Positions 1 to 64,000 of a DNA stretch of 64,000 bases are shown here, piece after piece. The position numbers were made by a program, and so were the translations under genes. The stretch's first letter is position 1. Each line of letters starts with the position of its first letter. The notes beneath the pieces are model-generated. The model worked only from the letters and a program-made list of their open reading frames with translations. It searched no databases and had not been told where the DNA came from. The stretch comes from a virus (Duplodnaviria > Caudoviricetes): the IMG/VR virus record IMGVR_UViG_2974729571_000001, positions 29,788 through 93,787 of that record. The stretch is one strand, 5' to 3'.

Positions 1-1602
1 CTAGTTCTTCCTGCAAATAGTGTAATAGAGCTTCCTCTTAATTCATTTAAGACTAATTACAATCTTACTAATATATCATATCTATATTATGATATGAAGA
101 ATTGTAAGTACTCGCTTACTGGTAAGGGCTTCTCTAATTGTAAACTAATTAATGTTCATAGATGCTTCTCTGAAATAGAAACTAGCTTCGTTAAGAAAGG
201 TTTTATTCCTTATGGACTATTCTATATGGAACAAACTTCTAATGTTAGCTATAAAGGTTGGAATGAACTAGATGCAGCTAGTCAAAATATTACAGAGAAC
301 TATGGTATAGATAGTGACGGTAATTGGATTGAAAGTGCTGAAATGCCAGTAGAGATTACTTATAGTAAACAACGAACTCGTCCTAGAAAGACAATAGTTA
401 ATATGTCTTATTGCTTAGAAAGATTTCAAAGTACAGAAGCACAAGGTTATACTGGGAATTATGGTAATTTTACTCCTAGTAATTACGGAGATATAATAGT
501 CCCTAATGAAAAGTATAATCCAGTTAAGTATATTCTTAATCCAAATTATGACCCTAGAGAATATCTTGATGAAGAGCAGACAATGATTAACTATAATAGA
601 GATATTCATAGAGTAATCTTAAATAAAGATTATGATAAATATGAATATGCTTGGAATGAATATGCCTACGATGGACTTAGTGGACTTGAAGATATTATAT
701 TAAATAGTAGTCTTTATACAGCTGTTTCAAATGGAACAATAAATTGTTCTCCTGTTATACCCGATGTATTTAAAGATGCTGCTGCTTCAATTGCTCCACC
801 TAGTTCTGTTCATGCTAATAGAAAAGTATTAAATTACTTATGTTCGCCTGACTTATTCTATTATTGTACTAATGAAACTAATATGGTTATTGAAGGTGTG
901 TTTAGTGGTAGTGGTAGACCTAATGGAGACTCAACATACGATTACTTTAACTATGGTATTCGTGGTCGTATTCCAACTAACTTATTTAAACCAGTTAGTA
1001 ATGTTACCGATTTATCAATGACATTCCATCGTTGTCCTTTAATTCTTCCATATAAATGGAATAATTCCACAGGAGATATTGGTGAAATGTTCTCTAAGCA
1101 AATGTTCGCAGGATTAACTAAATTAACTAATATATCTTATATGTTCTATTTCTGTGTAATTCCTGCCGATGTTATTGTGCCTGTTGAATTTGTAATTGAT
1201 TGTATTAACTTACAGGATATATCTTGTTTGTTCTTAGCCGCACAATTTGAATCAACTGCTAGTCAAGCACAACAAGTAGACGATAACATATTCGCTAAGA
1301 ATGTTAATCTAAGGAATATTAGTTATGCTTTTGCTAGTGGGCAAAGCCAAGGAGACTGGTCAGGTAGAAGTCCTAAGAAGATTAGTTCTACATTGTTTAA
1401 TGCTAATAAACATAAACAACTTACTAATGTTACTGGTGTGTTCTATAATGCGACTTCTACTACTGGTAGTGTTCCTGAATTTTGGAATTGGCTAAATAAT
1501 CTATCCTCTGTTAATAGAGCGAACGTATTCTATGCTATGCGTAAGGCTAATCTTACTAATGGTAATAATGTTCCTAGTAGATGGGATACAGGTATGGTAT
1601 AA
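1..1602 (+). CDS. C-terminal part of a large leucine-rich-repeat (BspA/DUF285-like) virion or surface protein; 5' end lies outside the window
   Basis: Frame is open from base 1. Repeats VTDLSMTFHRC, LTNISYMFYFC, LQDISCLFLAA, LRNISYAFASG and LTNVTGVFYNA match the DUF285/BspA LRR pattern. Confidence 0.7.
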   Translation, partial: LVLPANSVIELPLNSFKTNYNLTNISYLYYDMKNCKYSLTGKGFSNCKLINVHRCFSEIETSFVKKGFIPYGLFYMEQTSNVSYKGWNELDAASQNITENYGIDSDGNWIESAEMPVEITYSKQRTRPRKTIVNMSYCLERFQSTEAQGYTGNYGNFTPSNYGDIIVPNEKYNPVKYILNPNYDPREYLDEEQTMINYNRDIHRVILNKDYDKYEYAWNEYAYDGLSGLEDIILNSSLYTAVSNGTINCSPVIPDVFKDAAASIAPPSSVHANRKVLNYLCSPDLFYYCTNETNMVIEGVFSGSGRPNGDSTYDYFNYGIRGRIPTNLFKPVSNVTDLSMTFHRCPLILPYKWNNSTGDIGEMFSKQMFAGLTKLTNISYMFYFCVIPADVIVPVEFVIDCINLQDISCLFLAAQFESTASQAQQVDDNIFAKNVNLRNISYAFASGQSQGDWSGRSPKKISSTLFNANKHKQLTNVTGVFYNATSTTGSVPEFWNWLNNLSSVNRANVFYAMRKANLTNGNNVPSRWDTGMV

Positions 1603-1750
1603 CAAAAAGTTGATAATAGTATTGTATAATTAAACAAAATTTAGTTTCTTGTAGCGTCCCCCCATAAAGGAGTGAGTATTAACAGTAATCACACCTCTTT
1701 ACGGGGGAATGTTACAAAGACCAATTAATAATCATTTAAAAGTAATTATC

Positions 1751-2029
1751 ATGGATAATCGTATTTATAACAGAGCTAATGCAGCTAATAGTTTACAGAT
1801 TTCTATAATGGGTAAAGTTGAAGCTGTTGCAGAGTTTTCTATTCCTAATGGAATGGGTGGTAAAGAACCTTTCCTATTAAAGAATATAACCGAAGACCCA
1901 ATACAAGTAGAAGTAGTTCTTGCAGGTATGGAAGAACCTATTACTACAACTATTTATTCCGGTTGGAATGTTGAGTTAGTTAAACAAGTTAATAACGCTG
2001 TTGCTGATACGTTACAATATGGGTACTAA
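1751..2029 (+). CDS. Small structural/tail-associated hypothetical protein
   Basis: ORF 1709-2029. Likely start is ATG 1751 (MDNRIYN) after an AT-rich leader. Phage-typical codons; overlaps the next gene. Confidence 0.65.
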   Translation: MDNRIYNRANAANSLQISIMGKVEAVAEFSIPNGMGGKEPFLLKNITEDPIQVEVVLAGMEEPITTTIYSGWNVELVKQVNNAVADTLQYGY

Positions 2030-5000
2030 TACTGGACTTGGTATAGGTATCGGTATTCCTTTTAAAAACAATGCTCTTGGTGGAGATAAGCCTTATTTTC
2101 CACCGGAGCTTAAAGCTAGAATGATTGGTGTTTGGACTAATTATGGTAAGAAGAATACTGATGCTGATAGGAATATTATTAAGAATAAGATTCCTAATGC
2201 TGGCGGAGATTTAGAGATTCTAAATGCTGCATATAAATTAAATAGTGGATTCGGAAAATATAGTGAAGATTTTACTACTTGGACTAAAAATAGTAAGATA
2301 ACTTCTGTTGATTCCGAATCTTTTGATTTTGTTACCAATGTTAATTGGAATTTATTATATTATAAATCAAATATTGGAAAAGATATACCTTCTTTTAAAG
2401 TTCATATTAAACTTAAAGGAGAAGGCAAAGTATTTTATAATTATATAACTTCGGAAGGAGTATTTACTAATAAGGCTATTACATCAGAAGAATATGTGGT
2501 TCCTATTAGTTATAATACTAAATATACTGGTGAAACTCCTGTAAATTGTGGATTTTCTATTGGTATTACATCAGAAGAATGTAGTGGAACTATAACTCAA
2601 ATTCCAAACTTTGAAGATGCTTTTGTTACCGATGGTATAAACGATATGATTATTAGTCAAAAGACTCTTCAAGAAATGGGAGTTACTAAAGAACTTACTA
2701 TTGTTAGTATGATTCATCAGATATCTTGGAGAGATTCTGCTTCTGTTCCATTAACTAATTATATTAGAAATGGAGATACTTTTATAAGAAATTCTATTAG
2801 TAATATTGGTAAAACTGGAATATATGGTTATACATGTTTTAATATTAAAAATGTTAATTCTAGTGCTTCTAAAGTAATAAATAATATATTAGGAGATAAG
2901 AATGACTATATTGTAGAATATAAAGGAGATATATTATCGGAAAGATTTAGTGTACAAGGACATATAGATGGTAATGGTAATATACTTGAAACAAGTAGTG
3001 TTGCTCATTATTGGACTTTTGCTGTATTAGGTAAAGCTACCGAAGATGAGATTAATCTTATCATTGGTAACTATAATCTTGACCGTAGTCTTAAACCTGA
3101 TATATTATGTAATATAGGTAAGCAAGGTATTACTAATGATAATCATGCTGACTTTAATGATAAACTTGTTGATTATAGTGGTAATGGTAGAGATATTCAA
3201 ATGAATAATCTAGCTTGGAAAGGCGGTAGTGGTATTGCTGCAAAACCTTTTGAAACTATTAAGGATTATGCCATCGTGTCTGATGAAGCTAGACAAAAAC
3301 TTACTATTTATAATGAGTTTAGTTACAAAATAAAGTCTAATACCCCTAGTTACTATTGGACAGTACAATCTATTATAAGAGATAATACTTCATATCAAGT
3401 AACTATTATTACTGACAAAGATTGTTATTGGATTAATGCAACGACTTTTATCAATAGTGAAGGAAATAAAGAAAATATAAGAAAAAAATATCCAGTATTA
3501 GCTAATACACCTACACAAGTTATTATATGTGGATTAGACCAATTTGAATATCCCGAAGGTATAGAACCAACTAATGCTGTATCTTATGTTAATTTAGAAT
3601 ATGCAGGAGAAATAACTATTACATTTATTCCTAGTCATAAAGGAGGATTGTTGCTTGACGGAGTAAATGACTTCGGTAAGGTGACAGGAATGCCGATTTA
3701 CAAGGATTATACTATTATTGCTGATTATGAAAGATTTTATTTAGAACCAATTACAGGAGGTCGAGCATCTATTCTTTCTAAATCTTCTAAAGTTGGAGAT
3801 GGTTCTTTTATTTTTAATTTAGAAGACCAAGACGGAGGTAAAGCGTGTTATACATTTGGAGGAGCTAATGGTAATATATCCGATGATATAACAAGAATTA
3901 TTCGTTATCAAAGTAAGTATTATAATACTAAAACATTAAGTATTGGTACAGCAGAAGATAATGATTTTATGGTTCTTGGAAAAGTTCGTGAAGTAGATAG
4001 TAGACATTTCTATGGTGTTATCTATTCTCTCATGACTTTCCCATATAGTATGTCCGAGTTCTTGATAGAGCGTCAGTTGAAGAAGCACAAGCTGGGTACG
4101 CTGTATCCGGATATGGTGGAGTTTAGACCTGTTATAAAAGCTAATAATGACTATGAAATAGTTTATACTGCTATTATCAAACCTGATAATTGGCAAGAAA
4201 TATCTATTGGAGATTATGTAACAGTTGGTAAATCAGTAGCTATTCAAATTAAATTAAACCTTCCACTTGAAGTTACGAATGTATCTAGTAATTCTTTAGC
4301 TGATGTGTCTTTTTATAAAGAAGAGACTGGTGATAATGTTTATACTATATATGGTCGATTATTGGATGGTAAATCTCCTCAAAAGATAAACATCACAATT
4401 GACGAATACATCAGATTCGAAGATATTGTTCAGCCGTATCCATCTTTATTTACTCTTATTGATTATGATACAGAAGAGGTATATAGTTGGGGAAGTAAAC
4501 TAAAAGTAGGTGCTAGGTTTAAGGGTAACGTAGTTAACTTATTACCTAATATGTACGAATGGCAAGGTAATGTATTATATAATGGAGAAGTATTAGATTG
4601 GGGTATTAAGCCCGGAGTTGTTGCCAAAGAGATGGTCTTTAGTTGGAATATGCCATTTAAATATCTAATTGACAACAATGAACCAAAAGTAATCTTATCT
4701 CCTAGATTATTAAGAATACCCAATAGTTCATATAAGATTTTAGGTTATATCCCCGATATTAGCGGTCATGGTAACCATGGTAAGATAAACAATTCTGCTT
4801 ATGCAGAAGGAAGTGGAGTTAATGAAGATGGTTCATACCAATTTGATGGTGTAGACGACTTTGTTACTATTCCTACTATTGTTGGTGGTAAGCAGGTGTT
4901 GATGAAGGTGAATTGGGACAAGACAATTGCAGACGCTATCCTATACGACCAAAGAGGTTATCCTAATGAGTTTGCTATCTATAATGCTGATGCGGACAAT

Positions 5001-5300
5001 AATAATAATCCTGTTTTTGCTTATCAGGCAAGAAATAATGGGCAAACATATATTGATGGTATTTTGAATAAAAATATCAAAGCATCTGAATTGAGGGCTA
5101 TTACTCATAATATAACTATTACAAATGAATTAAGTACAGGGACAAATACATCTTCTCCTGTTATTGGTTCAAATAGAGTACACGATGCTTACTTTACTAA
5201 TATGGCATTGTACGACTTCATGCTCTTCGATGAAATCTCAACAGACGATAAGATTAAAGAGCTGAATGAGTATGTAGGTATAGAAGGCAATACAGAATGA
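2019..5300 (+). CDS. Tail fibre/receptor-binding-like protein with three LamG/concanavalin-like repeats
   Basis: Repeated FVTDGINDMI, LLLDGVNDFG and YQFDGVDDFV, plus DYSGNGRD and DISGHGNHG motifs typical of LamG-like lectin domains. Probable start ATG 2019. Confidence 0.65.
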   Translation: MGTNTGLGIGIGIPFKNNALGGDKPYFPPELKARMIGVWTNYGKKNTDADRNIIKNKIPNAGGDLEILNAAYKLNSGFGKYSEDFTTWTKNSKITSVDSESFDFVTNVNWNLLYYKSNIGKDIPSFKVHIKLKGEGKVFYNYITSEGVFTNKAITSEEYVVPISYNTKYTGETPVNCGFSIGITSEECSGTITQIPNFEDAFVTDGINDMIISQKTLQEMGVTKELTIVSMIHQISWRDSASVPLTNYIRNGDTFIRNSISNIGKTGIYGYTCFNIKNVNSSASKVINNILGDKNDYIVEYKGDILSERFSVQGHIDGNGNILETSSVAHYWTFAVLGKATEDEINLIIGNYNLDRSLKPDILCNIGKQGITNDNHADFNDKLVDYSGNGRDIQMNNLAWKGGSGIAAKPFETIKDYAIVSDEARQKLTIYNEFSYKIKSNTPSYYWTVQSIIRDNTSYQVTIITDKDCYWINATTFINSEGNKENIRKKYPVLANTPTQVIICGLDQFEYPEGIEPTNAVSYVNLEYAGEITITFIPSHKGGLLLDGVNDFGKVTGMPIYKDYTIIADYERFYLEPITGGRASILSKSSKVGDGSFIFNLEDQDGGKACYTFGGANGNISDDITRIIRYQSKYYNTKTLSIGTAEDNDFMVLGKVREVDSRHFYGVIYSLMTFPYSMSEFLIERQLKKHKLGTLYPDMVEFRPVIKANNDYEIVYTAIIKPDNWQEISIGDYVTVGKSVAIQIKLNLPLEVTNVSSNSLADVSFYKEETGDNVYTIYGRLLDGKSPQKINITIDEYIRFEDIVQPYPSLFTLIDYDTEEVYSWGSKLKVGARFKGNVVNLLPNMYEWQGNVLYNGEVLDWGIKPGVVAKEMVFSWNMPFKYLIDNNEPKVILSPRLLRIPNSSYKILGYIPDISGHGNHGKINNSAYAEGSGVNEDGSYQFDGVDDFVTIPTIVGGKQVLMKVNWDKTIADAILYDQRGYPNEFAIYNADADNNNNPVFAYQARNNGQTYIDGILNKNIKASELRAITHNITITNELSTGTNTSSPVIGSNRVHDAYFTNMALYDFMLFDEISTDDKIKELNEYVGIEGNTE

Positions 5301-5353
5301 AGAAAGACGAAATAATTGATTTAACTAACCCGATATTTATAAAAAATGAATAA

Positions 5354-5452
5354 ATGAAAATAATGCCTTATAAACTACTTAAAGTAGTTTATATAATACT
5401 TGCTATAATTGCAGTAGTTATGTATACATTAAGTTTAATATTTAATATTTAA
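5354..5452 (+). CDS. 32-aa single-TM peptide (MKIMPYKLLKVVYIILAIIAVVMYTLSLIFNI)
   Basis: Translated by hand. Fills the gap between genes; one hydrophobic helix. Confidence 0.45.
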   Translation: MKIMPYKLLKVVYIILAIIAVVMYTLSLIFNI

Positions 5453-5457
5453 AGATT

Positions 5458-5769
5458 ATGATTGATTACATTGTGTTTCCTATTGCTGATATAGATGAAG
5501 AGAAGTCAGCAAAGATTGATGAACTTAATTTAGTTCCTCGTAGTAATGTTAGTAAAGACAAAGTATTGATGAAGTGCCAACATTATAAAGAAGTGTTTCC
5601 TGAAAAAGTAACTAGAACAGTTACTACTGATGAAGAAGGATTGGAAATTATTAGTATTGAATATCCTTATGAAACTTATTCTAATGAAGCACTTGCTACT
5701 TTATTGTCAAGTCCTGAATGGAATTTTAAAGAAGATGAGGTAATAGAAGATTCCCCCATAGAGGAATAA
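5458..5769 (+). CDS. Acidic hypothetical protein (possible tail-fibre assembly chaperone)
   Basis: 103-aa ORF downstream of the fibre gene; function inferred from position only. Confidence 0.6.
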   Translation: MIDYIVFPIADIDEEKSAKIDELNLVPRSNVSKDKVLMKCQHYKEVFPEKVTRTVTTDEEGLEIISIEYPYETYSNEALATLLSSPEWNFKEDEVIEDSPIEE

Positions 5770-5788
5770 CATTACTTTTATTGCTTAA

Positions 5789-6004
5789 GCTGCTATTCGT
5801 CCTTATCAGGATAAACTTATCCAGTGCGAAATCGAGAGAGCGTTCACCGCAGGTATCAATTATGTCGATAAAAAGACTTGTAATGTTATCTATGGTGTTA
5901 CTTGTCTACCTAATGAGCCTACTACAACAGGTCTTGTTGGTAGAAATGCCAATGGTTGTCTACCGTGCGGATTTACTCAAACTGCTAGTACTCCTGCTAC
6001 ATAA
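5789..6004 (+). pseudogene. 5'-truncated gene remnant (AAIRPYQDKLIQCEIERAFTAGINY...TPAT*)
   Basis: 71 open codons with protein-like composition, directly preceded by in-frame TAA (5786-5788), with no ATG. Confidence 0.55.
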
Positions 6005-6031
6005 TATTACTAATCAACTAAAGAATAAGTT

Positions 6032-6547
6032 ATGTTACCTATTAATCAAGTTATACTGGGCGGAACAGACCCTTTGTTAAATACTGGAAGTCTTACCGAC
6101 CAAATCCAATATTTAGAAGAACAGAAACGACTTATTGAAGCTAGACAAAAACAGATTCAACAAGCTGCTAATGGACAACAAACTTTACAACAAGTTAGTC
6201 CTCAACAAACTGCTAAAGTAAGTGTTTGGGACTTGATTGATGCAGAGATTGAACCTCTTACTAATGAGCAAAGAAATATGCTTGCTACTAATGAAGAATA
6301 TGTAGCTAACTATAATAATCTTCAATCTATGGTTCAAGCAGAAGTTCTTAATCTAGTAAGAGCTAATATTGAAAATAGTCCGGAAGGTAAAACTCTGTTA
6401 GATAATCAACTAAAGTTAGTTAAGAATCTAAAGACTAGTATAATCGAGATGTCACAAAGAGAGATGCAATTGTTCAATGCTTTTAAAGAAGCTAGTGCAA
6501 AGAATCCTTCTCTTACTTATGAAGAATTTATTAAAACTATGAAGTGA
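6032..6547 (+). CDS. Gln-rich coiled-coil hypothetical protein
   Basis: 171-aa ORF with phage-typical codon usage. Confidence 0.75.
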   Translation: MLPINQVILGGTDPLLNTGSLTDQIQYLEEQKRLIEARQKQIQQAANGQQTLQQVSPQQTAKVSVWDLIDAEIEPLTNEQRNMLATNEEYVANYNNLQSMVQAEVLNLVRANIENSPEGKTLLDNQLKLVKNLKTSIIEMSQREMQLFNAFKEASAKNPSLTYEEFIKTMK

Positions 6548-6735
6548 TGGTAGAAGTTGCTGATGTTTATGTAGCTATTAATGCTCAATATCACGACTAC
6601 TGTGAACTATTCGAGAAATGGTTCGGAAAAGGAAACTTCGACGATATGATATTCGAGAGTGCTATCAGCTTTTGGTTCGATGATGTAGACTTCGGAGAAG
6701 ATAAACTCTGGAAATACTTTAATGAATTGAAGTAA
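6547..6735 (+). CDS. Short acidic protein, possibly a deletion-fusion remnant
   Basis: 62-63-aa ORF overlapping the upstream stop (TGATG) and followed by a terminator. Confidence 0.55.
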   Translation: MVEVADVYVAINAQYHDYCELFEKWFGKGNFDDMIFESAISFWFDDVDFGEDKLWKYFNELK

Positions 6736-6756
6736 TACAAGTTCTGTTATATTCCT

Positions 6757-6797
6757 AAAGAGAGATTACTAAATAATAGTAGTCTCTCTTTCTTTTT
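6757..6797 (+). terminator. Intrinsic terminator
   Basis: AAAGAGAGATTACTA-AATAA-TAGTAGTCTCTCTTT followed by CTTTTT. Confidence 0.8.
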
Positions 6798-6809
6798 AAA
6801 ATAAAGTCT

Positions 6810-6817
6810 TATATTTG
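6810..6817 (+). promoter_or_regulatory. Bacteroidota -7 promoter element (TATATTTG)
   Basis: TAnnTTTG match right after the terminator, about 20 nt before ATG 6838. No clear -33 element. Confidence 0.5.
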
Positions 6818-6837
6818 CACCTGTAATATAAAACTTA

Positions 6838-7011
6838 ATGCTTATGGGAATCTTAATGAAAGTGTTATTTGTTGCTGTAATAGCTATTACTATTATAGCA
6901 TTTGTATGGAAAGAAGCTACTAGTGTTCTTCCTGCAAAAGTTGTTACCTACATAAGAGTAGGAGGTGTGTTGTTAACTATTATTCTTGGTACTTTGTTAT
7001 TCTTGCTGTAA
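6838..7011 (+). CDS. 57-aa two-TM membrane protein (not in ORF track)
   Basis: MLMGILMKVLFVAVIAITIIAFVWKEATSVLPAKVVTYIRVGGVLLTIILGTLLFLL*. Ends 1 nt before the next ATG. Confidence 0.65.
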   Translation: MLMGILMKVLFVAVIAITIIAFVWKEATSVLPAKVVTYIRVGGVLLTIILGTLLFLL

Positions 7012-7012
7012 T

Positions 7013-7372
7013 ATGGACTTCGGGAATATACTTAGTGAGATTCTACGTACTACGGCTACTAGTTTTGATTTTGCGTTTGTAATCTGTGTAAATGTGCTAG
7101 CATATCTAGTAATTAAACTAGTTGACAAACTTAATGGAAACAAAGTAGTAAGTACTTGGAATAAAAGAGTAATAACTCTAGTATGTGCTTTAATAATGGG
7201 AGTAATATACTTCTCATTAAAGCTAGGAGATGTTAAGGTAGTACTTAATTCTATTATTCTTAGCTTCGTATTTTGGAGCTGGATTATGAAGCCAATATTG
7301 GCGTTCTTCAATATAGACTATCGAAAGTTTATAGAAGTTGAAGATAATGAACCTAATCAATATCCAAAGTAA
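7013..7372 (+). CDS. Putative holin (three TM helices, charged C-terminus)
   Basis: Start MDFGNIL at 7013. Three hydrophobic segments and a hydrophilic tail, a class-I holin-like topology. Confidence 0.55.
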   Translation: MDFGNILSEILRTTATSFDFAFVICVNVLAYLVIKLVDKLNGNKVVSTWNKRVITLVCALIMGVIYFSLKLGDVKVVLNSIILSFVFWSWIMKPILAFFNIDYRKFIEVEDNEPNQYPK

Positions 7373-7397
7373 GTACTATTAGTAAGATTAACAAGTG

Positions 7398-7426
7398 AGA
7401 GTCGACTAGAGATAGTCGGCTCTTTT
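7398..7426 (+). terminator. Intrinsic terminator with GAGA tetraloop
   Basis: AGAGTCGACTA-GAGA-TAGTCGGCTCT followed by TTT. Confidence 0.75.
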
Positions 7427-7659
7427 AGTATACACGCTCCTTTATGGGGGAATAAAAGTATGCCCCACCTTCCTACGCTTTCATAGAAGCTCACCATAGG
7501 ACTTTAATACCTTTCCTTAACTTACTATTATCCGACAGTATTGCGTGCCACCACGGGTCTTAAAATGCGTCACTTGTATAAAAATGTTTACAATGCGAAT
7601 ATCTGTAAGCTAGATAGCAAGCTAGATAAAAGTGCTGAATTAAAATTATTAGTAAAAGT

Positions 7660-7690
7660 CTTGTCGATACCAATATAATAACTATATTTG
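7660..7690 (+). promoter_or_regulatory. Bacteroidota-type promoter for the tail operon
   Basis: CTTG-N19-TATATTTG, 30 nt upstream of ATG 7720. Confidence 0.65.
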
Positions 7691-7719
7691 TTATAATACT
7701 AATTCAAAATAATAGTGAT

Positions 7720-8412
7720 ATGAGTTCGTTAAATCAAATTGTATCTGAAATAGCTCATGCTATTCATCAGCCGAATAACTTTACTGCGAGACGTACTATT
7801 CGTAGTGCAATTATTCATACGTTCAATGAACAGATACGTCAGACTTATCAACGTCATGCTAATGTCGATAAGATATTAATGCAAAGATACAGGATAAGTT
7901 TAATTAATGTTCCTGACGGAGATATATTCCAAACTCTTGTTAGTACTAAGTATAAAGTTAAGAGAAGTAAGGATAGAGTTCCTAGACCAGTTCGTCTTGA
8001 TAACAATTTACCATTTGTTAGTGTTCGTACTGTTGGATATGATAATATGGCTATTCCATTTATTAAGGAAGCAAATGCTCAATTTTATAAAGCTCTTCCA
8101 GGAATGTGTACCAGTTTAAGTTATGATTATATCAATGGTTATTTATATGTTAATAGTAATGGTAATCCACTTATTGAACCATTAGGTCATATTATCATCG
8201 AATCTCCATTTGAGATACCTACTGAAATTCCAATTGAAACTAATGAAAAAATGGAATCAAGTATTGATAATGATGATGAATTTATTATTCCTGAAGATAT
8301 GGTAGAACGTATTAAAGATGTAATCTATAAACGTAATCTACTTAATGTCGAGAGAGTAACTAATGAAGTTCCAGTTAAAGATGATATAAACCAACAACAG
8401 ATAGAAGTATGA
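7720..8412 (+). CDS. Tail ring/adaptor protein
   Basis: 230 aa. Size, position and the C-terminal F-I-I-P-E-D-M motif fit crAss-like ring proteins. Confidence 0.6.
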   Translation: MSSLNQIVSEIAHAIHQPNNFTARRTIRSAIIHTFNEQIRQTYQRHANVDKILMQRYRISLINVPDGDIFQTLVSTKYKVKRSKDRVPRPVRLDNNLPFVSVRTVGYDNMAIPFIKEANAQFYKALPGMCTSLSYDYINGYLYVNSNGNPLIEPLGHIIIESPFEIPTEIPIETNEKMESSIDNDDEFIIPEDMVERIKDVIYKRNLLNVERVTNEVPVKDDINQQQIEV

Positions 8413-9386
8413 AAGTAAATGCAATAGATAGATATGACATACGTAATATGTATACACATTTTATAGAGACAAGTGAAGAGGAGTACGACCTTGTGTCTCA
8501 CAACATAGTCAGATATAAATCTTTGCTTTATCGAATTAAATACTCTATTGAACAAAATAGAAATGCTGTTGAAGCCATATTTGATATATGTGTATATAAC
8601 TACTGGGAATGGAATACAGATGAGTTAGATACTAATCAAAAAATGGAGAAAGCCATAGATGAGAAGTATGTTAAATTTACGGATGTAAAACAATTAAGAT
8701 ATGGTAATCTTTATCGTAATCTAAAGCAATACTTTAGAGTGCTTCGTAAGATAAAAGATTGTGAGATAAGACAAGATGTATTAAAAAAGCGTAAGTTAAT
8801 TACAAGAGAACAATACAAAAAGTATTGTTACCTGTTCTTTGGAGAAATAGGAAGGCAAGTATTGAGGGGAAAGATTTATAAGTTTGAGAAGAAAATAGGT
8901 TGCCTTATTATAGAAAGAGTAAAAAGAACTGAATCACATGTTACTGCTGACGGTAAAGTTATTAAGCATAGAAAACGTATTAACTTTGTAGAAACTAGAA
9001 GAAATAAAGAAGAACTTATTATTAAAGGACTTACGCCTTATAATAAAAAGAAACATCTTGAAGCTATTGCAAAAGGAGAGGAATACGACGGTGTTAAATA
9101 TATATCTTATAATAATTCGGATTGGTCTTGTAGAGTTATTATGATTGACGGTGCAGTTAAGAATAGGACAGTATTTAAGTTTTGCGGTATAAATAATCAC
9201 ATGAATGTTACAAATGCTGAACTACTTGCAAAATGTCATAGTGTAGAAGATATAATAAATCTTGATACTGATATTAACAATCGTGTCTCTCTTATTTCTA
9301 AGTTTGACCCAAGTTATACTCAAAAATATATTAGAAACAATGAACAAAAACCTATCTTCAATAGAAACTATTATCGCAAGACTTGA
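8409..9386 (+). CDS. Basic protein with HU/IHF-like domain
   Basis: FFGEIGRQVLRGKIYKFEKKIGCLIIER resembles the HU/IHF core. crAss-like phages carry IHF-like genes just upstream of the tail tubular gene. Confidence 0.55.
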   Translation: MKVNAIDRYDIRNMYTHFIETSEEEYDLVSHNIVRYKSLLYRIKYSIEQNRNAVEAIFDICVYNYWEWNTDELDTNQKMEKAIDEKYVKFTDVKQLRYGNLYRNLKQYFRVLRKIKDCEIRQDVLKKRKLITREQYKKYCYLFFGEIGRQVLRGKIYKFEKKIGCLIIERVKRTESHVTADGKVIKHRKRINFVETRRNKEELIIKGLTPYNKKKHLEAIAKGEEYDGVKYISYNNSDWSCRVIMIDGAVKNRTVFKFCGINNHMNVTNAELLAKCHSVEDIINLDTDINNRVSLISKFDPSYTQKYIRNNEQKPIFNRNYYRKT

Positions 9387-10071
9387 TAATGATTTCAATA
9401 TTATGAGTAGCGATTATATACCTAGAGTTGGTGCTTGGTGTATAGATGCTATGAATGAAATGGGTATTCTTCAATATGAAGAAAAAGAAACTACTATTGA
9501 AGTTATTGATAGAGTTGCTTATTTCCCATGTTGTATGAACGCATTTAAAGTGTATGCAGACGGGTGTGAGGTTTCCCCCATAAAGAAAGGGAGCTGTCAT
9601 TGCTCTTCCGGTACTACTGAATACTTCACTCAAGACCGAGAGAAAGCTAGGGAACGAGAAAGTAAGCGTACTGTCGAGATTGACCCCGAAGGTTACGAAG
9701 GAAAGAATTACGTGTATCTTCGGGATGCTAATGCAATCCAATTAAACTTTGATACTGATATTGTTACCGTATCCTATCTTACAGTTAAGACTGTATATAG
9801 TGATACGTTTCATTGTAATATACCTGTTATTCCTAATAACGGTAAACTTATTGAAGCACTTGAATGGTTCTGTATGTGGAAGTTACTAAGTAGAGGAATT
9901 AAACATCAGGTCTATTCTTTACAAGGTTCTATGCCAGTTAATCCATATTTGTTATGGAGAGATTCTCGTGACAGAGCTAGAGCTTCTGTTATTAATGAAA
10001 ATCAAGATGCTAATGCTTATAAAGGTTGGTCGTCATTCTTTTATAATTCAACATTTAGACCTAGAGACTAA
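9340..10071 (+). CDS. Tail tubular/ring protein (P22 gp4-like, Ttub)
   Basis: Probable start ATG 9340 (MNKNLSSIETIIARLDNDF). Conserved position immediately before the muzzle gene. Confidence 0.6.
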   Translation: MNKNLSSIETIIARLDNDFNIMSSDYIPRVGAWCIDAMNEMGILQYEEKETTIEVIDRVAYFPCCMNAFKVYADGCEVSPIKKGSCHCSSGTTEYFTQDREKARERESKRTVEIDPEGYEGKNYVYLRDANAIQLNFDTDIVTVSYLTVKTVYSDTFHCNIPVIPNNGKLIEALEWFCMWKLLSRGIKHQVYSLQGSMPVNPYLLWRDSRDRARASVINENQDANAYKGWSSFFYNSTFRPRD

Positions 10072-13000
10072 TGGAAATAGTTAAAGAACTTAATAAAGAT
10101 GGAGGTTACGAATCTATTAAAAATGGTTCAATGACCCATGCTGTTAATGCTATGGTTTCTCGTGATGGTAATTCTATTCAGAATGAACAATCTATTGAGA
10201 CAATCATAACATTAGAAGAAAACGAAGAGATAGTCGGAGTTATCTCTTGTTCTGATGAAATAGTTATATTTACTAATAATAATAAGATTAGAAGATATAA
10301 AGAATCTACTAAAGATATTACCGAAGTTATTACTAATTGGAATTATCAAGGAGGTAAAGTTATAGGTACTTATACTTATAATGTAAATAATGAATTAATT
10401 GTTGCTATTACTGAACTTAATTCTAATGAAGATGTTCCTTTAAAAATAATCAATCTTAATAAACCTAATTATTTAGAAGGAGGAAATGATATAAAATATA
10501 CATTAGTTCCTAATACACCTAAAGCAAATATTAATAACTGGAAACTTGTATCAGGAAGTTCTATATATAAAGGTATATATAATTTCTTTATAAGATATAA
10601 GCAAGGAAGTGATTATACTGGTTGGTTTCCAATAGGAGCTCCTGTATTAGTATATGATTTTGATAACGAAAGCGTTGTTGAAGATAGTAGTTTCGGCTAT
10701 GACGATAGTAGTGGTAACCTTCCAGTTAATTATAAGATAGGAAACTTCGTATTTAAAGAAAGAACAAATTTAAGTACTGAAAAAGTTAATCTAAATATTG
10801 AGTTAGGATTACAAATAGATAATTCAGGTCTTAATTATACAGCTTATCAAATAGGCTACATAATCAATACTCAAAAAGGAGATACTAAAGTATATAATAC
10901 TTCTGATATAAATATAGGAACTAGTAGAATAACAATAGATGATGTTTATAATGAATCATTTAGTCTTGACGATATTACTAGTTCCTTCTTTAATTTGTAT
11001 AATGTAAAAACTATATGTAACTATAATAATAGATTATATGTGGCAAATTACAAAGAAGAAAATATTAATAGTCTTGTAAGTTCTATTGATACTAGTAATA
11101 TACAAGTTAGAATTAAAGATTTCAGAGGTAATAACGCTATTAAAGTTTATGCTAAAACAAGAAGTGTTGGTTCTTCAATAATTAATAATCCTAGAACCTT
11201 TGATATTGGTAGAGGTTATGTAGTTACTATTAAAGGACGTGCTTACGGAGATGGTACTGAATATAAAGAAGTTACTAGAAAGTTCTTTCTTACTCGTATT
11301 GGTAAGAATAGTTATGGTACTAAATGTCTAATGATTGCATCACAAGACTTTATTAGAGCTTTCTATAAAGATAGTAATTATGATAGCCATTCTACCCCAT
11401 TCTATGTTTCCTATCAAAATGCTAATAATCTATATGAACCAGCAGCTTTCGTAGTTATTAAACCTGATGATGAGAATTGGTATATATTAGAATTTAGTAG
11501 AAATTCTAACCCAGCTGATGTATATCCTAATGAATATTCTGTTATATCATCTTTAGGATTTGTAAGTCATCCTTATGTAAGATATGGACGTACTAATGAT
11601 TTCTTTACTAATACTCCTTATAGTGCTCCTGATATTCAAAGAGATTTTAATAACGATTTCAAAGTAGTATCTATTGAAGAATTTGATTTAAATATGGATA
11701 GTAGAGAAATTGTTGAACCTATGTGGTTCTATTTAGGAGATGTTACTATTGGAGAAAATACTTATAAATTAAAGTATGACCATTATAATCCTACTGACTA
11801 TTATTATTATAGATATGATATGTCTAGTGGTAGTCCAGTAGAAGTTGGTGTAAGGTTAAGAAAATCTTTTCAAACTGCTTATGTAGATTATCCTGAAGTA
11901 ATGCAGGAAATTCGTACTAAGTTTCCTAATTCACAAATAGTTCTTATTACAGAATATGAAACTGTTAATCCTAGTGGTGGTAATGCTGATGAACTTGCTA
12001 AATTTAGAGGTGAGAGTGTTGATGAAAATATAAGAATAGCTTATGATGTATCTAAACATAAATTTATTTTTTCAATTAAAGAAACTAATATAAGAGATGA
12101 TTATTATAAACGTAAATCAGATGCTGTATTAATAACCAATGCTGATGGAGAAACTACTAGATATACAGTAAATGAAATATTTCCTAATATATCTGTTACT
12201 TTCAATAATGAAGATAAATCTACTCAAGATTTAATTAATGAAATCGAAGGTATTCATAAAACTGTATATCGTTGGAAAGAAGATAGAGAACCAACAGAAG
12301 AAGATTTTAATATTAATGAAACTTATACTGTTGATTTCTATGATATAAGTAGTTTATCAGGAAATAAAGGTTCTACTAAAAGTTTTACTGATTTAAAAGC
12401 ATATCCAGTTGGTTATATTAAAGAAACAGTAGAAGAAGGTAATCAAACTATAATAACTGCTGAAAAAGAATTTATGATAGTTATACCTTTTATTGATTAT
12501 CTTAAAACAGTTTCTAATTACGATTATGACGGACATGAAAGATATCACATATATGATAGAGTAAGTGTTGAGAGTACATTAGCATTTGAAGGAATAGTAA
12601 AAGACTTATATATCTGTTTCCAAAAGGATACTAAATTCAATATGGACGGTGTAAGTAATTATAGTGCTTTACTTCTCGATATTCCTACTTTTGGTAGAAG
12701 TGACGCTTTAGCAATAAGTGAAGGAGGTGTTCGTTCTACTGGTAATGAGTTCTTTGCATTAGGTAGTAGTAATCAATATAAAGAACTTCGTGTTGATAAA
12801 CCAGCTGGAGATTATCTTAGTTATGCTTTTGGTTTTGCTTCTCCTAAGATATTAGATAGTCAAACTAAACCAGAAGATACAGAGTTCTATGGAAATATCT
12901 ATAAGCATGCTATTAACTATTGTGTATATAACTTCTTTATTCATTATGTTTTTCCTAACGGCAATATAACTGATGGTGTTCGTATTGCTAATAATATGAC

Positions 13001-15488
13001 TTATTCAGAAACTATTAGTTTAGGTACTGTTAATAAAGGAAATATTCCATTAACCATGGATGTTAATGAAGATACTTTAATATCAGATATTAAAACTAAA
13101 TTTGATTCTTACAAAAGTCAGTATGGAAATATAAATACTACTAATGCACATGAAGTAGTTAATATATTCGATGCTATAAGTAATGTTAGATTTTGTAATA
13201 TATTTCCTAAATATAATGATAGTGGTATTGCTCTTTATAAGAATAACAAAGGAGATAAAATGTTTAGAGGAACTAAGATTGCTGATAGTACTTATGTTCA
13301 ACCAATAGAGTTCTTATTTGATAATATACCAATGAAAGAAGATTTCGTAGGATATTTTATATCTTATGAAAAGACAGAACCTATATTAGTAAGTCAAGGA
13401 GTTCCTGTACGTAGAGATGATGATTTTAATACTGCTTTTAATGAACAGGTTAATAATATTCGTTTCTATTATCCTGAATTTGATATATTAAAGAAAGCTG
13501 GAGTAGGTAATATATTTATTACTCAATCTAGATATACTATGGGTAATGCTCAAAGAGGTCCAATGTTTACTGACTTTTATAATAGTGATGATGCTTACAG
13601 TATGTCTACTCCTGATGATGAATTTGGAGACATTAGAGCTGTTAAAAGTTCTAAGATTATAATGGCAGATAGTAGAGATGACAATAATGCTGGGAGAGAA
13701 GCTGTTGTTAATTTAGTATTAAATAAGTCATTAAAATTAGGGTTACATATAGGAGATGGTAGAGGATATGTTAAAGGTATTCTTCTTAATATAAGTGATA
13801 ATCTATATATGTCAGAAAATAAAAGTCTTATTCCTCTAGGCTATATTAAATACGTTAATCCAAAAGGAGATATTTATAATTATGGGTATGAACAATATTA
13901 TTATAATTATAACTATTATTTCATGACTAGTTCCGTATATGCTTTTAATCGTAATGGTGTGTATTATGATGCTAATGACCCAATACCTAAAAAAGCTACT
14001 GATAATAGTAATCTTTATCCTAAATTTCCTAGAGTACATTATGATAGTCAAAGAGTTGGTAATACTCCTATAAGTAGAATAAAGATTGATGTTTTTTCTT
14101 TATATCCGTTATTTGCTAAAACAATTAAAACTGCTCCTGATGAAAGATATTATACTATTAATACAGATGATAATTCTTTTGTTCAGAATGTTCGTATGAT
14201 TCATATGTTACCTAGTACTATTAATGATACATTTGAAATAAGTACTATGTATCTTGATTATGCAGGTAAGAAGTTTATTAATTATAATGAATTACTATAT
14301 ACTAACTTTATTACTGAATATAGACAAACTATTCGTAGAAGCGATGTTATTAGTGATGAATCAGTAGAAAATAAATGGCGTATATTTAGACCTAATGCCT
14401 ATAAGATAATTAGTGAAAACAAAGGAGACATTATTAATGTTATTGGTATAGGTACTTATCTTATTGCTCATTGTGAACATTCAATGTTTATCTTTAATAG
14501 AGATAATACTCTTTATACTAAAGATAAAGATGTGCAAATGTTAATGCCTGATGCTTTTGATATAGATTATCAAGAAGTATTTACTAGTGAAAAAGGTTAT
14601 GGAGGTCTACAAGATTTTGAAGCCTATGTATGTAATGAAGCCGGTTATATATTCCTAGATAGAAGTAAGAAACGATTATATAGATTTGATGAAAAGAATC
14701 TAAATGATTTAGGTGATGGTGTGCAATCTATATTAGATGAATATCTTACTAGTGATACAAAGATACTAATGGGAATGGATAAAGAGAATAATCGACTAAT
14801 CTGCTCCTTTATGGGGGAAGTTTCAGATTTTACCCTTAGTTATAACTTTGTTACTAATACTTGGATTAGTGTTCATACTTATTTATGTCGAGGATTTTAT
14901 AATACGAAAACTAATTTGTATATTAGTTCCTTCAATAAGAAAAACATTATAGGTAAAATAGGATTTGTAAAACCTTCAAGTTATCTTAGATATACAGATT
15001 TTGAGATACCTGTTGATAAGAATCCGTTCTATGTAGGAGAGAATAACAATACTATGGTAGTCGATGTATTATTTAACCTTGAATACGATACTATTAAAGT
15101 ACTTAACTACATTAGTTACGACTTATATAAAGCAAATGATATTAATTTTGCAGGTAATAAGATATTGTTGTTTAGTAACACTTCTATTAGTAGACTAGAA
15201 GACATTACTGTAAATGAACGTAATACTTTTGATACTGTTAAGCCTTATTATGAACATGGCAAATGGAATTATAATTACTTCCGTAGTGTTCTTAATGAAG
15301 TTGTTACTAGTTATCCAATAGATAGACTTACTGGTAAACTTAATGTCGATGTTGATAAGAAGTATGAACCATTTAAATCCAATCTTATTAACGGTAAATA
15401 TTTAGGTGTACGATTTGTAATTAACGATGGTACAGCTAAAATAGAGATTAAGAAGATTGAATGTTATGTTAATAAATATAGAGAATAA
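10071..15488 (+). CDS. Tail stabilization/muzzle protein (P22 gp10-like, Tstab) with large central insertion
   Basis: 1805 aa, beta-rich. LNKD...NA N-terminus, NNRLYVANY and a C-terminal TLSYN...WISVH pattern typical of this family. Confidence 0.7.
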   Translation: MEIVKELNKDGGYESIKNGSMTHAVNAMVSRDGNSIQNEQSIETIITLEENEEIVGVISCSDEIVIFTNNNKIRRYKESTKDITEVITNWNYQGGKVIGTYTYNVNNELIVAITELNSNEDVPLKIINLNKPNYLEGGNDIKYTLVPNTPKANINNWKLVSGSSIYKGIYNFFIRYKQGSDYTGWFPIGAPVLVYDFDNESVVEDSSFGYDDSSGNLPVNYKIGNFVFKERTNLSTEKVNLNIELGLQIDNSGLNYTAYQIGYIINTQKGDTKVYNTSDINIGTSRITIDDVYNESFSLDDITSSFFNLYNVKTICNYNNRLYVANYKEENINSLVSSIDTSNIQVRIKDFRGNNAIKVYAKTRSVGSSIINNPRTFDIGRGYVVTIKGRAYGDGTEYKEVTRKFFLTRIGKNSYGTKCLMIASQDFIRAFYKDSNYDSHSTPFYVSYQNANNLYEPAAFVVIKPDDENWYILEFSRNSNPADVYPNEYSVISSLGFVSHPYVRYGRTNDFFTNTPYSAPDIQRDFNNDFKVVSIEEFDLNMDSREIVEPMWFYLGDVTIGENTYKLKYDHYNPTDYYYYRYDMSSGSPVEVGVRLRKSFQTAYVDYPEVMQEIRTKFPNSQIVLITEYETVNPSGGNADELAKFRGESVDENIRIAYDVSKHKFIFSIKETNIRDDYYKRKSDAVLITNADGETTRYTVNEIFPNISVTFNNEDKSTQDLINEIEGIHKTVYRWKEDREPTEEDFNINETYTVDFYDISSLSGNKGSTKSFTDLKAYPVGYIKETVEEGNQTIITAEKEFMIVIPFIDYLKTVSNYDYDGHERYHIYDRVSVESTLAFEGIVKDLYICFQKDTKFNMDGVSNYSALLLDIPTFGRSDALAISEGGVRSTGNEFFALGSSNQYKELRVDKPAGDYLSYAFGFASPKILDSQTKPEDTEFYGNIYKHAINYCVYNFFIHYVFPNGNITDGVRIANNMTYSETISLGTVNKGNIPLTMDVNEDTLISDIKTKFDSYKSQYGNINTTNAHEVVNIFDAISNVRFCNIFPKYNDSGIALYKNNKGDKMFRGTKIADSTYVQPIEFLFDNIPMKEDFVGYFISYEKTEPILVSQGVPVRRDDDFNTAFNEQVNNIRFYYPEFDILKKAGVGNIFITQSRYTMGNAQRGPMFTDFYNSDDAYSMSTPDDEFGDIRAVKSSKIIMADSRDDNNAGREAVVNLVLNKSLKLGLHIGDGRGYVKGILLNISDNLYMSENKSLIPLGYIKYVNPKGDIYNYGYEQYYYNYNYYFMTSSVYAFNRNGVYYDANDPIPKKATDNSNLYPKFPRVHYDSQRVGNTPISRIKIDVFSLYPLFAKTIKTAPDERYYTINTDDNSFVQNVRMIHMLPSTINDTFEISTMYLDYAGKKFINYNELLYTNFITEYRQTIRRSDVISDESVENKWRIFRPNAYKIISENKGDIINVIGIGTYLIAHCEHSMFIFNRDNTLYTKDKDVQMLMPDAFDIDYQEVFTSEKGYGGLQDFEAYVCNEAGYIFLDRSKKRLYRFDEKNLNDLGDGVQSILDEYLTSDTKILMGMDKENNRLICSFMGEVSDFTLSYNFVTNTWISVHTYLCRGFYNTKTNLYISSFNKKNIIGKIGFVKPSSYLRYTDFEIPVDKNPFYVGENNNTMVVDVLFNLEYDTIKVLNYISYDLYKANDINFAGNKILLFSNTSISRLEDITVNERNTFDTVKPYYEHGKWNYNYFRSVLNEVVTSYPIDRLTGKLNVDVDKKYEPFKSNLINGKYLGVRFVINDGTAKIEIKKIECYVNKYRE

Positions 15489-17866
15489 TGAAACGTATTA
15501 ATGAACAAAGACCTAAAGCATTTATAGGTGCTGCGATTTCTGTTGGTACTAGTATTGTTAGTGGTATCATAGGTAATCGTAAGAAAAAGAAAGCTGAACA
15601 AGCTGAAAGGCTTAGACAAGAACGGCTTCAAAATCTACAAAACCATCAGGCTTTAGCTAGTGCTCAAAATGAAAGTATGATGTCAGAGGAAGATAGGACA
15701 CAGTTTTTAAGCCAGTATTTATCTAAAGGAGGGAGAGTGAAAACTTCCCCCCGTAAAGAGGTAAAAGCTCGTATCGTTGAAGGCGGTACAGCTATTCCTA
15801 TTAAGAAGGATTCGTTTCTTCTTAAAGGACGTAAACACAATGCTGGTGGAATTGTTATTGACGCTGGTAAAACTGGTGTTGAAGCTGAAGGTGGAGAAGT
15901 AGTACAAATTACTCCTAAACAACTTAAAGTGTTTAGTGCTCAACCTATTCTTAATGGTAATAGTCCTGCTGAACTAGTTCAAAAAGGTGTAGAACCTTCT
16001 AAAGTATTTAATGCTCAAGAATCGTTTAAAGATAAGAATGGTCTTAATGACGATGGTACTAAAAAAAAGAAAGTAATGGGTGGTAAAGATAAATTTGGAA
16101 ATAAATTAGCTGAAAGTAGTAAAAGTCAAATAATGCAAAGGATTCCGAAATATAATAAGTTAAATATTAATAGAGGAACTTTTAATGGAGGTAAAGGAAG
16201 TGGAGGTGGAGCAGGAACTAAGTTTAATTATTCCGACGATATTATTGAAATAAATAAAAAGGATACTATATATGTTCCTATTGAGAGAAATCGTAAATTA
16301 CGTACAACAAATAAAAATACTAAAATGAAAAATGGTGGTATTCGTAAAATTTATCCAAGTCTTTCAGGAAGATATGATGGAATAAATGCAGGAAAAGCTA
16401 TTCGTAGTTTAAGAGAAGCTCGTACTAATTCTAATTATCAATATAATAATGGTAATAATGTTCCTTCTATGCCTTCTCTTAATAGCGAATTAAGACCTAT
16501 TAAAAGAGAAGATGTTAAAAAGGAAATAAGTAAACCTAAGAAGCAATCTTTTAGTTCAGCTTTTGCAGAAGCTCGTAAACAAGGACTTAAAATATTTGAA
16601 TGGAATGGTAAAAAGTATGGTACTCAATTAGCTAACGAAGTAACTAAGAAACCTACTTCTAATAATATTAAACCTAAAACAACTAAAGTTGAACCTAAGG
16701 TTAAAACTATTGAAAAAGAACTTCCCGAAGTAGTTATTACAGCTCCTCGTAAAAAGCAACCTGTTTCTAATAATAGTTCTTCTAATAAGATTGAATCTAA
16801 AGCTAAAACAAATAATATTCCTGAAGTAAATGTAGTAGGTTCTCGTATTTCTAAAATGATTAATGATAATACGTTCGTTCCTGGTCGATATCCAAATAGT
16901 AGTAATAATGTTACTACTCCTAGAGAATCTACTTCTACTTCTTTATACAAAGGAATTAAAAGTATGTTAGGATATCCTAATCGTAAGAAATCAGCTCTTG
17001 GTTCTAAGACAAAACTATTAAAAGATAATTATAATAACTTTGGTTTAGAAAAAGATTATAGTAAAAGTTTTGCTCCAAATGCTTTAACTAAAGCTAATAT
17101 GAATTCTGTTAAAACTAATAGTATAGTTCCAACTAAACCTGTTGGAGCTTCTATTAGTTCTAGTACTAGTCCTTTATCTAAATCAGGAGGTTTTAAGAAC
17201 TTTATGAGTGGAATTGGAGGAGAAGCAATTAGTGCAGGAATAGGAGCTTTAGGAAATATTATTAGTGGTGTTACTAATAAAAACAGTATTAATAATATTC
17301 AAGCTCCTACTAGACCTAGAACTGTTGTTCCTGCAAGAATGAGAACTACATATAATATAAATCCTCAATTAGCAGAAAGTAGAGATTCTGAAAGAAATAT
17401 GGCTAGACTTATTGATTCTAATACTTCTAGTTCTTCGGGAAAGATTGCTCGTATTCAATCTCTTGCTAATCGTGGAGTTCTTGAACGTAATAAATTAAGA
17501 GGAATGAAAGAAAATGTTGAGACTGACCTTCTCAATCGTTCTACTCTTAATCGTCAAGGAGTAGAAGCTGCAAACAATCAAATACTAAATGCTTATGATA
17601 ATGCGGTTACTCAAACAGAAAACGAAAAGATTCAAGCAAGGGCTAATAATCGTACTAATATAATTGAAGGTCTTACTAGTGCGGTTAGAGATTATCAATT
17701 AGGTGTTGATAAGAGACGTTCAGAAGAAAATGCTACTGCTGCTATGATGTCTGCTAATCCTGAACAAATGGAATTATTCTTAAAATTAATGAATAAGAAT
17801 AAGGGTAGACTAAGTAATATACGAAGTACTTTATTCAAATGTGGCGGTAAGAAAAAGATTGCTTAA
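15488..17866 (+). CDS. Virion cargo/ejection protein (C1-like), basic and low-complexity
   Basis: 792 aa following the muzzle gene. Glycine-rich amphipathic segments, HNAGGI...EAEGGE motif, and a SFSSAFAEARKQG...FEWNGKKYGT domain. Confidence 0.6.
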   Translation: MKRINEQRPKAFIGAAISVGTSIVSGIIGNRKKKKAEQAERLRQERLQNLQNHQALASAQNESMMSEEDRTQFLSQYLSKGGRVKTSPRKEVKARIVEGGTAIPIKKDSFLLKGRKHNAGGIVIDAGKTGVEAEGGEVVQITPKQLKVFSAQPILNGNSPAELVQKGVEPSKVFNAQESFKDKNGLNDDGTKKKKVMGGKDKFGNKLAESSKSQIMQRIPKYNKLNINRGTFNGGKGSGGGAGTKFNYSDDIIEINKKDTIYVPIERNRKLRTTNKNTKMKNGGIRKIYPSLSGRYDGINAGKAIRSLREARTNSNYQYNNGNNVPSMPSLNSELRPIKREDVKKEISKPKKQSFSSAFAEARKQGLKIFEWNGKKYGTQLANEVTKKPTSNNIKPKTTKVEPKVKTIEKELPEVVITAPRKKQPVSNNSSSNKIESKAKTNNIPEVNVVGSRISKMINDNTFVPGRYPNSSNNVTTPRESTSTSLYKGIKSMLGYPNRKKSALGSKTKLLKDNYNNFGLEKDYSKSFAPNALTKANMNSVKTNSIVPTKPVGASISSSTSPLSKSGGFKNFMSGIGGEAISAGIGALGNIISGVTNKNSINNIQAPTRPRTVVPARMRTTYNINPQLAESRDSERNMARLIDSNTSSSSGKIARIQSLANRGVLERNKLRGMKENVETDLLNRSTLNRQGVEAANNQILNAYDNAVTQTENEKIQARANNRTNIIEGLTSAVRDYQLGVDKRRSEENATAAMMSANPEQMELFLKLMNKNKGRLSNIRSTLFKCGGKKKIA

Positions 17867-17883
17867 CTATAAATAATATAACT

Positions 17884-20652
17884 ATGCCGATAGATATTAG
17901 AACAGCTGGTTATCAGAAGAGGGAGCGGGTTGCCGCTCCTTTAGATGTTTACAATAGTACGTTAAATACTCTTCAACAGAAGCATGATACTGCTATTGAA
18001 ACTAGTAATCAGATTAAAACATTTCTTGCTAATAAGCAATTAAATGAAGCTGAAAATGAATGGCTCGATAACTATTCAAGAGATATTAATGCTCAAATAG
18101 AAGCTAGTGCACAAGACGGAAGTTATGCCACTGCTTTAACTGCTGCTAAAAGATTAGCAGGAGAAGTAGCTAGTAATCCAGGTCTTATTGGTCGTGAACG
18201 TTATCAACAAGAGTTTAAAAAGTTCCAAGGTGAAGTTACTAATAGTAATGCTTATGATGGTGACGTTAAAGCATACACATTAGAACAAAATAAATATAAT
18301 TATCAAGACCAAATAGATGAAACAGGTAAAGTAATAGGTGGTAATCAGTTCCAACCTAATTATCGTCCTGTTGAACAAATAGATTATAGTGCTTTATATC
18401 AGAAAGTATTATCTACCGTTGGTGTTGATTCTAGTTCTGGTGAACAACTAGTATGGGGAGATGCAGAAGGTAATCTTAAAGATGGTCAAGGTAATATTGC
18501 TGCTGGTGATGTTCCTTATCTTAAAACAGCTAGTGGTGTTCAACAACTATCAGCAGATAAGATTCGTGCTGCATTTGAATCTGCTTTAAATGAAACTCCG
18601 GGTGCTCGTGCTTCTCTAGAACAAGACTATAAAGTAAATGTTTGGAAAGCTAATAAAGGTAATAAGAATAATCTTGTTACTAAGCCTGACGGAACTATTA
18701 TGTCACAGAGAGAATTTGAAGAGAACTTATTTGCACCTAGATATGCTGCTTCTGCTTATCGTAGAGTTGAAAGTAGAATTAATCCTGAATTAGGATTTAA
18801 TATATTAGCTGCTGCTCGTAAAAATTCCGCTAAACCTAAGACTGGTAAAGAACCTGATTTACTTCCTTCTTTGGCTACAATTGGTGGTAAAGAAAAAGTA
18901 GAACCTGATACTCCTGCTAAAGTACAGTCTCAATTAAATACTCTTAATGGACAATTATCTAATATGTTTTCTTCTTATGGAATATCTAAATCTCTTCCTT
19001 TAGATGAAGCATATAGTAAACTACGTTCAGGTATTGCTAATAATGTAACTTTATCTGATACTGCTAAGAAACAATTATTGGATGAAGCTAATACCTATTA
19101 TAGAGGTATAGCTAATGCTAATAATCGTTTAGATGCAATGAAAGGACATCTTACACAAGAAGAACAATATGCTTCGGAGTTCTTAGGTAAGAGATTAAGT
19201 AACGGAGATATGGCAGATACTAATAATCCTATGCAACTAGAATATGCTAATAGAATGAATAAGTTATTTACTGATTCTAAAGGCAATAGTTTCGATACAG
19301 TTCTAGTTAATCCTATTAACGATAGTAGCAAAGCTGCTATTATATCTAAACTTAGAATAGATATGGGATTGACTAATCAAGATGTGTCGTTTAGTAAAAT
19401 AGGAGATAAAGAATATATTCGTATTAGTAAAGACGCTTATATTCGTTTAGCTCCTGAAATAGCAGATGTTCTTAAACTTAGTCCCGTAGGATTTACTACT
19501 GGTAATAATGCTCCTGAAAAATTTACTAGAAACGATGAAGTTTTCTATGGAAATAAAGTATATGGTAGTTTAACTACTATAGCTATTGCAAGTTTTAGAG
19601 CAATAGGACGAGGTGAAATAATTACTGCTAAGAGTACTAAAGATTCTCCTGCTTACGTATATGAAAAAGCTGCACAAATGTCTAATGCTGCAACTAAACG
19701 TATATCTAAATCATTACCACCTAGTTATGTTGATGTTAATGTATTTGATTTACCTCCTCATATAGTTGCTACTGGTCAAGGATTTGAAGATGACCAATTA
19801 AAGAACTACAATGAAAGAGTAATGAATATGATTAGTATTGCTAATCCTGGAAGTATTGTTATTAAGAAACGTAATGCCGAAGGAGTTCTTGAACCTGTTG
19901 AAGATAGTAGAGAACGTGATGCTATTATGCAAACTATTCAAGCACAAGTTAAGAAGAAAAATATTAATAATGGTTGGTGTAGTTCTGCTTCTACTGGTGA
20001 ATATGGAGTATTCTTAAATATTCCTTATACTCCTAAAACTGGAAAGAATAGTGCTAAGAATCCTGATTTTGAAATGGAAGAAAGAATACAAAATGCAGTA
20101 GCCGGAGACTATATGATTACAGGTGCTATCCTTAATGATGAAATAGAAAGATTCAAATCTTTACCTGCTGTTAAAGCAATGGACACTCTTAATTCTATTA
20201 AGTATAATAACGCACTTAAAAGGAATTATCGTTTATCTGATGCTGAATTTGGAGATGGAACATATTCTGCTGTTACTGATGGCGGTAGTTTCTATCAGAT
20301 ATTAGATGCTAATGATGAACCGGTAATTAAGATTACAGAAGGTGAGTTATTTCAACGTATGTTTCAGAATAATCAAGCTAATGCTATTCTTGCTCCTGTT
20401 AAAGAGGATATAAATCTTATTAGTGCAAGGAATGGTTCTATTGCAAATTCCCCCATAGAGGAGCTGCAAGTTATTGCTCGTCCTCTCATGCAGAAGGCTA
20501 TGATTATGGCAGGTGCTACTGGTAATCTTAGAGAACTAGATATTGATACTAAGAGACAAGTATTCCAGTTCTTTAATAGAATGTATTCAGGACTTACTGG
20601 TGAATCGCCTAGTCAAGTGATACTTAATCAAATGAACGATTTAATGAACTAA
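17884..20652 (+). CDS. Virion ejection protein / RNAP-associated subunit 1
   Basis: 922 aa; first of the three giant genes typical of Crassvirales. Confidence 0.65.
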   Translation: MPIDIRTAGYQKRERVAAPLDVYNSTLNTLQQKHDTAIETSNQIKTFLANKQLNEAENEWLDNYSRDINAQIEASAQDGSYATALTAAKRLAGEVASNPGLIGRERYQQEFKKFQGEVTNSNAYDGDVKAYTLEQNKYNYQDQIDETGKVIGGNQFQPNYRPVEQIDYSALYQKVLSTVGVDSSSGEQLVWGDAEGNLKDGQGNIAAGDVPYLKTASGVQQLSADKIRAAFESALNETPGARASLEQDYKVNVWKANKGNKNNLVTKPDGTIMSQREFEENLFAPRYAASAYRRVESRINPELGFNILAAARKNSAKPKTGKEPDLLPSLATIGGKEKVEPDTPAKVQSQLNTLNGQLSNMFSSYGISKSLPLDEAYSKLRSGIANNVTLSDTAKKQLLDEANTYYRGIANANNRLDAMKGHLTQEEQYASEFLGKRLSNGDMADTNNPMQLEYANRMNKLFTDSKGNSFDTVLVNPINDSSKAAIISKLRIDMGLTNQDVSFSKIGDKEYIRISKDAYIRLAPEIADVLKLSPVGFTTGNNAPEKFTRNDEVFYGNKVYGSLTTIAIASFRAIGRGEIITAKSTKDSPAYVYEKAAQMSNAATKRISKSLPPSYVDVNVFDLPPHIVATGQGFEDDQLKNYNERVMNMISIANPGSIVIKKRNAEGVLEPVEDSRERDAIMQTIQAQVKKKNINNGWCSSASTGEYGVFLNIPYTPKTGKNSAKNPDFEMEERIQNAVAGDYMITGAILNDEIERFKSLPAVKAMDTLNSIKYNNALKRNYRLSDAEFGDGTYSAVTDGGSFYQILDANDEPVIKITEGELFQRMFQNNQANAILAPVKEDINLISARNGSIANSPIEELQVIARPLMQKAMIMAGATGNLRELDIDTKRQVFQFFNRMYSGLTGESPSQVILNQMNDLMN

Positions 20653-20655
20653 GTT

Positions 20656-23600
20656 ATGCCAAATATATTTGATGATATATCAGTAGAAAAAGCTCCACTA
20701 GACAGTGGGGCTAATTCTGTTAATATGGCTAAAGAAGCTCCTACTGTTACTAAATACAAACTTGATGTAGCTGCACAAGGCGACTTCATGTTTCGTAATC
20801 TTAGTGGTAAAGAAGTCTTTACTGGAACAGAGGAAGATTATCATTCTTTAGCTAAGTATGGTGCTGAACCTAATCGTTATCAAAGTAGAGAAGAATTAGA
20901 AACTCTTCGTGCTAAAAATCAATCAGCTTGGAAACAAGCAGGTAATGCTTTAGGTCAAACTATTGGAACAGTTATAGGAGATACTGTTGGTGGTATAGGT
21001 ATGTTAGTAGATTTAGCTACCGCTGGATTATGGGATGATAAACCGTTTAGTAATCCTATTACTAGAGCAGGTGATGCTATATCTGACTATGTTCGTGATG
21101 ATTTGTTTCCTATATATCGTGAGAATCCTGATAAAGCATTTGATATGAATGACTTTTCGGGTTGGTTCTTTAGTCAAGTTCCAAGTATTGCTAGTTTTTT
21201 ATCTTTAATGGTTCCGGGTGCTTTATTAACTAAAGGAGTTGGAGCTGTTGGTAAAGGTGTTGCAGCATTAGGACGTAGTAGTTCTAAAGTAAGTCGTGCA
21301 ATGAATTGGGCAAAGAAGGCTACTAAATTAGATAATGTATATCGTGCTAATAGATTAAAGATATTAGTTAATGACGGTATTACAGCTATTGGTATGCGTT
21401 TAGGTGAGAATTATCAAGAAGCTCGTGGTGTTGCAGAACAGATAGAAGGTGAAGCATTGTCTCTATTTACTGGAATGTCTGACGAAGAGTTTCAGAATTG
21501 GTTAGATAATAATCCCGATATTGCAAATGAGACTAAAGGTAGAACTAAAGAAGAAGCCGCTCTTATAGTTGCAGATAAGGCAGCTATGCGTAACTTTGGT
21601 TATAACGCAGGTAACGTATTCTTTGATTTCATGCAGTTACGTGCTGTTAATAAAGCAATAGGACAAGTCAATCGTGCTATTACTCCACGTATTCGTTATT
21701 CACAGAATCAAGCTCTTGATAGAATAGCTTCTACTGGAATTGAATCTACTAGTCAAACACTTGGACAGGCAGCTAAAGGAACTATTAAAGATTTCGCAGG
21801 AAAGATAAATAGACTTATTAATTCTAGTGAGATTCTTTTGTTATCTGAATTATCAGAAGGTATTGAAGAAGCAATAAACTACGTAGGTCAAGAAGAAGGT
21901 ACTTTATACGGTCGTTATTTATTAGGTCAAGCTGGACAATATAATGGTGCTGTTTCTATGGATAGAATAGAGAAGTACTTACAGAATCCTCAATTATATA
22001 ATGCTGCACTTTGGGGAGTTATTGGCGGTATTACTTTTGGCGGTACTATGTCAGCCATTAATAATCGTAAAGGTGGTAATGTAGAAGAGGAACAACGTAT
22101 TGCTGAAATAAATGGTCGTGAACAGGTATTCAATGAGTATGCTCGTCAGATGCAGATTATTGATAATGGTGAAAATCCATATCAAATAGAACGTGATGCT
22201 AATGGTAATCCTATTACTTATTTAGATGACGGTACTGTTAGTCAAGACCCAACAGTTGGTACTACTCGTTATAGTAAGGTTAGTCCCGAAGAACAAGAAG
22301 ATTTACGTGCTGCTGCTAAAGAGAAGTTTACTACTACTCTTACTTTAAATGCTATTCGTTCAGGTAATTATGAACTACTTGAAGATTATATTGAAGACCC
22401 TAGACTAAAGAAGAAACTAGTTGATTCAGGTCTTGTAGATGATGCTGAATACGATAGAGATACGCAAGAATTAAAGAAAACTATGCGTACTGTTCTTGAT
22501 AGATACGTTAATTATTCTACTGCATTACGAAGTGCTAATATTGATGATGCTTTACTAGATGTTGCTATATCAGAGAATATAGTTAATGCACAAGAAGCAG
22601 ACTTATTAAATAAACGAGTAGAAAGACTTAATACTATTCAATCTCAATTAGAGAATAGCATACCGGCTATTAATGAAGTTCTTGACCCAATGGCTAAGAA
22701 TCGTATGCAATTAGGTATATTAGAACAGTATCGTAGAGAAGTAATGTCTGCTTATAATAGTCTAAAGAATAGTAAAAATCCTTTAGATAGAGCACAAGCT
22801 AGTCAATATCTTGATTTATCACGAGTAATCGAATCTAAGGTTACAGACTTACGAAGAGGTTTAAATCCTATGGAAAGTTTGTTCCTAGATAATGTTCGTA
22901 GTGTAGAGAATATTGCATTAGGAATAGAAGGTAGCGAAGAACAGAATAACTTAATCAAGAAACAAATAGAAGAACTTGATGAAAATGATGTGGCTCTGTT
23001 TAAACAGGCAGGTAAAGACTTTAATCTTGGTACTCTTGCTAAACAAGTTCGTAATATTAATTCAGAGTATATGGATAATATGGGACAGATACTTCTTGAT
23101 GAAATTCGTAGAGATAATTATCGTTCTCGTATTATTACTACTAATGAACAAGCTAAGGAATTTGAAGATACTTGTAAGAAAGAATTAGAAGATGCAGCTA
23201 AGAATCTAGTTAAGTCAGCAAAGAAGAATCTTAATGACTTTGTTAATATGGCTAATGAAGAAGAGCTTGGTAATCTTGAGAAAGCACTAGATAATGCGTT
23301 TACTGATGAAGAAAGTCAGAATACTAGCAATAAGAGTTTATCTAATGCTGTTAGTATTTTAACTAATTCAGAGAATGGTAAGAAAGATATAGCGTCTTTA
23401 AGAGAAGCTATTACTAAGAGAAGAAATAGTCTTGCTGCACAAAGTCAGGCACAGCAACAGAATGGGAATAATCAGCGACAAGACTCCTCTACGGGGGAAG
23501 CGAGGAGCGAAGCGACGAGGCAAGAAGAACCAGAGGTTAAGCCTATTCCAAAACCTAAACCAAAGACTGCTAAAGAGAAGAAGTTAAAAGAGACATTAGA

Positions 23601-26600
23601 TAAAGTAGTATCTAAAGCTAATTCAGGTGTTGTAAATAAAGCTAATATTAATAACTTAGAATTTACAATAGTAAAACCTTTTGCTAGTTTAGGAGATGTT
23701 AGTAGAAAACCAGTTAAAGTAAGTGCAATAGACGTACGTGTTAGTAAATTTGGCAATGTTAGTATTGATGGAATGGATACCAAAGGTAATATCATTGCTG
23801 ATGTTACTATTGATGAACTAAATGCCGCTATTGCTATCGGAGATATTACTTATGTAGATACTAGTAAATCTGATGAATCTACTTCTTCCGATACTAACGT
23901 TCTTGAATCATCTATATCTGATAATGACTTAGAAGGTCAACGCCAACGTATAGAAGAGATAAATTTAATTATAGATTTATATAATCAAATACAAGGTAAT
24001 CAGATAGAAGGTAAGACATTTACTAGTCTTAATGATATGATGATTTATCTACAACAGTTAAATCCTAGAGCTGTTAGTTTGTATAATGATATTAAGATTC
24101 TAGCTAATCGTCAAATAGTAGACGGTAAGATAGTTAATGTTGATGAAGAGATTAAAACTCCTTCTGATATTATACAAGAAGCAAGTAAGACTTTAGATAA
24201 AGCTGTTGCAGAAGATAAACAGAATAGTAAAGACAATGGTTATTTCTTTAATCTAGTTAATCTAAATGATAGTAAGGTTTATTCTCGTATTGGTCAATTA
24301 AAAACTAATGATACAGTAAGCGTAGAACTAGATGAAAATGATAATCTTATTGTTAAGTCTCGTGGAATTAAGATAGGTGAGTTTCCTAAGATTGGTTATA
24401 ATAATGGTAATGTTGAAGTTATGAATCAAGGTTGGAGATATACTGTTAGAAACGATAGTATAGATTTCATAACTCAACTTCAATCTATTATTGCTAGTGA
24501 AGAACCTAGTGCTAAAGAATTTGTACAATTACTTAATAATATACGTCGTCTATATCGTGTTCGTAATAATCCCGAAGTTGAGGGAACATTCGGACATCAA
24601 CTTAATGCTTTACAAGAGAATGAACATTGGAAGAACTTAACTAGTTTGTTTGGCGATACTCAAACTAATCTATTAGATAGGATTAAACATCTTAATAATA
24701 TTATATTCTTTAATAATGCTCTTAATGTTAATCAGTCTAACTTTAGTACCATTGTTAATGAATCATTAACTAATTGGATGAATAAACTCAAGAAGTCTTA
24801 TACTGACATTAATAACTTAAAGTCCTCTATTAGTAATACTAAGTCTAAAAAGAAACGTCTAGTTGTTGGTCGTACAAGTTCAGGTAGTGTTATTTATGCT
24901 AGAGATAAACAAGGTAATCCTATATATCGTAAGTTTGGAGACGTAGCTACTAGTGAATCTACTGACGGTTATCGTCTAGTAGTAGGAGTTGACGGAGGAG
25001 TTGCCGATATTAAATCTAATAGTATTATTGCTGCTAGTCGTATTCCTATAGGTGTAGTTGGTATGACTATTAAAGATTCAGAAGGCAGACTTATTGCTGT
25101 TACTAGTCGTGAAAATACTATGAGTAATAGTGAAACAGAAGCTACTGAATATACTAAAAGGTTTAACGAAGGATTAGATAAATTATTCCATTCATTAGTA
25201 GATGCTACTCTACAAGGAAATACTGATTTACATCAACAACTATTAGATGAAATATCTAAATACGTAGGTAAGCAAAAAGCTCTTTATGGTTATGAAGTTG
25301 TAGGTCGTGCATTTCGTCCTCTTAATAAGATTGGAGCTACTATTTACTTTAACGTTGCTGATAGAAACGTAGCATTTGCTATACCTGGCGAAACTAAACC
25401 TAGAAGACTTATGGCTCGTATGCCTAATGGTTTTGTTCCTACTAATAATCATGGTAACTTTAGCACTATGATGGAAGGAGTATATGCTACATTAACTCGT
25501 AATGTTATTAATTCAGCTATTCGTGGTGAATCTAATTTATTTAGAATGGTAGACGGTAAACTACAAGCTAAGATACCTAATATACTTCAAGATGAATGGA
25601 TGGACACAGGTTACAGTAGTTATGAAGAGTTCGTAGCTAAAGACGGAGTATTAGTTACAGACTTAGGTAATGTTACTGACAGTAAAGGTAATATTATTAG
25701 TAACTTTAATTATGTAGGAGATGTATATAATCGTAATATTACTCTTATGAATCCTAGTCGTAGTACTGGTCGTACTAACGCGGCTGACGCCGCTGTTTCC
25801 CCCATAGAGGGGCAACAAGTTGTATCTCCTATTGCTACACCTGACCCACTTGCTAGTCAAGATAGTACTTCTCAAGTAGGTACTCTTATGGAAGTTGCGC
25901 AAGCTAATACTAGTAATCCTAATCTATTATCTGTTGTTTCGGCATTAGAATCTGCTGGCATTGCTCTTAATCCTGATATTGAAATAGTAGGTGAAAAAGG
26001 TAGATTTGCAGGAATAGTTGCTGGTGGTAATACTATTACTCTTAGTAATCGTTTTAATAGTCTTGCTCCTGAACGTAGAGTTCTTACTCTTATACATGAA
26101 GGTGTACATTATCTACTTAATGATGAACGTGCTAATATAGAACAATCATTCGGAGACTTATATGATAAGTTTGCTAACTTTATTAATCAAGATTCTCGTC
26201 TAGTAGATGAGTATGGAGATTTCTTAAATAGTAGTAAACCTAGAGCTGTTGCTATTGAAGAGTTTGTAGTCGAAGCTATTACTAATCGTACATTTGCTAG
26301 ATTACTAGCTAGAATTAAGTATGATTCTAATCCTACTACTGAATCAAATAACCTGTTTACTAAAATAGTAGATGCTTTAGTAGAATTAATAGGTAAGATA
26401 GGACAAATAGATAATACATTACTTGGAGAAGTTCGTAATCGTTTATCTACTATTGGATTAGAAACTAGTGATACAGCTAGTACTTCTACTGTTACTTATG
26501 ACGATACTTTTGATAGAGCAGAGGAAGATGTTAGCGTTCCTACTGATGATGTATTTGATATTCCTGATATAGACTTAGATTTAGATAGTAGTATAAGTGA

Positions 26601-26715
26601 TAACTACCGTCAAGTCGATAATTTCGATAGTCTGATTGAGGGATTGAATAATCGACAAAAGGCTATTGTGACGCATTTGTTTGACACTGGTGAGCTTAGT
26701 TTTGTATGTAGTTAA
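20656..26715 (+). CDS. Giant ejection protein with N-terminal TM segments, coiled coils and a C-terminal zincin metallopeptidase
   Basis: 2019 aa. TLIHEGVHYLL (HEXXH, 26095-26109) followed by EEFVVEA; hydrophobic Gly/Ala helices near the N-terminus. Confidence 0.75.
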   Translation: MPNIFDDISVEKAPLDSGANSVNMAKEAPTVTKYKLDVAAQGDFMFRNLSGKEVFTGTEEDYHSLAKYGAEPNRYQSREELETLRAKNQSAWKQAGNALGQTIGTVIGDTVGGIGMLVDLATAGLWDDKPFSNPITRAGDAISDYVRDDLFPIYRENPDKAFDMNDFSGWFFSQVPSIASFLSLMVPGALLTKGVGAVGKGVAALGRSSSKVSRAMNWAKKATKLDNVYRANRLKILVNDGITAIGMRLGENYQEARGVAEQIEGEALSLFTGMSDEEFQNWLDNNPDIANETKGRTKEEAALIVADKAAMRNFGYNAGNVFFDFMQLRAVNKAIGQVNRAITPRIRYSQNQALDRIASTGIESTSQTLGQAAKGTIKDFAGKINRLINSSEILLLSELSEGIEEAINYVGQEEGTLYGRYLLGQAGQYNGAVSMDRIEKYLQNPQLYNAALWGVIGGITFGGTMSAINNRKGGNVEEEQRIAEINGREQVFNEYARQMQIIDNGENPYQIERDANGNPITYLDDGTVSQDPTVGTTRYSKVSPEEQEDLRAAAKEKFTTTLTLNAIRSGNYELLEDYIEDPRLKKKLVDSGLVDDAEYDRDTQELKKTMRTVLDRYVNYSTALRSANIDDALLDVAISENIVNAQEADLLNKRVERLNTIQSQLENSIPAINEVLDPMAKNRMQLGILEQYRREVMSAYNSLKNSKNPLDRAQASQYLDLSRVIESKVTDLRRGLNPMESLFLDNVRSVENIALGIEGSEEQNNLIKKQIEELDENDVALFKQAGKDFNLGTLAKQVRNINSEYMDNMGQILLDEIRRDNYRSRIITTNEQAKEFEDTCKKELEDAAKNLVKSAKKNLNDFVNMANEEELGNLEKALDNAFTDEESQNTSNKSLSNAVSILTNSENGKKDIASLREAITKRRNSLAAQSQAQQQNGNNQRQDSSTGEARSEATRQEEPEVKPIPKPKPKTAKEKKLKETLDKVVSKANSGVVNKANINNLEFTIVKPFASLGDVSRKPVKVSAIDVRVSKFGNVSIDGMDTKGNIIADVTIDELNAAIAIGDITYVDTSKSDESTSSDTNVLESSISDNDLEGQRQRIEEINLIIDLYNQIQGNQIEGKTFTSLNDMMIYLQQLNPRAVSLYNDIKILANRQIVDGKIVNVDEEIKTPSDIIQEASKTLDKAVAEDKQNSKDNGYFFNLVNLNDSKVYSRIGQLKTNDTVSVELDENDNLIVKSRGIKIGEFPKIGYNNGNVEVMNQGWRYTVRNDSIDFITQLQSIIASEEPSAKEFVQLLNNIRRLYRVRNNPEVEGTFGHQLNALQENEHWKNLTSLFGDTQTNLLDRIKHLNNIIFFNNALNVNQSNFSTIVNESLTNWMNKLKKSYTDINNLKSSISNTKSKKKRLVVGRTSSGSVIYARDKQGNPIYRKFGDVATSESTDGYRLVVGVDGGVADIKSNSIIAASRIPIGVVGMTIKDSEGRLIAVTSRENTMSNSETEATEYTKRFNEGLDKLFHSLVDATLQGNTDLHQQLLDEISKYVGKQKALYGYEVVGRAFRPLNKIGATIYFNVADRNVAFAIPGETKPRRLMARMPNGFVPTNNHGNFSTMMEGVYATLTRNVINSAIRGESNLFRMVDGKLQAKIPNILQDEWMDTGYSSYEEFVAKDGVLVTDLGNVTDSKGNIISNFNYVGDVYNRNITLMNPSRSTGRTNAADAAVSPIEGQQVVSPIATPDPLASQDSTSQVGTLMEVAQANTSNPNLLSVVSALESAGIALNPDIEIVGEKGRFAGIVAGGNTITLSNRFNSLAPERRVLTLIHEGVHYLLNDERANIEQSFGDLYDKFANFINQDSRLVDEYGDFLNSSKPRAVAIEEFVVEAITNRTFARLLARIKYDSNPTTESNNLFTKIVDALVELIGKIGQIDNTLLGEVRNRLSTIGLETSDTASTSTVTYDDTFDRAEEDVSVPTDDVFDIPDIDLDLDSSISDNYRQVDNFDSLIEGLNNRQKAIVTHLFDTGELSFVCS

Positions 26716-26735
26716 GTAAGATAAGCCTAGAGACG

Positions 26736-26798
26736 AAAGTCCGGCAGAGAGCCTTAGAATGAGCCATTTTAAGCGCATCTGCCGGACTTTTATATTTT
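26736..26798 (+). terminator. 13-bp inverted repeat / probable terminator
   Basis: AAAGTCCGGCAGA (26736-48) and TCTGCCGGACTTT (26778-90), followed by TATATTTT. Confidence 0.55.
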
Positions 26799-26911
26799 CC
26801 TTATCTTACTATCACGACAGCATATAAAATGCGAAATTCGGCAGGAATTTGCGGTCTACGGGCATCCGTCCGCCTTCGTAACGTGCGGTTTTCGTCCGTC
26901 TAATAAATCTA

Positions 26912-26942
26912 TTTGATAGTATTGATAATAATGTTATCTTTG
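26912..26942 (+). promoter_or_regulatory. Consensus Bacteroidota promoter upstream of the virion RNAP gene
   Basis: TTTG-N19-TATCTTTG, a full -33/-7 match 38 nt before the ATG. Confidence 0.8.
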
Positions 26943-26980
26943 GTAATGTTAGTAATTACTTAATTAATAATATAAAGTAT

Positions 26981-29900
26981 ATGAGTTGTACTCCTAGTAA
27001 TCCTAAATTAGATAAGCTATTAGAGCTTACTAATAATGATGTTAGAAAATCTACTGAATACCTTGCTACTATCGAAGACAATAGTTTTCGTGATTGGTAT
27101 AAAGAAAAGACTGGTAGAGATTTTAATGATGAGAATATTGATACTAATACTGTTAATGCTATAATAGCATATAATAACAGAGAGACTATCAATACTAAAG
27201 ATTATGTTCAGAACGTTCGTACTTCACGGACTGGTGTATTTGGTAATGACATAGCGAAAGAAGACCACGCTATTAATATTCTTGCTACTATTTATTTAAA
27301 GAGTCAAGGAAGTATTCGTAAAGCTCTTGCTAATAAAAAACGTAAGGGTGAAAGCGAAGTAATAAAGGATAAAGCCGGTAATGAGTTAAGTCCTCAATCC
27401 GCTATAAAGCTGACTATGATTACTTATCTTAATAGACATCTGAAAGAGAATGATAAAAAACTTACTCAGGAACAAAAGGCTTATGTAGGTACTATTATTC
27501 GTAATCTTTACGATGGTGGTAATTATAATCGTAATGAGTTATTTGATATAGTAATTAACTCACCGGAAGTAGTTAGTCTTAGCAAAGAATTTGGCATAGA
27601 TACTAATGAAGACTATGAAGCTAGCGATGATGTTAAAGAAGATAGTGAACAGAACTCTCGTCAAGATGACCAAGAAACTATTGCAGCTCTTCGTGCTGAT
27701 TGGTCTGAATTATCTGACCAACGAAAAGATATAGATAAAAATGTTAGCAAAGAAGTAAAAGAATGGTTTGCTCGTTTACCTAAAACAAATAGTAATAGTT
27801 TTATAAATGAACAACCTGATACTTCTAATAATACTTATTCAGGCATGGCTGAAAGTGCTACTTTTTCTAGTTCTTTTAAAGCTATTAATAACTATGGTAA
27901 TTTCTCTAGTGTTGAAGCTATGGTAGAAAGTTTCCATACTATTGCTGCAAGATTTAAAGAAGTATCTCATTTAGAATATGCTGCACGTTTACTAGAAGAC
28001 GAAGCTAATGTTCAAATGAGAAATAAGATATTTACTCAACTAAAACAATCTATTTGGGAACGTAATGAAGTAGTTTATAGTCAAGACGGTTCTAATGTGG
28101 TTACTAAGAATCGTAATACTTTTCCTAAACTTAATCTACAAAACAAAATACTTAATAGTTTCGATTCACTTATTCACAATCCTTCTATTATGGCTAATGA
28201 TATTGCCGTATTAGACGAACTTAAAAACAGATTATCTACACTAAAAAATTCTAACACAAATGAAATCCAAGAAATTACGGAGCAAATTGCTGCAATTTTT
28301 AATAAGTATAACTTCGGCATCAATAGACAGGGTGTTGTTAACTACGTTCGTAACTTCGGTGATAACCAACTTTCTAATATCTCTTCTATTGTCGATGATT
28401 TGCTAGAGTTCAATAAAGTAGTAGGTAAGGCGACTAATCTATTAAAGATAGATAATGAAGCACAACGTATCTATTATGCAAGTGAATATGCTAAAACTAA
28501 AGAGAACGAAGAATATGTGGTAGTTCCTTTTGATAAATCTCAACTACAATACAAAGGTGGTTATGCTAATAATATAGCCAATCGTATATCTAATAGATTT
28601 AAAGATTATCAGATAGTAGATTCTGAATTTAATAGTATTAATGCAGAGAACAATCTAGTTAGTGATATTTTAAAGAACAACTATATAAGTAAGTTCTTTG
28701 AAAGAATTAACGATAATCGTTATAATGATAATCCTGTTAGTAATACCGAACTACGTGATTACTTAGTTAAATTTGCTAATATTCCTCAATACAGATATAG
28801 TAATATTCTTATTGAGAAAACTTTGTCTAATGGAAAGATAGTCCCAGGTTTACTTCGTCTTACAGATACTGGTTATGAACTAACTGAATATTATCGTGAA
28901 TTTGGCGCACAACTATATAATGGAGTTAGTAACAAAGTAACAGGAAAGGCTAAATCTTATAAAGATATTAATGCTCTTGAATGGGATATTATTACGCTTA
29001 ATGAATACGCTAATAATGGTGACAATTATGAGATGACTAAAGGAGTTAAGAAATCTAAGTTCTTTACTCAAACACCTTCTGATGCACCTAAGACTTTCGT
29101 ATTTAATAGTTATAAGTTAGATTATACTGGACTATTTAATGCTAACGGCTCTATTAATCGTGGACATCCTATATATGTAGCTTATGCTAATATTTATGCT
29201 AAAGAACTTGCAGAAATGACGCAAGCTATTAACTTCTTATTTGAGACAACTGTTGAGAATGGAGTAGTAACTATCGTATCTGATGAAAATGGTAAACCTA
29301 AGATAAAAGAAGAGTTTAAAGATTTACGTAAATCTGAAGCTAGACTTAACTATCATTATCGTAAAGGTATTCTTGATTCAAATGGTGTTCCTACTGGTAA
29401 TGTATTTAAGTTTAGAAGTCTACTTATTGATAAAGTTAAGAACCTTAATAAGTATAATAGTGAGACAGCTAAAACGGTAGATATGAATTGGCTATTTGAA
29501 GGAGGTGATGTATTCTCACTCCTTTATGGGGGAAAGAATAGTGAAATATCATTGATACAAGACGAGAATGGAGAATATAATATTAGACTTACTGGTGAAC
29601 TTCGTAATTCAGTTTATAATTATATAGATAATTATATTAATTATAGAATACAAGAAGCTGTTGCTAAATACAGTTCTAATAAAGAGTTTGTAGATAGATA
29701 TAAGAACGCTAGTCAAGAATCATTTAATGCTTTTATTGCAGAAATGGTACTTAACTATGAGATTCAATATAACAATCTTAATGATATGTTCTTTGGAGAT
29801 GAAGCATATTATAAAGATTCTCGTGATACAATTAAACGTAATAAAGAATATCAAGCCGGAGGATTAGCTTATGCAGGTTATGACTTATACAATGTACAGA

Positions 29901-32900
29901 AGCATTTGGGAGATATAGTAGTTTCTCCTAATAAGACTATTAGTGTAGATAGTAGTTTTAAATATATTACTCTTGAAGATGTTCAAAGCAAAGGTGGAGT
30001 TATTGAAGATTTAAAGAAACAATTAAAGATAGCTAAAGTATCTAAAGAGACAGAAGCATTTGTACTTAAACAGTTTGCTAAAGATAAATCAGAAGTAACT
30101 GATGCTCAATCGTTCATAACCTTAGACGAATTTGTTCGTAGAATATATCTACGTGGCGAGTATGATAATTATAAAGACTTAATTGAAGCTCTTTATGATG
30201 AAAGTAAACCTATTGATAATGTTAAGTTAGGAGAATTATCTAAGAAAATACAAGTTCAAAAGAACTTCTATTATGATTTAGAAATAGATAATGATGCTAA
30301 ATTAGCTAATCCTATTCAGATTAAAAATGCTGAATTTGTACTCATACCTAGATTTTTAGGTAATAGTGAACTTGGTTTACTTGCTAAATATATGACTGAT
30401 AATAATATTGGTCAGGTAAACTTTACTACTACCGAAAAGGCTACAACTAATAGAGTATTAGAGTTTTGGGATGCTCATGGAAAATTCCCCTCTAAAGAAA
30501 GGTTGAAACAGTTTAACTTGGATATCCAAACTAAGTATAAAACTGGTTGGTATTCCAATCTTTATACCCAGCAAGATATTCCTCAACACATGGATGGTGA
30601 GAATAAAGCTGGATTGCAGATAGTTAAGAAACTAATTGATAATATAGGTAATACTCCCGAAGGACAATCTCTTATTAAAGATTTCTTTGATAACTTTACC
30701 GCTAATATTCAAGATAGCTTTAAAGATGCGGCATCTCGTATTGGAGTTAGTATTGACGCTAGAGGTAACGTAGTATATGAAGAAGGAAAAGTTAAGATTG
30801 ATAATAATCAATTTATAGCACTTATTAAAGACGAGTTAACTCGTAGAGGATTAGATAGTAATTATCGTAAATATGCCGAAATCAATCCTGAAACTGGATT
30901 GCCTTATATGCCTGCATGGACTAACTTAGTTCGTAGTAAGATAGAAAACATTGTAAATAGTATATTTACTAATCGTGTTACTCGACAAGTACTTCCTGGT
31001 TTTCATGCTAGTCAAATATCAGATGTTGGTATAACAGCTTTATCTGGTCGTACAGATTTAAGAGATTTAATGCAATCAAAAGTAGAAGAGAAGCACGGAT
31101 ATAGTCTAGGACGTAAACTTACTTATCATAAAGACGGAAGTCAAATAGTAGAAATACTATTACCTAAATGGATGGTTAAGGCTTATAATACTTATGATAA
31201 TGAAGGCAATCTTGTACATGAAGTAACTTTAGAGGACTTACAAAATGCTGGATTAGATACTATGATTGGTTATCGTATTCCAACAGAAGGTAAACAATCT
31301 ATTGCTGTTATGAAAGTAGTAGGTTTGTTAGATGAATCTCAAGGTTCTACTATTGTAGTTCCTGATGAATGGGTATTACAGACTGGTGCTGACTTTGATA
31401 TTGATAGTATTTATGGTATATATCATACAGCTTATTTCGATAGAAATGGTAAACCTCATAAGGTCGAATATATAGATGGAGAAGATGAAGTAAGTACTTA
31501 TCGCAGATATATTGGTTATATAAATTCTTTAATAGATAAAGAAACTCGTAAAGCTACTAATTCTGAATTTACTAAAGAAGAATTTAAAGAAGCTCGTAAA
31601 GCTGCAAGAGAAACTGTTCGTAAAGCTAATGAAGAATATGATAAATTCTTAATTGACCAAGTTAGAGATTTAATAGCTGAAACAGATGAAACATGGGCTG
31701 AGCTTCCAAGAGAAATAAAAGATAATCTTACTATTACTTTTAAATCAAAAGAATTAAAGTTTGGTGAAAGAGTAGACGTTATTGTAAGTAAGATGGACTT
31801 TTATGAAAGTGAATATGCTAATGATGAATATGTTGCTAAGTTTGCACAACAGTATCGTAATATTCAATCTGTTATTAATGAACAAAGAGAATTTTATCAA
31901 AATGTAAAAGATAACGCTGAACAACTAGCTATTGATTATGCTGATGAAACTCGTAGAGCTAGATTAGAACAAACTATTCAAGCAAGAGCTGAAATAGTAG
32001 GAGCTATGTCTCTTGAAGAATTTAGTCAATTAACAGTAGCTCAACAAAATACTCGTGATGCTCGTAACAATAAAATAGTAGATACATTTATTAATATAAT
32101 GAATCTACCAGTATCTATTGGTGAGAACTTATCGTCTAGTAATTTTGAAGATATTAAAGCTGCAAAGAGTAATATCTTTGAAGGTTTGTCAGAGACTTAT
32201 CGTAATATTAATTCAGTAATTGCTCAAAATTGGTATCGTGATGCTAATATGTCCGGTGCACGTCTTAAAGCTATTTCTGTTAATCGTGACAACTTTGCCT
32301 CTATTAGTAATAAAGCTAAGACTATTATTGACGGTGCTTATGGTGGTTTTAGGTTTGTATATACATATAATACAGAGAAAGAAGCCAAAGACGCTCAAGC
32401 AAAATTAAGAAAACGTTTCAGAGACGTAACTAGAAGTGGAAAAGAAGTAATGGTAGACCATAATCAGTTAGGTTGGAGTTACGATAATCTTAATATAGAT
32501 AATCGTTTAATTACTCCTTACTCTTCTGAAACTACTGCACTTATTCTTGACGGTGTAAAAGAAGGTGGTGTACCTAATGTTGATTTATATACTTTCGATG
32601 TATATAAGTCTATTGTTGATTGTGGTGCAAACTATGAAACTTCTATCTTATTCGTTAATCAACCTGTAATAACCGAACTTATTGCTAGACAAAATGCTAA
32701 TGATAATGTATTCGGTGAAACTGGATTTAATCCCCTTATAGGATTGAGACGAGATATGTATATAAGATTGGCTAAGACTGTTGGTATTCCAGCTAATAGT
32801 ATTACTAAGAAAACTCGTCTTAAAGATGTTAAAGCAATGCTTGAAGCTAGAGGAGTAACTATCAATGAAGATGAATTACTCGAAGAAGGAATACGAGTAA

Positions 32901-35900
32901 CTGAATTAAGAGAACATCTTAAAGATGATGTAGAAAGTACTAGCTATAATAATACAGATAATCTTATATATCAGATTAAAGCATTAAGGGCATTTGAATA
33001 TTTCAAAGAGATAGGTGACCAAATCAATACTAACATGATGGTTATTACTAGTGATAAGTTTGGTGCTGGTAAATCTGCTAACGAAATTGACAATGTAATT
33101 AATCGTATTACTGATATTAAGAATAACAATATTGCTCGTATTAAGAAAGGTAATCCTGTTCTTAAAGCTGTTACAGAAGAAGGTAATAAATATCTTATAG
33201 ATGCTATTTATCCTAAGATTAGTTTTAATACTATTAACGATATTAATCAGGATGATTCAGAATCAGCATATCCTTCTTTATATTATCAACTGAAGTATAG
33301 CTGTATAGCTACTGAAAAGATTATTCGTGATAGTGAAATATTCAAAACTCAAACTCCACAGTTCCGTGAGTTAGTTAGTAAGTTCGATGTTCGTAATCTA
33401 CAAACTATTCAACAGTTAGAGAGTTTCATAATTAATATGAGTCAAGCACAATCTAATTTTGTTAATACTAATAGATTTATAACTAGAAGTGATAATGAGT
33501 TTATTCCTAGTTATAATTTGAATCTTATTAGTAGTCAACAGAATACTCGTGCTAGATTATATGGTTATACTGATGTAGTAGGTAGCTTCGATATGTCTGA
33601 TATGTCTGAAAAGAATGTAGAAGCATTTATGAAGTTGTCTCCTGCAAATAAAGTAGTATTGATTCAAAGATATACTTCGGATGATAATCTATTTAAAAAT
33701 CTAAATGTGGAGTATAAAGGTCATCGCAATAGTTATGATAGGATATCTATTATTGATAGTACTATATCTACTGAATCTCAATATCAGATGTTTCGTAATG
33801 CTTGGCATAGTAATAATCCTTTCGTTAAACTTACAGCTATGGACCTAGTAAGATATTCTATGGTAGTAGAAGGTTATAAGTTTAAAGGTGGAACAGTTAG
33901 TAAGATTATTCCTGTTGAGCTTTTATATGGACAGGATACTGATATTGATTCTGATAATGGAGTTTCAACAGCTACTAATATTATTAATGATTCAGACAAA
34001 GCTATTAATAGTATGATTCAATACGGTAGTGAAACAGGAACTTATGAAAGACTTAGTAATGATGATAAGGCAATAGAAAAATTACGTGACTTATTCTTTA
34101 GAACTAATCCTAATAATCCTGATGTACTTACATTTGAGAATAAGAAGTATAAGGAATCTAATAAAATAGTATTCAATAGACTTGGTGTAGGTGTGCTTAG
34201 TTTTAAAGAAGCACAAGAACGTAAAATGATTACTGGTAGTGAAAATAATCGTAAATATCGTCATTATGCTAAAACTAATGATAATAATAAAGTTCTACGT
34301 TTATATAAGCTAGTATATGATAATGATGTTGTATATATGCTTCCTACTAATCCATTGGAACAAAACGAAATTGGAGAAGTTAGTGTTAATCCTGATAATA
34401 ATAGAATGTATCTTCCTTTAGATATACTGGAAGAAGTTTCTATTCGTCAGCACGACCCTGCATTTATTAGTTCTATTAATATAGCTATGAACTCTGATAT
34501 TCGTAAGTTTGTAGTTCTTCCTAAGGTATTTGAAGTTGGTGCTAGTTTATTAATTGAAGAAGCATTTCCTAATAGTACAGTCTTGACTTCCCCCATAAAG
34601 GGGCAACAAATTGATACTTCTCGTAGATACATTATTGCTACTACTGATAATCAAGCTATACTGGATACTATTGAATCTCTTGAAGCTGTTGGTATTACTA
34701 ATTATGTTGTTGCAGCCCCGAATATGAATTATGGTAATATTCGTAAACTTATTAATGACCGTAATAATGAGGATATTGCAGCTAAGAGACTACAAACCGC
34801 TATGACTAAGTTAGAAGCTAATGAAATTCAGCTTAGAAAAAAGAAGTCAGATAATTCTGAATCTCCTTATTATGCTCAACTTAAAGCTAGCATTAATCAA
34901 ACTATTGAAGATGTTAATGTTAATGGTATTGGTTTTGTTCCTGTTCTACAAACTGTTGTAGATAATACAGGTTTTAGAGCCGGTGGATATTTTAGATACG
35001 AAAAAGAAGGTAATGTTTATATTGTTACTAACTTAGGTCGTGTAACTACTAAATCTGTTAGTCTCACCCCTGACTATATGTATAGTAAGAAAGTAACTAT
35101 TAATAGTGTTAGTCAATTAGAATTTCCTAGACGTAATGCTTTAACTCAAGTAGTTAAAGAAAATGCTAGATTAGATAAGTTCGCTAATAATAATATTATT
35201 CGAGTTCAGACAGAAGAAAACTTTATTAACGAAGATGTACTTGAATCAGCATTAGTAGATAATGATAGAGAAATTAACGAATATATTTCTCGTGTAATTG
35301 AAAGTGTTGAAAGAAGTAATGCTAATGTTGAAGAAGCAGCTCTTAATGACGCTTTCCGTTCATTTGCTGCTATTGATTTACGTTCTAATACAGCTACTAA
35401 GTTAAACGATAACTTACGTGAGCAAGCATTGAAAATTATTAATGGTTATACTAATAGACGTATTGATGATTTCTTATTTGATATTCATAATTTCTATACT
35501 ACTTATGTTACTAATCCTGATGGTACTTATAAACTAGACGAAAATGGTAATAAGATAGTAATGGAGAAATGGGGTATAACTAATAAGAAGTTATTCGACC
35601 GTATGTTAGAAGATGAAACATTACGTACTCGTTATGAAATGTTCCTAGATGACATTAATAGATTTGTAGAAGATTATTCTATTATTGAAGCTATTCGACC
35701 TTATGATATTGATGAAGCTCATAGTGTAAGTGAAACAGAAGAAGAAATAGAAGGTCTACGTAGAACTAACGATATGCTTAAACAAATTAAAGATAAGTTT
35801 AAACGTATCAAAGACTTAGATAATGTAGTTAAACGTAGTACTAAGATGTACTTTGATAGTTATATTACTAGTCTTTCTAGTGACCCTCGTGTTCAATCTA

Positions 35901-38900
35901 ATATGCTTAGTATTACAGAAGCATTTGAAGATGAGAACTTCTTCCAGTTTTGGTTAGCTGATAGTCAGGAGACACATATTCCAATAGTTCAGATAGTTCT
36001 AAAACAAATGATGAATCAGTTAAGAGCTAGTGAGATTAGTGCTCGTGATAAGAAGATAGCCTTTACTACCACTATTTCAACGATTATCGAGGATGCAAAA
36101 AACAACGGTATAAACGTGTCTCTGAACGATATTTTGGACGAAAATGGCAACCTTTTGCTGCCGTATAATGAATCGTTCACCGACAAATTAAGGTCGCTAA
36201 AAGAGGCTGTAAAGCTGGCTCAAATCGACGACCCGAATGGTCGGGACGGTCTTATATATAAGAAAGCTAAAGACGAATTAGAGAAGTTCTTAATAGATAA
36301 TGTAGAACGTGAGTACAATAAAAAATTCTATCAAGACTACTATAATATGAACCAAATACTTAATAAATATCCTCAAACTTATGTTAAGTTAATGAAGATA
36401 TTACATGAGGAAGGAGATATATTAAGTACGATGATTGATAATGATTATAGTACTCTTACTGTTCAAAACGCAAGAAGACTTGAAGAGCTTAGACATGAGT
36501 TAGCAGAAATGCGAGCTACTATTGATATGGACGGTAATTATAAAGAGAATTATCAAGAAGCTAATGCTGTTAATAATTACTTATCACGTAGACGTCAGTT
36601 AAATAATAAGTATAAAGAAAGTAAACCTAAAGATGCTTTTACTATTCGTTATAAACAAGCTATTGAAGGTTTACGATATCCTGAAACTTCTGAAACTTAT
36701 AGAGAATCAGTAGAATGGTTAAAGGCTAATACTGATTATAAGTTAAAAGAAGAGTTCTTAGATGAACTAAAGAAAGCCTATATGGATACTCGTCTAGGTA
36801 ATCCTTTTGATAGTTTCGTTCGTACTATGGCTTATGGTAAGTATGATTCAGAAGGTGTTATTGATGGTACTAAATTTACAGATGTTCAAATAGCTAATCT
36901 AAAGAAACATCAGGAACAAATGTTTGCTGCTGCCGTTGGTCGTGTTAAGCCAAATGAACAGAAAGCTCAAGAATGGTTAGATAACCATGTTAGTTATATC
37001 AATACTGTTTATTATGAAGCTATGTATGTAGCTATGAATAAGATGGGTAAAGAAGTATTTGATAAATGGTATATTGATAACCATGTTGTTAATCCTATTA
37101 CTAAAGAATATGAACCGTTGCCTATTTGGAGACAAATGGTAGTTAAGGATGAAGCTAACAACATGGAATATAGTGCTAAATACAAATGGTTAGAAACTAA
37201 AGTTAAAGAGCAGTATAAGAATCCTAACTACGATGAAGTTAAACTACAACCTTCTACTAATAAATATCGTAATGATAAGTATTATGGAATGAATAATTAT
37301 CAGCAACAGTTATATAACGAAGTAGATTCTCTTCTTAATGAACTTGTTAAAGATAAACGTAGTCGTACTTATATTAATCGTGGTTATCTGCCTAATCAAG
37401 CTATTGAACAACCTAGTCAAGGTTTTGCTGACTATTGGCAAGACTTTAAACGTAGTCATGGTTGGTATGATACTCCTAATAAGTCTGATATAGAACTTAA
37501 TCTATATAAGAGATTTAGTAATGCTCCTATGCTTCATAGTTTATCGGAAGTTAAGTTACTTCCTATTCGTGAACAACAAAAAGGAGAAACTAAAGAAGAG
37601 TATCTAACTTATGTTCGTGAAACTCAAGCCAAGAATAATGAGTTACGTAAACAAAGAGCACAGGAAAATGCAGAACGTAATAATCCCAATGTTCTTGAAA
37701 GACTTAATTCATTTATAGATAGTATGTATAACTTTAATACTCGTAATGATATAGCTAGATTAGCTAAGATTACTAGTAATCAATTACGTAATATGGATAT
37801 TATTAAGAGAAATCCTAATGATAAACTTATGGATAATAGATTACTTAGTAGAATTACTGGTAAACAAGAAATACGTACTACTAAGAGTGATGATTCAAAT
37901 ATAGTTAAACACTTCGAGAATCAAGTTCGCAAGTTAGTATTTAATGAATTTGAAATGGATGAAGGTACTCGTTCTAAAGTATCTCGTGTTATGCGTAATA
38001 TGGTATCTAGTAAGTTTATGATGTTAAATATTACTGGTGGTATTGCTAATGTTTTATACGGTAAGACACAGATACAAATGGAAATGGCTGCCGGACAATT
38101 CTTTAAATACAAAGACTTTCGTAAAGGTGAAAATGAATGGATGCAGAATATAAGTAGTTATCTAGCAGATGCTTATAATGAAACTACTAATAATGAAACT
38201 AATGCCATTATTAGATTATTCAATGTTATTAAATCTGATATGGTAACAGAACGTTATGGTAAAGGTAACAATCCTATGGGTAAATTAGAAAATCTGTTGT
38301 TTATCCAACAGACAGCAGGTGAGCATTATATGCAAAACGCTACATTATTAGCTATGCTTCATTCTCATAGAGTAGTCAATGTTGATGGCAAGAATAAGAT
38401 AATGTCATTTGAACAATATGCTATGAATCTTAGAGAAGAAGCATTACTTAAAGTTCTTCGTAAGAATAATCCCAAATTAGTTTCTAAGTATGAAACCTTT
38501 AAAGATAAAGTACTTGAATCTTACGTTGAGAAAGAACGTTATGTTAAGTTTAAAGCTGATATAATAACTGATTTCTTACGTTCGATTCCTAAAGAACTAA
38601 GACAAGAGTTTAAAACTACTTATAAGGAAGATACTAAAGAAGAACGAATTAAGTTTGAACAACATCCTTCATTTAGAGAAAGTCTTATATTGAAGAATGG
38701 TGTTGCTACTCTAAAGAAAGATAGCGGTCTTACTAATGATGATATTGCAGCTTTCCGTAATAAGGTTATATCAGTTAATCATCAGATACATGGTATCTAT
38801 GATAAGATTGGTGCTAATCAGCTACAACAATCATGGTGGGGAGCTTTACTAATGCAGTTCCATAAACACTTAGTTCCTGGATTCCAAAAACGTTTTGGTT

Positions 38901-39622
38901 ATCGTTTAGGTCACTTTGACGGTATATATAATGAAACTAGAGAATCTATTAGTAAAGGAACTTATGTTAGTTTAGGAGAGTTTATAGCAATGCCATTTAA
39001 GAAGTACTACGAACTTAATGATAGTAACGAACTTCAAGCTGTTCGTACTCTTCAAGGTATTGCTAAAGGTTATGCAGATTTTGTAGCTAATCTTACTACT
39101 TATTATAATATTCTTCCTGAATATGATAAAGCTAATATTCGTAGATGTTTGGGTGAATGGATAGCTATTACTAAAGCAGTAGCATTATTCGTAGTTGGTA
39201 AGTTAATGCTTGACGATGACGATGATTCTACGCAAGTAGCAGATTATATCTTATATAGTGCTGACCGTCTAATGTCTGAAACTATTCAGTATACTCCGTG
39301 GGGTATGATTAACGAAGGACAGAAATTATATAGTCAACCTGTTGCTGCGTTAAGTATCGCATCTGATAATCTTAAATTACTAGAGGCTTGTTGTAGTTAT
39401 ATAGTTACTGGTAATCCCGATGATTTATATTATAATTCAGGTACTTATTCAGGTGAGAATAAACTTAAAGTTAATATAATGAAACAGATACCATTACTTA
39501 ATCAGATTAATAAACATCAAAGACTTGGTGCTAACAACAGTTACTATAAAGTTCGTAGTAGTCCATTTAGTGGTCTAGGTCAAATTGTTGCTAATATGAT
39601 TACTGATGAAGATGAAGAATAA
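26981..39622 (+). CDS. Virion-packaged two-barrel DNA-dependent RNA polymerase polyprotein
   Basis: 4213 aa. Catalytic QTGADFDIDSIY (DFDID at 31391-31405), GYRIPTEGKQS, TDAQSFIT; C-terminal hydrophobic segments. Hallmark of Crassvirales. Confidence 0.9.
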   Translation: MSCTPSNPKLDKLLELTNNDVRKSTEYLATIEDNSFRDWYKEKTGRDFNDENIDTNTVNAIIAYNNRETINTKDYVQNVRTSRTGVFGNDIAKEDHAINILATIYLKSQGSIRKALANKKRKGESEVIKDKAGNELSPQSAIKLTMITYLNRHLKENDKKLTQEQKAYVGTIIRNLYDGGNYNRNELFDIVINSPEVVSLSKEFGIDTNEDYEASDDVKEDSEQNSRQDDQETIAALRADWSELSDQRKDIDKNVSKEVKEWFARLPKTNSNSFINEQPDTSNNTYSGMAESATFSSSFKAINNYGNFSSVEAMVESFHTIAARFKEVSHLEYAARLLEDEANVQMRNKIFTQLKQSIWERNEVVYSQDGSNVVTKNRNTFPKLNLQNKILNSFDSLIHNPSIMANDIAVLDELKNRLSTLKNSNTNEIQEITEQIAAIFNKYNFGINRQGVVNYVRNFGDNQLSNISSIVDDLLEFNKVVGKATNLLKIDNEAQRIYYASEYAKTKENEEYVVVPFDKSQLQYKGGYANNIANRISNRFKDYQIVDSEFNSINAENNLVSDILKNNYISKFFERINDNRYNDNPVSNTELRDYLVKFANIPQYRYSNILIEKTLSNGKIVPGLLRLTDTGYELTEYYREFGAQLYNGVSNKVTGKAKSYKDINALEWDIITLNEYANNGDNYEMTKGVKKSKFFTQTPSDAPKTFVFNSYKLDYTGLFNANGSINRGHPIYVAYANIYAKELAEMTQAINFLFETTVENGVVTIVSDENGKPKIKEEFKDLRKSEARLNYHYRKGILDSNGVPTGNVFKFRSLLIDKVKNLNKYNSETAKTVDMNWLFEGGDVFSLLYGGKNSEISLIQDENGEYNIRLTGELRNSVYNYIDNYINYRIQEAVAKYSSNKEFVDRYKNASQESFNAFIAEMVLNYEIQYNNLNDMFFGDEAYYKDSRDTIKRNKEYQAGGLAYAGYDLYNVQKHLGDIVVSPNKTISVDSSFKYITLEDVQSKGGVIEDLKKQLKIAKVSKETEAFVLKQFAKDKSEVTDAQSFITLDEFVRRIYLRGEYDNYKDLIEALYDESKPIDNVKLGELSKKIQVQKNFYYDLEIDNDAKLANPIQIKNAEFVLIPRFLGNSELGLLAKYMTDNNIGQVNFTTTEKATTNRVLEFWDAHGKFPSKERLKQFNLDIQTKYKTGWYSNLYTQQDIPQHMDGENKAGLQIVKKLIDNIGNTPEGQSLIKDFFDNFTANIQDSFKDAASRIGVSIDARGNVVYEEGKVKIDNNQFIALIKDELTRRGLDSNYRKYAEINPETGLPYMPAWTNLVRSKIENIVNSIFTNRVTRQVLPGFHASQISDVGITALSGRTDLRDLMQSKVEEKHGYSLGRKLTYHKDGSQIVEILLPKWMVKAYNTYDNEGNLVHEVTLEDLQNAGLDTMIGYRIPTEGKQSIAVMKVVGLLDESQGSTIVVPDEWVLQTGADFDIDSIYGIYHTAYFDRNGKPHKVEYIDGEDEVSTYRRYIGYINSLIDKETRKATNSEFTKEEFKEARKAARETVRKANEEYDKFLIDQVRDLIAETDETWAELPREIKDNLTITFKSKELKFGERVDVIVSKMDFYESEYANDEYVAKFAQQYRNIQSVINEQREFYQNVKDNAEQLAIDYADETRRARLEQTIQARAEIVGAMSLEEFSQLTVAQQNTRDARNNKIVDTFINIMNLPVSIGENLSSSNFEDIKAAKSNIFEGLSETYRNINSVIAQNWYRDANMSGARLKAISVNRDNFASISNKAKTIIDGAYGGFRFVYTYNTEKEAKDAQAKLRKRFRDVTRSGKEVMVDHNQLGWSYDNLNIDNRLITPYSSETTALILDGVKEGGVPNVDLYTFDVYKSIVDCGANYETSILFVNQPVITELIARQNANDNVFGETGFNPLIGLRRDMYIRLAKTVGIPANSITKKTRLKDVKAMLEARGVTINEDELLEEGIRVTELREHLKDDVESTSYNNTDNLIYQIKALRAFEYFKEIGDQINTNMMVITSDKFGAGKSANEIDNVINRITDIKNNNIARIKKGNPVLKAVTEEGNKYLIDAIYPKISFNTINDINQDDSESAYPSLYYQLKYSCIATEKIIRDSEIFKTQTPQFRELVSKFDVRNLQTIQQLESFIINMSQAQSNFVNTNRFITRSDNEFIPSYNLNLISSQQNTRARLYGYTDVVGSFDMSDMSEKNVEAFMKLSPANKVVLIQRYTSDDNLFKNLNVEYKGHRNSYDRISIIDSTISTESQYQMFRNAWHSNNPFVKLTAMDLVRYSMVVEGYKFKGGTVSKIIPVELLYGQDTDIDSDNGVSTATNIINDSDKAINSMIQYGSETGTYERLSNDDKAIEKLRDLFFRTNPNNPDVLTFENKKYKESNKIVFNRLGVGVLSFKEAQERKMITGSENNRKYRHYAKTNDNNKVLRLYKLVYDNDVVYMLPTNPLEQNEIGEVSVNPDNNRMYLPLDILEEVSIRQHDPAFISSINIAMNSDIRKFVVLPKVFEVGASLLIEEAFPNSTVLTSPIKGQQIDTSRRYIIATTDNQAILDTIESLEAVGITNYVVAAPNMNYGNIRKLINDRNNEDIAAKRLQTAMTKLEANEIQLRKKKSDNSESPYYAQLKASINQTIEDVNVNGIGFVPVLQTVVDNTGFRAGGYFRYEKEGNVYIVTNLGRVTTKSVSLTPDYMYSKKVTINSVSQLEFPRRNALTQVVKENARLDKFANNNIIRVQTEENFINEDVLESALVDNDREINEYISRVIESVERSNANVEEAALNDAFRSFAAIDLRSNTATKLNDNLREQALKIINGYTNRRIDDFLFDIHNFYTTYVTNPDGTYKLDENGNKIVMEKWGITNKKLFDRMLEDETLRTRYEMFLDDINRFVEDYSIIEAIRPYDIDEAHSVSETEEEIEGLRRTNDMLKQIKDKFKRIKDLDNVVKRSTKMYFDSYITSLSSDPRVQSNMLSITEAFEDENFFQFWLADSQETHIPIVQIVLKQMMNQLRASEISARDKKIAFTTTISTIIEDAKNNGINVSLNDILDENGNLLLPYNESFTDKLRSLKEAVKLAQIDDPNGRDGLIYKKAKDELEKFLIDNVEREYNKKFYQDYYNMNQILNKYPQTYVKLMKILHEEGDILSTMIDNDYSTLTVQNARRLEELRHELAEMRATIDMDGNYKENYQEANAVNNYLSRRRQLNNKYKESKPKDAFTIRYKQAIEGLRYPETSETYRESVEWLKANTDYKLKEEFLDELKKAYMDTRLGNPFDSFVRTMAYGKYDSEGVIDGTKFTDVQIANLKKHQEQMFAAAVGRVKPNEQKAQEWLDNHVSYINTVYYEAMYVAMNKMGKEVFDKWYIDNHVVNPITKEYEPLPIWRQMVVKDEANNMEYSAKYKWLETKVKEQYKNPNYDEVKLQPSTNKYRNDKYYGMNNYQQQLYNEVDSLLNELVKDKRSRTYINRGYLPNQAIEQPSQGFADYWQDFKRSHGWYDTPNKSDIELNLYKRFSNAPMLHSLSEVKLLPIREQQKGETKEEYLTYVRETQAKNNELRKQRAQENAERNNPNVLERLNSFIDSMYNFNTRNDIARLAKITSNQLRNMDIIKRNPNDKLMDNRLLSRITGKQEIRTTKSDDSNIVKHFENQVRKLVFNEFEMDEGTRSKVSRVMRNMVSSKFMMLNITGGIANVLYGKTQIQMEMAAGQFFKYKDFRKGENEWMQNISSYLADAYNETTNNETNAIIRLFNVIKSDMVTERYGKGNNPMGKLENLLFIQQTAGEHYMQNATLLAMLHSHRVVNVDGKNKIMSFEQYAMNLREEALLKVLRKNNPKLVSKYETFKDKVLESYVEKERYVKFKADIITDFLRSIPKELRQEFKTTYKEDTKEERIKFEQHPSFRESLILKNGVATLKKDSGLTNDDIAAFRNKVISVNHQIHGIYDKIGANQLQQSWWGALLMQFHKHLVPGFQKRFGYRLGHFDGIYNETRESISKGTYVSLGEFIAMPFKKYYELNDSNELQAVRTLQGIAKGYADFVANLTTYYNILPEYDKANIRRCLGEWIAITKAVALFVVGKLMLDDDDDSTQVADYILYSADRLMSETIQYTPWGMINEGQKLYSQPVAALSIASDNLKLLEACCSYIVTGNPDDLYYNSGTYSGENKLKVNIMKQIPLLNQINKHQRLGANNSYYKVRSSPFSGLGQIVANMITDEDEE

Positions 39623-39654
39623 CTAACTACTTAATATTACAACTCATGTAGAAA

Positions 39655-39691
39655 GCCGGATTGCTTGTGAAAGTAGTCCGGCTTATTGTTT
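39655..39691 (+). terminator. Intrinsic terminator of the late module (GTGA loop)
   Basis: GCCGGATTGCTT-GTGA-AAGTAGTCCGGC followed by TTATTGTTT. Confidence 0.8.
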
Positions 39692-39715
39692 ATATCGAAA
39701 TAATTACTACCTTTG
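39685..39715 (+). promoter_or_regulatory. Bacteroidota-type promoter facing an ORF-less region
   Basis: ATTG-N19-TACCTTTG. Confidence 0.6.
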
Positions 39716-39721
39716 CAGTGA

Positions 39722-40070
39722 TTAAGTACCTACCGTCTCGGACTGTTGTACGGGATTTAGTATTTGCTATCTGACTAACTAGATTAGTTGCGTGTAGTGT
39801 GGAGAGCTAGGGAACTCGATTAGTCTTAGTACTTATAAGTATTATTTCATTTAGGCAGTGTCTCCGCCCTAGTGCAAAACCTCGGACGATAAATAGAAAC
39901 AAAGCTACAAGGATTAGTAGAATGATTGTCAATAGAGATTGATTTAGCTTCACTACCCGAAAAAGAGCCGAATACTATTTACTCCGTCTATGACCTTACT
40001 ATATCCAAAAAGTTCCCAAATGTTCTATCTAACGAAGAACATCTCCATGAACACTATCCCCAGTGCCGCT
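39722..40070 (+). ncRNA. Candidate structured non-coding RNA (about 350 nt)
   Basis: No ORF; upstream promoter; five nested long-range helices between 39739-39816 and 40011-40068, plus local hairpins. Confidence 0.4.
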
Positions 40071-40268
40071 AGTATTATTGTTTGAAATACTATTATCAAT
40101 ATTAACTTCACTATATCCCGCTAGCCTAACGGCTAGCTTTCTTCCCCCATAAAGGAGCAGGTTTGCTGATAATTCCACTCCTTTATGGGGGATTTAGCGA
40201 GCTTGCGAGCGTAGGCAAGTCCAGCAATATAATTATCCCTAGTACGTTGGTTTTATCCAAGTACAGTT

Positions 40269-40312
40269 TAAAAAAAAGAACTATCAACAGTATTGCTACT
40301 ATTAATAGTTCT
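40269..40312 (-). terminator. Intrinsic terminator ending the minus-strand module (GCAA loop)
   Basis: Minus strand AGAACUAUUAAUAGUA-GCAA-UACUGUUGAUAGUUCU followed by a U-run. Confidence 0.85.
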
Positions 40313-40316
40313 AAGT

Positions 40317-40499
40317 TCATTTACTTTCTTTCATATCTTTCTTAGCTCTTTTGTATCCTTTCATATAACCTTCTACATAGGCTTTAGTACATAGATTTGA
40401 TTGTATTGGAGTACAAGGTCTATAAATATAATTCTTACAAGCTCTACTAAATCCATTAGATTGATAGGCTTTTACTTTAACGCTTATTCTTTTTGTCAT
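40317..40499 (-). CDS. Small basic hypothetical protein
   Basis: Start MTKRISV at 40499; ends just before the terminator. Confidence 0.55.
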   Translation of the reverse strand: MTKRISVKVKAYQSNGFSRACKNYIYRPCTPIQSNLCTKAYVEGYMKGYKRAKKDMKESK

Positions 40500-40505
40500 A
40501 GTATT

Positions 40506-40545
40506 ATAAAATAAGAGTACCAGTATTACTACTAGCACTCTTATT
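40506..40545 (-). terminator. Terminator/attenuator hairpin (GUAA loop)
   Basis: Minus strand AAUAAGAGUGCUAGUA-GUAA-UACUGGUACUCUUAUU followed by UUAU. Confidence 0.65.
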
Positions 40546-40570
40546 AATGTATAACTAAAATGATTATTAC

Positions 40571-40687
40571 TTATTCGTTCTTATATTTCTTCTCTACTTC
40601 TTGTAGTTTCAGATAGATATTATTACGAGCTTTAAGTTTTGGCAGACTAGCCGCATATCGCATAGCTTTACGAATTTGATTACGCAT
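40571..40687 (-). CDS. 38-aa basic peptide (MRNQIRKAMRYAASLPKLKARNN...)
   Basis: Translated by hand; overlaps the end of the upstream gene. Confidence 0.5.
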   Translation of the reverse strand: MRNQIRKAMRYAASLPKLKARNNIYLKLQEVEKKYKNE

Positions 40688-40973
40688 GAACTTCTTCTCC
40701 GACTTCATCATTTACTTCTTTAGGTTCAACATAAGGATTCCAAGTATTCATAAACTGATTAAGTTCAACCACAACTTTTTCTCGGTTATAAATATCATTA
40801 TCAGCATCGGGAGTTATATCTTCAAGAACAACATGAAGAGTATTACCACCGTTCTTGTCTTGCATACGAGCTAGACTATTACACTGATATACCTTATATG
40901 GTATTTTAGGATTTACTACTTTAGATTTATCTCCATAAGTATCTATGCATAATATATTATTTAATTTAAGCAT
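40680..40973 (-). CDS. Hypothetical protein
   Basis: ORF 40680-41009; likely start MLKLNN at 40973. Confidence 0.65.
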   Translation of the reverse strand: MLKLNNILCIDTYGDKSKVVNPKIPYKVYQCNSLARMQDKNGGNTLHVVLEDITPDADNDIYNREKVVVELNQFMNTWNPYVEPKEVNDEVGEEVHA

Positions 40974-40983
40974 ACTTTTTAGT

Positions 40984-41667
40984 TTAAATAAGTTCTTTGA
41001 AATCAACACCAGCTCTAGTAAGACGAGAAAGAAGAATATCAGAATAATTTCTCATAGATGTAAGCTGACAAGCCATATCGTTTCTCTCTTCTGCATCAAG
41101 TTTCCTAAAGATAGGATTACCATTAATAAACGCATTAAGTTTATCAATCTTATCATTAAGTTCTTCATATTCTGTAATTACACGTTGAATATGAGAAGGA
41201 TACTTACTTTCTTTAGGCTTAACATTAAGACCATATTTAGCCCATTGAAGAACAAAACCAAGATGTGCCCAAAGGTCATTAACAACTTCTTCCATAGCAT
41301 ATTGTTTGCCAAGTTCCTCACTATAATTCTTTGGGTCAACACAAGAAGAATGACGAACAGTATCGAAACCACTGCGAGTATGAGCATTAACAACAGTAGT
41401 CTTTTCTCCTATTGTTGTAACATCTACATCTGTAATAAAGTTCTCAACATCTTCTTTTAGAATCTTAGTACCGTCATTATTCTCTGAAAGAGGATAATAC
41501 GCAGCATCAGCTACATCTTTCGGTGACCAACTTTTATATCCGTCAGGATAAGTAACTTCATAACCCATATCATCGGGATGAGCATTACCTATTTTATAAC
41601 CAGTTGATAGAGCCATACTAGCTCTCATTGGTTGAAGTTCAACCATTTTAATTCCAATTGCTTTCAT
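40984..41667 (-). CDS. Three-domain protein (GY-V-Y-DGY-SWSP domain, Phage_gp49_66-like domain, crAss001_48-like helical domain); candidate anti-defence fusion
   Basis: Motifs GYEVTYPDGYKSWSPKDV; GFDTVRHSSCVDPKNYSEELGK...WAHLGFVL; RVITEYEELNDKIDKLNAFI...QLTSMRNYSDILLSR. Confidence 0.65.
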   Translation of the reverse strand: MKAIGIKMVELQPMRASMALSTGYKIGNAHPDDMGYEVTYPDGYKSWSPKDVADAAYYPLSENNDGTKILKEDVENFITDVDVTTIGEKTTVVNAHTRSGFDTVRHSSCVDPKNYSEELGKQYAMEEVVNDLWAHLGFVLQWAKYGLNVKPKESKYPSHIQRVITEYEELNDKIDKLNAFINGNPIFRKLDAEERNDMACQLTSMRNYSDILLSRLTRAGVDFKELI

Positions 41668-41703
41668 AATTTAATTGTTTATTGTTTAAAATTAATAATT
41701 AGT

Positions 41704-42372
41704 TTATTTTCCAGTACTACCAAATCCTTCTGTACTTCTTTTAGTAGTACCAAGTTCTTCGAGAGTTTCAACTTCATCCCAAGTAATCTTCTCACGACGA
41801 CGAACAAGAAGTTGACAAACACGGTCGCCTTTCACATAAGGACATTCTTCTTTCTTAATTAACTTATTAAACTCTTGTCTTGCACACATAATAGAATTAT
41901 AAGCATTTTCGTGTTTAACACGTGTAACAATATCGTTAAAAGCATTACCAAAAGTACTAATAATTCTAATTAATTGACGAGAAGTACGATTCTTGAAAAT
42001 AACACGAAGTTCTCCTCTATAACCCCAATCAAGAGTACCAGGACTATTAGGCATATAAAAATCTGTTTTAGTATTGCTACTACGTGGGCGAAGTTCCATT
42101 TCATATTCATCAGGAAGAGCAAAATATAATCCTGTGTGAATAATAAATCTATCTTTGTCTGAATCATATTCTATACTCTTAGCATAGACATCACAACAAG
42201 CATCTCCTTCTCTACCATAAGTAGGTAATGGAACAGATTTATCTTCACGCCATACTTTAACAGAGACATCATCAATGTCTTGTTCTAGTTTTTGATAAAG
42301 TTCATCTTGTGTTAATAAACCAGCATTAAACTCAATAATAGCATTAGCTATTGCTTTACTTAATTTACTCAT
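41704..42372 (-). CDS. dut: Trimeric dUTPase
   Basis: All five motifs present: ACCDV, RPRSS, GTLDWGYRGEL, GDRVCQL, RSTEGFGSTG. Start MSKLSK at 42372. Confidence 0.9.
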   Translation of the reverse strand: MSKLSKAIANAIIEFNAGLLTQDELYQKLEQDIDDVSVKVWREDKSVPLPTYGREGDACCDVYAKSIEYDSDKDRFIIHTGLYFALPDEYEMELRPRSSNTKTDFYMPNSPGTLDWGYRGELRVIFKNRTSRQLIRIISTFGNAFNDIVTRVKHENAYNSIMCARQEFNKLIKKEECPYVKGDRVCQLLVRRREKITWDEVETLEELGTTKRSTEGFGSTGK

Positions 42373-42559
42373 TATAATTATTGTTTTTAAATTTATGATA
42401 AGGACAATCAGTTGGAATACTAGGTCTTCTATAACAAGAAGTAATAATAGTATCACTACTTCTTTCTAAGCACGTATAATGTTTATAGAAACAACCTTTT
42501 TCTCTCTTTACTAAATGAATACAATTACCACAAGTTCTTACTTTATTCTTCTTTTCCAT
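42365..42559 (-). CDS. Small Cys-rich (Zn-binding) protein
   Basis: CGNC...C...C...C...CP in 64 aa. Confidence 0.6.
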   Translation of the reverse strand: MEKKNKVRTCGNCIHLVKREKGCFYKHYTCLERSSDTIITSCYRRPSIPTDCPYHKFKNNNYNE

Positions 42560-42788
42560 ATAGATACTTTAATAAATGAACAAACCTGATTATAAATATT
42601 ACAAATAGCACATGACCTAATATTGGAATAAAGAATAAAACACAATTAAGAGTAACTGTACTTATTACTTCATCATCTAGTCTTTCCTTAGTAATCTTTA
42701 GTACTATTGCAGTTATTACAAACTGAATAAAACATTCAATAACAGGGACATCTAATAAAATTGTTTTTAATACGGTTTCTAACTCCAT
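42543..42788 (-). CDS. Small membrane protein
   Basis: 81 aa with two to three hydrophobic segments. Confidence 0.6.
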   Translation of the reverse strand: MELETVLKTILLDVPVIECFIQFVITAIVLKITKERLDDEVISTVTLNCVLFFIPILGHVLFVIFIIRFVHLLKYLYGKEE

Positions 42789-42931
42789 TCTTTACCACAG
42801 TTAATACATTTAAAAGTAATTGGGTCATTTTCCTCTTCCCGTGGAACTTCTTCTAGTCTAGCACCACAATTAGGACAACGTGGAACAGTAAATAACCCAA
42901 TTAGTTTTTCAATAAAAGTTCTTATTCCCAT
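42779..42931 (-). CDS. 50-aa zinc-ribbon protein (not in ORF track)
   Basis: MGIRTFIEKLIGLFTVPRCPNCGARLEE...FKCINCGKEWS*, with two CxxC pairs. Confidence 0.7.
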   Translation of the reverse strand: MGIRTFIEKLIGLFTVPRCPNCGARLEEVPREEENDPITFKCINCGKEWS

Positions 42932-44010
42932 ACATTAGCTAGAGCATAATTAAGAGCTTTAAGACTAGTATTGTAATCACCTTCAAATACTGTATTCTTC
43001 AAACGAAGTTCTTCTGTCTTATACTCTTTAACGTTAGAGAAATAACCAGTAACAGCATTATAAGCACCATAAGCTGTACCAGCTATTAGTCTTTGACCAA
43101 CACCTTCCTGATAATATTCAAAAGAATCACAGAGAGTATTTAGTTTCTGCATAGATATTCCAGCAGCTTCATAGGCAGAATTATCTCTACGGAATAGACC
43201 GTTATATAAAGACAATCCATCTACTCTCTCGAATTCTTCCCCCGTAAGGAAAGTTGCAGACAAATACTTTTTCACTTCTTCGTCTGATACTTTAGTTTTA
43301 TATAATACTCGATACATATCTTCTTCCTCTTCTATCTTACGTTCGGTAAGACCAAGTATTTCAGGAACAGTAAGTATCTTAGTATTGACACCTTTATTAT
43401 GTCTAAAAGATATATAACTTTCGGCTGATATTCTAGCTGCATGAAGTGCGTTCATACAAACAACTCTTATAGGAGTAATCATCGTTTGTACAGCACTACC
43501 ACCATCATGACTATTAGTAAAGACAAAGTAATGTTGAATAGTATCGTTTTTGCCACCAATATTAATATCTTTATCAAATGTTGCTGACATAAATATCTTT
43601 TGTCCATAACCAAAATATCCTGCACGGTCGAGTTTTACTCTACCACCAAGAGCATCATCAAAGAAGCCAAAAGCCATTTGATTTTGTACTACTTCGTATC
43701 GAGACTTTACTTTCCCAAGAGGAATATTAGTATCAGTACGATAAGTTGCAAACTCACCAGGAACATCAACAAATTCAAAGCCGTTAACTACATTAGGAAA
43801 AATAGAACCATCACGACTAGCACCATTATCGTGTGCTGGCATTTTAGCAGATAGCTGACATTTAGCAACTGTATAATCGAGTTTAGCTTTTACAATAGCT
43901 TCTTCTGTTGTCTTACAATCGCTAATGTCTATACCTATTTTACCTCTCCAAGCAATTCCTTTTGCTTTGAATTTACTTCTATAACTTGAATCTCTAAAGT
44001 TAAATTCCAT
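42922..44010 (-). CDS. DUF932/DUF945-family protein
   Basis: LG-V--RYEVVQN, FTNSHDGG, TPIRVVCMNAL and GTAYGAYNAVT motifs. Confidence 0.85.
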   Translation of the reverse strand: MEFNFRDSSYRSKFKAKGIAWRGKIGIDISDCKTTEEAIVKAKLDYTVAKCQLSAKMPAHDNGASRDGSIFPNVVNGFEFVDVPGEFATYRTDTNIPLGKVKSRYEVVQNQMAFGFFDDALGGRVKLDRAGYFGYGQKIFMSATFDKDINIGGKNDTIQHYFVFTNSHDGGSAVQTMITPIRVVCMNALHAARISAESYISFRHNKGVNTKILTVPEILGLTERKIEEEEDMYRVLYKTKVSDEEVKKYLSATFLTGEEFERVDGLSLYNGLFRRDNSAYEAAGISMQKLNTLCDSFEYYQEGVGQRLIAGTAYGAYNAVTGYFSNVKEYKTEELRLKNTVFEGDYNTSLKALNYALANVWE

Positions 44011-44012
44011 AA

Positions 44013-44117
44013 TTATATGTATTTACTGATTTCTATCATAGCTTGTTCACGAGTACATCCAAAGGCATTCATTATTCTTTGAATAAGTTCTTCTACCCAA
44101 TCTTCTACTTCAAACAT
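44013..44117 (-). CDS. 34-aa peptide (MFEVEDWVEELIQRIMNAFGCTREQAMIEISKYI)
   Basis: Translated by hand; exactly fills the intergenic gap. Confidence 0.55.
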   Translation of the reverse strand: MFEVEDWVEELIQRIMNAFGCTREQAMIEISKYI

Positions 44118-44118
44118 A

Positions 44119-44892
44119 TTACTTAATTATTAATGATGTATTACTTTCTTGTTTAGCAATAGTAAGGTCAGCATCCATACTCAAATTAGCTGCAATAATA
44201 GACTTACTAGTACAAGACTTAAATTCTACCTTATGAGGATTTTGTCCAATCCATTGAGCAAGATTAAAGTTAGTAACATTTGCAAGTTCTGATAGACGAA
44301 TATGAATTGATATTTCAGTATCAATAGAGAACACATCGTCAACAGTAACATCTACAAATGAAGATTGTTCAGATTCCTGCTCCTCTATGGGGGAACTTTC
44401 AGCTTTCATGTGAGCACTGATAATACGAGATAGATACTCAATACTAAGACTTTCCTTAATTTCAGTACTTGCAAGATATTCAGTAACTATATCCATAAAG
44501 TGTCTGATAATGTCGGCAATACGAACATCGTCTAACTTAGTAACAGTAGTATTACGAGAATAGACTTTATAAGTACTACCTTCGATTACTTTGTTACCGG
44601 ATTTACCAGTAGAACCAAACATAAGAACCGCTTCAAGAACCGCATCTTTAAGACGTTCAAGAGTATTATTTCTTGTTTTCTTAATTTGGTTAACACGAGC
44701 AACTTCGTCACTACATTCTTTAACGTCACACTGATAACGTTTAATTACTTGAAGATAATCTCCAATCTTGTCTTTAAGATTATCTTCTGTAATACCTAGT
44801 TTAGCAACAATTTCTTCTGTTGCTTCACCTTCTTCGAGTTGCAAGATAATATCCTGCAACTCTGCTTTAATACTAAATAGACTACTTCCCAT
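44119..44892 (-). CDS. Siphovirus Gp157-like protein
   Basis: SLFSI...L-EGE N-terminus and coiled coil E--R----K----N--ERLK. Start MGSSLF at 44892. Confidence 0.7.
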   Translation of the reverse strand: MGSSLFSIKAELQDIILQLEEGEATEEIVAKLGITEDNLKDKIGDYLQVIKRYQCDVKECSDEVARVNQIKKTRNNTLERLKDAVLEAVLMFGSTGKSGNKVIEGSTYKVYSRNTTVTKLDDVRIADIIRHFMDIVTEYLASTEIKESLSIEYLSRIISAHMKAESSPIEEQESEQSSFVDVTVDDVFSIDTEISIHIRLSELANVTNFNLAQWIGQNPHKVEFKSCTSKSIIAANLSMDADLTIAKQESNTSLIIK

Positions 44893-45052
44893 TATGTCTT
44901 GATTTAAAATAAGGTTTATCTTTAGTAGAATAACACATATAACTAACAGGACAATCCATAGTTCCCCGTCTTTCACAATCATGGCATCTAGGAGAATTAT
45001 CCTTTTTAGTTAGTTTTAATAGTTTACTTACTAACTTTTTTAGAACTTTCAT
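44882..45052 (-). CDS. Small Cys-rich protein
   Basis: CHDC...CP...C motif. Confidence 0.55.
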   Translation of the reverse strand: MKVLKKLVSKLLKLTKKDNSPRCHDCERRGTMDCPVSYMCYSTKDKPYFKSRHNGK

Positions 45053-45293
45053 TTTCAAATACATTTATTGGATATTTACTTTTAGTTTCGATAACATTTC
45101 CTTCAACAATAGTAGCTCCTCTTTTAATAGCTCTAATACGAACTTTTCTATGATATGCAGCTTCTTTAAGATTACTTCCAAATTGATTAATTAATCTTTT
45201 ATTTTTATAAATAGCTACATAAAGACCTGACGCATATTGTTGAGTAACTATCTCAACTTTACCAAGTTCTTTATCATTTATTACTGTTATCAT
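45024..45293 (-). CDS. Hypothetical protein
   Basis: 89-aa ORF in a tightly packed operon. Confidence 0.65.
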   Translation of the reverse strand: MITVINDKELGKVEIVTQQYASGLYVAIYKNKRLINQFGSNLKEAAYHRKVRIRAIKRGATIVEGNVIETKSKYPINVFENESSKKVSK

Positions 45294-45576
45294 ATTCTTC
45301 TTTGATTAACTTATTCTGTTCAGATATAGCTTTCATAATAAGTTCACGAGAATCCCAAAGACTTTCAGAACCAACACTTAGATAATAATGTTCAAGCACT
45401 TCTTCATTAGACATCTTTTGGAAGTCTATAATATGAGGAGTAGTTTTAATAACATCATCAAACTTATTGGTAACATCGTTCAACAGATTATATAGTTTAC
45501 TACGAATAACTACATTATCTGTATTGTTCTGTCTTATTCTAGCAATAAGAGCAGGAATTATCTCACTGTTATGCAT
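45274..45576 (-). CDS. Hypothetical protein
   Basis: 100-aa ORF in a tightly packed operon. Confidence 0.65.
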   Translation of the reverse strand: MHNSEIIPALIARIRQNNTDNVVIRSKLYNLLNDVTNKFDDVIKTTPHIIDFQKMSNEEVLEHYYLSVGSESLWDSRELIMKAISEQNKLIKEEYDNSNK

Positions 45577-45862
45577 TATCTAATGATTTAATATATTCAA
45601 TAGCTTCATCACGAGAATCACACAGCTTATCTAATTCGATATTGCGTTTCCAACCATCTCCTTCATTAGTAATAACAGTAACACCATACGTACCTTTAAA
45701 GGAAATACCATTAACTTCTCTATTGTATAACCCGTGTTGATTATCTTTTTCAGAACAACTAAGTTCTATAATATGATTACCAATAGTATGATAACTATCA
45801 ACAATGGGAGTAAAGAAATTACTTCCTTTAACTATACTTTGGAATATCTTAGCTTTTTCCAT
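45569..45862 (-). CDS. Hypothetical protein
   Basis: Start MEKAKIF at 45862. Confidence 0.65.
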   Translation of the reverse strand: MEKAKIFQSIVKGSNFFTPIVDSYHTIGNHIIELSCSEKDNQHGLYNREVNGISFKGTYGVTVITNEGDGWKRNIELDKLCDSRDEAIEYIKSLDNA

Positions 45863-46184
45863 ATTTACTTCCAGTTTGATTGCGACACCATTCAAGATTA
45901 GACCAATGATTATTAGCACTATTACCATCTTTATACCTAACATATTTATATATATTAGGTTTAGGATTAGTAACAAATGCTTGAGCAACGAGAGTAGCTA
46001 TAAATAGCTTAGCACTATTACCATTGTGAAACAATGTAACATGAGGTCGTTCGCAACCTTTACCACGATACCATTTAAGATAACGTTTACGATTGTCAGA
46101 CCAAACTTTTCCGTCTTCTCCTATACAATAATTAGGAAAATTAGGAATAGTGACGAATCTAACTGTGTTTTTGACTTCTTTCAT
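45849..46184 (-). CDS. NUMOD4/HNH-fold protein with degenerate catalytic site
   Basis: FPNYCIGEDGKVWS (NUMOD4-like), IATLVAQAFV, VRYKDGNSANNHWSNLEW. Confidence 0.75.
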   Translation of the reverse strand: MKEVKNTVRFVTIPNFPNYCIGEDGKVWSDNRKRYLKWYRGKGCERPHVTLFHNGNSAKLFIATLVAQAFVTNPKPNIYKYVRYKDGNSANNHWSNLEWCRNQTGSKYGKS

Positions 46185-46449
46185 ACTTTTTATTTAAATA
46201 ACGTGCACGAAGTTTAGCTTCTTCGTAGGAATAAACTTTCCTATGCTTAATAATATGATTAAACAAATCAAGAGGAGCATAAACACCAGCAGTCCTTTCA
46301 ATCTTACCGTTAAGATAATTGTCGATTTTCTTAGATACTTCTTCACGAGTTATTACAATATATAAGAACCTAATAGAATTGCGATATGCAATATTATCGT
46401 CAGGTTGTCTAACAACTATGTATTTAGCTTTTATTTGCTTCTTCTCCAT
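46159..46449 (-). CDS. Hypothetical basic protein
   Basis: Start MEKKQIK at 46449, directly after the promoter. Confidence 0.65.
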   Translation of the reverse strand: MEKKQIKAKYIVVRQPDDNIAYRNSIRFLYIVITREEVSKKIDNYLNGKIERTAGVYAPLDLFNHIIKHRKVYSYEEAKLRARYLNKKYERSQKHS

Positions 46450-46460
46450 TAGTTCATTCA

Positions 46461-46491
46461 CAAATATAATCAATCTTAATATCAGACCAAA
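46461..46491 (-). promoter_or_regulatory. Consensus Bacteroidota promoter
   Basis: Minus strand TTTG-N19-TATATTTG. Confidence 0.75.
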
Positions 46492-46746
46492 GAAAATCTT
46501 ACTGTTTTTCAGCATATACAGAAAACGATTCTAAGGCTCGTCATTAAACGTAAGACAAAAATAGTATAGTTGTTAAGGTTGGCATAGTAAATCGCACATA
46601 GACGAAATATCAGCTATTCTCGTTGATTTCCCCCATAAAGGAGCGTTGTTTCCTATACGTTCCGACAGTCCTCTTTGAGTATAAGCTAACGATTTATCTC
46701 ACAATCAGAGTATACAATAGAAACACTAACTTTACAAGGGAATAAC

Positions 46747-46784
46747 AAAAAACCCTACTGCTAATCTCTCGACTAACAATAGGG
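46747..46784 (-). terminator. Intrinsic terminator (GAGA loop)
   Basis: Minus strand CCCUAUUGUUAGUC-GAGA-GAUUAGCAGUAGGG followed by U6. G-U pairs fix the strand. Confidence 0.85.
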
Positions 46785-46803
46785 CAAGGTATCAAACCAT
46801 GAC

Positions 46804-47163
46804 TTACTTTAACAACTTATATACTATAAGGGTATCATCCTCTTCTTCTTTTTCTAACTTAACGTTAGTGTCAGATGTAACACGAAGACTTCGTATTATA
46901 TCAGAAGCATTAACAGAATAATAACCATAATCTGAAACAGATACATTTCGGCATTGACCTTGAACATCTTCTGTAAGAAAACCTAGATATATTGATTCTT
47001 GTCCTTCCACTGGGTCGAACTTAACCATTAATAACATCTTTAGTTTATCTTTCAGATGTATGTTTTTTATTATCAGTTTCTTTTTCTTATAGTCTATATA
47101 AGATTTATTATAATTAACTTTCTTCTTCGATATTATTTGGTAATCTAGTAGACTCATCATCAA
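46804..47163 (-). CDS. Hypothetical protein
   Basis: 119-aa ORF between the ligase and the terminator. Confidence 0.65.
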   Translation of the reverse strand: MMMSLLDYQIISKKKVNYNKSYIDYKKKKLIIKNIHLKDKLKMLLMVKFDPVEGQESIYLGFLTEDVQGQCRNVSVSDYGYYSVNASDIIRSLRVTSDTNVKLEKEEEDDTLIVYKLLK

Positions 47164-48379
47164 GTATTTTTATAACATTTCCATGTGAGGGAACTTCCTT
47201 GACACCTGACCTACATCTAAATTCAGCAAACGCTATCTTTCCAATAAACTTGTCTTTATTAATAAGATAACTTTGACGAGTAGAAGCATCACCAACTGGC
47301 ATACATTCAAATGTTTCACCATTAATATCATTACGAAGAACAAACTTACTAAAGTTAGGTCGTTTAGCTCCTTCGGGAATAATATCTAGGATTTCAAATT
47401 TACCATCTAATATTGGTTTACTTTTGTACATAGTAGAATTACGTTTACCAAACTGATATGTAGCATAAGGATTTCGGAGAATAGCTCCCTCGAACTTAGC
47501 TTCAACAAAGATGTCTCGATATTTAATAATATCTTCATCTCCATTTACATTATCATAAGTATGAATAAGAACGAAACGATTCTTATTATTCATGTGATAA
47601 TCAAGAATAGCTTTAGCATTAACGTAATTAGGCATCTTAAACTTGCCAAATTCTGACTTCAATAATGATATACGATTAGTTTGAATCATATCATCAATAG
47701 CTAAATCATAACACCAAAATTGAAGAAAACGATTATACGGACTTTTAAGATTCTCGGCAGCACTTAGAATATCATTTAGTTCAAGACCTGGAATATATAA
47801 TTCTCCGTCTAATACTAGATTATCTTCTAACATACGATTGAATAGCTTGTCTGTAATAACATCATCAAGCAATATATTCTCCAATACAGGACATTTATAT
47901 TCAAGTCCTTTACGACTATGAAATACAAGACCTTTAGTTTTAAAGAATCCTTCACCACGCATAACAGCTGATATATTACAACGAACACCGTTAATCTTAA
48001 TTTGAGCTAACAAGTTTTGTTCGTTATTATATTCATATATCTTAGCTAGCATAGGAAGAACAAATCCTTCATTATTAGTATTGTATTTAGGAAGATACAT
48101 ATCAAGATAATGTTTCAAAGCCTCAATATTAGGTATTTCTTGAGGAGCTGCATCATATAATTCAGACAGTTCCATACCTCCTTCTCTACGCTTAGCTGCG
48201 ACAATAGTTTTCCATTCTTTCTCAACACCTCTAGGTGGAACATATTCAGATGTAGTCCCTTCTTTACCAACAATACCATACTTTAGTATAATCTTGTGTC
48301 CTAGTATTTCAGCTGACCAAAAGATTGGTTTACCTTGTGCATTACGTTTATAAAGAATAATACTTTTCGATTCGCTCAT
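47114..48379 (-). CDS. lig: ATP-dependent DNA ligase with N-terminal WGR-like domain
   Basis: PMLA, motif I QIKINGVRC, VLDGELY, FEGAILR, KR...K-K and a C-terminal OB fold. Confidence 0.9.
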   Translation of the reverse strand: MSESKSIILYKRNAQGKPIFWSAEILGHKIILKYGIVGKEGTTSEYVPPRGVEKEWKTIVAAKRREGGMELSELYDAAPQEIPNIEALKHYLDMYLPKYNTNNEGFVLPMLAKIYEYNNEQNLLAQIKINGVRCNISAVMRGEGFFKTKGLVFHSRKGLEYKCPVLENILLDDVITDKLFNRMLEDNLVLDGELYIPGLELNDILSAAENLKSPYNRFLQFWCYDLAIDDMIQTNRISLLKSEFGKFKMPNYVNAKAILDYHMNNKNRFVLIHTYDNVNGDEDIIKYRDIFVEAKFEGAILRNPYATYQFGKRNSTMYKSKPILDGKFEILDIIPEGAKRPNFSKFVLRNDINGETFECMPVGDASTRQSYLINKDKFIGKIAFAEFRCRSGVKEVPSHGNVIKILDDESTRLPNNIEEES

Positions 48380-48858
48380 AGTTCTTCAATTTTATATTTG
48401 TTAGGTTGTTCACGCATAAGACCAATAGCAACTTCTCTATCAATAATCATAGACTTATTAGTTTCAATAACAATAATCCTAACTTTAGGATTAGGAGAGG
48501 GAGATGTAACAGATTTCCGCTCCTTTATGGGGGAAGGTTTGGTAATCTGTTTACTAGTCTTATTAGTTCCCTTTTTCTTTTCGTAAACAATAGGAGGATT
48601 AACTTCTTCATATTTAAGATTAGCTTCATGAATCTTTTCAAGAGATTCTTTATCGTAACCTATATATATAAGAGCAGCCATTATCCATCTATATCTAAAA
48701 TGAATAGTTTGAATATAAGGATAATTAGGTAAATCTAATTCATGAAGATAACTAGCAATAGTATCGGAAGTACCGTTAACTTTAAGATTATGTTGAATCA
48801 TCCTTATATCAGAAGCATCTAACTGATAACTAAACGGATTTACATTGTTTAACTTCAT
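48376..48858 (-). CDS. Hypothetical protein
   Basis: 160-aa ORF in the replication operon. Confidence 0.65.
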   Translation of the reverse strand: MKLNNVNPFSYQLDASDIRMIQHNLKVNGTSDTIASYLHELDLPNYPYIQTIHFRYRWIMAALIYIGYDKESLEKIHEANLKYEEVNPPIVYEKKKGTNKTSKQITKPSPIKERKSVTSPSPNPKVRIIVIETNKSMIIDREVAIGLMREQPNKYKIEEL

Positions 48859-49375
48859 TTGCTGTAAGTCTTACAATTATATACTTTTTAGGTTTACCTA
48901 TTCTCGCATGATAGAACTTGAAACACTTTAGATAATCAGTACTTTCAGTCCACTGTATAAAGTTTCCTTTAGATACAGATGTATTAGTTTCATAATTAAA
49001 CTCTCTTGGAATCTTATGACTACTATACATGTCTTTATCTAAGTAATTCTTAATGATAGCTAAGTGTTCAGGATTATCAAACTCAAAGTTACCATAAATT
49101 TTTATCTTAGAAAAGTCAATTGGTGTACCGTCAGAAAGAGAGAGACGAATTAAAATATCAGGATTATCAACCATTTGTTGTCTGACATCATCAAGATACT
49201 TCTCTTCTTCATCTGTTAAAGGATACATAAAATAATAGCTATAAACATTTCCGCTATTACCGAAACTGTTTATAGCTATTCTCTTTAATGGAGCAAATGA
49301 ATTAAAATCAATTACTCTACGTTCTTCTTGTGCCTTTGGAAATGACACATATTCTTCTTCTCTACTCATATTCAA
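48830..49375 (-). CDS. Hypothetical protein
   Basis: 181-aa ORF in the replication operon. Confidence 0.7.
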   Translation of the reverse strand: MNMSREEEYVSFPKAQEERRVIDFNSFAPLKRIAINSFGNSGNVYSYYFMYPLTDEEEKYLDDVRQQMVDNPDILIRLSLSDGTPIDFSKIKIYGNFEFDNPEHLAIIKNYLDKDMYSSHKIPREFNYETNTSVSKGNFIQWTESTDYLKCFKFYHARIGKPKKYIIVRLTANEVKQCKSV

Positions 49376-50495
49376 ATAATGATTCAGTTTGTTCTATAAA
49401 CGAATTAATAGTTTCTCTTGAATACATACTAACTAACTCCGAGAAATCTTTAGCACCATAACTTCTTGGAATAACAATAGGTATAATACCATATTCTTTT
49501 CGTAACCTACGAGCACCACGTACACCTGTCAGGTCATTGTCAAAAAAAGAAATAAGTATTCCATTGTCGTTTAGCTTAGATTGAAGCCAGTTATATTCGT
49601 AATCTTTGAGAACATAACTCTCCGAAGTAACATTAATTACTCCTATTTGAGACTCTGACAAATTCCCCCGTAAAGGATAGGAATGTAACCAGTAACTTAA
49701 TGCTAGATTGTCCTTATATGATTTAGTAATAATAATTATATCATACTTAGGTTTATCAAGATTAAGTATTCCAACAAGACCATTATGATTAGTTATAAAC
49801 TTGATTTCTCCCTTACTTCTATCTCGAAGAGGAAAATAACATTCGATATTATAAATACCGTTACTATCAAGTCCAGTAACATAAGCATAACAAGGGTCTG
49901 ATTCCTTATATGTATATTTAGGACTAGGTTGACAATACCTATTAATATACATTTGGTCAACAGGATAGACAAAATGAGTATTAAGCCAATGTAGACTAAC
50001 TCCCCATTTTCCCCAAATATTCTTATCGTTATTAGTCCAAGTTCTAGTAGCTATTTCAATAATTGGTTTACTAGCTTTGATTTTAGATATTACTTGTTTA
50101 AGTAAGATTTCATTCTCTTCATCTACTTCTCCGTCATATATTATCTTACGGAAAGTATAAGCTATATGCTTTAATATATAATAGAAATCTGCTTTATTAG
50201 CAACATTTATATGACGACCAGTTTTAAAACTTAGTACATAAGCTACTAGGTCGAAACAATCACCAAAGAAAGAGCCATTAAAATCACGAGCTTTTAGCTT
50301 GTGTTTATTATTGAAAGCAAAACCAAATGTTGGATGATTATCAACACGTAAAGGAGAACATATAAGAACATTGTTTTCAACACAATCATTAACTACTGAT
50401 ACAGGTATACCCATATACTTAGCCATAATCATTTCCTGACTAACCTTAGATAATATAAACTCTTTTGTTAAGTCTTGTCTTATTCCTCTACGCAT
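49362..50495 (-). CDS. DNA primase (DnaG/TOPRIM type)
   Basis: SPLR-D-HPTF N-terminal domain, GDCFD, ITKSYKD, and TOPRIM FDNDLTG...KDFSE. Confidence 0.85.
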   Translation of the reverse strand: MRRGIRQDLTKEFILSKVSQEMIMAKYMGIPVSVVNDCVENNVLICSPLRVDNHPTFGFAFNNKHKLKARDFNGSFFGDCFDLVAYVLSFKTGRHINVANKADFYYILKHIAYTFRKIIYDGEVDEENEILLKQVISKIKASKPIIEIATRTWTNNDKNIWGKWGVSLHWLNTHFVYPVDQMYINRYCQPSPKYTYKESDPCYAYVTGLDSNGIYNIECYFPLRDRSKGEIKFITNHNGLVGILNLDKPKYDIIIITKSYKDNLALSYWLHSYPLRGNLSESQIGVINVTSESYVLKDYEYNWLQSKLNDNGILISFFDNDLTGVRGARRLRKEYGIIPIVIPRSYGAKDFSELVSMYSRETINSFIEQTESLFEYE

Positions 50496-50507
50496 AGTAT
50501 AACTAGA

Positions 50508-50538
50508 TAAAATAAGCCTAGCTTTACACTAGGCTTAT
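50508..50538 (-). terminator. Terminator hairpin after the SSB gene
   Basis: ATAAGCCTAG-7 nt-CTAGGCTTAT with a U-run on the minus strand. Confidence 0.7.
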
Positions 50539-50568
50539 AACATTATTAACGAAATATATTTGGATTAC

Positions 50569-51609
50569 TTAGAATGGAAGTCCACCATTGTCTTCTGAAT
50601 CAGGAGCAAATGCAGAACCTTCAGTTGGATTAAAAGTACCTGCCGCACCAAAGTTTGGCATACCACCCATATTAGGTTGAACAATTCCTGCACCCATTGC
50701 AATACCACCAATACCTGGGGCAGCTGCAAGATTAGGAGCTTTCTTTTGTTTTGATTGAACACCGTCCATAGGAGCAATACGTTCTTTAGTAATATCAAAC
50801 ATAAGACTAGGTTCTTTAAAATGAGTAGCATCCAACATGAACTTCTCTTCAAAGATACCTTGTCCGACAATGTTCGGGAATACTAAGTCGCCTTCTTCTG
50901 AACCTTGACCGGAGAAAGCCCAATCACCTTTGTTCTTGTAGTAACGATTAAGTCTGAACCAAAACTGTCTTTGGTTGCCTACTTTATCAAGTAATGCAGA
51001 CTTACCATTTTCACCACCTGTTTCAACAAGTTTAACTACATTGTCAAACAGAACTCCCCATGCCTTGATAACATCTTCTACTTCAACTGGTTCATACTGA
51101 CCATTATCATCATAGTCAACATAACCAAGTTCAAGCATTTCAGATTCTTCGTCAGTCATTTCACGACCTTTGAATACAACTACATCAAGGAAGTGTTTTA
51201 TCCAAGCAAAGTCCATATTAATAAACTTCTCTTTAGCACCGCCAGGAATATAGTCAACATTACTTTCATAAGCCCAGAATGTCTTACTAGCAACACGAAC
51301 ATCAGCAGGATTAGTATGAAGAGAAGTAGCTTCAATAACAAGCTGTGGAACAGCTTTTCCTGCAAATGCCGGACGCATATTGCTTTCTTCTTTCATAGTT
51401 ACCCAAGCAACACGAGCATGAAGATGACCAACAAATAACCAAAGATTATTAATAGCATCTTTGTGAGAGAACTTCTTACGAGAAGTAGTTCTTGTCTCAT
51501 TACTAATACCTCTACGACGCTTTTTAGGAGCAGTAGTTGCAGCACTATTAGCTGGTTGATTTACTACTGATTCATCTACTTTGGCAGTTCCTTCTTTTTG
51601 AGTACTCAT
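50569..51609 (-). CDS. Putative single-stranded DNA-binding protein
   Basis: Gly/Pro-rich linker and acidic DSEDNGGLPF C-terminus, an SSB-tail signature. Start MSTQKEG at 51609. Confidence 0.6.
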   Translation of the reverse strand: MSTQKEGTAKVDESVVNQPANSAATTAPKKRRRGISNETRTTSRKKFSHKDAINNLWLFVGHLHARVAWVTMKEESNMRPAFAGKAVPQLVIEATSLHTNPADVRVASKTFWAYESNVDYIPGGAKEKFINMDFAWIKHFLDVVVFKGREMTDEESEMLELGYVDYDDNGQYEPVEVEDVIKAWGVLFDNVVKLVETGGENGKSALLDKVGNQRQFWFRLNRYYKNKGDWAFSGQGSEEGDLVFPNIVGQGIFEEKFMLDATHFKEPSLMFDITKERIAPMDGVQSKQKKAPNLAAAPGIGGIAMGAGIVQPNMGGMPNFGAAGTFNPTEGSAFAPDSEDNGGLPF

Positions 51610-51684
51610 AAAAATTGTTTTTATAAAGATTAATACTAGCAATAACAAGTTGTACAGGCTTGCTATTGTTTATTGCAAAGTTTC

Positions 51685-51716
51685 CAAATATAATAAATTT
51701 CAAAATTATAGCCAAT
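51685..51716 (-). promoter_or_regulatory. Bacteroidota-type promoter
   Basis: Minus strand ATTG-N20-TATATTTG upstream of the SSB gene. Confidence 0.55.
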
Positions 51717-51754
51717 AAAAAAGAGCTAAATTCAATTAAGAATTTAGCTCTTTA
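51717..51754. terminator. Bidirectional intrinsic terminator
   Basis: AAAAGAGCTAAATTC-AATTAA-GAATTTAGCTCTTTT. Confidence 0.85.
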
Positions 51755-51780
51755 TAATCTAACTATTACCGGAAGAAGTT

Positions 51781-52536
51781 TTATTTAGCTGACTGACGAA
51801 CAGAAGGTTCTCCATCAGATTGGAAGACAATCTTGTAAGCACTAACTTCAACAGTTTCTTTTTCGTCACCGATAACTCTACCAGTTTCAACAGCAACAGA
51901 GAAAGGTTCGTTAAGTTTAACCTCGAATACACGGTTGATTTTCTCTGCATCTTCACCGAGATTCTCTTTCAGTTCATTCCACATACTGGAATCAGAGAAA
52001 GTCAACGGCAAACCAACACCATTAAGATTGGAAGAAGTAGAAGTACGTGCACCAGAGTAAGCACGAGTAACAGGAGCATAATCATCAATAGTGATTTCTT
52101 CTACTGACTTGCCAAGTTCCTCTGCAATCTTCTCTTTGTTCAGTTCAAAAGCAGCAGCCTTTTGTTCAGCTGTCATACGAACACCAACAAGTTTAACTTT
52201 ACCGTCTTTCTCGAACAAAGGTACACCTTTACAGATACCATATTTACCGAAGTTCTGAATAAGAATAGCACGAGCAGCTTCTGTACCAAACTCAACATTG
52301 TTCTCTTCGCACCATGCCATTACTTCGGCATCACGTTCAGCAATAGATGCATCAATATCAGCAATATTACTAACAAACTGAACTGTATCGCCAGGAACAA
52401 GACCCATGATACGAGTAACCGCACCTGTAAGACTAAATTTAGCTTTAGTACTATTAGCTGTCAATGTAGGTTCGTTACTAGATTGCATTGCTCTCTTACC
52501 ACTCTGTACTGCGGAAAATCCAAATTGAAGTCCCAT
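51781..52536 (-). CDS. Hypothetical protein, probably highly expressed
   Basis: 251 aa with strong optimal-codon bias (CGT, GGT, TTC, AAC) and its own terminator. Confidence 0.75.
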   Translation of the reverse strand: MGLQFGFSAVQSGKRAMQSSNEPTLTANSTKAKFSLTGAVTRIMGLVPGDTVQFVSNIADIDASIAERDAEVMAWCEENNVEFGTEAARAILIQNFGKYGICKGVPLFEKDGKVKLVGVRMTAEQKAAAFELNKEKIAEELGKSVEEITIDDYAPVTRAYSGARTSTSSNLNGVGLPLTFSDSSMWNELKENLGEDAEKINRVFEVKLNEPFSVAVETGRVIGDEKETVEVSAYKIVFQSDGEPSVRQSAK

Positions 52537-52658
52537 AATTGTAAAATTTTAAATGATTAATAATTAATTATTAAAAGCGAGCATATAGCTCATTGTTAGC
52601 GTAAAGTTTTGTCTTATTTCGTATCTATTGATTAGCAATAGTTAGACTTCTATTACTA

Positions 52659-53573
52659 TCAAATCTCTACAATATCAGCATCATCAATACTCATATTGTT
52701 CACTATCTTAGCTTCTGTTGTTTCCATACAACCAAGTATTACATCAGCCGCTATATCACGAGCTGCAAGCGTAAAAGCTCTATGACCGATAAGTGTTCTC
52801 ATATACTTAGTATAAGTATCTTTACTAGCAAGTCCGGCAGTTACAGCATCGCTATAACTAAAATGACCAATACTAGTAATAACTCTATTATCTACTATAC
52901 GAGTAAGTTTATATTCAGTAATATAATCACAAGGAACATTAGGTATTCGGAATATTGGAACTAATCCTTTCGCTGCAATATCTTTAGCTTGTTGTTGATT
53001 AACTGCAACACCGAATTTATTATTCAACTGATATTCCTTGTAGATTGTACCGTTATAATCTTGATAATTTCTAACTGGATAAATACCAATTTCGTCATTA
53101 TCAGAACTAGCATTAAATTCATCAGCTTCTCTCTTGCTTTTGAATCTCCTACAATAGTCAGGTATCTTACTATCTATATAAACATTATTACCGTCTGTAT
53201 ATTCATACAGAGCTATATAATCTTTTGTGCACTCCCATGTTATAGCTGCCTTCAATAATAATGCTTTGATTAAGTGAACGTCTAATGTAGTTTTACCATT
53301 AATAACTCCTAGATGTTCAATACAACTAGTAAACGGTAAACCTAACTCTTTAGCACGGCTATATATTGCAAGACCGTCTTGAATAGTCTTAATACCGCAC
53401 TTATCACTAGACATTACTGATTTCAGATACGACTCTAACTTACTCCTATCATCGGGATTGTAAATGTTTAGGGTATTAAGAGCAGAAGCCATAATCATAC
53501 TACTATTATTTGATTTTGCTTTTGGTTCTGTCTTAGCTAGAGTTCTTTCATTCTCTGTCTTTACTTCTTCCAT
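52659..53573 (-). CDS. RecT/Sak-like single-strand annealing protein
   Basis: ELGLP...I-H--VINGK and FSYSDAVTAGLASKDTY-KY-R-L---RA---AAR motifs. Confidence 0.7.
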   Translation of the reverse strand: MEEVKTENERTLAKTEPKAKSNNSSMIMASALNTLNIYNPDDRSKLESYLKSVMSSDKCGIKTIQDGLAIYSRAKELGLPFTSCIEHLGVINGKTTLDVHLIKALLLKAAITWECTKDYIALYEYTDGNNVYIDSKIPDYCRRFKSKREADEFNASSDNDEIGIYPVRNYQDYNGTIYKEYQLNNKFGVAVNQQQAKDIAAKGLVPIFRIPNVPCDYITEYKLTRIVDNRVITSIGHFSYSDAVTAGLASKDTYTKYMRTLIGHRAFTLAARDIAADVILGCMETTEAKIVNNMSIDDADIVEI

Positions 53574-53603
53574 TATTTCAAAGGTCGCTTATTGATTACT
53601 CTA

Positions 53604-53634
53604 CAAAGATACTAATTTCTTTGTTAACTCCAAA
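53604..53634 (-). promoter_or_regulatory. Consensus Bacteroidota promoter
   Basis: Minus strand TTTG-N19-TATCTTTG, 30 nt upstream of ATG 53573. Confidence 0.8.
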
Positions 53635-53646
53635 GACTAGCATCAA

Positions 53647-55122
53647 TTATTCTCCTATTATGAAATCAATTTCATTATCTTTAACTATTTCATAGTCTTT
53701 TCCTCCTTTCGTCTCTATTAACTTCTTCTCTTCGTTCGTACCTCGACAATATATCTTATATATAATGTTAGGTACAGAACTAAAAGATAGATTAGGTATT
53801 CGATATTTTAAGTCTCGTATGGAGCTACAAAGAGGTGACGTGAAAATTACAACGTCTACAACTCCTTTAAAGCTCGTATCAATAGAATTATTTGCCGACA
53901 ATACTTTCATATAGTCGTCATTAAACAGTTCCAAATTTCGCGTTCTTTGGGCTTGAGCTTTTATGATTACAGGCTGTCCGACTTTAGCTCCTGATTTATA
54001 TACTTTAGGTTTTCCGTTTTTGTCATAAGCCTGTATTCCTTCCATATCGTTATGATAGTTTCCGCAATAATCATACTGTAATATACTTATTCCAGTTTGG
54101 AATATCTCACCATTAGTCATAATAGATTTGCCCTCATACTTTATATTAGCATTTAGATATTCTGTTACTTTACTGGCAAATACTCCATTTTTTGAAATAA
54201 TTAGTATTCTCTTGCCTATATTTTCCTTAACTATATCAAGTATAGCATCTAGCTTAACAATATTATCAGTTATTATCTTAGTTCTTTCTCTGATAATATT
54301 ATAAGTTTGATTAACTCTCTCAATTAAAGAACTAGGATTATATAGTTCGTCTATCTTACGACACATAGCATCAGTCATATCCATTTTAGCTGACCAACCA
54401 TTACTTTCCGCTACTTGTAATCTACAAGTTTCAGCTGCAATATTTAATCTAGGATTACCAGTACGACATTCTTCTAACTTATCAAAACTACCAAATATAG
54501 TAACACTTTCATTAATATATTGGCTACATCTATCATAATAGATTCTATCAGCATCAGTTAGGACAACACCCTTTTGGTACTCCTTTATGGGGGAATGAAT
54601 AGAACGATTAATTAAGTGAGCATAATTAATTTCATATACTTTAGGAGCATACTTATACATAAGTACAGCATTATCAGCAACACTATCAATAGCATTAGTA
54701 GCAAGTAGCTTAAACTTAAAATAGTTACCACTATATTTCTCTGCAATCTTTCTGAACTTCTTTACATTAATAGTAATAAGTACATCTTTATGACTATTAG
54801 AACTCGGTTTATATGGAGAACGTTCAACATAATCACGAGTAAGTATAAGACATCGCTTATCAGTTATTAATTGTTTATGAATCTCTTTAAATTCAGAAGT
54901 ATTATCGAGATAATAATTAATGTTAGCTCTATCTTCCATAGTCTCTGTTATAATAAGAGACGTTAAATCAGGAGTTTTAGCTACCATTTTATCTAACACC
55001 ATTGTAACAAAGTTCATTACACTTAGTGGTTCAGATAGAATAACACTACCCACGCCTTTGTTAGCAGACCATTTATTAGCAGCTTCATTATAAATATCAG
55101 TTACATCATTCATTTTAATCAA
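53647..55122 (-). CDS. SF2 helicase-like protein with degenerate ATPase motifs
   Basis: SF2-like framework (W---KG-G, KRILI, C-terminal IY--Y-RGTNEE) but no GKT or DExH. Confidence 0.55.
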   Translation of the reverse strand: MIKMNDVTDIYNEAANKWSANKGVGSVILSEPLSVMNFVTMVLDKMVAKTPDLTSLIITETMEDRANINYYLDNTSEFKEIHKQLITDKRCLILTRDYVERSPYKPSSNSHKDVLITINVKKFRKIAEKYSGNYFKFKLLATNAIDSVADNAVLMYKYAPKVYEINYAHLINRSIHSPIKEYQKGVVLTDADRIYYDRCSQYINESVTIFGSFDKLEECRTGNPRLNIAAETCRLQVAESNGWSAKMDMTDAMCRKIDELYNPSSLIERVNQTYNIIRERTKIITDNIVKLDAILDIVKENIGKRILIISKNGVFASKVTEYLNANIKYEGKSIMTNGEIFQTGISILQYDYCGNYHNDMEGIQAYDKNGKPKVYKSGAKVGQPVIIKAQAQRTRNLELFNDDYMKVLSANNSIDTSFKGVVDVVIFTSPLCSSIRDLKYRIPNLSFSSVPNIIYKIYCRGTNEEKKLIETKGGKDYEIVKDNEIDFIIGE

Positions 55123-57310
55123 ATAAAGTATTTCTCATTCCATAGTATTTCTTAACTAAACGTTTACCTTTACCTTTATTATTACGACTTTGTTCTATTG
55201 GTTCTATAATAGCCATAGCTTCATTATAATAATATAAGTAATTAACATTTAATTCAGATATATCAGTATCATCAACAGTATTACATATAGAAACACGTTG
55301 ACCTGCACATAGAGAACTCTTTTTAACTTGTTCTTCATTATGCTCATTCCAGCCCATACTCTCGACTTTCATCAATGTTCCCCCCGTAGAGGAAATGTAA
55401 AACCTTGTATTCCTCTGTACCACATCTGTTCTTATCTTTCCGTCTACGACATGAGTAAACTCTAGTCTATACTTATGATTAACATTTTGAGTACGACAGA
55501 AATCAAGAATAGATTTAGCATTTCTAAGAGTTTCCATTACAGGAGTTCCATTAATAAAGTATTCAGTAACACATTTAGCTACAATAGGAGAATTATATCC
55601 TTTAGATAAATCCTCTAAGAACATCTTAGGATTCATTCTACCTTTGAACTTACTACTTCCACCACGTTTAACAGTAAGATAACTATTAACGCCTTCGGTT
55701 ACATACTTTGTATAATATGTAAATTCTAGCTCTAACCCTAGATGTTTCTCCCACCAATGACAAATATCATCAGCAGTTTGTTCTAATTCTCTAGGAACAA
55801 TAGTTACAATACCATCTGTATTAGCACTTATAACATGAATACCTGCAAGTTCAAGTTTCTCTATTAACATCAATAAAAATAACTGACCGTTAATAGTAAC
55901 TTGATACATTGCTTTCTTGTCACATAAGAAAGACTTTTCACTTCCCATTTTACCAAATATACCAGCATTTGCTACAATCTTTAGACAAGCAGCAGCAGTA
56001 GCATGTTTATCTCTCTCCATAACATCAAGAGATTTATCTTTGGCTAAATGTTTATGTTCTAGTCGTTCATCAACAATAGTATCAGCTATACGAAACCATG
56101 CTTTAGGAATAAGGTGTTTCTGACATACTTTAAGACTACGTATCATATTAGGATAATAACTTGCAACATCTCTGTCAACAATAATACTATCAGAATTTTC
56201 AACATATACGGCTGGAATCTCATTTGAATGTAGACCCCCAGTTGCGATGGTATAGGACGTGCCCATAAAGGTAAATTCTCGGTCAAATTCGCCCTTTTCT
56301 CCCTTCAAGGTAAGGGAACGTATGCCTGACAAAATATCGTTCAATTCAGGGGTCGAAAATGCGATTTTATCTGACAAGATTTCGGAAACCAAGATTTTCC
56401 TACGTATTGTCTTAGTATCAATAAAGGCTTTAGGATGTAGACCAGTGAACTTACTATATAGTTTAACAATAACTTTATCAGCTATTGTACTTCTACTAGC
56501 AGAATACACATCTACTTTATATTCCTCACTAATACGATACCTTAGAAGAACTTCTTCCTGATTCATCCTGATTAACTCGGCAACAATATATACATCATTG
56601 TCGTTATAATCAGCCATTTCATTAAGATATTCTTTAGGAATAAATCGCTCAAATACATTACGATAATGAATGTTAAGTTCTCTATCAGTCATTCCCTTTG
56701 CTTCGGGTAATCTCTCGTGATAATAATGTCTATCTAAATCACCAATAGGTGGCATAGTATACTCTTTTAGATTATACCATTTAATATTAATAGAAGTCTG
56801 TTTAAGACTTTTATGATAATGGTCTAACCTAAATATTTGGAATAAATCTAAATCTCTAAATGCAACGTTATTACGAAGTATAAGAGAAGTGAAGTTATCA
56901 GTCCAAAGAGTATCATTATTAGAACTACGAATAACTCTCTGTGATGTTTCATATAAGAATGTAATTAACTTACTAGGTTTATCAAATTGATTATAATACA
57001 TAAGTAATGCACTTAACATTAAGCGGTCGTACTTCCGATTATTATATCCGAAATAATCTGCTTTCTGTTGTAACCAATATAATAAACTGAATAAATCAGT
57101 ATCATCATCTTCATATAAAACAAAACGTTTCTTAGGTATTGTTTCTAAACGTTGTTTTATCTCTGCAATAGTAAGTTTATCAACAAGAGGAATAGCTTTT
57201 CCATCATTATCGACACAATCACTAAATATTTTGAGATAACTACGTAAATCAACAAATACTACCGAGAAGTAATTTCTAGTTACTTCGACATCATAACACA
57301 TAGAACTCAT
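55115..57310 (-). CDS. polB: Family B DNA polymerase with 3'-5' exonuclease
   Basis: Exonuclease motifs YDVE, GYNNRKYD, YNDNDV; polymerase motifs DVASYYPN, KIVANAGIFG, ANTDG. Confidence 0.9.
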   Translation of the reverse strand: MSSMCYDVEVTRNYFSVVFVDLRSYLKIFSDCVDNDGKAIPLVDKLTIAEIKQRLETIPKKRFVLYEDDDTDLFSLLYWLQQKADYFGYNNRKYDRLMLSALLMYYNQFDKPSKLITFLYETSQRVIRSSNNDTLWTDNFTSLILRNNVAFRDLDLFQIFRLDHYHKSLKQTSINIKWYNLKEYTMPPIGDLDRHYYHERLPEAKGMTDRELNIHYRNVFERFIPKEYLNEMADYNDNDVYIVAELIRMNQEEVLLRYRISEEYKVDVYSASRSTIADKVIVKLYSKFTGLHPKAFIDTKTIRRKILVSEILSDKIAFSTPELNDILSGIRSLTLKGEKGEFDREFTFMGTSYTIATGGLHSNEIPAVYVENSDSIIVDRDVASYYPNMIRSLKVCQKHLIPKAWFRIADTIVDERLEHKHLAKDKSLDVMERDKHATAAACLKIVANAGIFGKMGSEKSFLCDKKAMYQVTINGQLFLLMLIEKLELAGIHVISANTDGIVTIVPRELEQTADDICHWWEKHLGLELEFTYYTKYVTEGVNSYLTVKRGGSSKFKGRMNPKMFLEDLSKGYNSPIVAKCVTEYFINGTPVMETLRNAKSILDFCRTQNVNHKYRLEFTHVVDGKIRTDVVQRNTRFYISSTGGTLMKVESMGWNEHNEEQVKKSSLCAGQRVSICNTVDDTDISELNVNYLYYYNEAMAIIEPIEQSRNNKGKGKRLVKKYYGMRNTLFD

Positions 57311-57323
57311 ATACTTATACTTT

Positions 57324-58781
57324 TTATTTACCGTAACACAAATATAAACGATTTTTGCATCTACTACAAGCTGTATATAATCTACGAAGAGTATTATCTA
57401 TATCTCCCCAAGGATTACCAGTACGCATATCAAATACAATATCATTTACATCTATATATACATCGGCATAAGTACTACCCTGTGCTTTATGACTAGTAAG
57501 AGCAAAACCGTAATCTAAATCACGACTAAACTTTATTTTACCAGTAGACCTATCTAATAAGTTGGCTAGTAACAAGTTTCTCTCTCTAAATTCATAGTAT
57601 TCCTTCCAACGCTTACTTCTATTATATTTCTCTGCATTAATTGCATTTTGAATATAAGTTTCACCTAACTTATAATAAAGCATAACATTATTAAAATTAG
57701 AATGGTCTACTACAAATAAAGGTTTAGTTCTATTGCCACCATTAACTTGAATAAACGTAACGTTAAATCCAAAGATTTCATCTTTATTAGTAAAATTCTT
57801 AATATCATGTATTATATAATCTTCAGAATTTACAATAATAGTATCTTTAAACTCATCAACAAAAGTATTATAAGACATTACTAAATCATTACGAGTTAGA
57901 ATTGCTTTATCACTACCTTCAATGATATTTTTACGAATGAATTTATTCCATTCAGATACAGACTTATTAGTATAAGTTATTAGTCGACAAGTATCAACAT
58001 CTCTAGTAAACTCTTCGTTATAAAATCCGTTTATTACAAGAGATTGAAACTCGTATGCACCACAAGTATAATATCCTTTAGTTTGAGTTGAATCAAAAGC
58101 ATATCTATTTTTATTGATATATTCTAGGAATTTCCAACTCCTATTATCAATATCTTTTCTTAGTATCTTTAATAACTCACTAACAGGATTATCTTCTTCT
58201 TGTCTAACAATCTGTCTAAGAGTATAAAACTTAACATTATCAAAACAACGTGAACGAGACTCTTTAACAGGTGGTAATTGGTAATTATCACCCATATAAA
58301 TAAGCATACATTCAAACTGTTCACATTCTCTTTCTATAAGAGTTTTAAGATTAATACCAATCATAGACGCTTCATCAACAATATATAACTTATATTGTTT
58401 AATCTTCTTTTCAGCCAAAGGGTCAAAAGGAGGATTATTAACATCAAAATCAGTAACATCGGTATTAAGTCTCAAACCTAAATCACTAGCCACAGTAGAC
58501 GTAGAATATCCAGTAGATGCACGAAGTACACGAGCTGCCTTATGAGTAGGAGCTGCAAGACCAACAACAGATTTAGATAAACCACATCGTCTAATTACTT
58601 CACGTATCATATAAGTTTTACCCGTACCAGCAGCACCAATAAGTGCACGCTTATAATCACCTGCAACATAACCTCTTTCTATAAAGGCAACAAGATTTTC
58701 ATAAGCAATCTTTTGGTCACGAGTAAAACTACTCAAGACTTTATCGTCTTTCTTAGCATCATCAAACTTTTCAAAATTCAT
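57324..58781 (-). CDS. SF1B Dda/RecD-like DNA helicase
   Basis: GAAGTGKT, APTHKAA, IVDEASM, GDNYQLPPV, L-QIVRQ, TSHKAQGST, LYTACSR. Confidence 0.9.
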   Translation of the reverse strand: MNFEKFDDAKKDDKVLSSFTRDQKIAYENLVAFIERGYVAGDYKRALIGAAGTGKTYMIREVIRRCGLSKSVVGLAAPTHKAARVLRASTGYSTSTVASDLGLRLNTDVTDFDVNNPPFDPLAEKKIKQYKLYIVDEASMIGINLKTLIERECEQFECMLIYMGDNYQLPPVKESRSRCFDNVKFYTLRQIVRQEEDNPVSELLKILRKDIDNRSWKFLEYINKNRYAFDSTQTKGYYTCGAYEFQSLVINGFYNEEFTRDVDTCRLITYTNKSVSEWNKFIRKNIIEGSDKAILTRNDLVMSYNTFVDEFKDTIIVNSEDYIIHDIKNFTNKDEIFGFNVTFIQVNGGNRTKPLFVVDHSNFNNVMLYYKLGETYIQNAINAEKYNRSKRWKEYYEFRERNLLLANLLDRSTGKIKFSRDLDYGFALTSHKAQGSTYADVYIDVNDIVFDMRTGNPWGDIDNTLRRLYTACSRCKNRLYLCYGK

Positions 58782-59136
58782 TGCATTTTAGTAAGAATCT
58801 ATTAATATTATCACGACATTTAAGTATATAACCTTTAACAGACAATCCTATCTTAAATGGAATATAACAACTAGGCATAACACAATAAGCATCAGTACAT
58901 CTAACAATCTTAGTAGGTCTACCATGACTATCTAGTGCACGAGTATATATTGTTTTAAAACCTTTACATGAGTACGAACGTTCAGATAACATAATAAGTT
59001 CATCACTATCTTTAGGTTTAAACTTATACATGTTATCATGTAGAACAATAGTTCCAGTAACAATCTGCATTATTACTTTCTCACGAGGAATCTTCTTTTC
59101 CTCATTTACCGCTGATAGTTTGAAACTTAATCCCAC
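58771..59136 (-). CDS. Hypothetical protein
   Basis: 121-aa ORF overlapping the helicase start. Confidence 0.65.
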   Translation of the reverse strand: MGLSFKLSAVNEEKKIPREKVIMQIVTGTIVLHDNMYKFKPKDSDELIMLSERSYSCKGFKTIYTRALDSHGRPTKIVRCTDAYCVMPSCYIPFKIGLSVKGYILKCRDNINRFLLKCNEF

Positions 59137-59140
59137 AATA

Positions 59141-59392
59141 TTAAGGTTTGACTATTTGGTTAACACTATACTGTACGCAACACGTTCCTTTACGGGGGAA
59201 TATCTTATATTTATCAGTATTCATAATTCTAGGTAATGGAGTAATTTCACAACATCTATCACTATGAACATCTACGATAATACAATGATAAGCATTAACA
59301 CATAAATCATGAGATATAACAGCTTTAAGTCCTTCAAAATATACATCAAAAGTACTATCAGGATTAACACATTGTTTTAAATCTACAACCAT
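59141..59392 (-). CDS. Small Cys-containing hypothetical protein
   Basis: Start MVVDLKQ at 59392. Confidence 0.6.
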   Translation of the reverse strand: MVVDLKQCVNPDSTFDVYFEGLKAVISHDLCVNAYHCIIVDVHSDRCCEITPLPRIMNTDKYKIFPRKGTCCVQYSVNQIVKP

Positions 59393-59393
59393 A

Positions 59394-59705
59394 TTAATTA
59401 GCTTTAGTTTTATATATTTCGTATAACTTACTAAATTCATCAGAGGGCATACAAACAATAGGAACATTAGTATGCATTTGTTCTTTAGGAACAATACAGT
59501 TTCTTGCAGTAACTATTCTATCATCTTCAACAAACATTGTTTCAAGAACTAGACAATTACCAGCATTTAATATTTCCTTACACTTAGGACAGATATAAAT
59601 AGTATCCGTACCAAACACAAGAAGCTCATCGCCACAAACTAGACATTTGCCAGTCGTGACAATGAGCTTACCATTATCTTGTTTAAACTCATTTAGCTTG
59701 GACAT
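59394..59705 (-). CDS. Zinc-finger protein
   Basis: CLVCG...CPKC. Start MSKLNEF at 59705. Confidence 0.65.
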   Translation of the reverse strand: MSKLNEFKQDNGKLIVTTGKCLVCGDELLVFGTDTIYICPKCKEILNAGNCLVLETMFVEDDRIVTARNCIVPKEQMHTNVPIVCMPSDEFSKLYEIYKTKAN

Positions 59706-59835
59706 AACTAGGAATACGTCTCCTTTCTTCCATTCTAATGAGTTTAATACTAGTACTTTCAAGTACATTAAGAGTAAAAGCTACTAATTTGTAACTTCTC
59801 TCACTTTTTCCAAGTTTAATTTTCTTCTTAATCAT
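59689..59835 (-). CDS. 48-aa basic peptide (MIKKKIKLGKSERSYKLVAF...)
   Basis: Translated by hand; fills the gap. Confidence 0.45.
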   Translation of the reverse strand: MIKKKIKLGKSERSYKLVAFTLNVLESTSIKLIRMEERRRIPSYVQAK

Positions 59836-59857
59836 TACGTTTAGTATTTAATTATTA

Positions 59858-60178
59858 TTATTTAATAGGAGCATCTGACCGCTCCGCTTCGCTCCGCTTA
59901 TTCCCCCGTAGAGGAGTTGTGAATTGTTTAACCTTTTGCTTAATTTCATCTATAATAGCTTTATTCTTATCAATACTATCGTTACTATAAAGATTATAAC
60001 TATGTGTTTCATCAATATTTCTATTAATATCAAGAACAAATAGATACATACTAATATAAGAAGTATTGTTAAGATTACAATTAGTATAAAGGTCACTAGA
60101 GAGTTTAGTACTATACAACAGACTAAGCTGTATTTTCTGTAACTCTCTAAACAATTTAGTAAATTCTTTCTTATTCAT
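59858..60178 (-). CDS. Hypothetical protein
   Basis: 106 aa. The C-terminal tail (PLRGNKRSEAERS) is dictated by the overlapping DNA motif and hairpin. Confidence 0.6.
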   Translation of the reverse strand: MNKKEFTKLFRELQKIQLSLLYSTKLSSDLYTNCNLNNTSYISMYLFVLDINRNIDETHSYNLYSNDSIDKNKAIIDEIKQKVKQFTTPLRGNKRSEAERSDAPIK

Positions 60179-60210
60179 GTCAGTATATTAGTTTTAATTA
60201 ATAATCATAG

Positions 60211-60235
60211 AAAAAGGAGCAGACGCTTCTGCTCC
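60211..60235 (-). terminator. Intrinsic terminator
   Basis: Minus strand GGAGCAGA-AGCG-UCUGCUCC followed by U5. Confidence 0.8.
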
Positions 60236-60268
60236 AAGCTAAATAATTAATATTTATAAAAGTCCTAA

Positions 60269-60342
60269 TTCTATCTCACGACAGTAATTTAAATTAGGGG
60301 TAAAAATTAGATTAAGTTCTGTTCTATCTCACGACAGTAATT
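60269..60342 (-). repeat. Two 21-bp direct repeats, each a CUGUC-GUGA-GAUAG RNA hairpin
   Basis: TTCTATCTCACGACAGTAATT at 60269-60289 and 60322-60342. Confidence 0.85.
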
Positions 60343-60377
60343 AATAAACTTGTATTAAACACAAATACTATGTATTT

Positions 60378-60462
60378 ATAGCTGACATTTTACGAAGAGG
60401 ATTTCCCTTACTTCAACCATTTGGTCAATGTTTCAACTTAGATTAGTCATCATCAGAGCTAT
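60378..60462 (-). ncRNA. Type I hammerhead ribozyme
   Basis: Minus strand AUAGCU-CUGAUGA-U-GACU(AAUCUA)AGUU-GAAA-CAUU[insert]AAUG-UC^AGCUAU. Full catalytic core, stems I-III and a GUC cleavage triplet. Confidence 0.75.
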
Positions 60463-60575
60463 CAAGAAAAGAAATAGTGCGATTCTCACGAACAGCACTA
60501 TTATAATTCCATAAAACCAATAAATACTATTCTCACGAATAATAGATATTACAATACGACAAATTTAATTTTAGT

Positions 60576-61148
60576 TTAACTAAAACAGATAAAACAAAAT
60601 TGGCAATTACTTATTATATATATCTTTGTATAATCTACACAATAAAAATCAGGACAATCTTTAAGAAACGATTCACATATTCTACGAGCTTCACCTTTAC
60701 TATTACCAGAGTAAAGAGTTTTAGCATTACCATTAAAAGACTTTCTTAGCTTATCATTCTTGTCTAGGAATACAAGATGATTTTCAGAACAATAGAATAC
60801 AGAATAAATCGGAGCTTTACTAGCTTCATATTTAGCAAGAAGTTTATCATAAGATTCTTTAGCACTGTCTCTCATATCACTAATATATTTGATATAAGAA
60901 AGCATAATACTATCCCATTGTTCAACAGCTTTAATCTTATCTTCAATAGAATACTTACCATCAAGAATATCTTCAAGAAGATTATTCAATCCTTTAACAT
61001 TAAGATTTTCTAAATCTTCAAGAATAGCTTTATTAAATTCTCCTTTAATAAAAGCCTTACGATAATCTTCTTTAATAGAATCAATAAGATTAACATCAGA
61101 ACCACTAGCTAAAGCACAAGCTAAAATAGCAGATATAATATCTTTCAT
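60576..61148 (-). CDS. Hypothetical protein
   Basis: 190-aa ORF whose 3' UTR contains the ribozyme cluster. Confidence 0.65.
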   Translation of the reverse strand: MKDIISAILACALASGSDVNLIDSIKEDYRKAFIKGEFNKAILEDLENLNVKGLNNLLEDILDGKYSIEDKIKAVEQWDSIMLSYIKYISDMRDSAKESYDKLLAKYEASKAPIYSVFYCSENHLVFLDKNDKLRKSFNGNAKTLYSGNSKGEARRICESFLKDCPDFYCVDYTKIYIISNCQFCFICFS

Positions 61149-61174
61149 TATAATAAATTTTTAAATTAGACAAT

Positions 61175-61228
61175 AAAAAACTCTACTAATATTACTCTAG
61201 TCTCACGACCTGAATAATCTTAATAGAG
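61175..61228 (-). terminator. Long imperfect terminator with GUGA loop
   Basis: Minus strand CUCUAUUAAGAUUAUUCAGGUC-GUGA-GACUAGAGUAAUAUUAGUAGAG followed by U6. Confidence 0.7.
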
Positions 61229-61287
61229 TGAACCGACATTTATTTAACCCTTTGTCAGATATTAATTAAATAGAGTACGTATCGGCA

Positions 61288-61674
61288 TTATACTAAACGT
61301 AAAATAATAACTGCAACAGCTCCTAAAGCAATAAGAGAAGCAATAACAAAACCAACAGTATTATACTGTCTTTTAGCTTTAAGCTCTTCATAGGCTTTAT
61401 TAGCTCTGTCTAATTCAATCTTGAGTTGTTCAACAGAATTACTAAGAGCTTTATTATTAGCTTCCAATTGATTCTTTGCAGAATTTAATTTAGAAGACAT
61501 ATTACGAAGTTCTTTATTTTCATGACAAACCCCTTTATACATAGTCTTATAACCATCAAGATTAGCATTAGACTTTTCATTAGATTTACGTAGACGAATA
61601 ACTTCTTTCTTTAATTCGTTAACTGTTGGACGTTTCTTACTAAGAACATCGACATCTTTCTTTAATTCGTTCAT
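61288..61674 (-). CDS. Coiled-coil protein with C-terminal membrane anchor
   Basis: Heptad pattern, then VGFVIASLIALGAVAVIILRLV. Confidence 0.7.
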   Translation of the reverse strand: MNELKKDVDVLSKKRPTVNELKKEVIRLRKSNEKSNANLDGYKTMYKGVCHENKELRNMSSKLNSAKNQLEANNKALSNSVEQLKIELDRANKAYEELKAKRQYNTVGFVIASLIALGAVAVIILRLV

Positions 61675-61690
61675 AACTATTAGTATTTAA

Positions 61691-61843
61691 TTAATCTTCA
61701 ATATGAGTTATATCTAAGTCAAGGTCTATATTATCCTCGCTTAGAGTATTTCCAGTATTCCAATTATTAGCCATTTCACAGTCGAGATAGTCTATATCAG
61801 CTACCAAACCACAAATAGGAAATTCTACACCTTCGTCATACAT
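61691..61843 (-). CDS. 50-aa highly acidic peptide
   Basis: MYDEGVEFPICGLVADIDYLDCEMANNWNTGNTLSEDNIDLDLDITHIED; no Lys or Arg. Confidence 0.55.
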   Translation of the reverse strand: MYDEGVEFPICGLVADIDYLDCEMANNWNTGNTLSEDNIDLDLDITHIED

Positions 61844-61915
61844 AATCTTAAATTTTGTAATACGGATGCAAGTATAGCAATAAATAATGGAAATACCAAA
61901 CAATAATGATAATAT

Positions 61916-62860
61916 TTAATGAGTATTGCTATTAGCTATATCATCTTTGAAGCTATCCATTATATCACAAACTGATATATTAGAACAATTCAATAGAGTA
62001 TTAATAGTATTAGCAGTACGTTGGTCTTTACAAGTAATATTAAAATTATCATAATTGAACTTACGAACAACATTAGGACTAGCTTTATGAATATAATAAA
62101 TATCCATATCAGAGACATTGAAGTCTACAATATCATTTTCATATTTATCTAATACGTCTTTAAGAGATATGTAATATCTACAATCACCAATAGCTCTAGC
62201 AGCACTAGCAGTATCTTTAAATCGAATAAAGAAACCGGAATCAATAGAATTACGAATAGTTAGCCATTCAAAATCTAGCTCGTATTCTTTATATGGTTGA
62301 ACATAAAGTCTCAAATCATAAAGAGCTTTTTTAAAAACTCTTAAAGCATGAGTTCTTTCAGCTAGTAGAGAAGTCTTTTCTTCTAATCGTTTATTGAGCT
62401 TATCAATATCTTCTTTAGAACGGCTTAATTGAGTATTGAGTTCCTCATTAACTTTAACAGTAGCATTAAGAGTATCTTCGATATTCTCTAACTTAATAAG
62501 ACTATTAGTTTTCTCTTCAATAATCTTATTTAATTGAGCAATACGTTCTCCACGAAGATTAAGTTCATTATTAAGACCATTAATTTGATTACGTAATTCA
62601 GTAATTCTATTATCACTATTAACAAGTTGATTTTCAAGAAATTTAACTCGTTCAGTTAACTCATCATTATTAGATTTAAGAGATTCAATCTCATCACAAT
62701 CTTTAATAGTATAAGTATTGCCTAAATCAGCAAGTTCAAAAATAGAACCAAGTGATTGAAAATCTAAATCAATAATACAACCACTTTCTTCAACAATAAC
62801 AACTCCATTAGTATGAGACACAAGAGTTAGATGCTTTTTATCATTTACAACAGCTTTCAT
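61916..62860 (-). CDS. Long coiled-coil protein
   Basis: 314 aa with a central heptad region of about 130 aa. Confidence 0.75.
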   Translation of the reverse strand: MKAVVNDKKHLTLVSHTNGVVIVEESGCIIDLDFQSLGSIFELADLGNTYTIKDCDEIESLKSNNDELTERVKFLENQLVNSDNRITELRNQINGLNNELNLRGERIAQLNKIIEEKTNSLIKLENIEDTLNATVKVNEELNTQLSRSKEDIDKLNKRLEEKTSLLAERTHALRVFKKALYDLRLYVQPYKEYELDFEWLTIRNSIDSGFFIRFKDTASAARAIGDCRYYISLKDVLDKYENDIVDFNVSDMDIYYIHKASPNVVRKFNYDNFNITCKDQRTANTINTLLNCSNISVCDIMDSFKDDIANSNTH

Positions 62861-62912
62861 AAATACATGTATTAATTATTAAGAATTTAATTTTAAAAGT
62901 AATGAATCTATA

Positions 62913-63098
62913 TCATAATAATATAGTATGATATAGTAAACGAATAAAGCTAATAACTATTATATAAGTTATTATAGTTTGAACTAAAGAACGGACGATA
63001 AAAACCTTCTTATAAGAAAGGTAATTAAACATCAAATACAACAAACATATAACTATTCCAATTAAAGATAGAAATATGTGGAATTGATAAGTAGTCAT
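62913..63098 (-). CDS. Small two-TM membrane protein
   Basis: 61 aa with two hydrophobic helices. Confidence 0.5.
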   Translation of the reverse strand: MTTYQFHIFLSLIGIVICLLYLMFNYLSYKKVFIVRSLVQTIITYIIVISFIRLLYHTILL

Positions 63099-63274
63099 AT
63101 ACTAGAAAGATTAGATATTGCAACACAGATAATAAGTATAGCCATAACAGCTATAATAGATATTATCATAGACAAAGTACTAGACCTCCTATCAATGAGA
63201 TAGTTATTCAGTAAGAGAGTAGTAATAACAAATAATAATACAGTTATTATAAAGAAATAAATATCGGTATTCAT
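63095..63274 (-). CDS. Small two-TM membrane protein
   Basis: Start MNTDIYFF at 63274; ATGA overlap with the next gene. Confidence 0.5.
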   Translation of the reverse strand: MNTDIYFFIITVLLFVITTLLLNNYLIDRRSSTLSMIISIIAVMAILIICVAISNLSSI

Positions 63275-63458
63275 AATGATATAAGTTAAATGGTAAATAA
63301 AAGGTGAAGATGTAACAACAATCACGCTCCTTTATGGGGGAGAAAAGCGAGCTTGCGAGCGGGACTAGACCAGCTAAGTAACAAACCAAATAGTAATCTA
63401 GATACTAATAGTAATACATATCTATACATATTTATACATATTACTATACTTATTCTAT

Positions 63459-63772
63459 TATTCAATCTATTGGTAATAATACTATCCAGTCTATTATATA
63501 GCCTTATATTCAATCTATTGGTATTCTCGTTATCAGGTGTTATATAGTATTAATATACTAGTGAACTATTCTGTAAGAATAGGAACTAGACCTCATACAA
63601 TACAACCAAGATATAATACTAATAGTATATAGTGAGATTGGCAATAGTAAGATTAGATTAAAACATAATAGTAATAGTAATAGTAATAACATGTGATAGT
63701 ACAATAGTATATAATATAGTAACATGTGATAGTAACAACAGCGATAGAGTATCGGAAATATAGTATCGGAAA
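63459..63772. repeat. Cluster of short direct repeats in an ORF-poor AT-rich region
   Basis: TATTCAATCTATTGGTA x2 (63459, 63507), TAACATGTGATAGTA x2 (63687, 63720), AGTATCGGAAA x2 (63748, 63762), (TAATAG)3. Confidence 0.75.
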
Positions 63773-64000
63773 CATAGCGATAATAGTACAATCGAATAAA
63801 TTTGATTTATACTCTATATGGATTTTGAATTAGCTTTAGGGTCAACATTAAGAGGTTTAGTTGAGTAAGTATGAGGAGTTGTATTGAGTTAAGGGAATGT
63901 AGTTTCGCTATCATCTCTATATCTTACTATTCATACTACTATTGATGCTATTGTTATTAGTAATAGTCTTCTTCCTACTGATGTTCATACTACTGATGTT

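Follow-up and report, generated by a model that had tools for sequence, protein, structure and literature searches.

Why would a phage carry one short, oriented word every few kilobases, on both strands and straight through its genes? The question is raised by a stretch of 64,000 nucleotides (the window, analysed here at its full length), whose source genome, that of a crAss-like gut phage, is a 93% relative of Bacteroides phage crAss002. In the window, the 16-base word R-YYYYYY-TAY-GGGGG-AA occurs 24 times, and in the whole 93.7-kb genome 30 times. Both the 24 copies and the span from 1657 to 63342 given in the original prediction were upheld: the YYYCYYTAYGGGGG pattern yields 23 exact matches in the window, compared with 0.01 expected from dinucleotide shuffles, and the 24th copy, at 49663-49678 on the minus strand, reads ATCCTTTACGGGGGAA. 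The near-absence of runs of five G elsewhere was likewise borne out, as every such run in the window lies inside the motif save one, at 56235. The copies listed here rest on the pattern match, with the one at 49663-49678 added as ATCCTTTACGGGGGAA; the first line gives the gene for the candidate reader.

49362-50495, minus strand: gene for a DnaG/T7-gp4-type primase, candidate motif reader (PHROG 12622 DNA primase)
1657-1672, minus strand: intergenic copy, left half of an inverted pair (21-nt spacer)
1694-1709, plus strand: intergenic copy, right half of this inverted pair
5751-5766, minus strand: antisense copy, 3' end of a small CDS
7437-7452, plus strand: intergenic copy, upstream of the IHF-like gene
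9573-9588, minus strand: antisense copy in a CDS; TAA variant in most relatives
14804-14819, plus strand: sense copy in a CDS
15746-15761, minus strand: antisense copy in a CDS, G6
20448-20463, minus strand: antisense copy in a CDS
23484-23499, plus strand: sense copy in the 2019-aa CDS; a GC-rich mini-hairpin comes next
25797-25812, minus strand: antisense copy in the 2019-aa CDS
29519-29534, plus strand: sense copy in the virion RNAP gene
34588-34603, minus strand: antisense copy in the virion RNAP gene
40142-40157, minus strand: intergenic copy at the convergence point of two gene modules, left half of an inverted pair (20-nt spacer)
40178-40193, plus strand: right half of this inverted pair
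43237-43252, minus strand: sense copy in the DUF932 gene; crAss002 has the decayed form AGGGG
44380-44395, plus strand: antisense copy in a CDS
46628-46643, minus strand: intergenic copy
48520-48535, plus strand: antisense copy in a CDS
49663-49678, minus strand: sense copy in the primase gene, encoding P-L-R-G; orthologous site in 6 of 6 other genera
54580-54595, plus strand: antisense copy in the helicase gene; orthologous site in 5 of 6 other genera
55379-55394, minus strand: sense copy in the DNA polymerase gene, G6
59185-59200, plus strand: antisense copy, small ORF or intergenic
59901-59916, minus strand: sense copy, 3' end of a small CDS; a GCGAAGC-type mini-hairpin comes next
63327-63342, plus strand: intergenic copy in the divergent region between two modules

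Between 16 and 17 of the 24 window copies fall within coding sequences, sense and antisense and in various frames, in line with the 17 originally claimed. Genome-wide, 22 copies lie in CDSs, whereas shuffling synonymous codons with proteins and codon usage kept gives a mean of 0.43 and a maximum of 2. The sites are orthologous across 12 related genomes with their divergence reduced 8-fold, the fixed letters diverging by 1.4% against 11-12% in the flanks, and Y6-T7-A8 is invariant over 59 sites. At the Y positions, divergence is at the neutral rate, but the ratio of transitions to transversions is 6.7 versus 1.1-1.4 elsewhere; as had been noted from the window, the pyrimidines of the 5' arm change almost only between C and T. 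The codon shuffle and the conservation of the fixed letters thus support the earlier view that selection acts on the DNA instead of the protein: its target is the word, irrespective of frame, gene strand and coding status.

These data bear directly on a functionless origin, be it a miniature selfish element, an artefact of mutation or assembly, or a peptide motif that recurs, which we consider extremely improbable and which the conservation and shuffle tests already contradict. A few sites do coincide with conserved peptides, namely L-Y-G-G in the virion RNAP and P-L-R-G in the primase; the virion RNAP gene has a sense-strand site about 2.5-3.2 kb in, in all lineages checked, and it encodes L-Y-G-G in the frames read (source genome, crAss002, jaberico, ZA). 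Against such an origin, however, stand the variety of frames and the two orientations, the lack of flanking duplications and of element-like units, and the presence of the same system in independently assembled as well as cultured genomes.

The original prediction had folded each copy into a YYYC/GGGG hairpin with G-T wobble. This part fails: in two modal-type forms the single-copy hairpin is no stabler than in shuffled sequences (-0.1 to -0.4 kcal/mol, z ~0), and the loop positions vary between C and T just like the supposed stem. A third motif variant reaches -3.2 kcal/mol (z -3.1), and the inverted pairs at 1657-1709 and 40142-40193 fold at -12.4 kcal/mol (z -3) and -19.5 kcal/mol (z -6), respectively.

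Along the window, the orientation order is - + - + - + - - + - + - - + - + - + - + - + - +. The reported 21 alternating neighbours out of 23 are confirmed (analytic probability 3e-5), and on the circular genome, with 30 sites, 26 of 30 neighbours alternate (label permutation, P=1.6e-4). Fifteen sites lie on the plus and 15 on the minus strand genome-wide, a split that is similar in most other Intestiviridae tested, the plus-biased cr271_1 and G019 being exceptions. Each strand by itself is evenly occupied over the whole genome (CV ~0.4, mean 6 kb), same-strand neighbours never lying less than 2 kb apart; every genome of the Intestiviridae tested has one strand or both with a CV of 0.3-0.5 (P<=0.003), and most have both. 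Opposite-strand sites are placed anywhere relative to each other, and neighbours can be 28-120 bp apart. In a gap-shuffle test with 13 genomes, alternation did not exceed what per-strand even spacing provides (P=0.09-0.99). The orientation order consequently stands as a significant pattern but not as a feature of its own, because the sites on each strand are independently evenly spaced. The notion of a strand-specific signal every few kilobases on each strand is well supported by these data; the proposed gap ceiling of about 5.6 kb applies to the window, outside of which strict copies leave one 10.3-kb gap that is partly occupied by degenerate copies.

Every genus of the Intestiviridae that we checked, prototype crAssphage included, has 26-36 sites in a dialect of its own with YTA in the invariant core, and gut Steigviridae possess an analogous word, CTTCTGGWG, with CTG in the invariant core. 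From genus to genus, number and spacing are kept but the positions change: of 8-15 sites that could be mapped, only 1-5 are orthologous. We looked for an over-represented word in phi14:2, a phage of the Steigviridae (a family represented among the primase homologues), and found none; in Crevaviridae cr127_1, only a different 30-nt element was found. Across 61 Bacteroidales genomes of 2-8 Mb we saw no enrichment of the word, each having 0-11 copies, no more than the reversed-pattern control gives, and phages of a single host genus differ in dialect. These two sequence-based observations point to a reader that is encoded by the phages themselves. In agreement with the original statement that no description of such a system in Crassvirales was known to its author, we found no published description of the word in the literature consulted, the crAss002 paper (PMC8042965) and the p-crAssphage preprint included.

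The DNA next to the word also carries a mark. The 12-20 nt located 5' of the pyrimidine tract are about twice as diverse, indels and every type of substitution being more frequent, whereas the downstream flank is at baseline. This holds in two independent genera (Jahgtovirus, P=1e-4; Diorhovirus, P=1e-3 and 7e-6) and in CDSs alone (P=0.003), and the observed value was reached by 0 of 2000 random anchor sets. Weak sequence preferences, a purine block at -16 to -19 and R at -8, are present in the same flank. At the Steigviridae word, where diversity is low, no hypervariable flank was seen.

What, then, might read the word? We propose tentatively, and with somewhat more doubt than conviction, that it is a dedicated high-affinity start for primer synthesis on a single-stranded template, and that its likeliest reader is the DnaG/T7-gp4-type primase of the phage; among the candidates listed in the original prediction, a primase site is the one that the evidence favours. 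The AlphaFold model of this primase (pLDDT 88.8) has an N-terminal ZBD-like part, and its top 30-plus Foldseek matches are all DnaG-family primases, including Aquifex ZBD+RPD 2au3, the E. coli DnaG core, T7 gp4 1nui and T4 gp61. The orthologues show 46-61% identity across Intestiviridae, and 25-28% in Steigviridae, whose word differs. We infer, with due caution, that this enzyme is linked to the sites as their reader. It would travel with the replicative helicase and use the G-run strand as its template, gripping G5-AA plus the Y at position 9 as an uncopied 3' flank. Initiation would take place at the trinucleotide Y6-T7-A8, whose A8 would be cryptic and whose T7 would face the first nucleotide, and copying of the pyrimidine tract from position 6 to 1 would generate a short all-purine primer, e.g., pppAAAGGAG; the purine that usually adjoins the tract on its 5' side would mark where the all-purine stretch ends. 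Synthesis would presumably proceed away from the G run, and the hypervariable patch could be the scar of primer replacement or of low-fidelity start synthesis. With a site about every 6 kb per strand, whichever strand is the lagging or displaced template would be primable at bounded intervals.

T7 primase sites, 5'-(G/T)2GTC-3', give primers that contain only A and C; the affinity of the T7 and M. tuberculosis primases depends on the 3' flank of 7-10 nt and not on the 5' flank; the T7 genome yielded about 26 strong sites, and T7 Okazaki fragments measure 1-6 kb (PMC12839067). CTA is the initiation trinucleotide of the Firmicute and CTG that of the E. coli DnaG, synthesis opening opposite the middle T (PMC5429622). 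Y6-T7-A8, and CTG in the Steigviridae word, have the corresponding form of a central-T trinucleotide with a putatively uncopied 3' base; as a sequence pattern, the conserved Y9-G5-AA lies 3' and not 5' of the trinucleotide; and the ORF at 49362-50495(-) provides the cognate DnaG-type primase. The primase is further favoured by the two-letter degeneracy of the Y positions, a restriction of the same kind as in T7 sites, by a conserved 3' block at some 30 sites, compared with the 26 or so of T7, by a per-strand spacing rule whose mean of ~6 kb compares with the T7 Okazaki length, by hypervariability on the side of the would-be primer extension, and by the turnover of positions between genera with number and spacing kept. 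A short core of 3-5 nt that is used stochastically is not what we find: the word is 16 nt long, near-invariant, and present at ~30 evenly spaced sites. Seen as a primase site, it would represent an unusual variant of a deterministic kind.

Other points speak against a primase. To our knowledge, 16 nt far exceeds any documented primase recognition site. RNA primers are normally removed, and a heritable scar therefore needs an extra assumption, either low-fidelity gap filling or retained ribonucleotides. Near-equal use of the two strands needs forks in both directions and would otherwise be unexplained; phi14:2 yielded no over-represented word and cr127_1 only its different element, no hypervariable flank was seen at the low-diversity Steigviridae word, and the weak 5' flank preferences lie outside the prediction of the simple model. 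For the phage group at large, we regard it as rather doubtful, yet conceivable, that Intestiviridae, prototype crAssphage included, practise deterministic lagging-strand priming from ~15 primase sites per strand with a 12-20 nt heritable scar at each, and that gut Steigviridae use the same solution via CTTCTGGWG. If true, a genome-encoded lattice would fix the starts of nascent strands and would be held by selection even through essential genes.

The main rival to the primase is a nick-associated motif, at which a phage nickase, e.g., an HNH endonuclease, would cut one strand per site and leave localized single-strand interruptions, here on both strands, in the virion or replicating DNA; we judge it unlikely. 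Repair synthesis from the nick could, with no better prospects, yield the hypervariable 5' side, which resynthesis of the C-rich strand would indeed enter, and the crAss002 annotation contains three HNH endonucleases and a DNA ligase. Among documented genomic patterns, the nick motifs of T5, phiKMV-like phages and tf/Rembedalsseter come closest: asymmetric words of 9-19 nt in and outside genes (~13-14 copies in tf and Rembedalsseter) that are kept across a phage group with co-evolving dialects and whose function is unknown (PMC3517423, PMC11780129). Our word has the same dispersed, asymmetric, group-conserved character. However, the described nick motifs are all confined to one strand and not evenly spaced, whereas here the 15 plus and 15 minus sites are each evenly spaced; the two conserved pairs would place opposite-strand nicks 34-35 bp apart, and neither the Y-only degeneracy nor the YTA/CTG core is explained by nicking.

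An oriented binding or stop site for another phage DNA-handling protein, Chi-like for an exonuclease/RecT, helicase-loading or genome-organising, seems quite unlikely to us, even though phage-specific dialects and the lack of enrichment in the host order also indicate a phage-encoded reader in this case. An oriented word evenly spaced on both strands would fit the needs of a headful-packaged, circularly permuted genome, pac-type headful packaging is reported for crAss002 (PMC8042965), and the annotation lists a PD-(D/E)XK exonuclease, RecT and a Gam-like protein among the proteins of the phage. Known Chi sites, however, are host words of 5-8 nt that are enriched in the host, which our word is not in the 61 Bacteroidales genomes. 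Chi-stimulated exchange extends over kilobases, not over 12-20 nt. No candidate sequence-specific reader was found for such a role, and the two-letter degeneracy is left unexplained. The IHF-like protein suggested earlier had been misplaced at 8409-9386, as the crAss002 IHF-like orthologue corresponds to ~7720-8412 of the window. Very unlikely, in our estimation, is a promoter for a phage RNAP (virion or other, acting on single-stranded or melted DNA) with its start at the G run or in the complementary purine tract. The motif does resemble T7-type promoters in size and in its layout of pyrimidines, TAT/TAC and G run, and after several intergenic copies comes a stable mini-hairpin of the sort found at the 5' ends of T7 transcripts. 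Moreover, single-stranded or denatured DNA is the only template that the crAss-like virion RNAP of phi14:2 transcribes, and no promoter is known for this enzyme (bioRxiv 10.1101/2020.03.07.982082). Yet the sites are antisense to genes in half of the cases and mostly sit far inside long genes, and with a start at the G run the recognition part would fall just upstream, in the hypervariable region. Virion-RNAP entry for DNA internalisation, raised in the original prediction, is not supported, because it would need one orientation while the sites are half sense and half antisense.

How does the word compare with known systems? The strong priming sites of DnaG-family enzymes (T7 gp4, E. coli CTG, Firmicute CTA) are alike in the central-T trinucleotide with a cryptic 3' base, in being read on a single-stranded template, as we propose for the phage word, and in a copied 5' part of two letters with an affinity-setting 3' flank, a role that we assign here from the sequence pattern. 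T7 has a few dozen strong sites per genome; the source phage has ~30 and encodes a DnaG-fold primase. In contrast to those sites, its conserved block comprises 10 near-invariant nt within a strongly selected 16-nt word, evenly spaced on both strands and kept inside genes, and we know of no genome-encoded lattice of this kind for any primase. The motifs of T5/BF23, phiKMV-like phages (CGACxxxxxCCTA/CTCCGG) and tf/Rembedalsseter (WACTRTGAC) are likewise dispersed, asymmetric and split into dialects, but one-stranded and clustered, whereas ours occupies both strands at regular spacing. Chi (RecBCD/AddAB) is similarly oriented, strand-specific and over-represented, and like our word it would be useful on both strands; it differs as a 5-8 nt word enriched in the host chromosome from a phage-specific one of 16 nt. 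G4-type origins and ssiA/ssiB of RSF1010, the latter two lying on opposite strands, are single-stranded signals that direct primase to one start, as may be the case here. They are, however, hairpin structures of 40-100 nt that occur once or twice per replicon, whereas the phage word is short, unstructured, and present in ~30 copies.

Twenty-three matches to the pattern YYYCYYTAYGGGGG occur in the window, against 0.01 expected, and a 24th copy, beginning with A, lies at 49663-49678; these are the 24 copies, at the same coordinates, that the original prediction had picked out. Every G5 run in the window but one falls within the motif. The full record is a circular assembly of 93,787 bp with a 55-bp overlap, of which the window is the final 64 kb, and the whole genome carries 30 strict copies, 15 per strand. 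According to a position table built from 59 sites and read on the strand that carries the G run (the G-strand), the motif is directly preceded by R (78%) and consists of six pyrimidines, an invariant T-A, a Y, an invariant G5 and then AA (about 88%). Copies degenerate by one or two changes are also present, and several of these are kept in relatives of the phage, itself a 93% relative of Bacteroides phage crAss002 (Intestiviridae, Jahgtovirus). One such decayed copy, TTTCTTTAGAGGGGAA at window 30485-30500 on the minus strand, is located within the virion RNAP gene, and the same decayed form is retained in crAss002 and two IMG/VR relatives.

A hairpin formed within the motif, as the original prediction had envisaged, was rejected by our fold test. 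The genes are on the plus strand over about the first 40 kb of the window and on the minus strand over the remainder; two inverted pairs of copies, at 1657-1709 and 40142-40193, form strong folds, both at module ends, and may have an additional role as terminators. Within 5-10 nt after several mostly intergenic copies there are putative GC-rich mini-hairpins, which either are of the GCGAAGC type or contain tandem G-A pairs.

Putative mini-hairpin regions beside copies of the motif (window positions)
23500-23530, mini-hairpin region
40194-40225, mini-hairpin region
59870-59900, mini-hairpin region
63343-63375, mini-hairpin region

Roughly two in three sites fall within genes, half of them sense and half antisense, and in different frames. 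When synonymous codons were permuted within each gene, so that all proteins and the codon usage were retained, a mean of 0.43 and a maximum of 2 in-gene sites were left, compared with the 22 observed. Eleven related genomes, crAss002 plus ten IMG/VR records with 89-92% identity, were anchored on the genome studied here, and almost every site has an orthologue in them. Across these relatives the fixed letters of the motif diverge by 1.4%, versus 11-12% in the flanks and 10.7% genome-wide, and the pyrimidine positions diverge by 11%, nearly all of it through transitions (ts:tv 6.7 vs 1.1-1.4 elsewhere). These alignments indicate purifying selection both on the identity of the fixed letters and on the pyrimidine character of the tract. 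The claim that selection acts on the DNA rather than on the encoded peptides thus withstood both the codon-preserving shuffle and the comparison with relatives.

The alternating orientation of neighboring copies, to which the original prediction had given prominence, is real as a pattern (21 of 23 neighbors in the window, and 26 of 30 on the circular genome, for which label permutation gives P=1.6e-4), but it does not hold up as an independent property. On each strand the sites are evenly spaced, with coefficients of variation of the gaps of 0.37 and 0.53 versus 0.9 under random placement (P<1e-4 and 0.01). When the gaps of each strand are retained and the strands are randomized only in their phase relative to each other, a mean of 22.5 of 30 alternations results, from which the observed 26 do not differ significantly (P=0.09); the same test in 12 other genomes gave P=0.14-0.99. 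We therefore rejected alternation as the primary feature, since even spacing on each strand by itself yields a comparable degree of it. Consistent with this, two independent evenly spaced strands predict a combined-gap coefficient of variation of 0.64, and 0.67 was observed. Same-strand neighbors are always at least 2 kb apart, whereas opposite-strand neighbors come as near as 28-120 bp. In the Intestiviridae genome cr110_1, alternation is non-significant (22/36) and each strand is regular nonetheless. The rule is thus one of independent per-strand spacing, with one site about every 6 kb on each strand and largest gaps of about 9-14 kb. A C>T versus G>A sawtooth between same-strand sites, examined as a probe of single-strand exposure, amounted to a slight trend on the right-hand side of plus sites, with no trend on the left-hand side of minus sites.

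The 12-20 nt directly 5' of the pyrimidine tract, in G-strand coordinates, are hypervariable: their diversity of 0.15-0.2 is about twice that of the rest (0.088), while the flank 3' of the motif is at baseline. This excess is significant when paired over 30 sites (P=1e-4) and at the in-gene sites alone (P=0.003), it has the same direction at antisense (P=0.004) and at the ten sense sites (P=0.11), and none of 2000 random anchor sets matched the observed value. Every type of substitution is raised in this stretch, and indels are as well. The effect was reproduced in an independent genus, represented by cr3_1 and three IMG/VR relatives (P=1e-3 and 7e-6). The flank is not featureless, as it shows weak preferences for R at the junction, for few G's and for a purine block at -16 to -19.

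The signal is present in each Intestiviridae genus that we checked, in a dialect of its own and in most of them at a similar copy number.

Dialects of the word in Intestiviridae genomes
cr3_1: TTCCTCTACGGGGGAR, about 27-31 copies
cr271_1: ...CTACGGGGGAGCT, 17 copies
jaberico: CCTYTACAGGGG, 26 copies
cr110_1: TCCTCTACGGGG(GGTC), 36 copies
cr8_1: two classes, G7CTAGAG and G4CGGCT, about 27 copies
Prototype crAssphage (isolate ZA): two classes, ...YACGGGGGGTC and ...YACGGGGAGT, 14 + 16 = 30 copies

In crAssphage ZA and cr8_1 the two sub-classes are interleaved within one genome and differ only 3' of the G run; they may reflect two readers or one tolerant reader. Between genera, only 1-5 of 8-15 mappable sites occupy orthologous positions, so that selection keeps their number and spacing rather than particular places. 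The exceptions are the copies within the primase gene (49663-49678), where the word codes for a conserved P-L-R-G, and within the helicase gene at 53647-55122 (copy at 54580-54595), the sole ones whose position in the protein is shared by nearly all Intestiviridae genera.

The Intestiviridae word is absent from Steigviridae. Gut members of that family (crAss001-like Kehishuvirus, and DAC15), examined in PhiCrAssBcn19, tikkala, Bcn1, Bcn24 and DAC15, carry an analogous word, CTTCTGGWG, on both strands and in 24-33 copies, compared with 2 for the reversed control. It is preceded by a G-poor stretch of roughly 16 nt. In the three Kehishuvirus genomes it shows even spacing on one strand or on both, less markedly than the Intestiviridae word does; even spacing was not found in DAC15. 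CTTCTGGWG has the look of a counterpart to the word of Intestiviridae. The 5'-flank excess was not seen at it (0.033 vs 0.039), on the basis of effectively two informative genomes and a diversity of only 0.04, too low to be very telling. Since the marine phage phi14:2 has no over-represented 8-10-mer and no such word, and in Crevaviridae cr127_1 only a different element occurs, in ten copies, a lattice universal to Crassvirales was rejected. The cr127_1 element (TAATGG-CCACAAGGGCGAGAGGTGTTCCG, roughly 30 nt, in both orientations) looks distinct from the lattice words; its copies are frequently paired, 170-560 bp apart.

In 61 Bacteroidales genomes the word was no more frequent than its reversed control, and we therefore rejected a host signal for the genomes searched. 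This lack of enrichment, together with the differing dialects among phages of one host genus, points to a reader encoded by the phage. A scan of bacterial genomes found no close inverted pairs in the phage-like arrangement; pairs in the opposite arrangement were mostly Treponema and other unrelated hairpins. Short palindromic units of the form TACGGGGG-loop-CCCCCGTARRRR occur on many contigs of a few Treponema/Spirochaetaceae genomes, for instance at loci L333, L335, L342, L346 and others of the Spirochaetaceae MAG Nc350_bin98, and probably belong to a family of REP-like or terminator hairpins that has nothing to do with the phage signal.

The overall pattern calls for a single-strand reader that requires a site within a bounded distance on each strand, is indifferent to transcription and acts asymmetrically toward the 5' side of the tract. 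The leading reading, which we advance tentatively and hold to be somewhat less probable than its opposite, is that the motif is the template priming site of a DnaG-family primase. Its anatomy corresponds to that of the template sites of these enzymes. The initiation trinucleotide of DnaG has a central T and a cryptic 3' base, and is CTA in Firmicutes and CTG in E. coli (PMC5429622). The T7 primase site, 5'-(G/T)2GTC-3', has a copied 5' part of two letters, with primers made of A and C only; affinity is set by the 7-10 nt 3' flank and not by the 5' flank, and about 26 strong sites are picked in the T7 genome, whose fragments are 1-6 kb long (PMC12839067). An oligopurine primer would be copied from the pyrimidine tract and extended into the hypervariable side, and the hypervariable patch might then be a scar left when the primer is replaced or when synthesis starts with low fidelity. 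The phage primase (49362-50495, minus strand) was assigned to its family by a fold search: its model (pLDDT 88.8) best matches the Aquifex, E. coli, T7 and T4 primases, and no match was obtained in Pfam, NCBIfam or a PDB sequence search. We rate the priming reading no higher because the site is far longer than any known primase site, because both strands are used everywhere, and because phi14:2 manages without such a word. The DNA polymerase gene at 55115-57310 on the minus strand is a DNA polymerase according to PHROGs; it has no Pfam match, and NCBIfam gives only a weak hit (E=3e-4), to the family B enzyme DNA polymerase II, that falls far short of the cut-off.

No viruses of the human gut are more abundant than the crAss-like phages, and how they copy and handle their DNA has hardly been described. 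Such a word is mentioned neither in the crAss002 paper, the p-crAssphage phage-plasmid preprint and the phi14:2 RNAP paper, nor in the results of keyword literature searches. The novel elements are proof that alternation is a by-product, the hypervariability 5' of the tract in two genera, the apparent Steigviridae counterpart word and the negative test across the host order. Even spacing per strand, codon choice overridden in essential genes, number and spacing kept despite turnover of positions, and lineage dialects, which are also usable as compact lineage markers, are pointers to an unrecognized step of DNA metabolism, a question open to direct testing in cultured crAss002, crAss001 and DAC15. 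Were the words priming sites, they would constitute the first genome-encoded lattice that fixes the starts of Okazaki fragments, and a prokaryotic counterpart of the mutation hotspots at eukaryotic Okazaki junctions.

Other readers of the word have to be weighed against a primase. A promoter of a phage RNA polymerase fits poorly with the fact that half of the sites are antisense, and the hypervariable stretch occupies the region in which recognition would be expected. A lattice for Chi-like or other protein binding agrees with the spacing, but is at odds with the absence of the word from host genomes and with the scale of the flank effect. Nick sites offer the nearest documented pattern, as the word is akin to the nick-associated motifs of T5, phiKMV-like and tf-like phages. 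If nicks are made at the word, it would be the first evenly spaced two-strand example of a phage feature that has gone unexplained for 50 years: the known nick-associated motifs are confined to one strand and unevenly spaced, whereas the word described here occupies both strands, each of them evenly.

Follow-up and report, generated by a model that had tools for sequence, protein, structure and literature searches.

DNA versions of mini-hairpins with GNA or GNNA loops greatly exceed their RNA counterparts in stability (PMC13037366). Under the Hirao mini-hairpin rule (GCGNAGC or GCGNNAGC), such hairpins melt at about 76 °C as DNA and at 39 °C as RNA, and mini-hairpins are bound poorly by single-stranded DNA-binding protein (SSB) and resist nucleases (PMC13037366). 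The complementary-strand origins of phages G4, St-1, and alpha3 and the ssiA site of RSF1010 obey the same heptamer/octamer rule with C-G-closed GNA/GNNA loops (GAA, GGA, GTTA, and others); their hairpins fold on one strand, are poor SSB substrates, and adjoin the polymerase start on coated single-stranded DNA (PMC13037366). In coliphage N4, three promoters upstream of early genes carry on the template strand a hairpin with a 5- to 7-bp stem and a loop of 3 nt with a purine at its center, and the virion-packaged, T7-like RNA polymerase prefers single-stranded templates. A previous sequence-only reading of the DNA studied here had invoked both systems. Its account was essentially right. In the N4 virion-polymerase promoters the sequence is GCGGAGC and the loop GGA or GAA, and one amendment concerns the G4 origin, which it had listed as using GCGAAGC/GCGGAGC as a recognition element: that origin has GCGAAAGC, and direct recognition by primase has not been demonstrated there.

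The window (the entire stretch of 64,000 nt analyzed; coordinates refer to it unless given as genome coordinates) belongs to a crAss002-like gut phage with a 94-kb dsDNA genome of 32% GC. A 15-nt G-run motif occurs in about 34 copies in this genome, in all reading frames, and in 23 copies in the window. Neighboring copies lie on opposite strands for 28 of the 34, same-strand spacing is regular, and the positions are common to other genera, all of which, together with the copy number (roughly 20–35) and the use of both strands, are properties of a strand-alternating signal of the Intestiviridae. We conclude that the 15-nt motif is the local dialect of this evenly spaced, strand-alternating word; in other dialects a longer conserved 3′ box takes the place of mini-hairpins. 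Variation at core positions 1 to 4 of the motif is almost solely between C and T, a pattern that would allow these positions to pair with the G-run of their own strand. Our literature search returned nothing relevant to the motif sequence and no paper containing an evenly spaced strand-alternating word, and the crAss002 paper does not mention it. Exact matches in 185,000 bacterial genomes were single chance hits and are thus uninformative about a role in the host.

All six hairpins that the sequence-only reading had placed beside copies of this motif are present letter for letter at the positions it gave, and in 6/6 cases the hairpin shares the strand of the G-run and lies 3′ of it, 1 to 5 nt from a zero-mismatch motif copy. 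Three lie within ORFs, as had been claimed. Two of these are in the ORF at 20656–26715, where a zero-mismatch copy on the plus strand (23484–23498, sense) precedes a fold-back that has GCGAAGC as its core plus two tandem G·A steps (23501–23519; 23499–23521 in a divergent clade), and a minus-strand copy antisense to the gene (25798–25812) is followed by a 5-bp Watson–Crick hairpin with a GTCA loop, of the GNNA type, on the motif strand (25780–25793). The third accompanies a minus-strand copy (59902–59916) in sense orientation near the 3′ end of the ORF at 59858–60178; here three overlapping GCGNAGC heptamers with GGA, GAA, and GGA loops (59881–59897, minus) can form a single fold-back with a GGA/GGA pairing or, equally, two tandem GCGNAGC mini-hairpins. 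Two further hairpins flank a symmetric element at which two gene blocks converge. Its outward-facing motif copies (40143–40157, minus; 40178–40192, plus) are separated by a 20-nt spacer that varies among relatives (40158–40177), with a 7-bp hairpin with a GTTA loop on the left (40120–40137, minus) and the fold-back GCGAGC-TT-GCGAGC, with four Watson–Crick pairs and tandem G·A, on the right (40197–40210, plus). The same fold-back recurs at 63347–63360 (plus) beside an intergenic copy (63327–63341, plus). Outside the window, a seventh element of the GCGGAGC-GAA-GCGGAGC kind lies 3′ of the plus-strand copy at genome 6909 (genome 6926–6942), and a weaker 3-bp GNNA mini-hairpin adjoins the copy at genome 4903.

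Across the crAss002 genus, a fixed subset of motif copies carries a fold-back, namely these seven GC-rich sites and one to three weaker ones, always on the strand of the G-run and 1 to 6 nt 3′ of that run. Features typical of DNA mini-hairpins are seen in them: C-G-closed GNA or GNNA loops, tandem sheared G·A steps, and loops of 2 to 3 nt. The Hirao rule is matched exactly at 23507–23513, 59881–59897, and genome 6926–6942, and in relaxed form, with C-GNNA-G inside different outer pairs, at 25780–25793 and 40120–40137; the elements at 40197–40210 and 63347–63360 depart from it in having TT loops. In both plain Watson–Crick hairpins (25780 and 40120), the GNNA loop falls on the G-run strand.

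The placement of hairpins beside the motif is nonrandom and strand-specific. A fold-back score was positive at 6 of the 23 motif copies in the window, against a control rate of 5% (P = 8e-4), GC-rich islands adjoined the 3′ end of the motif in 6 of about 50 cases (P = 5e-9), and seven GNA/GNNA mini-hairpins were observed at motif flanks where 0.47 were expected (P = 6e-7), with none at the opposite-strand flanks. Genome-wide, 4/4 GCGGAGC and 3/4 GCGAAGC heptamers are adjacent to a motif. Coincidence or a by-product of coding, such as Ala/Glu/Arg-rich linkers that generate GC-rich runs, could be proposed for the three coding elements, and the 25780 hairpin does encode an Ala-rich stretch in which diversity is not exceptionally low. 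We regard this as extremely unlikely: the P values of 6e-7 to 5e-9 disfavor coincidence, four elements lie at gene ends or outside coding sequence, GCG and GCC are unusual codons at a genomic GC content of 32%, and the hairpins are confined to one side and one strand. Standard nearest-neighbor DNA and RNA folding predicted only the two Watson–Crick hairpins (z = –4.4 for 25780 and –2.3 for 40120) and gave z ≥ 0 for the four G·A hairpins; sheared G·A pairs lie outside the model of the ViennaRNA DNA parameters, and the stability we ascribe to these four hairpins rests on the literature on noncanonical pairs.

We compared each element in 10 whole genomes plus 35 to 46 further relatives. The seven hairpin sites occupy the same positions in about 45 relatives of the crAss002 genus, the hairpins stay beside the motif, and hairpin-preserving changes are present. 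Every change to a Watson–Crick pair is either compensated or yields a G·T pair on the motif strand (compensated: A-T to G-C at genome 6909, C-G to G-C at 23501, and TA/AT to GA/AG at 40120), and loop changes affect N positions or loop length only. At 23501 G-C replaces C-G as the outer pair, and A-T or G·T is gained at the pair beside it; at 25780 the loop alternates between GTCA and GTTA with stem changes solely to G·T on the motif strand; and at 40120 a second allele has tandem GA/AG for TA/AT and GATA for GTTA. The stem shared by 40197 and 63347 is invariant, with a TT or TTT loop, in 70 copies from relatives, and at 63347 the fold-back is kept where the neighboring protein is just 44 to 60% identical. 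The first heptamer at 59881 varies at N alone (G, A, or T). Nucleotide diversity at the coding hairpins was modestly below the gene average (43 relatives). The compensatory changes in these alignments indicate that selection maintains the ability to fold rather than the sequence; the independent covariation events behind them number only about three to six, in close relatives mostly from one metagenome project.

These patterns bear on two readings that need no single-strand signal. The first is that the elements are double-stranded protein sites, with the arms as direct-repeat half-sites (GCGAGC-like) or as the target of a cruciform binder, and no single-strand step. Several elements are indeed also direct repeats (periods 8, 10, and 12), and both arms of the 40120 element have changed together. 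We nevertheless consider this reading very unlikely, given that arm spacing varies (TT/TTT, GAA, and 4-nt loops), that the 25780 element is not a direct repeat, and that sequences differ among sites, foldability being the common trait. Pairing is also retained where the arms are not direct repeats, as between the dissimilar arms of the major allele at genome 6909.

The second holds that the hairpins are selfish or neutral GC-rich palindromes that insert beside the G-run and have no signal function, as with yeast mitochondrial GC clusters. Like those clusters and REP/BIME elements, they are imperfect palindromes, short and GC-rich, within a genome rich in AT; such elements are also read in single-strand hairpin form by enzymes of their own, and BIME units alternate in orientation. 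The hairpins are confined to one genus, one 14-mer occurs at two loci, tandem duplications of the motif unit exist in three relatives (L112, L115, and L116), and a mosaic boundary lies just after 63360, near 63400, the only module boundary found at hairpins. However, the positions are fixed, neither empty nor additional sites occurring among the seven in about 45 relatives, at least four unrelated hairpin sequences all lie 3′ with a G-first loop on the motif strand, and the compensatory changes point to selection on folding. Unlike REP/BIME elements, they have no annotated RAYT or Y1 transposase to accompany them, sit in frame within essential genes at fixed positions, and keep to one side of a conserved word. 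We therefore judge insertion without function decidedly unlikely. For the coding hairpins compared with Rudgehvirus, local protein divergence is too high to call insertions.

Beyond the genus, the mini-hairpins are absent from the motif flanks in five other Intestiviridae genomes (at least four other genera), and among the six lineages examined they are restricted to the crAss002 genus. Since these five genomes carry the motif without hairpins, the hairpin is a lineage-specific accessory and not the core of the signal, and the notion that the hairpin-bearing copies form a "strong subclass" is one that we infer for the crAss002 lineage only.

A further question is the nucleic acid in which the hairpins fold. 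A transcribed motif with its hairpin could be a terminator, a 3′-end protector, or a processing site. The motif as RNA folds into a 5-bp G·U-containing stem, sense copies with hairpins lie at gene or operon ends (genome 4903, 6909, and 89689, and after a small plus-strand ORF in crAss002), and 40120–40137 read on the plus strand, where the late gene block ends, leads into a T-rich run; it is the sole element with the features of an intrinsic terminator. Against such a role, RNA poorly accommodates loops of 2 to 3 nt and GNNA loops whose third position is a pyrimidine, the stability of the mini-hairpin is much lower as RNA than as DNA (PMC13037366), and four of the six elements have no Watson–Crick RNA stem, unlike intrinsic terminators. 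On the motif strand no U-tract follows the hairpin, the 25780 element is antisense, and both it and 23501 are mid-gene; this mixed gene orientation counts against a purely RNA role, and Rfam gave no hit in the window. We consider an RNA-level element improbable.

DNA-level initiation of the N4 type would have a virion RNA polymerase start at hairpin copies extruded from supercoiled DNA. GAA/GGA triloops are present in three elements, with only two Watson–Crick pairs flanking them before the G·A steps. The GGA/GAA triloop heptamers are identical to the N4 promoter mini-hairpin (PMC13037366), such GCGGAGC/GCGAAGC-type hairpins form on one DNA strand in both phages, and a virion-packaged polymerase preferring single-stranded templates is common to both. 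Gp66 of the crAss-like phage phi14:2 transcribes single-stranded but not double-stranded DNA. The giant proteins of crAss002 are annotated as RNA polymerase catalytic subunits; their phi14:2 homologue is a two-barrel enzyme, whereas the N4 enzyme is T7-like. In place of a few copies upstream of early genes and oriented to transcribe them, the hairpin sites are scattered over both strands, within late genes, at the 3′ ends of genes, and beyond either operon end, which makes them a misfit for N4-like early promoters. Using the hairpin strand as template in the N4 manner would yield transcripts mostly antisense to genes, early transcripts of phi14:2 have no shared upstream motif, and other genera have no hairpins. 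An N4-type promoter fits the hairpin copies poorly, and we rate it as unlikely.

The strand-specific folds, kept through substitution, and the loops that follow DNA rules lend support to the claim of the sequence-only reading that the motif is read as single-stranded DNA; we would say that the hairpins hint at this. The promoter or priming role it had put forward for hairpin-bearing copies is plausible. Our leading interpretation, to which we assign somewhat less than even confidence, is that the hairpin is an accessory fold marking strong sites of single-strand initiation, with priming as the likeliest function. The sites would act while the G-run strand is single-stranded, as in the wake of a helicase, within a bubble, or after extrusion from supercoiled DNA. 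At such times the hairpin may resist SSB coating and nucleases, so that the adjacent word would stay exposed to its reader and strong sites would be marked. The reader would most likely be the phage replication machinery (primase with SSB), making the sites G4-type or ssi-type signals reinforced by an accessory gained in the crAss002 lineage and not part of the ancestral signal. Like the G4-type systems, the crAss002-like phage has a primase and an SSB. Unlike them, it has seven sites on both strands of a 94-kb dsDNA genome, some within genes, with hairpins always beside a 15-nt G-run word and with tandem G·A stems, which are not described for G4-type origins; priming is a proposal here.

The combination of a conserved word with a same-strand hairpin also resembles the substrates of HUH enzymes and relaxases, and the sites might instead be marks for site-specific one-strand nicking or cleavage, by an HUH-type enzyme or as in the interruptions of T5 and phiKMV, with the hairpin protecting or positioning the end. 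Nuclease resistance of mini-hairpins would suit this, as would the ligase and HNH endonucleases that the crAss002 annotation includes alongside the SSB. Yet no HUH enzyme is annotated, the literature searched contains no report of nicks in crAss virion DNA, and tight inverted motif pairs would yield double-strand breaks; we give nicking a low probability.

We hold a broader form of the single-strand reading to be less likely than not: the family-wide signal may be a single-stranded DNA initiation signal, used by primase or by a single-strand-dependent virion RNA polymerase, of which the crAss002 genus has reinforced a subset with G4/N4-type mini-hairpins. If this is true, the seven hairpin sites would offer a first handle on what reads a signal of the human gut's most abundant phages. 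No earlier feature had been informative on how the crAss-family word is presented; the hairpin subclass is so, being limited to one strand, obeying DNA-specific rules, and resembling the single-stranded structures used by primases and the N4 virion polymerase, with a possible bearing on the choice of start sites by the virion polymerases or primases of crAss phages.

The gene complement includes a DNA primase (phrog_12622, E = 5e-76), a Dda-like helicase, and a polymerase, beyond which PHROGs supplied no names for neighbors; Pfam gave no match for six neighboring proteins. For the hairpin-bearing copies, neither a sense/antisense bias nor a replichore model reached significance, and these tests are partly ambiguous. 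With respect to the lagging-strand template, the strand left single during replication, these copies had no consistent relation to predicted fork direction: under each of two origin models (divergent region and convergent junction), only three to four of the seven were consistent.

We found 23 copies of the 15-nt word CYCCTYTAYGGGGGA, which ends in GGGGGA, in the window when up to 2 mismatches were allowed (0.1 expected), and 34 copies genome-wide with up to 3 mismatches. The copies are both intergenic and intragenic and occupy three sense and two antisense reading frames, and we therefore conclude that selection acts on the DNA. In 28 of 34 cases a copy and its neighbor occupy opposite strands (permutation P = 3e-4), and spacing on the same strand is regular (gap CV 0.36 and 0.49 versus 0.92 under random placement). 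Local dialects of this lattice, that is, lineage-specific forms of the word, were confirmed in Rudgehvirus jaberico, two IMG/VR genomes (47% identity, RNAP C-terminus), cr8_1, and ctcc615, and some positions within giant genes are common to different genera. The window corresponds to bases 29788-93787 of a 93,787-bp phage record. The phage itself shares 91% identity with Bacteroides phage crAss002 (Jahgtovirus secundus, Intestiviridae) over 6 kb and has a genomic G+C of 32%. A plus-strand block (1-39622) carries the genes for virion proteins and giant RNAP-annotated proteins, and a minus-strand block (40680-62860) holds the replication genes, among which PHROGs names a DNA primase (49365-50495), a Dda-like helicase, and a DNA polymerase; cumulative GC skew peaks ~200 nt from the point where the blocks converge.

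The region 17922-17953 includes a degenerate plus copy that has lost its G-run and retained a GTTTACA-like box; it is overlapped by the 3' arm of a 7-bp GC-rich hairpin (17922-17939, GTTG loop) and occupies one of the rare gaps in the strand alternation, between minus copies at 15747 and 20449. crAss002 instead has an intact plus copy elsewhere in the same gene. At 1694-1711, the plus copy of the second tight inverted pair (1658/1694) ends exactly at the ATG of an ORF at 1709-2029, and in the distant genomes G001 and G002 an ATG directly follows many copies, mostly intragenic ones.

A subset of copies carries a small hairpin immediately 3' of the G-run. The six that the sequence-only reading had described, at 23501-23519 (+), 25780-25793 (-), 40120-40137 (-), 40197-40210 (+), 59881-59897 (-), and 63347-63360 (+), all read exactly as written there, and each begins 1-5 nt beyond the GGGGGA that closes a perfect copy, on the strand of that copy, as claimed. 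We identified a seventh element, of the 59881-59897 kind, 3' of the plus copy at genome 6909, outside the window, and a weak 3-bp GNNA mini-hairpin 3' of the copy at genome 4903. Using a fold-back score that permits Watson–Crick, G·T, and tandem G·A pairs, 6 of the 23 window copies were selected, compared to a control rate of 5% (P = 8e-4), and across ten genomes of the genus 79 of 299 copies were selected (15 expected). The genome has 62 GC-rich islands, of which six begin no more than 6 nt from the 3' end of a motif copy (P = 5e-9), and the heptamers GCGGAGC and GCGAAGC adjoin the motif in 4 of 4 and 3 of 4 genome-wide occurrences, respectively. Hairpins with C-G-closed GNA or GNNA loops number 7 on the motif strand of the 3' flanks (0.47 expected, P = 6e-7) and none on the opposite strand of those flanks, while the 5' flanks show no hairpin excess. 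In crAss002, two more copies (44340-44385 and 10167-10215) are followed by AT-rich Watson–Crick/G·T hairpins, the first with an 8-bp stem and CTTA loop and the second with an AGAAG loop and a length of about 8 bp; the 44340-44385 copy has been lost from the genome studied here.

The same seven lattice positions bear elements in ten whole genomes of the genus, and for each element 35-46 additional IMG/VR relatives also carry the hairpin. At genome 6909 (+), the outermost pair is A-T (n = 15) or G-C (n = 30) without intermediates, the inner GGA/GGA step has two alternatives, a G-C pair plus tandem G·A and GGA/GTA, and the arms of the major allele have ceased to be direct repeats. The outer pair of 23501 (+) is G-C in a divergent clade and otherwise C-G (12 versus 34, plus one T·G), and the next pair changes to A-T or G·T. 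Element 40120 (-) has two alleles (n = 17 and n = 20), in which a central TA/AT is exchanged for tandem GA/AG and the GTTA loop for GATA, and 25780 (-) has a GTCA or GTTA loop and stem changes only of C to T, giving G·T on the motif strand. In 59881 (-) the first heptamer follows the pattern GCG-N-AGC, and N can be G, A, or T. The stem of 40197 and 63347 (both +) is invariant with a TT or TTT loop, a pattern that persists where neighboring protein identity is just 44-60%. The sequence-only reading had suggested looking in relatives for changes that preserve the hairpins; we found them, as compensated pairs and G·T pairs with no Watson–Crick pair broken in any sequence, which we count as about 3-6 independent events, all in close relatives and many of them contributed by one metagenome project. 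In the coding hairpins, nucleotide diversity is only modestly under the gene average. The trait common to all seven is foldability of the G-run strand and not a sequence. The elements may be duplex protein sites, but shared foldability without shared sequence argues against direct-repeat protein sites; nick sites and selfish palindromes are further readings that may apply.

Alignments to many relatives stop at 63397-63416, about 40-55 nt past hairpin 63347-63360, with two sequence types beyond, and this is a mosaic (recombination) boundary adjoining a hairpin-bearing copy. In some relatives (L112:3738-3850; L115 and L116:6457-6530), the motif unit orthologous to 59902 is spanned by a tandem duplication of ~35-78 nt, with a hairpin after the second copy only (L115, L116) or after both (L112).

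All 4-nt loops on the motif strand are GNNA and all 3-nt loops are GNA, with variation at the N positions. RNA does not favor loops as short as 2-3 nt, nor GNNA loops whose third position is a pyrimidine. Motif and hairpin may have an RNA-level role, but the loop types are not RNA-favored and the hairpin copies are mixed in gene orientation (3 clearly sense, 1 clearly antisense, 1 ambiguous, and 2 beyond both operon ends). The 3-nt and 4-nt loops follow the rule for DNA mini-hairpins (GCGNAGC, GCGNNAGC), which have melting temperatures near 76 °C in DNA form and near 39 °C in RNA form, are poor SSB substrates, resist nucleases, and sit at the complementary-strand origins of G4, St-1, and alpha3, at RSF1010 ssiA, and at the N4 virion-RNAP promoter (2026 review, Hirao and colleagues, PMC13037366). 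Against this DNA-type reading, nearest-neighbor folding with DNA or RNA parameters predicted just the two Watson–Crick hairpins, 25780-25793 and 40120-40137 (z = -4.4 and -2.3); because it gave z >= 0 for the four G·A elements, their stability rests on published sheared G·A behavior. The 59881-59897 element may form two tandem GCGNAGC units instead of one long stem: variation confined to N favors the tandem reading, and the compensated outer pair at genome 6909 favors the long stem. We conclude that the fold-backs are real, selected, strand-specific, and DNA-type, and that a constant subset of the lattice positions bears them.

Outside the genus, mini-hairpins were found at none of the motif copies of Rudgehvirus (0/26), cr8_1 (0/29), or ctcc615 (0/19), and at 1-2 of ~20 copies in two distant IMG/VR genomes, which equals chance expectation. 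The orthologous antisense copy in Rudgehvirus, which lies 903 nt from the end of the corresponding giant gene, is likewise without a hairpin. Other-genus dialects have a longer conserved 3' box in place of the hairpin; AGC starts every hairpin here, and in the other dialects examined the G-run is followed, after a few nt, by a conserved box, AGC or GCTAG. The hairpin therefore represents an elaboration, specific to this lineage, of the signal's 3' half. The hairpins are a known kind of element, a single-strand DNA hairpin signal, on a motif that appears undescribed (searching the literature for the word gave no relevant hit); what is new here is the subclass with mini-hairpins, together with the way its members have changed by substitution.

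At the hairpin sites, we postulate that the G-run strand would be single-stranded at some stage, and that the hairpin would exclude SSB and resist nucleases, so that the adjoining word would stay accessible and a strong site would be marked. We tentatively favor a replication role, with G4-type or ssi-type priming, as possible though short of probable, because primase, SSB, and helicases are all encoded by the phage and because a two-strand lattice with kilobase spacing suits priming. An N4-style promoter at the hairpin-bearing copies fits worse: hairpins on the template strand would make the RNA mostly antisense, the sites are located in late genes, and the early transcripts of phi14:2 showed no common motif. 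The symmetric element at 40120-40210 consists of two outward-facing copies with hairpins on their outer, template-3' sides, a geometry that a bidirectional start would need and that could equally be that of a terminus or terminator.

The stretch 26739-26787, between the two giant genes, has the canonical shape of an intrinsic terminator, with GC-rich arms of 10 bp in inverted orientation and then a T-run, and is unrelated to the motif. Rfam at gathering thresholds returned no family over the whole window, including 60378-60462, which another first-stage note had called a hammerhead ribozyme. Finally, genome 200-730 (L299, outside the window) is a divergent intergenic region that contains GC-rich blocks as well as short direct repeats (three occurrences of a 9-mer that ends in TTATCAG and two of the 10-mer GCCGGATAGC); located at the GC-skew minimum, it is a candidate origin or regulatory region.

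Follow-up and report, generated by a model that had tools for sequence, protein, structure and literature searches.

Chi sites occur about once every few kilobases and act on an enzyme that tracks DNA from an end, and the virus N4 has three virion-polymerase promoters, all of them upstream of early genes. The termini of R6K and B. subtilis carry a close inverted pair of sites. In the available source text, the Chi sites known so far measure 5-8 nt and have host enzymes as their readers. DNA uptake sequences are described in the available text of PMC1939737 as working in either orientation, lying mostly in open reading frames (ORFs) with some inverted intergenic pairs, and existing in dialects; even spacing has been reported for them in PMC3630211. 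The giant RNA polymerase carried in the N4 virion needs unwound DNA and uses short inverted repeats as signals, according to the accessible portion of PMC4496689.

We analysed a 64-kb stretch of DNA (the window) from the 93.8-kb genome of a crAss-like phage of Bacteroides that shares about 94% identity with crAss002. In the window, a + strand and a - strand gene block converge on a non-coding gap that opens where the 4213-aa + strand ORF stops (39622) and closes at the last - strand ORF (40317-40538), and it was here that the original prediction had placed an inverted motif pair with its own mini-hairpin outside each arm. The features found around this gap were as follows.

39653..39684, + strand: terminator-like hairpin after the 4213-aa RNAP-like ORF, 14 pairs, then ATTGTTTATA
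40120..40137, + strand: left flank GCTAGCC-TAAC-GGCTAGC, 7-bp stem and 4-nt loop, then TTTCTT; also a direct GCTAGC doublet
40142..40157, + strand: motif copy TTCCCCCATAAAGGAG, left arm of the tight pair, 32.3 bits
40158..40177, no strand: 20-nt spacer or loop between the arms of the tight pair
40178..40193, - strand: motif copy ATCCCCCATAAAGGAG, right arm of the tight pair, 30.6 bits
40197..40210, - strand: right flank GCGAGC-TT-GCGAGC, a direct repeat that reads as a GCTCGC doublet on the - strand, upstream of the - copy
40277..40312, - strand: terminator-like hairpin ending the - strand gene block, then T8

The pair was real: the arms (40143-40157 and 40178-40192) form a perfect inverted repeat of 15 nt, 100% complementary, with a 20-nt spacer. 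Both arms are copies of an asymmetric 16-nt motif, TTCCCCCRTARAGGRG, hereafter M, and the two copies stand face to face. The window held four perfect inverted repeats (arms of at least 13 nt, loops of 3-60 nt) against a mean of 0.25 in 100 Markov shuffles. The region 40100-40230, with three hairpins, folded far better than shuffled sequence (z of -5.67 for the + strand and -5.10 for the - strand, equalled by none of 200 shuffles), and the central palindrome gave a computed DNA hairpin of about -16 kcal/mol, in keeping with the predicted potential for cruciform extrusion. The 30 nt beside each arm had 50-57% GC. Of the two predicted mini-hairpins, the left one was present, but the right flank folded weakly (in the RNA fold, a 6-bp stem closing an 8-nt loop; in the DNA fold, just 3 bp), its conserved feature being the direct repeat. 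In relatives both halves of the left flank change alike (GCTCGCC..GGCTCGC), breaking two of seven pairs, which suggests that the doublet, and not the hairpin, is what is kept.

Among 12 distinct variants of the pair in related viral contigs, the spacer measured 20 nt in 11 and 19 nt in one although its sequence drifted, as expected from the prediction of a conserved spacer length. The arms changed one at a time, with three single-arm changes and no compensated one. crAss002 also has the tight pair, at 64738/64772, and carries a 254-bp insertion (gp34) between the equivalents of window positions 40085 and 40103. The pair geometry was thus conserved in related contigs, but not everywhere: the convergence gaps of cr3_1 and cr271_1 hold a single copy, and two further genera have a pair spaced by 94-96 bp at a distance of about 1 kb from the convergence gap.

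A position between convergent blocks, strong hairpin potential on both strands, and the location of the other perfect hairpins of the window, also at gene ends, would suit a pair that is a mere bidirectional terminator or RNA hairpin, to which the dispersed half-sites are irrelevant. We consider this improbable, since the central hairpin lacks a U-tract on either strand (what comes after it is ATTTAGCG when the + strand is read and AAGAAAGC when the - strand is read), the hairpins that do fit the intrinsic terminator pattern already flank it (40120-37 on the + strand and 40312-277 on the - strand), and its arms vary singly and uncompensated. No Rfam covariance model reached its gathering score anywhere in the window, which also lacked tRNA and tmRNA genes. 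The non-coding stretch 39690-40118 was well conserved; a structured RNA in it was rejected, with fold z-scores of 0.24 and 0.02 and no Rfam match. Assembled contigs of two RNA runs (X17 and X18) from a crAss002-like phage crossed motif copies at 34588, 43237, 44378, 46628 and 48518, so that RNA or contaminating DNA spans these single copies. Among the X17 and X18 pieces listed, both runs stopped either side of 40085-40327; there are 108 further pieces, and a stretch lacking cover carries no weight as evidence.

A profile of M recognised 24 copies in the window (13 on the + strand, 11 on the - strand), 32 in the whole genome and 32 in crAss002, against none in 10 shuffles. With a 13-mer core and up to two mismatches, 20 matches were obtained in the window where 0.5 were expected, the maximum in 100 shuffles being two. 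By these counts the element at the convergence point is no unique hub, the pair being just two of 32 copies, and nothing marked its site as a packaging hub. The copies in the window other than those of the tight pair were the following.

1657..1672, + strand: left arm of the second pair, 30.5 bits; 36 nt upstream of the ORF starting at 1709
1694..1709, - strand: TTCCCCCGTAAAGAGG, right arm of the second pair, 25.3 bits
5751..5766, + strand: 3' end of ORF 5458-5769, 27.5 bits
7437..7452, - strand: intergenic, 33.8 bits
9573..9588, + strand: degenerate copy in ORF 9262-10071, 22.7 bits
14804..14819, - strand: in the 1805-aa ORF, antisense, 32.3 bits
15746..15761, + strand: degenerate copy in ORF 15488-17866, 21.5 bits
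20448..20463, + strand: in ORF 17884-20652, 30.9 bits
23484..23499, - strand: in the 2019-aa RNAP-like ORF, antisense, 29.4 bits; GC-rich doublet before it
25797..25812, + strand: in the 2019-aa ORF, 30.1 bits; hairpin GCGGC-TGAC-GCCGC before it
29519..29534, - strand: in the 4213-aa ORF, antisense, 32.7 bits
34588..34603, + strand: in the 4213-aa ORF, sense, 30.5 bits
43237..43252, + strand: weak copy in the DUF932 gene, 14.2 bits; the crAss002 orthologue is weaker still
44380..44395, - strand: in the Gp157/Gam-like gene, sense, 31.9 bits
46628..46643, + strand: intergenic, 33.8 bits
48520..48535, - strand: in ORF 48376-48858, sense, 33.8 bits
49663..49678, + strand: in the primase gene, antisense (peptide YPLRGN); same codon in three genera
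54580..54595, - strand: in the helicase gene 53647-55122, sense; same place in three genera
55379..55394, + strand: degenerate copy in the DNA polymerase gene, antisense, 21.5 bits
59185..59200, - strand: in ORF 59141-59494, sense, 30.1 bits
59901..59916, + strand: in ORF 59858-60178, antisense, 29.5 bits; doublet GCTCCGC-TTC-GCTCCGC before it
63327..63342, - strand: intergenic, 30.9 bits; GCTCGC-AA-GCTCGC before it

The second inverted pair that had been predicted at 1657-1709 was present with its 21-nt spacer, although imperfect, as the arms differ at four of 16 positions. Some copies were preceded by a GCTCGC-type doublet like that of the right flank of the tight pair (63327 on the - strand, 59901 on the + strand and 23484 on the - strand).

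About two thirds of the M copies lie inside ORFs, even halfway along genes of 12.6 kb, and each gene block contains copies of either orientation. Six of the 20 13-mer matches were intergenic and 14 inside ORFs, nine sense and five antisense. Eight of the nine sense copies read S-P-I-x-x, the variable letters of the motif falling on codon positions 1 and 2 while the third positions were fixed. The signal in M is thus carried at the level of nucleic acid and not of protein.

The relation between orientation and spacing was studied in six Intestiviridae genomes from five genera, p-crAssphage included, which are not fully independent because this phage and crAss002 are close relatives and have some sites in common by descent. 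Same-strand copies were never closer than 1.2-3.5 kb in any of the six: the smallest same-strand gaps were 2006, 2007, 2759, 1909, 3485 and 1247 nt, and random placements reached them in 2, 0, 0, 0, 58 and 177 of 20,000 trials, in the same genome order. By contrast with this exclusion, which in our phage kept any same-strand pair from lying within about 2 kb, opposite-strand copies could be as close as 20 nt, and neighbours less than 1 kb apart were inverted in all 30 cases (5/5, 6/6, 6/6, 7/7, 1/1 and 5/5). From 31444 to 93112 of this genome, 21 of 23 neighbour steps alternated in orientation. Same-strand exclusion together with inverted close neighbours means that each strand has its own quasi-periodic lattice of about 5-7 kb. 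A mere terminator at the tight pair would leave this rule and the 30 other copies unexplained.

The two strands were unequal, the lattice antisense to the capsid genes being complete and higher-scoring and the other thin or missing in the capsid block; the copies of cr271_1 were split 11 to 4 between strands. Base composition did not differ between intervals bounded +/- and -/+ in the six genomes. In crAss001, which belongs to another family, an unrelated 9-mer, CTCCAGAAG, was found 27 times against 1.7 expected, with a smallest same-strand gap of 1537 nt (reached in 35 of 20,000 random placements) and close pairs inverted in four of four cases.

The alternation also bears on the possibility that the pair is a terminus or fork trap, with opposed polar sites bound by a Tus- or RTP-like protein, or else an origin or a packaging site. 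M resembles the Ter/Tus and RTP fork traps in consisting of asymmetric polar sites, some in genes, and in having a tight inverted pair close to a skew maximum: the cumulative GC skew peaks at genome position 69734 (window 39947), 200 bp to the left of the pair, and the opposed asymmetric sites with a conserved spacer length repeat the layout of the R6K and B. subtilis termini. The predicted terminus kept this much, but the skew switch coincides with the gene-direction switch and is therefore not independent evidence. Moreover, Ter/Tus and RTP sites form two opposed groups round a terminus, whereas M orientations are interleaved genome-wide and would block forks everywhere, and the convergence gap of cr3_1 and of cr271_1 has one copy only. 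The bidirectional origin proposed in the original prediction is unlikely at this element, because the skew minimum (genome 2722) and an AT-rich stretch (21-25% GC) with three 21-nt iterons (genome 2204-3022) lie in the divergent gap outside the window, where we would expect the origin, and no initiator or Tus-like gene was found by Pfam among the ORFs adjoining the pair. We therefore regard a terminus, origin or packaging role for the pair as very doubtful.

M could instead be the start site of the giant RNA polymerase of the phage on unwound or single-stranded DNA, giving transcripts or replication primers from each strand, with the tight pairs as N4-type hairpin promoters. A giant virion-carried polymerase and short inverted repeats are indeed features in common with the N4 system. 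The layout of M, a C-rich block, an AT-rich block and a purine block, resembles promoters of single-polypeptide phage RNA polymerases, and its length of 16-26 nt and lineage dialects fit a polymerase-specific promoter. A + strand gene starts 36 nt downstream of the copy at 1657, and the - strand arm in crAss002 is 123 nt upstream of gp34. According to the available source text, a crAss-like phage polymerase accepts no template in vitro other than single-stranded or denatured DNA, and no promoters are known for the giant virion polymerases of these phages.

However, neither by location nor by co-orientation did M behave as a phage RNA polymerase promoter. With about 30 copies unrelated to gene direction it differs from the N4 promoters: in five genomes 53 copies were sense and 73 antisense, a slight antisense preference that was not significant (p = 0.09), the majority inside ORFs stands against promoters, and by our reading four of the seven intergenic copies in the window point against neighbouring genes. 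In phi14:2, the early transcripts of this polymerase had no detectable common upstream motif, according to the part of that work at hand, and the phage already has its own DnaG-type primase. A polymerase start is, on balance, rather unlikely.

Site-specific single-strand nicks on both strands, priming strand-displacement synthesis or recombination, would be strand-specific by nature, and the DNA ligase and HNH endonucleases encoded by the phage could be related to them. As in T5, phiKMV-like phages and tf, whose nick sites have an asymmetric consensus of 7-19 nt across the genome, also in genes, M is asymmetric and dispersed. All three of these known groups are nicked on one strand only (in the accessible text of PMC3517423), whereas M occurs on both, and opposite-strand nicks only 35 nt apart, as the tight pairs would give, would come close to severing the genome. 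Nicking seems to us unlikely.

Each of the six Intestiviridae genomes had its own dialect of M, for example CCCCYGTARAGGAG in Rudgehvirus, CCCCGTRGAGGATGGA in p-crAssphage, TCCCCCGTARAGGAA in cr3_1 and AGCTCCCCCGTAGAAGA in cr271_1. The primase copy was at distance 0 in both Rudgehvirus jaberico and p-crAssphage, and the helicase copy at distances 0 and 2 in the two other genera; the codon occupied by either copy was thus common to three genera whose proteins share no more than 28-62% identity, a sign of the age of these sites. Between this phage and crAss002 the motif was only modestly better kept than its flanks (29 differences in 496 positions against 557 in 6692; Fisher p = 0.05). Most of the motif differences, 24 of 29, were A<->G or C<->T; by our count transitions account for about 66% of the differences of every kind between these phages. 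Long-range RNA duplexes were dropped as the main reading in view of this background and of the uncompensated arm changes.

Copies have been gained and lost by point mutation and not by insertion, a decayed orthologous site in crAss002 showing substitutions only. This is hard to reconcile with M as the relic of a small mobile palindromic element (MITE-, REP- or RPE-like) that inserted in frame into genes, for which the orthologous 'empty' site should not differ by point mutations without an indel. Some copies do come with additional GC-rich DNA and an incomplete partner downstream, and the in-frame SPIKE-type peptides recall Rickettsia palindromic elements, which insert in frame into genes. Positions common across genera down to the codon, and a same-strand exclusion that such an element would not yield, make a mobile origin highly improbable. 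The strand rule, the dialects and the lack of a fixed relation to gene direction together indicate that M is an orientation-sensitive nucleic-acid signal, selected and co-evolving with its lineage.

Like the DNA uptake sequences of Pasteurellaceae (USS) and Neisseriaceae (DUS), M is over-represented, asymmetric, provided with an extended consensus and found in both orientations, mostly in ORFs, with some inverted intergenic pairs and lineage dialects. Uptake sequences serve DNA uptake by competent bacteria in either orientation and are 9-12 nt long, whereas M is carried by a lytic phage, has orientation-dependent spacing and extends over 16-26 nt. In its distribution M shows the pattern of a Chi-like polar signal (RecBCD/AddAB), being over-represented, strand-specific and inside genes. 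It differs from Chi (5-8 nt, host-read, replication-oriented) in its length, its specificity to phage lineages and its interleaved orientations, and also in that the M 16-mer gave only scattered single matches in 185,579 bacterial and archaeal genomes (about 150 stored stretches from many taxa), which by a rough estimate is about the level of chance; no cluster was seen among Bacteroides in this set.

No description of M was found in print, the motif strings and their complements having no match in the main text of papers on phages. The word 'motif' did not occur in the available text of the crAss002 paper, nor did promoter, origin of replication, terminator or GC skew in that of a Crassvirales review, and a search of the crAssphage literature for an origin of replication with an inverted repeat found nothing related.

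The reading that we prefer, and put forward tentatively, is that M may serve as a polar 'self' tag, recognised on DNA by a strand-tracking enzyme that the phage encodes. The reader would be an enzyme travelling along one strand in one direction, for example a helicase-nuclease or another translocase, and the tag would join the logic of Chi sites to the length and the dialects that DNA uptake sequences show. Starting anywhere and moving in either direction, such a reader would meet a correctly oriented tag within a few kilobases, and 16-26 nt would be long enough for the tag to be absent from the host chromosome. The convergence palindrome would be a + tag and a - tag sharing one of the few non-coding gaps, where the fixed 20-nt spacing and mirror-image flanks might let two bound readers touch; alternatively, a hairpin might extrude from the palindrome, with a convergent terminator on either side.

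The RecD/Pif1-like helicase encoded in the window and the PD-(D/E)XK exonuclease encoded in crAss002 are candidates for the reading machine. An IHF-like neighbour was rejected as the reader, since the protein encoded at 7720-8412 is a tail ring protein (CrAss_Ring_2 in Pfam). Since the phage has a gene for a Gam-like inhibitor of host nucleases as well, protection from host RecBCD/AddAB would be partly redundant, which argues against a self tag. The unequal strand lattices are not predicted by a simple two-way protection model. The modest edge in conservation of M over its flanks and the like base composition of the two interval types also weigh against this reading, as do the shortness and host readers of Chi sites and the orientation-free working of uptake sequences.

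A conserved signal of about 30 copies, kept even inside essential genes against coding pressure, its dialects and the strict strand rule suggest a central DNA transaction unnoticed so far. It is conceivable, although we hold it with some doubt, that Crassvirales genomes follow a common 'grammar' in which a lineage-specific polar tag (9-26 nt, running through genes) would recur quasi-periodically on each strand, in a separate lattice for each, and would be read by a phage enzyme. If so, the tags may be distributed starts for nick-primed or RNA-polymerase-primed strand-displacement replication, or a phage-encoded, Chi-like self-marking that keeps phage DNA intact during the destruction of host DNA, and either function would be a mode of genome organisation undescribed for any virus. 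The M positions predict nicks, RNA starts or footprints that are checkable in laboratory-grown crAss001 and crAss002, the latter with B. xylanisolvens as its host and with strand-specific RNA-seq of co-cultures described in preprint 10.1101/2024.11.17.624012; an M oligonucleotide would be a handle for fishing the reader protein, and the dialect would be a practical lineage marker. The carriers of M dialects include p-crAssphage, the most abundant human gut virus. In that phage, two RepL-annotated genes were located 450-550 bp from close motif pairs.

The DNA at window 38000-42000 was 94.2% identical to Bacteroides phage crAss002 across 90% of its length and, judging by its sequence, the source of the window is a crAss-like phage. 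The full assembly is 93,787 bp long, of which the window covers 29788-93787. Genes to the left of the palindromic site lie on the + strand and encode tail and cargo proteins along with two giant proteins resembling RNA polymerase, from ORFs of 2019 and 4213 aa, and those to the right form a - strand block of replication genes (dUTPase, DUF932, a Gp157/Gam-like protein, ligase, primase, RecT, helicases and DNA polymerase). A pattern scan detected the following features, which place the palindrome between convergent terminators:

39653-84, + strand, terminator-like hairpin
40120-37, + strand, terminator-like hairpin
40312-277, - strand, terminator-like hairpin, then T8

The order of the elements at window 40120-40220 was:

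GCTAGCC-TAAC-GGCTAGC, TTTC, TTCCCCCATAAAGGAG, 20-nt spacer, CTCCTTTATGGGGGAT, TTA, GCGAGC-TT-GCGAGC

The central inverted pair with its 20-nt spacer, as originally predicted, was borne out by a repeat finder, which returned one perfect inverted repeat at the site (arms 40143-57 and 40178-92, 15 nt each, 20 nt between). Folded as RNA, a 131-nt stretch formed three hairpins (z -5.67 and -5.10; equalled by 0/200 shuffles), and the central hairpin as DNA had about -16 kcal/mol on either strand. That the palindrome is a plain terminator hairpin is nevertheless quite improbable, the site sequence containing no U-tract that belongs to the palindrome itself. Perfect inverted repeats of this class occurred at 4 places in the window vs 0.25 on average over 100 shuffles; the second pair proposed at 1657-1709 exists, with imperfect arms. 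The three further perfect repeats had arms of 13-14 nt and loops of 6-29 nt: 26736-26790, between the giant RNAP-like ORFs; 49234-49280; and 51720-51753, terminator-like in appearance, between ORFs 50569-51648 and 51781-52536.

Among 12 distinct variants of the tight pair in related viral contigs the arms were near-invariant, and the spacer length was conserved (20 nt in 11 variants, 19 nt in one), although as many as about 8 of the 20 spacer letters differed. Three arm changes were found, each hitting one arm only, and none was compensated in the partner arm. The flanks had been predicted to be mini-hairpins. On the left, GCTAGCC..GGCTAGC becomes GCTCGCC..GGCTCGC in relatives, which breaks two base pairs and retains the direct doublet; on the right, the flank carries that doublet on the opposite strand. 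Since both flanks have this doublet and the left pairing is not kept, the whole ~100-bp element is a pair of [doublet + M] units with two-fold symmetry, M being the arm motif, rather than three independent hairpins. A single M-type copy was found in the convergence gap (the non-coding zone where the + and - gene blocks meet) of cr3_1 and cr271_1, and p-crAssphage and Rudgehvirus have a pair 94-96 bp apart, about 1 kb from that gap.

Each arm of the palindrome is a copy of a motif found throughout the genome. With <=2 mismatches, the 13-mer CCCCATAAAGGAG had 20 matches in the window vs 0.5 expected, and the conserved block of the motif was 16 nt (TTCCCCCRTARAGGRG). A profile scan found 32 copies of M in the genome (24 in the window), none in 10 shuffles, and again 32 in crAss002, at corresponding positions. 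Six of the 20 copies of the 13-mer were intergenic, nine sense and five antisense to the gene that contains them. Although 8/9 sense copies translate as S-P-I-(K/E)-x, their variable letters fall at codon positions 1 and 2 and the third positions are fixed; therefore selection on M acts on a DNA or RNA word, not on a peptide. A GC-rich doublet (GCTCGC-N2-6-GCTCGC type) or small GC hairpin precedes seven copies. Doublets upstream of two antisense copies (23500-23525 and 59875-59900) encode a near-identical peptide, RSEA(T/E)R, in unrelated proteins.

Viral contigs of crAss-like type (about 92-97 kb) each had many matches to the 16-mer. Across 185,579 genomes of bacteria and archaea the matches were scattered and single, in many taxa (about 150 stored stretches overall), and are taken as chance level by a rough estimate made without a computed expectation. 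In other Intestiviridae genomes, the long words with the strongest over-representation are members of this motif family, each genome having its own dialect:

Rudgehvirus jaberico, CCCCYGTARAGGAG
p-crAssphage, CCCCGTRGAGGATGGA plus about 10 semi-conserved bases further upstream, 32 copies
cr3_1, TCCCCCGTARAGGAA, 26 copies
cr271_1, AGCTCCCCCGTAGAAGA, 15 copies

The signal is thus old and co-evolves with the phage lineage, which argues for a phage-encoded reader of M rather than a host factor. It is most improbable that M is a mobile element, because crAss002 has a copy at 44338 where the matching genome position 49771 has none and the sequences differ by substitutions alone, and because the primase (window 49663) and helicase (54580) copies occupy the same codon in Rudgehvirus jaberico and p-crAssphage, whose proteins are only 28-62% identical there.

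Orientation of M alternated in 21/23 neighbour steps from genome 31444 to 93112, but a separate series of copies on each strand is a better description. In six genomes (this phage, crAss002 and the four with dialects listed above) the smallest same-strand gaps were 2006, 2007, 2759, 1909, 3485 and 1247 nt, values reached in 2, 0, 0, 0, 58 and 177 of 20,000 trials, respectively, when equally many sites were placed at random. Mean same-strand gaps were about 5.4-7.8 kb (four genomes), and opposite-strand copies came as near as 20 nt. Neighbours less than 1 kb from each other were inverted in all 30 cases (5/5, 6/6, 6/6, 7/7, 1/1 and 5/5 by genome), counts that are not fully independent because this phage and crAss002 are close kin and some sites are common by descent. 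The two strands differ: antisense to the capsid genes the series is complete and higher-scoring, and the opposite series is sparse within the capsid block. In crAss001 (Steigviridae; MH675552) an over-represented 9-mer unrelated to M, CTCCAGAAG, had 27 copies on both strands vs 1.7 expected, a smallest same-strand gap of 1537 nt (35/20,000 random placements) and inverted close pairs in 4/4 cases, so the strand rule may be order-wide.

The palindrome had been proposed as a bidirectional origin, terminus or packaging-type hub, a role we consider very improbable. Cumulative GC skew peaks at genome 69734 (window 39947), as a terminus would give, but this coincides with the switch in gene direction; the minimum, genome 2722, falls inside a divergent non-coding gap outside the window (genome 2204-3022) with 21-25% GC, three copies of the 21-nt iteron TCCTAAGTTCATTAYTAATAG and other repeats. 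That gap is the better origin candidate and is likely an origin and early-promoter region. Moreover, Pfam found neither an initiator nor a terminus protein near the palindrome, and polar barriers interleaved genome-wide would not form a fork trap. Words related to the repeats of the divergent gap (TATTAATAGTTCTAAGTTCATT) reappear at window 40297-40325. In p-crAssphage (BK010471), two of the close inverted motif pairs (28077-28171 and 95745-95863) lie 450-550 bp from gp43 and gp88, both with an annotation as RepL-like replication initiators; in the window's phage, no gene of this RepL-like kind was seen close to the motif pairs.

M is a nucleic-acid signal that depends on orientation, and the selected property is coverage of each strand, not nearness to genes; together these suggest a polar tag for an enzyme tracking along DNA in one direction. 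We tentatively favour a Chi-like or uptake-sequence-like 'self' tag, which an enzyme starting anywhere, in either direction, would have to reach within a few kb and which would need enough length not to occur in the host. Among the proteins encoded by the phage are a RecD/Pif1-like helicase and a PD-(D/E)XK exonuclease. An unlikely alternative is that the phage RNA polymerase starts at M on unwound DNA. The related polymerase of phi14:2 is active on single-stranded DNA only, and its early transcripts are reported to have no common motif. Strand-specific nick sites are rather improbable, the nicks of T5, phiKMV and tf being reported to lie all on one strand.

The closest known pattern is that of bacterial DNA uptake sequences, which are likewise over-represented, mostly in ORFs, in both orientations, with some inverted pairs and dialects; their even spacing was reported by Karlin, as cited in PMC1939737. 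Chi is near to M in polarity, and M belongs to neither family. A literature text search found the motif strings in no phage paper, and nothing like M is described in the searched passages of the phi14:2 preprint, the paper on crAss002 or the Crassvirales review; M is therefore treated as undescribed in print within the limits of these searches.

The gene at 7720-8412, annotated as 'IHF subunit' in crAss002 and relatives, matched CrAss_Ring_2 in Pfam (tail ring protein 2, E = 2.4e-44) and its product is therefore not a likely DNA-bending factor. The non-coding stretch 39690-40085, from the RNAP terminator to the palindrome, was 96.7% identical to crAss002 vs about 92.5% in the surrounding block; its RNA fold was unremarkable (z 0.24 and 0.02), without an Rfam match, and it contains a small hydrophobic - strand ORF (39807-39953, 48 aa, 98.6% identical to crAss002, no indels). 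Three presence/absence differences from crAss002 were located, at 40085/40103, 50514/50535 and 52566/52607: crAss002 has a 254-bp insertion with gp34 directly beside the palindrome, and two HNH endonuclease genes (gp58 and gp61) that are absent from the window's phage.

Follow-up and report, generated by a model that had tools for sequence, protein, structure and literature searches.

A Probable Fused Anti-Signalling Sponge with Three Modules in a crAss002-Like Bacteroides Phage

The stretch of viral DNA analysed here (the window, 64,000 nucleotides) is part of a complete virus record of 93,787 bp with direct terminal repeats. Positions 40984–41667 of its minus strand form one single open reading frame for a protein of 227 aa, and the question raised by this locus is whether its product neutralizes signalling molecules of host immunity and which of its parts would be responsible. 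An earlier note had taken the protein for a multivalent signal neutralizer, which is still the best reading of its sequence, and our analysis makes it quite probable that this crAss002-like Bacteroides phage encodes a fused sponge for such signals.

Gene and Domain Architecture

The locus was 92% identical to Bacteroides phage crAss002 (Crassvirales, Intestiviridae). A search with the whole protein produced 1,390 homologues, the closest of which (78–94% identity) belonged to crAss-like contigs of about 95 kb, and the gene is kept in more than 1,000 crAss002-like sequences. The coordinates of the gene, its modules and its neighbours are listed in Table 1.

Table 1. Positions in the window of the putative sponge gene, its modules and neighbouring genes.
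Feature	Position	Strand	Basis or remark
Whole CDS (N-module, Acb4, Sequestin order)	40984..41667	-	Open reading frame list and translation; 227 aa plus stop
N-terminal module	41470..41667	-	Residues 1-66; small beta/alpha domain; no Pfam family; homologue, by profile comparison, of the CB1 gp68 N-domain
Acb4 domain (PF13876, Phage_gp49_66)	41224..41469	-	Residues 67-148; dsRBD-like alpha-beta3-alpha
Sequestin domain (PF21825, crAss001_48)	40987..41223	-	Residues 149-227; helical hairpin
Sequestin-module segment (~224 bp) absent from crAss002	40996..41219		Pairwise DNA alignment
Three small downstream ORFs	40680-41009, 40571-40711, 40317-40538	-	109, 46 and 73 aa
DUF932 protein, upstream neighbour	42922-44010	-	E 1e-40
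Sipho_Gp157-like protein, upstream neighbour	44119-44982	-	Annotated as Gam-like nuclease inhibitor in crAss002

The division into three separable modules of about 60–85 aa, proposed in the earlier note, was borne out by the Pfam matches, by the existence of a sequence family corresponding to the N-terminal module (N-module) and by the structure prediction. The whole protein, modelled as a monomer with AlphaFold2 from an alignment of 86 sequences, had a mean pLDDT of 93.4 and folded into three compact units: a beta/alpha unit at residues 10–56, an alpha-beta3-alpha unit at 71–145 and a helical hairpin at 158–218. PADLOC and NCBIfam scans of the 227-aa protein gave no match. When the whole protein was compared with PDB sequences, the best, albeit weak, match was the Acb4 of phage SPO1 (9E4W, E 0.13), chains of Acb2, Tad1 and Tad2 were absent at E ≤ 10, and the other matches were those expected by chance. 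The Tad2 HMM (PF11195/DUF2829) matched neither the protein nor any other part of the 93.8-kb phage genome, which contains a single copy of PF21825. A literature search for this three-module architecture in crAss phages returned nothing specific.

The Acb4 Domain

The middle module (residues 71–141) matched PF13876 with an E-value of 3.9e-15 and 56.6 bits against a Pfam cut-off of 27, and the domain searched alone scored 59.6 bits. PF13876 is the Acb4 family (bioRxiv 10.1101/2024.12.30.630793). In the AlphaFold2 model this part consists of helices at 71–77 and 117–145 enclosing three strands at 78–86, 90–97 and 102–108. When the model was compared by Foldseek with known structures, as the earlier note had recommended for each domain in respect of known sponges, the top 10 matches were all chains of 9E4W (probability 1.00, TMt 0.57–0.74, rmsd 1.5–5.3 Å), and VIA-align to 9E4W gave a Z score of 8.4 and an rmsd of 2.7 Å over 75 residues, while proteins of the dsRBD and hibernation-factor type reached Z of about 5. 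The assignment of the middle module to Phage_gp49_66/Acb4, proposed in that note from a sequence pattern, thus agreed with the family profile and with the best match in both sequence and fold.

The SPO1 protein belongs to the same Pfam family and has the same fold at about 20% identity; however, it is a stand-alone protein of 96 aa, in contrast to the domain of the crAss-like phage, which is embedded between two modules. Its ligand-contacting residues were mapped onto our protein through the weak PDB sequence alignment (E 0.13). By this mapping, the equivalents of K36, F48, E49, F62 and I66 (K89, F101, D102, Y115 and L119) are conserved or conservatively replaced, while V56, Y57, T70 and K81 are not kept (C109, V110, Y123 and A134) and N63, which in SPO1 Acb4 makes its contact through the backbone, corresponds to S116. 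Only part of the pocket is therefore conserved, and the ligand preference may differ from that of SPO1 Acb4.

The Sequestin Domain

The C-terminal module (residues 157–218) matched the full length (1–61) of the PF21825 profile with an E-value of 3e-19 and 69.1 bits against a cut-off of 24.8. This family, crAss001_48 in Pfam, is that of the Sequestins, which are 3'cADPR sponges; it was discovered because no other Pfam family is fused as often to Acb4 and Tad2, with 91 fusions to the former and 60 to the latter. SequestinA was found to bind 3'cADPR, and ten of the 13 tested Sequestins inhibited type I Thoeris, the other three being inactive (bioRxiv 10.1101/2025.07.12.664507). The resemblance of this module to crAss001_48 and its connection with Thoeris-signal sponges, as suggested before any database search, both held.

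The predicted helices span residues 158–183, 185–189 and 192–218, with pLDDT of 93–98 in the 10-residue blocks covering 161–210. All four pocket residues of SequestinA, R8, E12, Q47 and R61, are kept with identical spacing as R162, E166, Q201 and R215; they are invariant in an alignment including Ab09 gp59 and retained in at least 98.5% of 203 close homologues. In common with SequestinA, SequestinB and Y16O of phage T4, the domain is a helical hairpin of about 65 aa with the family HMM match and the R/E/Q/R spacing, but in our protein it forms the C-terminal part of a fusion and, moreover, is subject to an indel polymorphism in closely related phages. When this domain was used as a query against PDB sequences, neither a Sequestin chain nor any other meaningful match was obtained. 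The hairpin also aligned by VIA with recombinase, PI3K and SMC coiled-coil structures (Z 7–8), which was judged to be generic.

Relation to Known Sponge Fusions

The closest characterized counterpart is gp59 of the Pseudomonas phage vB_PaeP_C2-10_Ab09, an Acb4-Sequestin fusion which forms a tetramer, binds 1'',3'-gcADPR tightly, 3'3'-cGAMP weakly and also 2'3'-cAA, inhibits type I Thoeris and, in part, CBASS, and triggers Panoptes (bioRxiv 10.64898/2026.06.04.730250). Residues 67–227 of our protein are collinear with it (BLASTP E 1e-13, 28% identity over 118 aa), and the two proteins have the same order of sponge domains and the invariant Sequestin pocket residues. In contrast, gp59 has only 147 aa, lacks the N-module, shows a low overall identity and comes from an N4-like Pseudomonas phage instead of a crAss-like Bacteroides phage. 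Matches spanning at least 80% of the Acb4 and Sequestin part were found in 84 phage records, and the full-coverage matches among those listed came mostly from N4-like phages of Pseudomonas, Achromobacter, Stenotrophomonas and Alcaligenes. Fusions of Acb4 with Tad2 and of Tad2 with PF21825 (Pasteurella phage Pm86 and a Comamonas element) similarly carry two sponge domains per chain and block two signalling systems (bioRxiv 10.1101/2025.07.12.664507); however, both the protein and the genome of the crAss-like phage are devoid of Tad2.

Since Acb4-Sequestin fusions have already been published and one of them is biochemically characterized, the protein of the crAss-like phage represents a further example and not a new system. 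Three aspects were absent from the searchable literature: the combination of three modules, the wide association of the N-module with sponges and the module polymorphism in crAss002-like phages.

The N-Terminal Module and Its Partners

Residues 1–66 had no match in Pfam. Used as a HMMER query against 1.84 billion cluster representatives, they retrieved a family of 528 representatives at E ≤ 1e-3, in which the module is almost always located at the N-terminus of proteins of 60–250 aa. The signature of the family is IG.K.V.A.PM ... GY.V.Y.DGY.SW.PK.VF..AY, with W47 invariant and G35, Y36, Y40, D42, G43, Y44, S46 and P49 conserved in more than 90% of the members. Among the 109 representatives of at least 100 aa, the partners were Acb4 in 26, Sequestin in 26 and a Tad2-like (DUF2829) domain in 20, and no other partner recurs; the frequent fusion to DUF2829/Tad2, which the earlier note had suggested, was thereby confirmed. 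The proteins of the Bacteroides phages BF1-TP2 and BS-TP2 that contain the module are themselves annotated as DUF2829, and gp41 of the prototype crAssphage consists of the N-module and Acb4.

Modelled alone, the module reached a pLDDT of 92.4, with no strand assigned to residues 1–9 despite their high pLDDT. Comparison with solved structures gave no clear match (best Foldseek E 1.0, best Z 3.2 in a VIA-wide search). Small barrels of the SH3, chromo and Tudor type and DUF1653 appeared among these hits, from which we claim no fold for the module, either known or new. A PDB sequence search with its profile produced nothing meaningful and no RyR Tad chain, and only unnamed viral clusters were found in the ESM Atlas.

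A homologue with a solved structure was found in gp68 (RyR Tad) of the Pectobacterium phage vB_PatP_CB1. Since tblastn with the N-module did not reach this protein, a profile comparison was needed, in which hhalign aligned the module with residues 1–70 of gp68 at 97.1% probability (E 6.7e-11, 64 columns); by this comparison the module and the N-domain of gp68 are homologous. Both share the K..V.A.PM and GY.V.Y...Y.SWSP..VF motifs and the position N-terminal to a sponge domain, the difference being that the partner in CB1 is a RyR Repeat12-like gcADPR sponge (PF02026), and in the crAss-like phage Acb4 and Sequestin. It follows that the module accompanies four sponge families: Acb4, Sequestin, Tad2-like and RyR. 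[quoted passage not shown]

The order of the modules is not fixed. In the Rhizobium phage RHph_X3_15 (QWY83778, L004:1165-1920) Acb4 (20–95) is followed by the N-module (approximately 113–178) and Sequestin (187–246), from which it follows that the N-module has been shuffled as an independent unit. The 398-aa gp45 of the Xanthomonas phage Xoo-sp14 (L005:1483-2676) combines the N-module with Sequestin (56–123) and continues for about 270 residues that have no Pfam match and may include a further partner domain.

Apart from these proteins, residues 22–53 of the N-module matched eight times along the 883-aa protein P0255 and four times along the 669-aa protein P0355, which probably reflects a resemblance of beta-hairpin motifs and not homology. 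A Pfam scan of the protein set including both of them gave single kinase, beta-propeller and Tectonin matches among its members.

Proposed Function and Alternative Readings

The oligomeric state, the ligands and the anti-defence activity in vivo are proposed here from the characterized homologues. By analogy with SPO1 Acb4 and Ab09 gp59, the Acb4 domain would build a tetrameric, pinwheel-like core with four pockets at its interfaces, sequestering CBASS-type cyclic dinucleotides, that is 3'3'-cGAMP and probably signals of the c-di-AMP type, as is the case for Acb4 proteins of other phages infecting Gram-negative bacteria. The Sequestin domains would pair into antiparallel dimers capturing the type I Thoeris signal 3'cADPR (1''-3' gcADPR), and a single polypeptide would in this way blunt two host signalling defences. 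The N-module is, by a slight preference over the other readings, an assembly or dimerization element, as its homologue is in the RyR Tad crystal structure; the complete particle would then be a tetramer on the Acb4 core carrying Sequestin dimers and N-module dimers.

How far the ligands of the two sponge domains can be predicted from their relatives is a separate matter. Both domains may be genuine sponges tuned elsewhere, Acb4 to c-di-AMP or 2'3'-cAA-type molecules and Sequestin to another ADPR-derived signal, and to this we assign a lesser but still appreciable likelihood. Such a shift would fit the partial divergence of the Acb4 contact positions from SPO1, the binding of 3'3'-cAA by Acb4 proteins of Gram-negative-host phages (bioRxiv 10.1101/2024.12.30.630793), the affinity of N4 Acb4 for c-di-AMP (111 nM) and the behaviour of Ab09 gp59 with 2'3'-cAA and cGAMP; however, all eight of the Acb4 homologues tested bound 3'3'-cGAMP (bioRxiv 10.1101/2024.12.30.630793), and the 3'cADPR-contacting residues of Sequestin are all four conserved. 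It is, on the other hand, very improbable that the protein is no sponge at all but a regulatory or nucleic-acid-binding protein with an RNA-binding middle domain of the dsRBD type and a plain coiled coil as its tail. The resemblance of the Acb4 fold to dsRBDs and ribosome hibernation factors and the generic coiled-coil matches of the hairpin would allow it, but both family HMMs matched far above their cut-offs, Acb4 ranked ahead of the dsRBD proteins in fold comparison, the Sequestin pocket is intact, and the KR motif by which true dsRBDs bind dsRNA is missing, only K121 being present at the start of the helix.

For the N-module, the alternative to an assembly element is a third ligand-binding unit from a new sponge or inhibitor family, which would make the protein trivalent instead of bivalent with a scaffold; we regard this as rather unlikely. 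Equally doubtful, in our opinion, is its broader variant, in which the module acts against host defence in a way not described before, by soaking up an immune signal or by inhibiting a defence protein, and so becomes the fifth member of a toolkit of shuffled modules comprising Acb4, Sequestin, Tad2 and RyR Tad. The argument for a binding function draws on the fact that every identified partner family is a sponge, including the RyR domain of CB1 gp68, on the varying position of the module, as in RHph_X3_15, and on the near-invariant aromatic and polar motif (Y36, Y40, D42, Y44, S46, W47, P49). Guilt by fusion was also the reasoning that revealed the Sequestins (bioRxiv 10.1101/2025.07.12.664507), and a family of 528 cluster representatives outside Pfam would leave room for an undescribed anti-defence unit. 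Stand-alone forms of 60–75 aa, corresponding to the single ORFs mentioned in the 2026 preprint, point in the same direction, as a bare dimerization handle would be useless alone; some of these short representatives, however, resemble truncated or chimeric ORFs. Against a binding function speak the sole experiment with a homologue, which addressed type I Thoeris alone and showed no activity, and the fold searches by Foldseek and VIA, in which no match suggested binding. An assembly element remains our preferred, if narrowly held, reading of the N-module, and as a well-defined unannotated family with such fusion partners it is a reasonable candidate for guilt-by-fusion testing.

The analysis places fused nucleotide-signal sponges, a published counter-defence strategy, in the abundant crAss-like phages of the human gut. 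Their presence in this group, including gp41 of the prototype crAssphage, implies that signalling of the CBASS and Thoeris type matters in the conflict between Bacteroides and its phages.

Gain and Loss of Modules Among Relatives

The crAss002 isolate itself encodes a shorter version of the protein, gp38 (MN917146 65647-66099), which has 150 aa and comprises only the N-module and Acb4. The DNA alignment of the two loci contained one clean gap of about 224 bp corresponding exactly to the Sequestin module, and on both sides of the gap the identity exceeded 90%. Among close relatives clustered at 90% identity, all three modules were present in 206 of the 215 clusters and Sequestin was missing in nine. 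Close relatives of crAss002 thus differ by gain or loss of the Sequestin module, and those with and without it lend themselves to a natural comparison of their host ranges on Thoeris-carrying hosts.

A different deletion was seen in P0122, a protein of 154 aa found on one 37.8-kb metagenomic contig only, where residues 83–154 (the Acb4 core) are removed in frame and the N-module and Sequestin are left. This could be either a real escape from sponge-sensing defences (Panoptes, PanDA) or an assembly artefact.

Neighbouring Genes

The putative sponge gene lies in a leftward operon directly downstream of the dUTPase gene. Further upstream are the genes for the DUF932 and Sipho_Gp157-like proteins (Table 1), and the operon therefore includes additional host-takeover or anti-nuclease functions. 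From the opposite side, the gene for a virion RNA polymerase (vRNAP) of 4,213 aa converges on the sponge gene, its 3' end being about 1.4 kb away.

The interval between the sponge gene and the converging vRNAP gene is occupied by the three small downstream ORFs, for which Pfam gave zero matches and whose position resembles the vRNAP-adjacent anti-signalling hot spot of N4-like phages. The 109-aa ORF overlaps the end of the sponge gene by 26 nt, and in two metagenomic proteins, P0218 and P0232, the N-module is joined directly to the C-terminus of its product.
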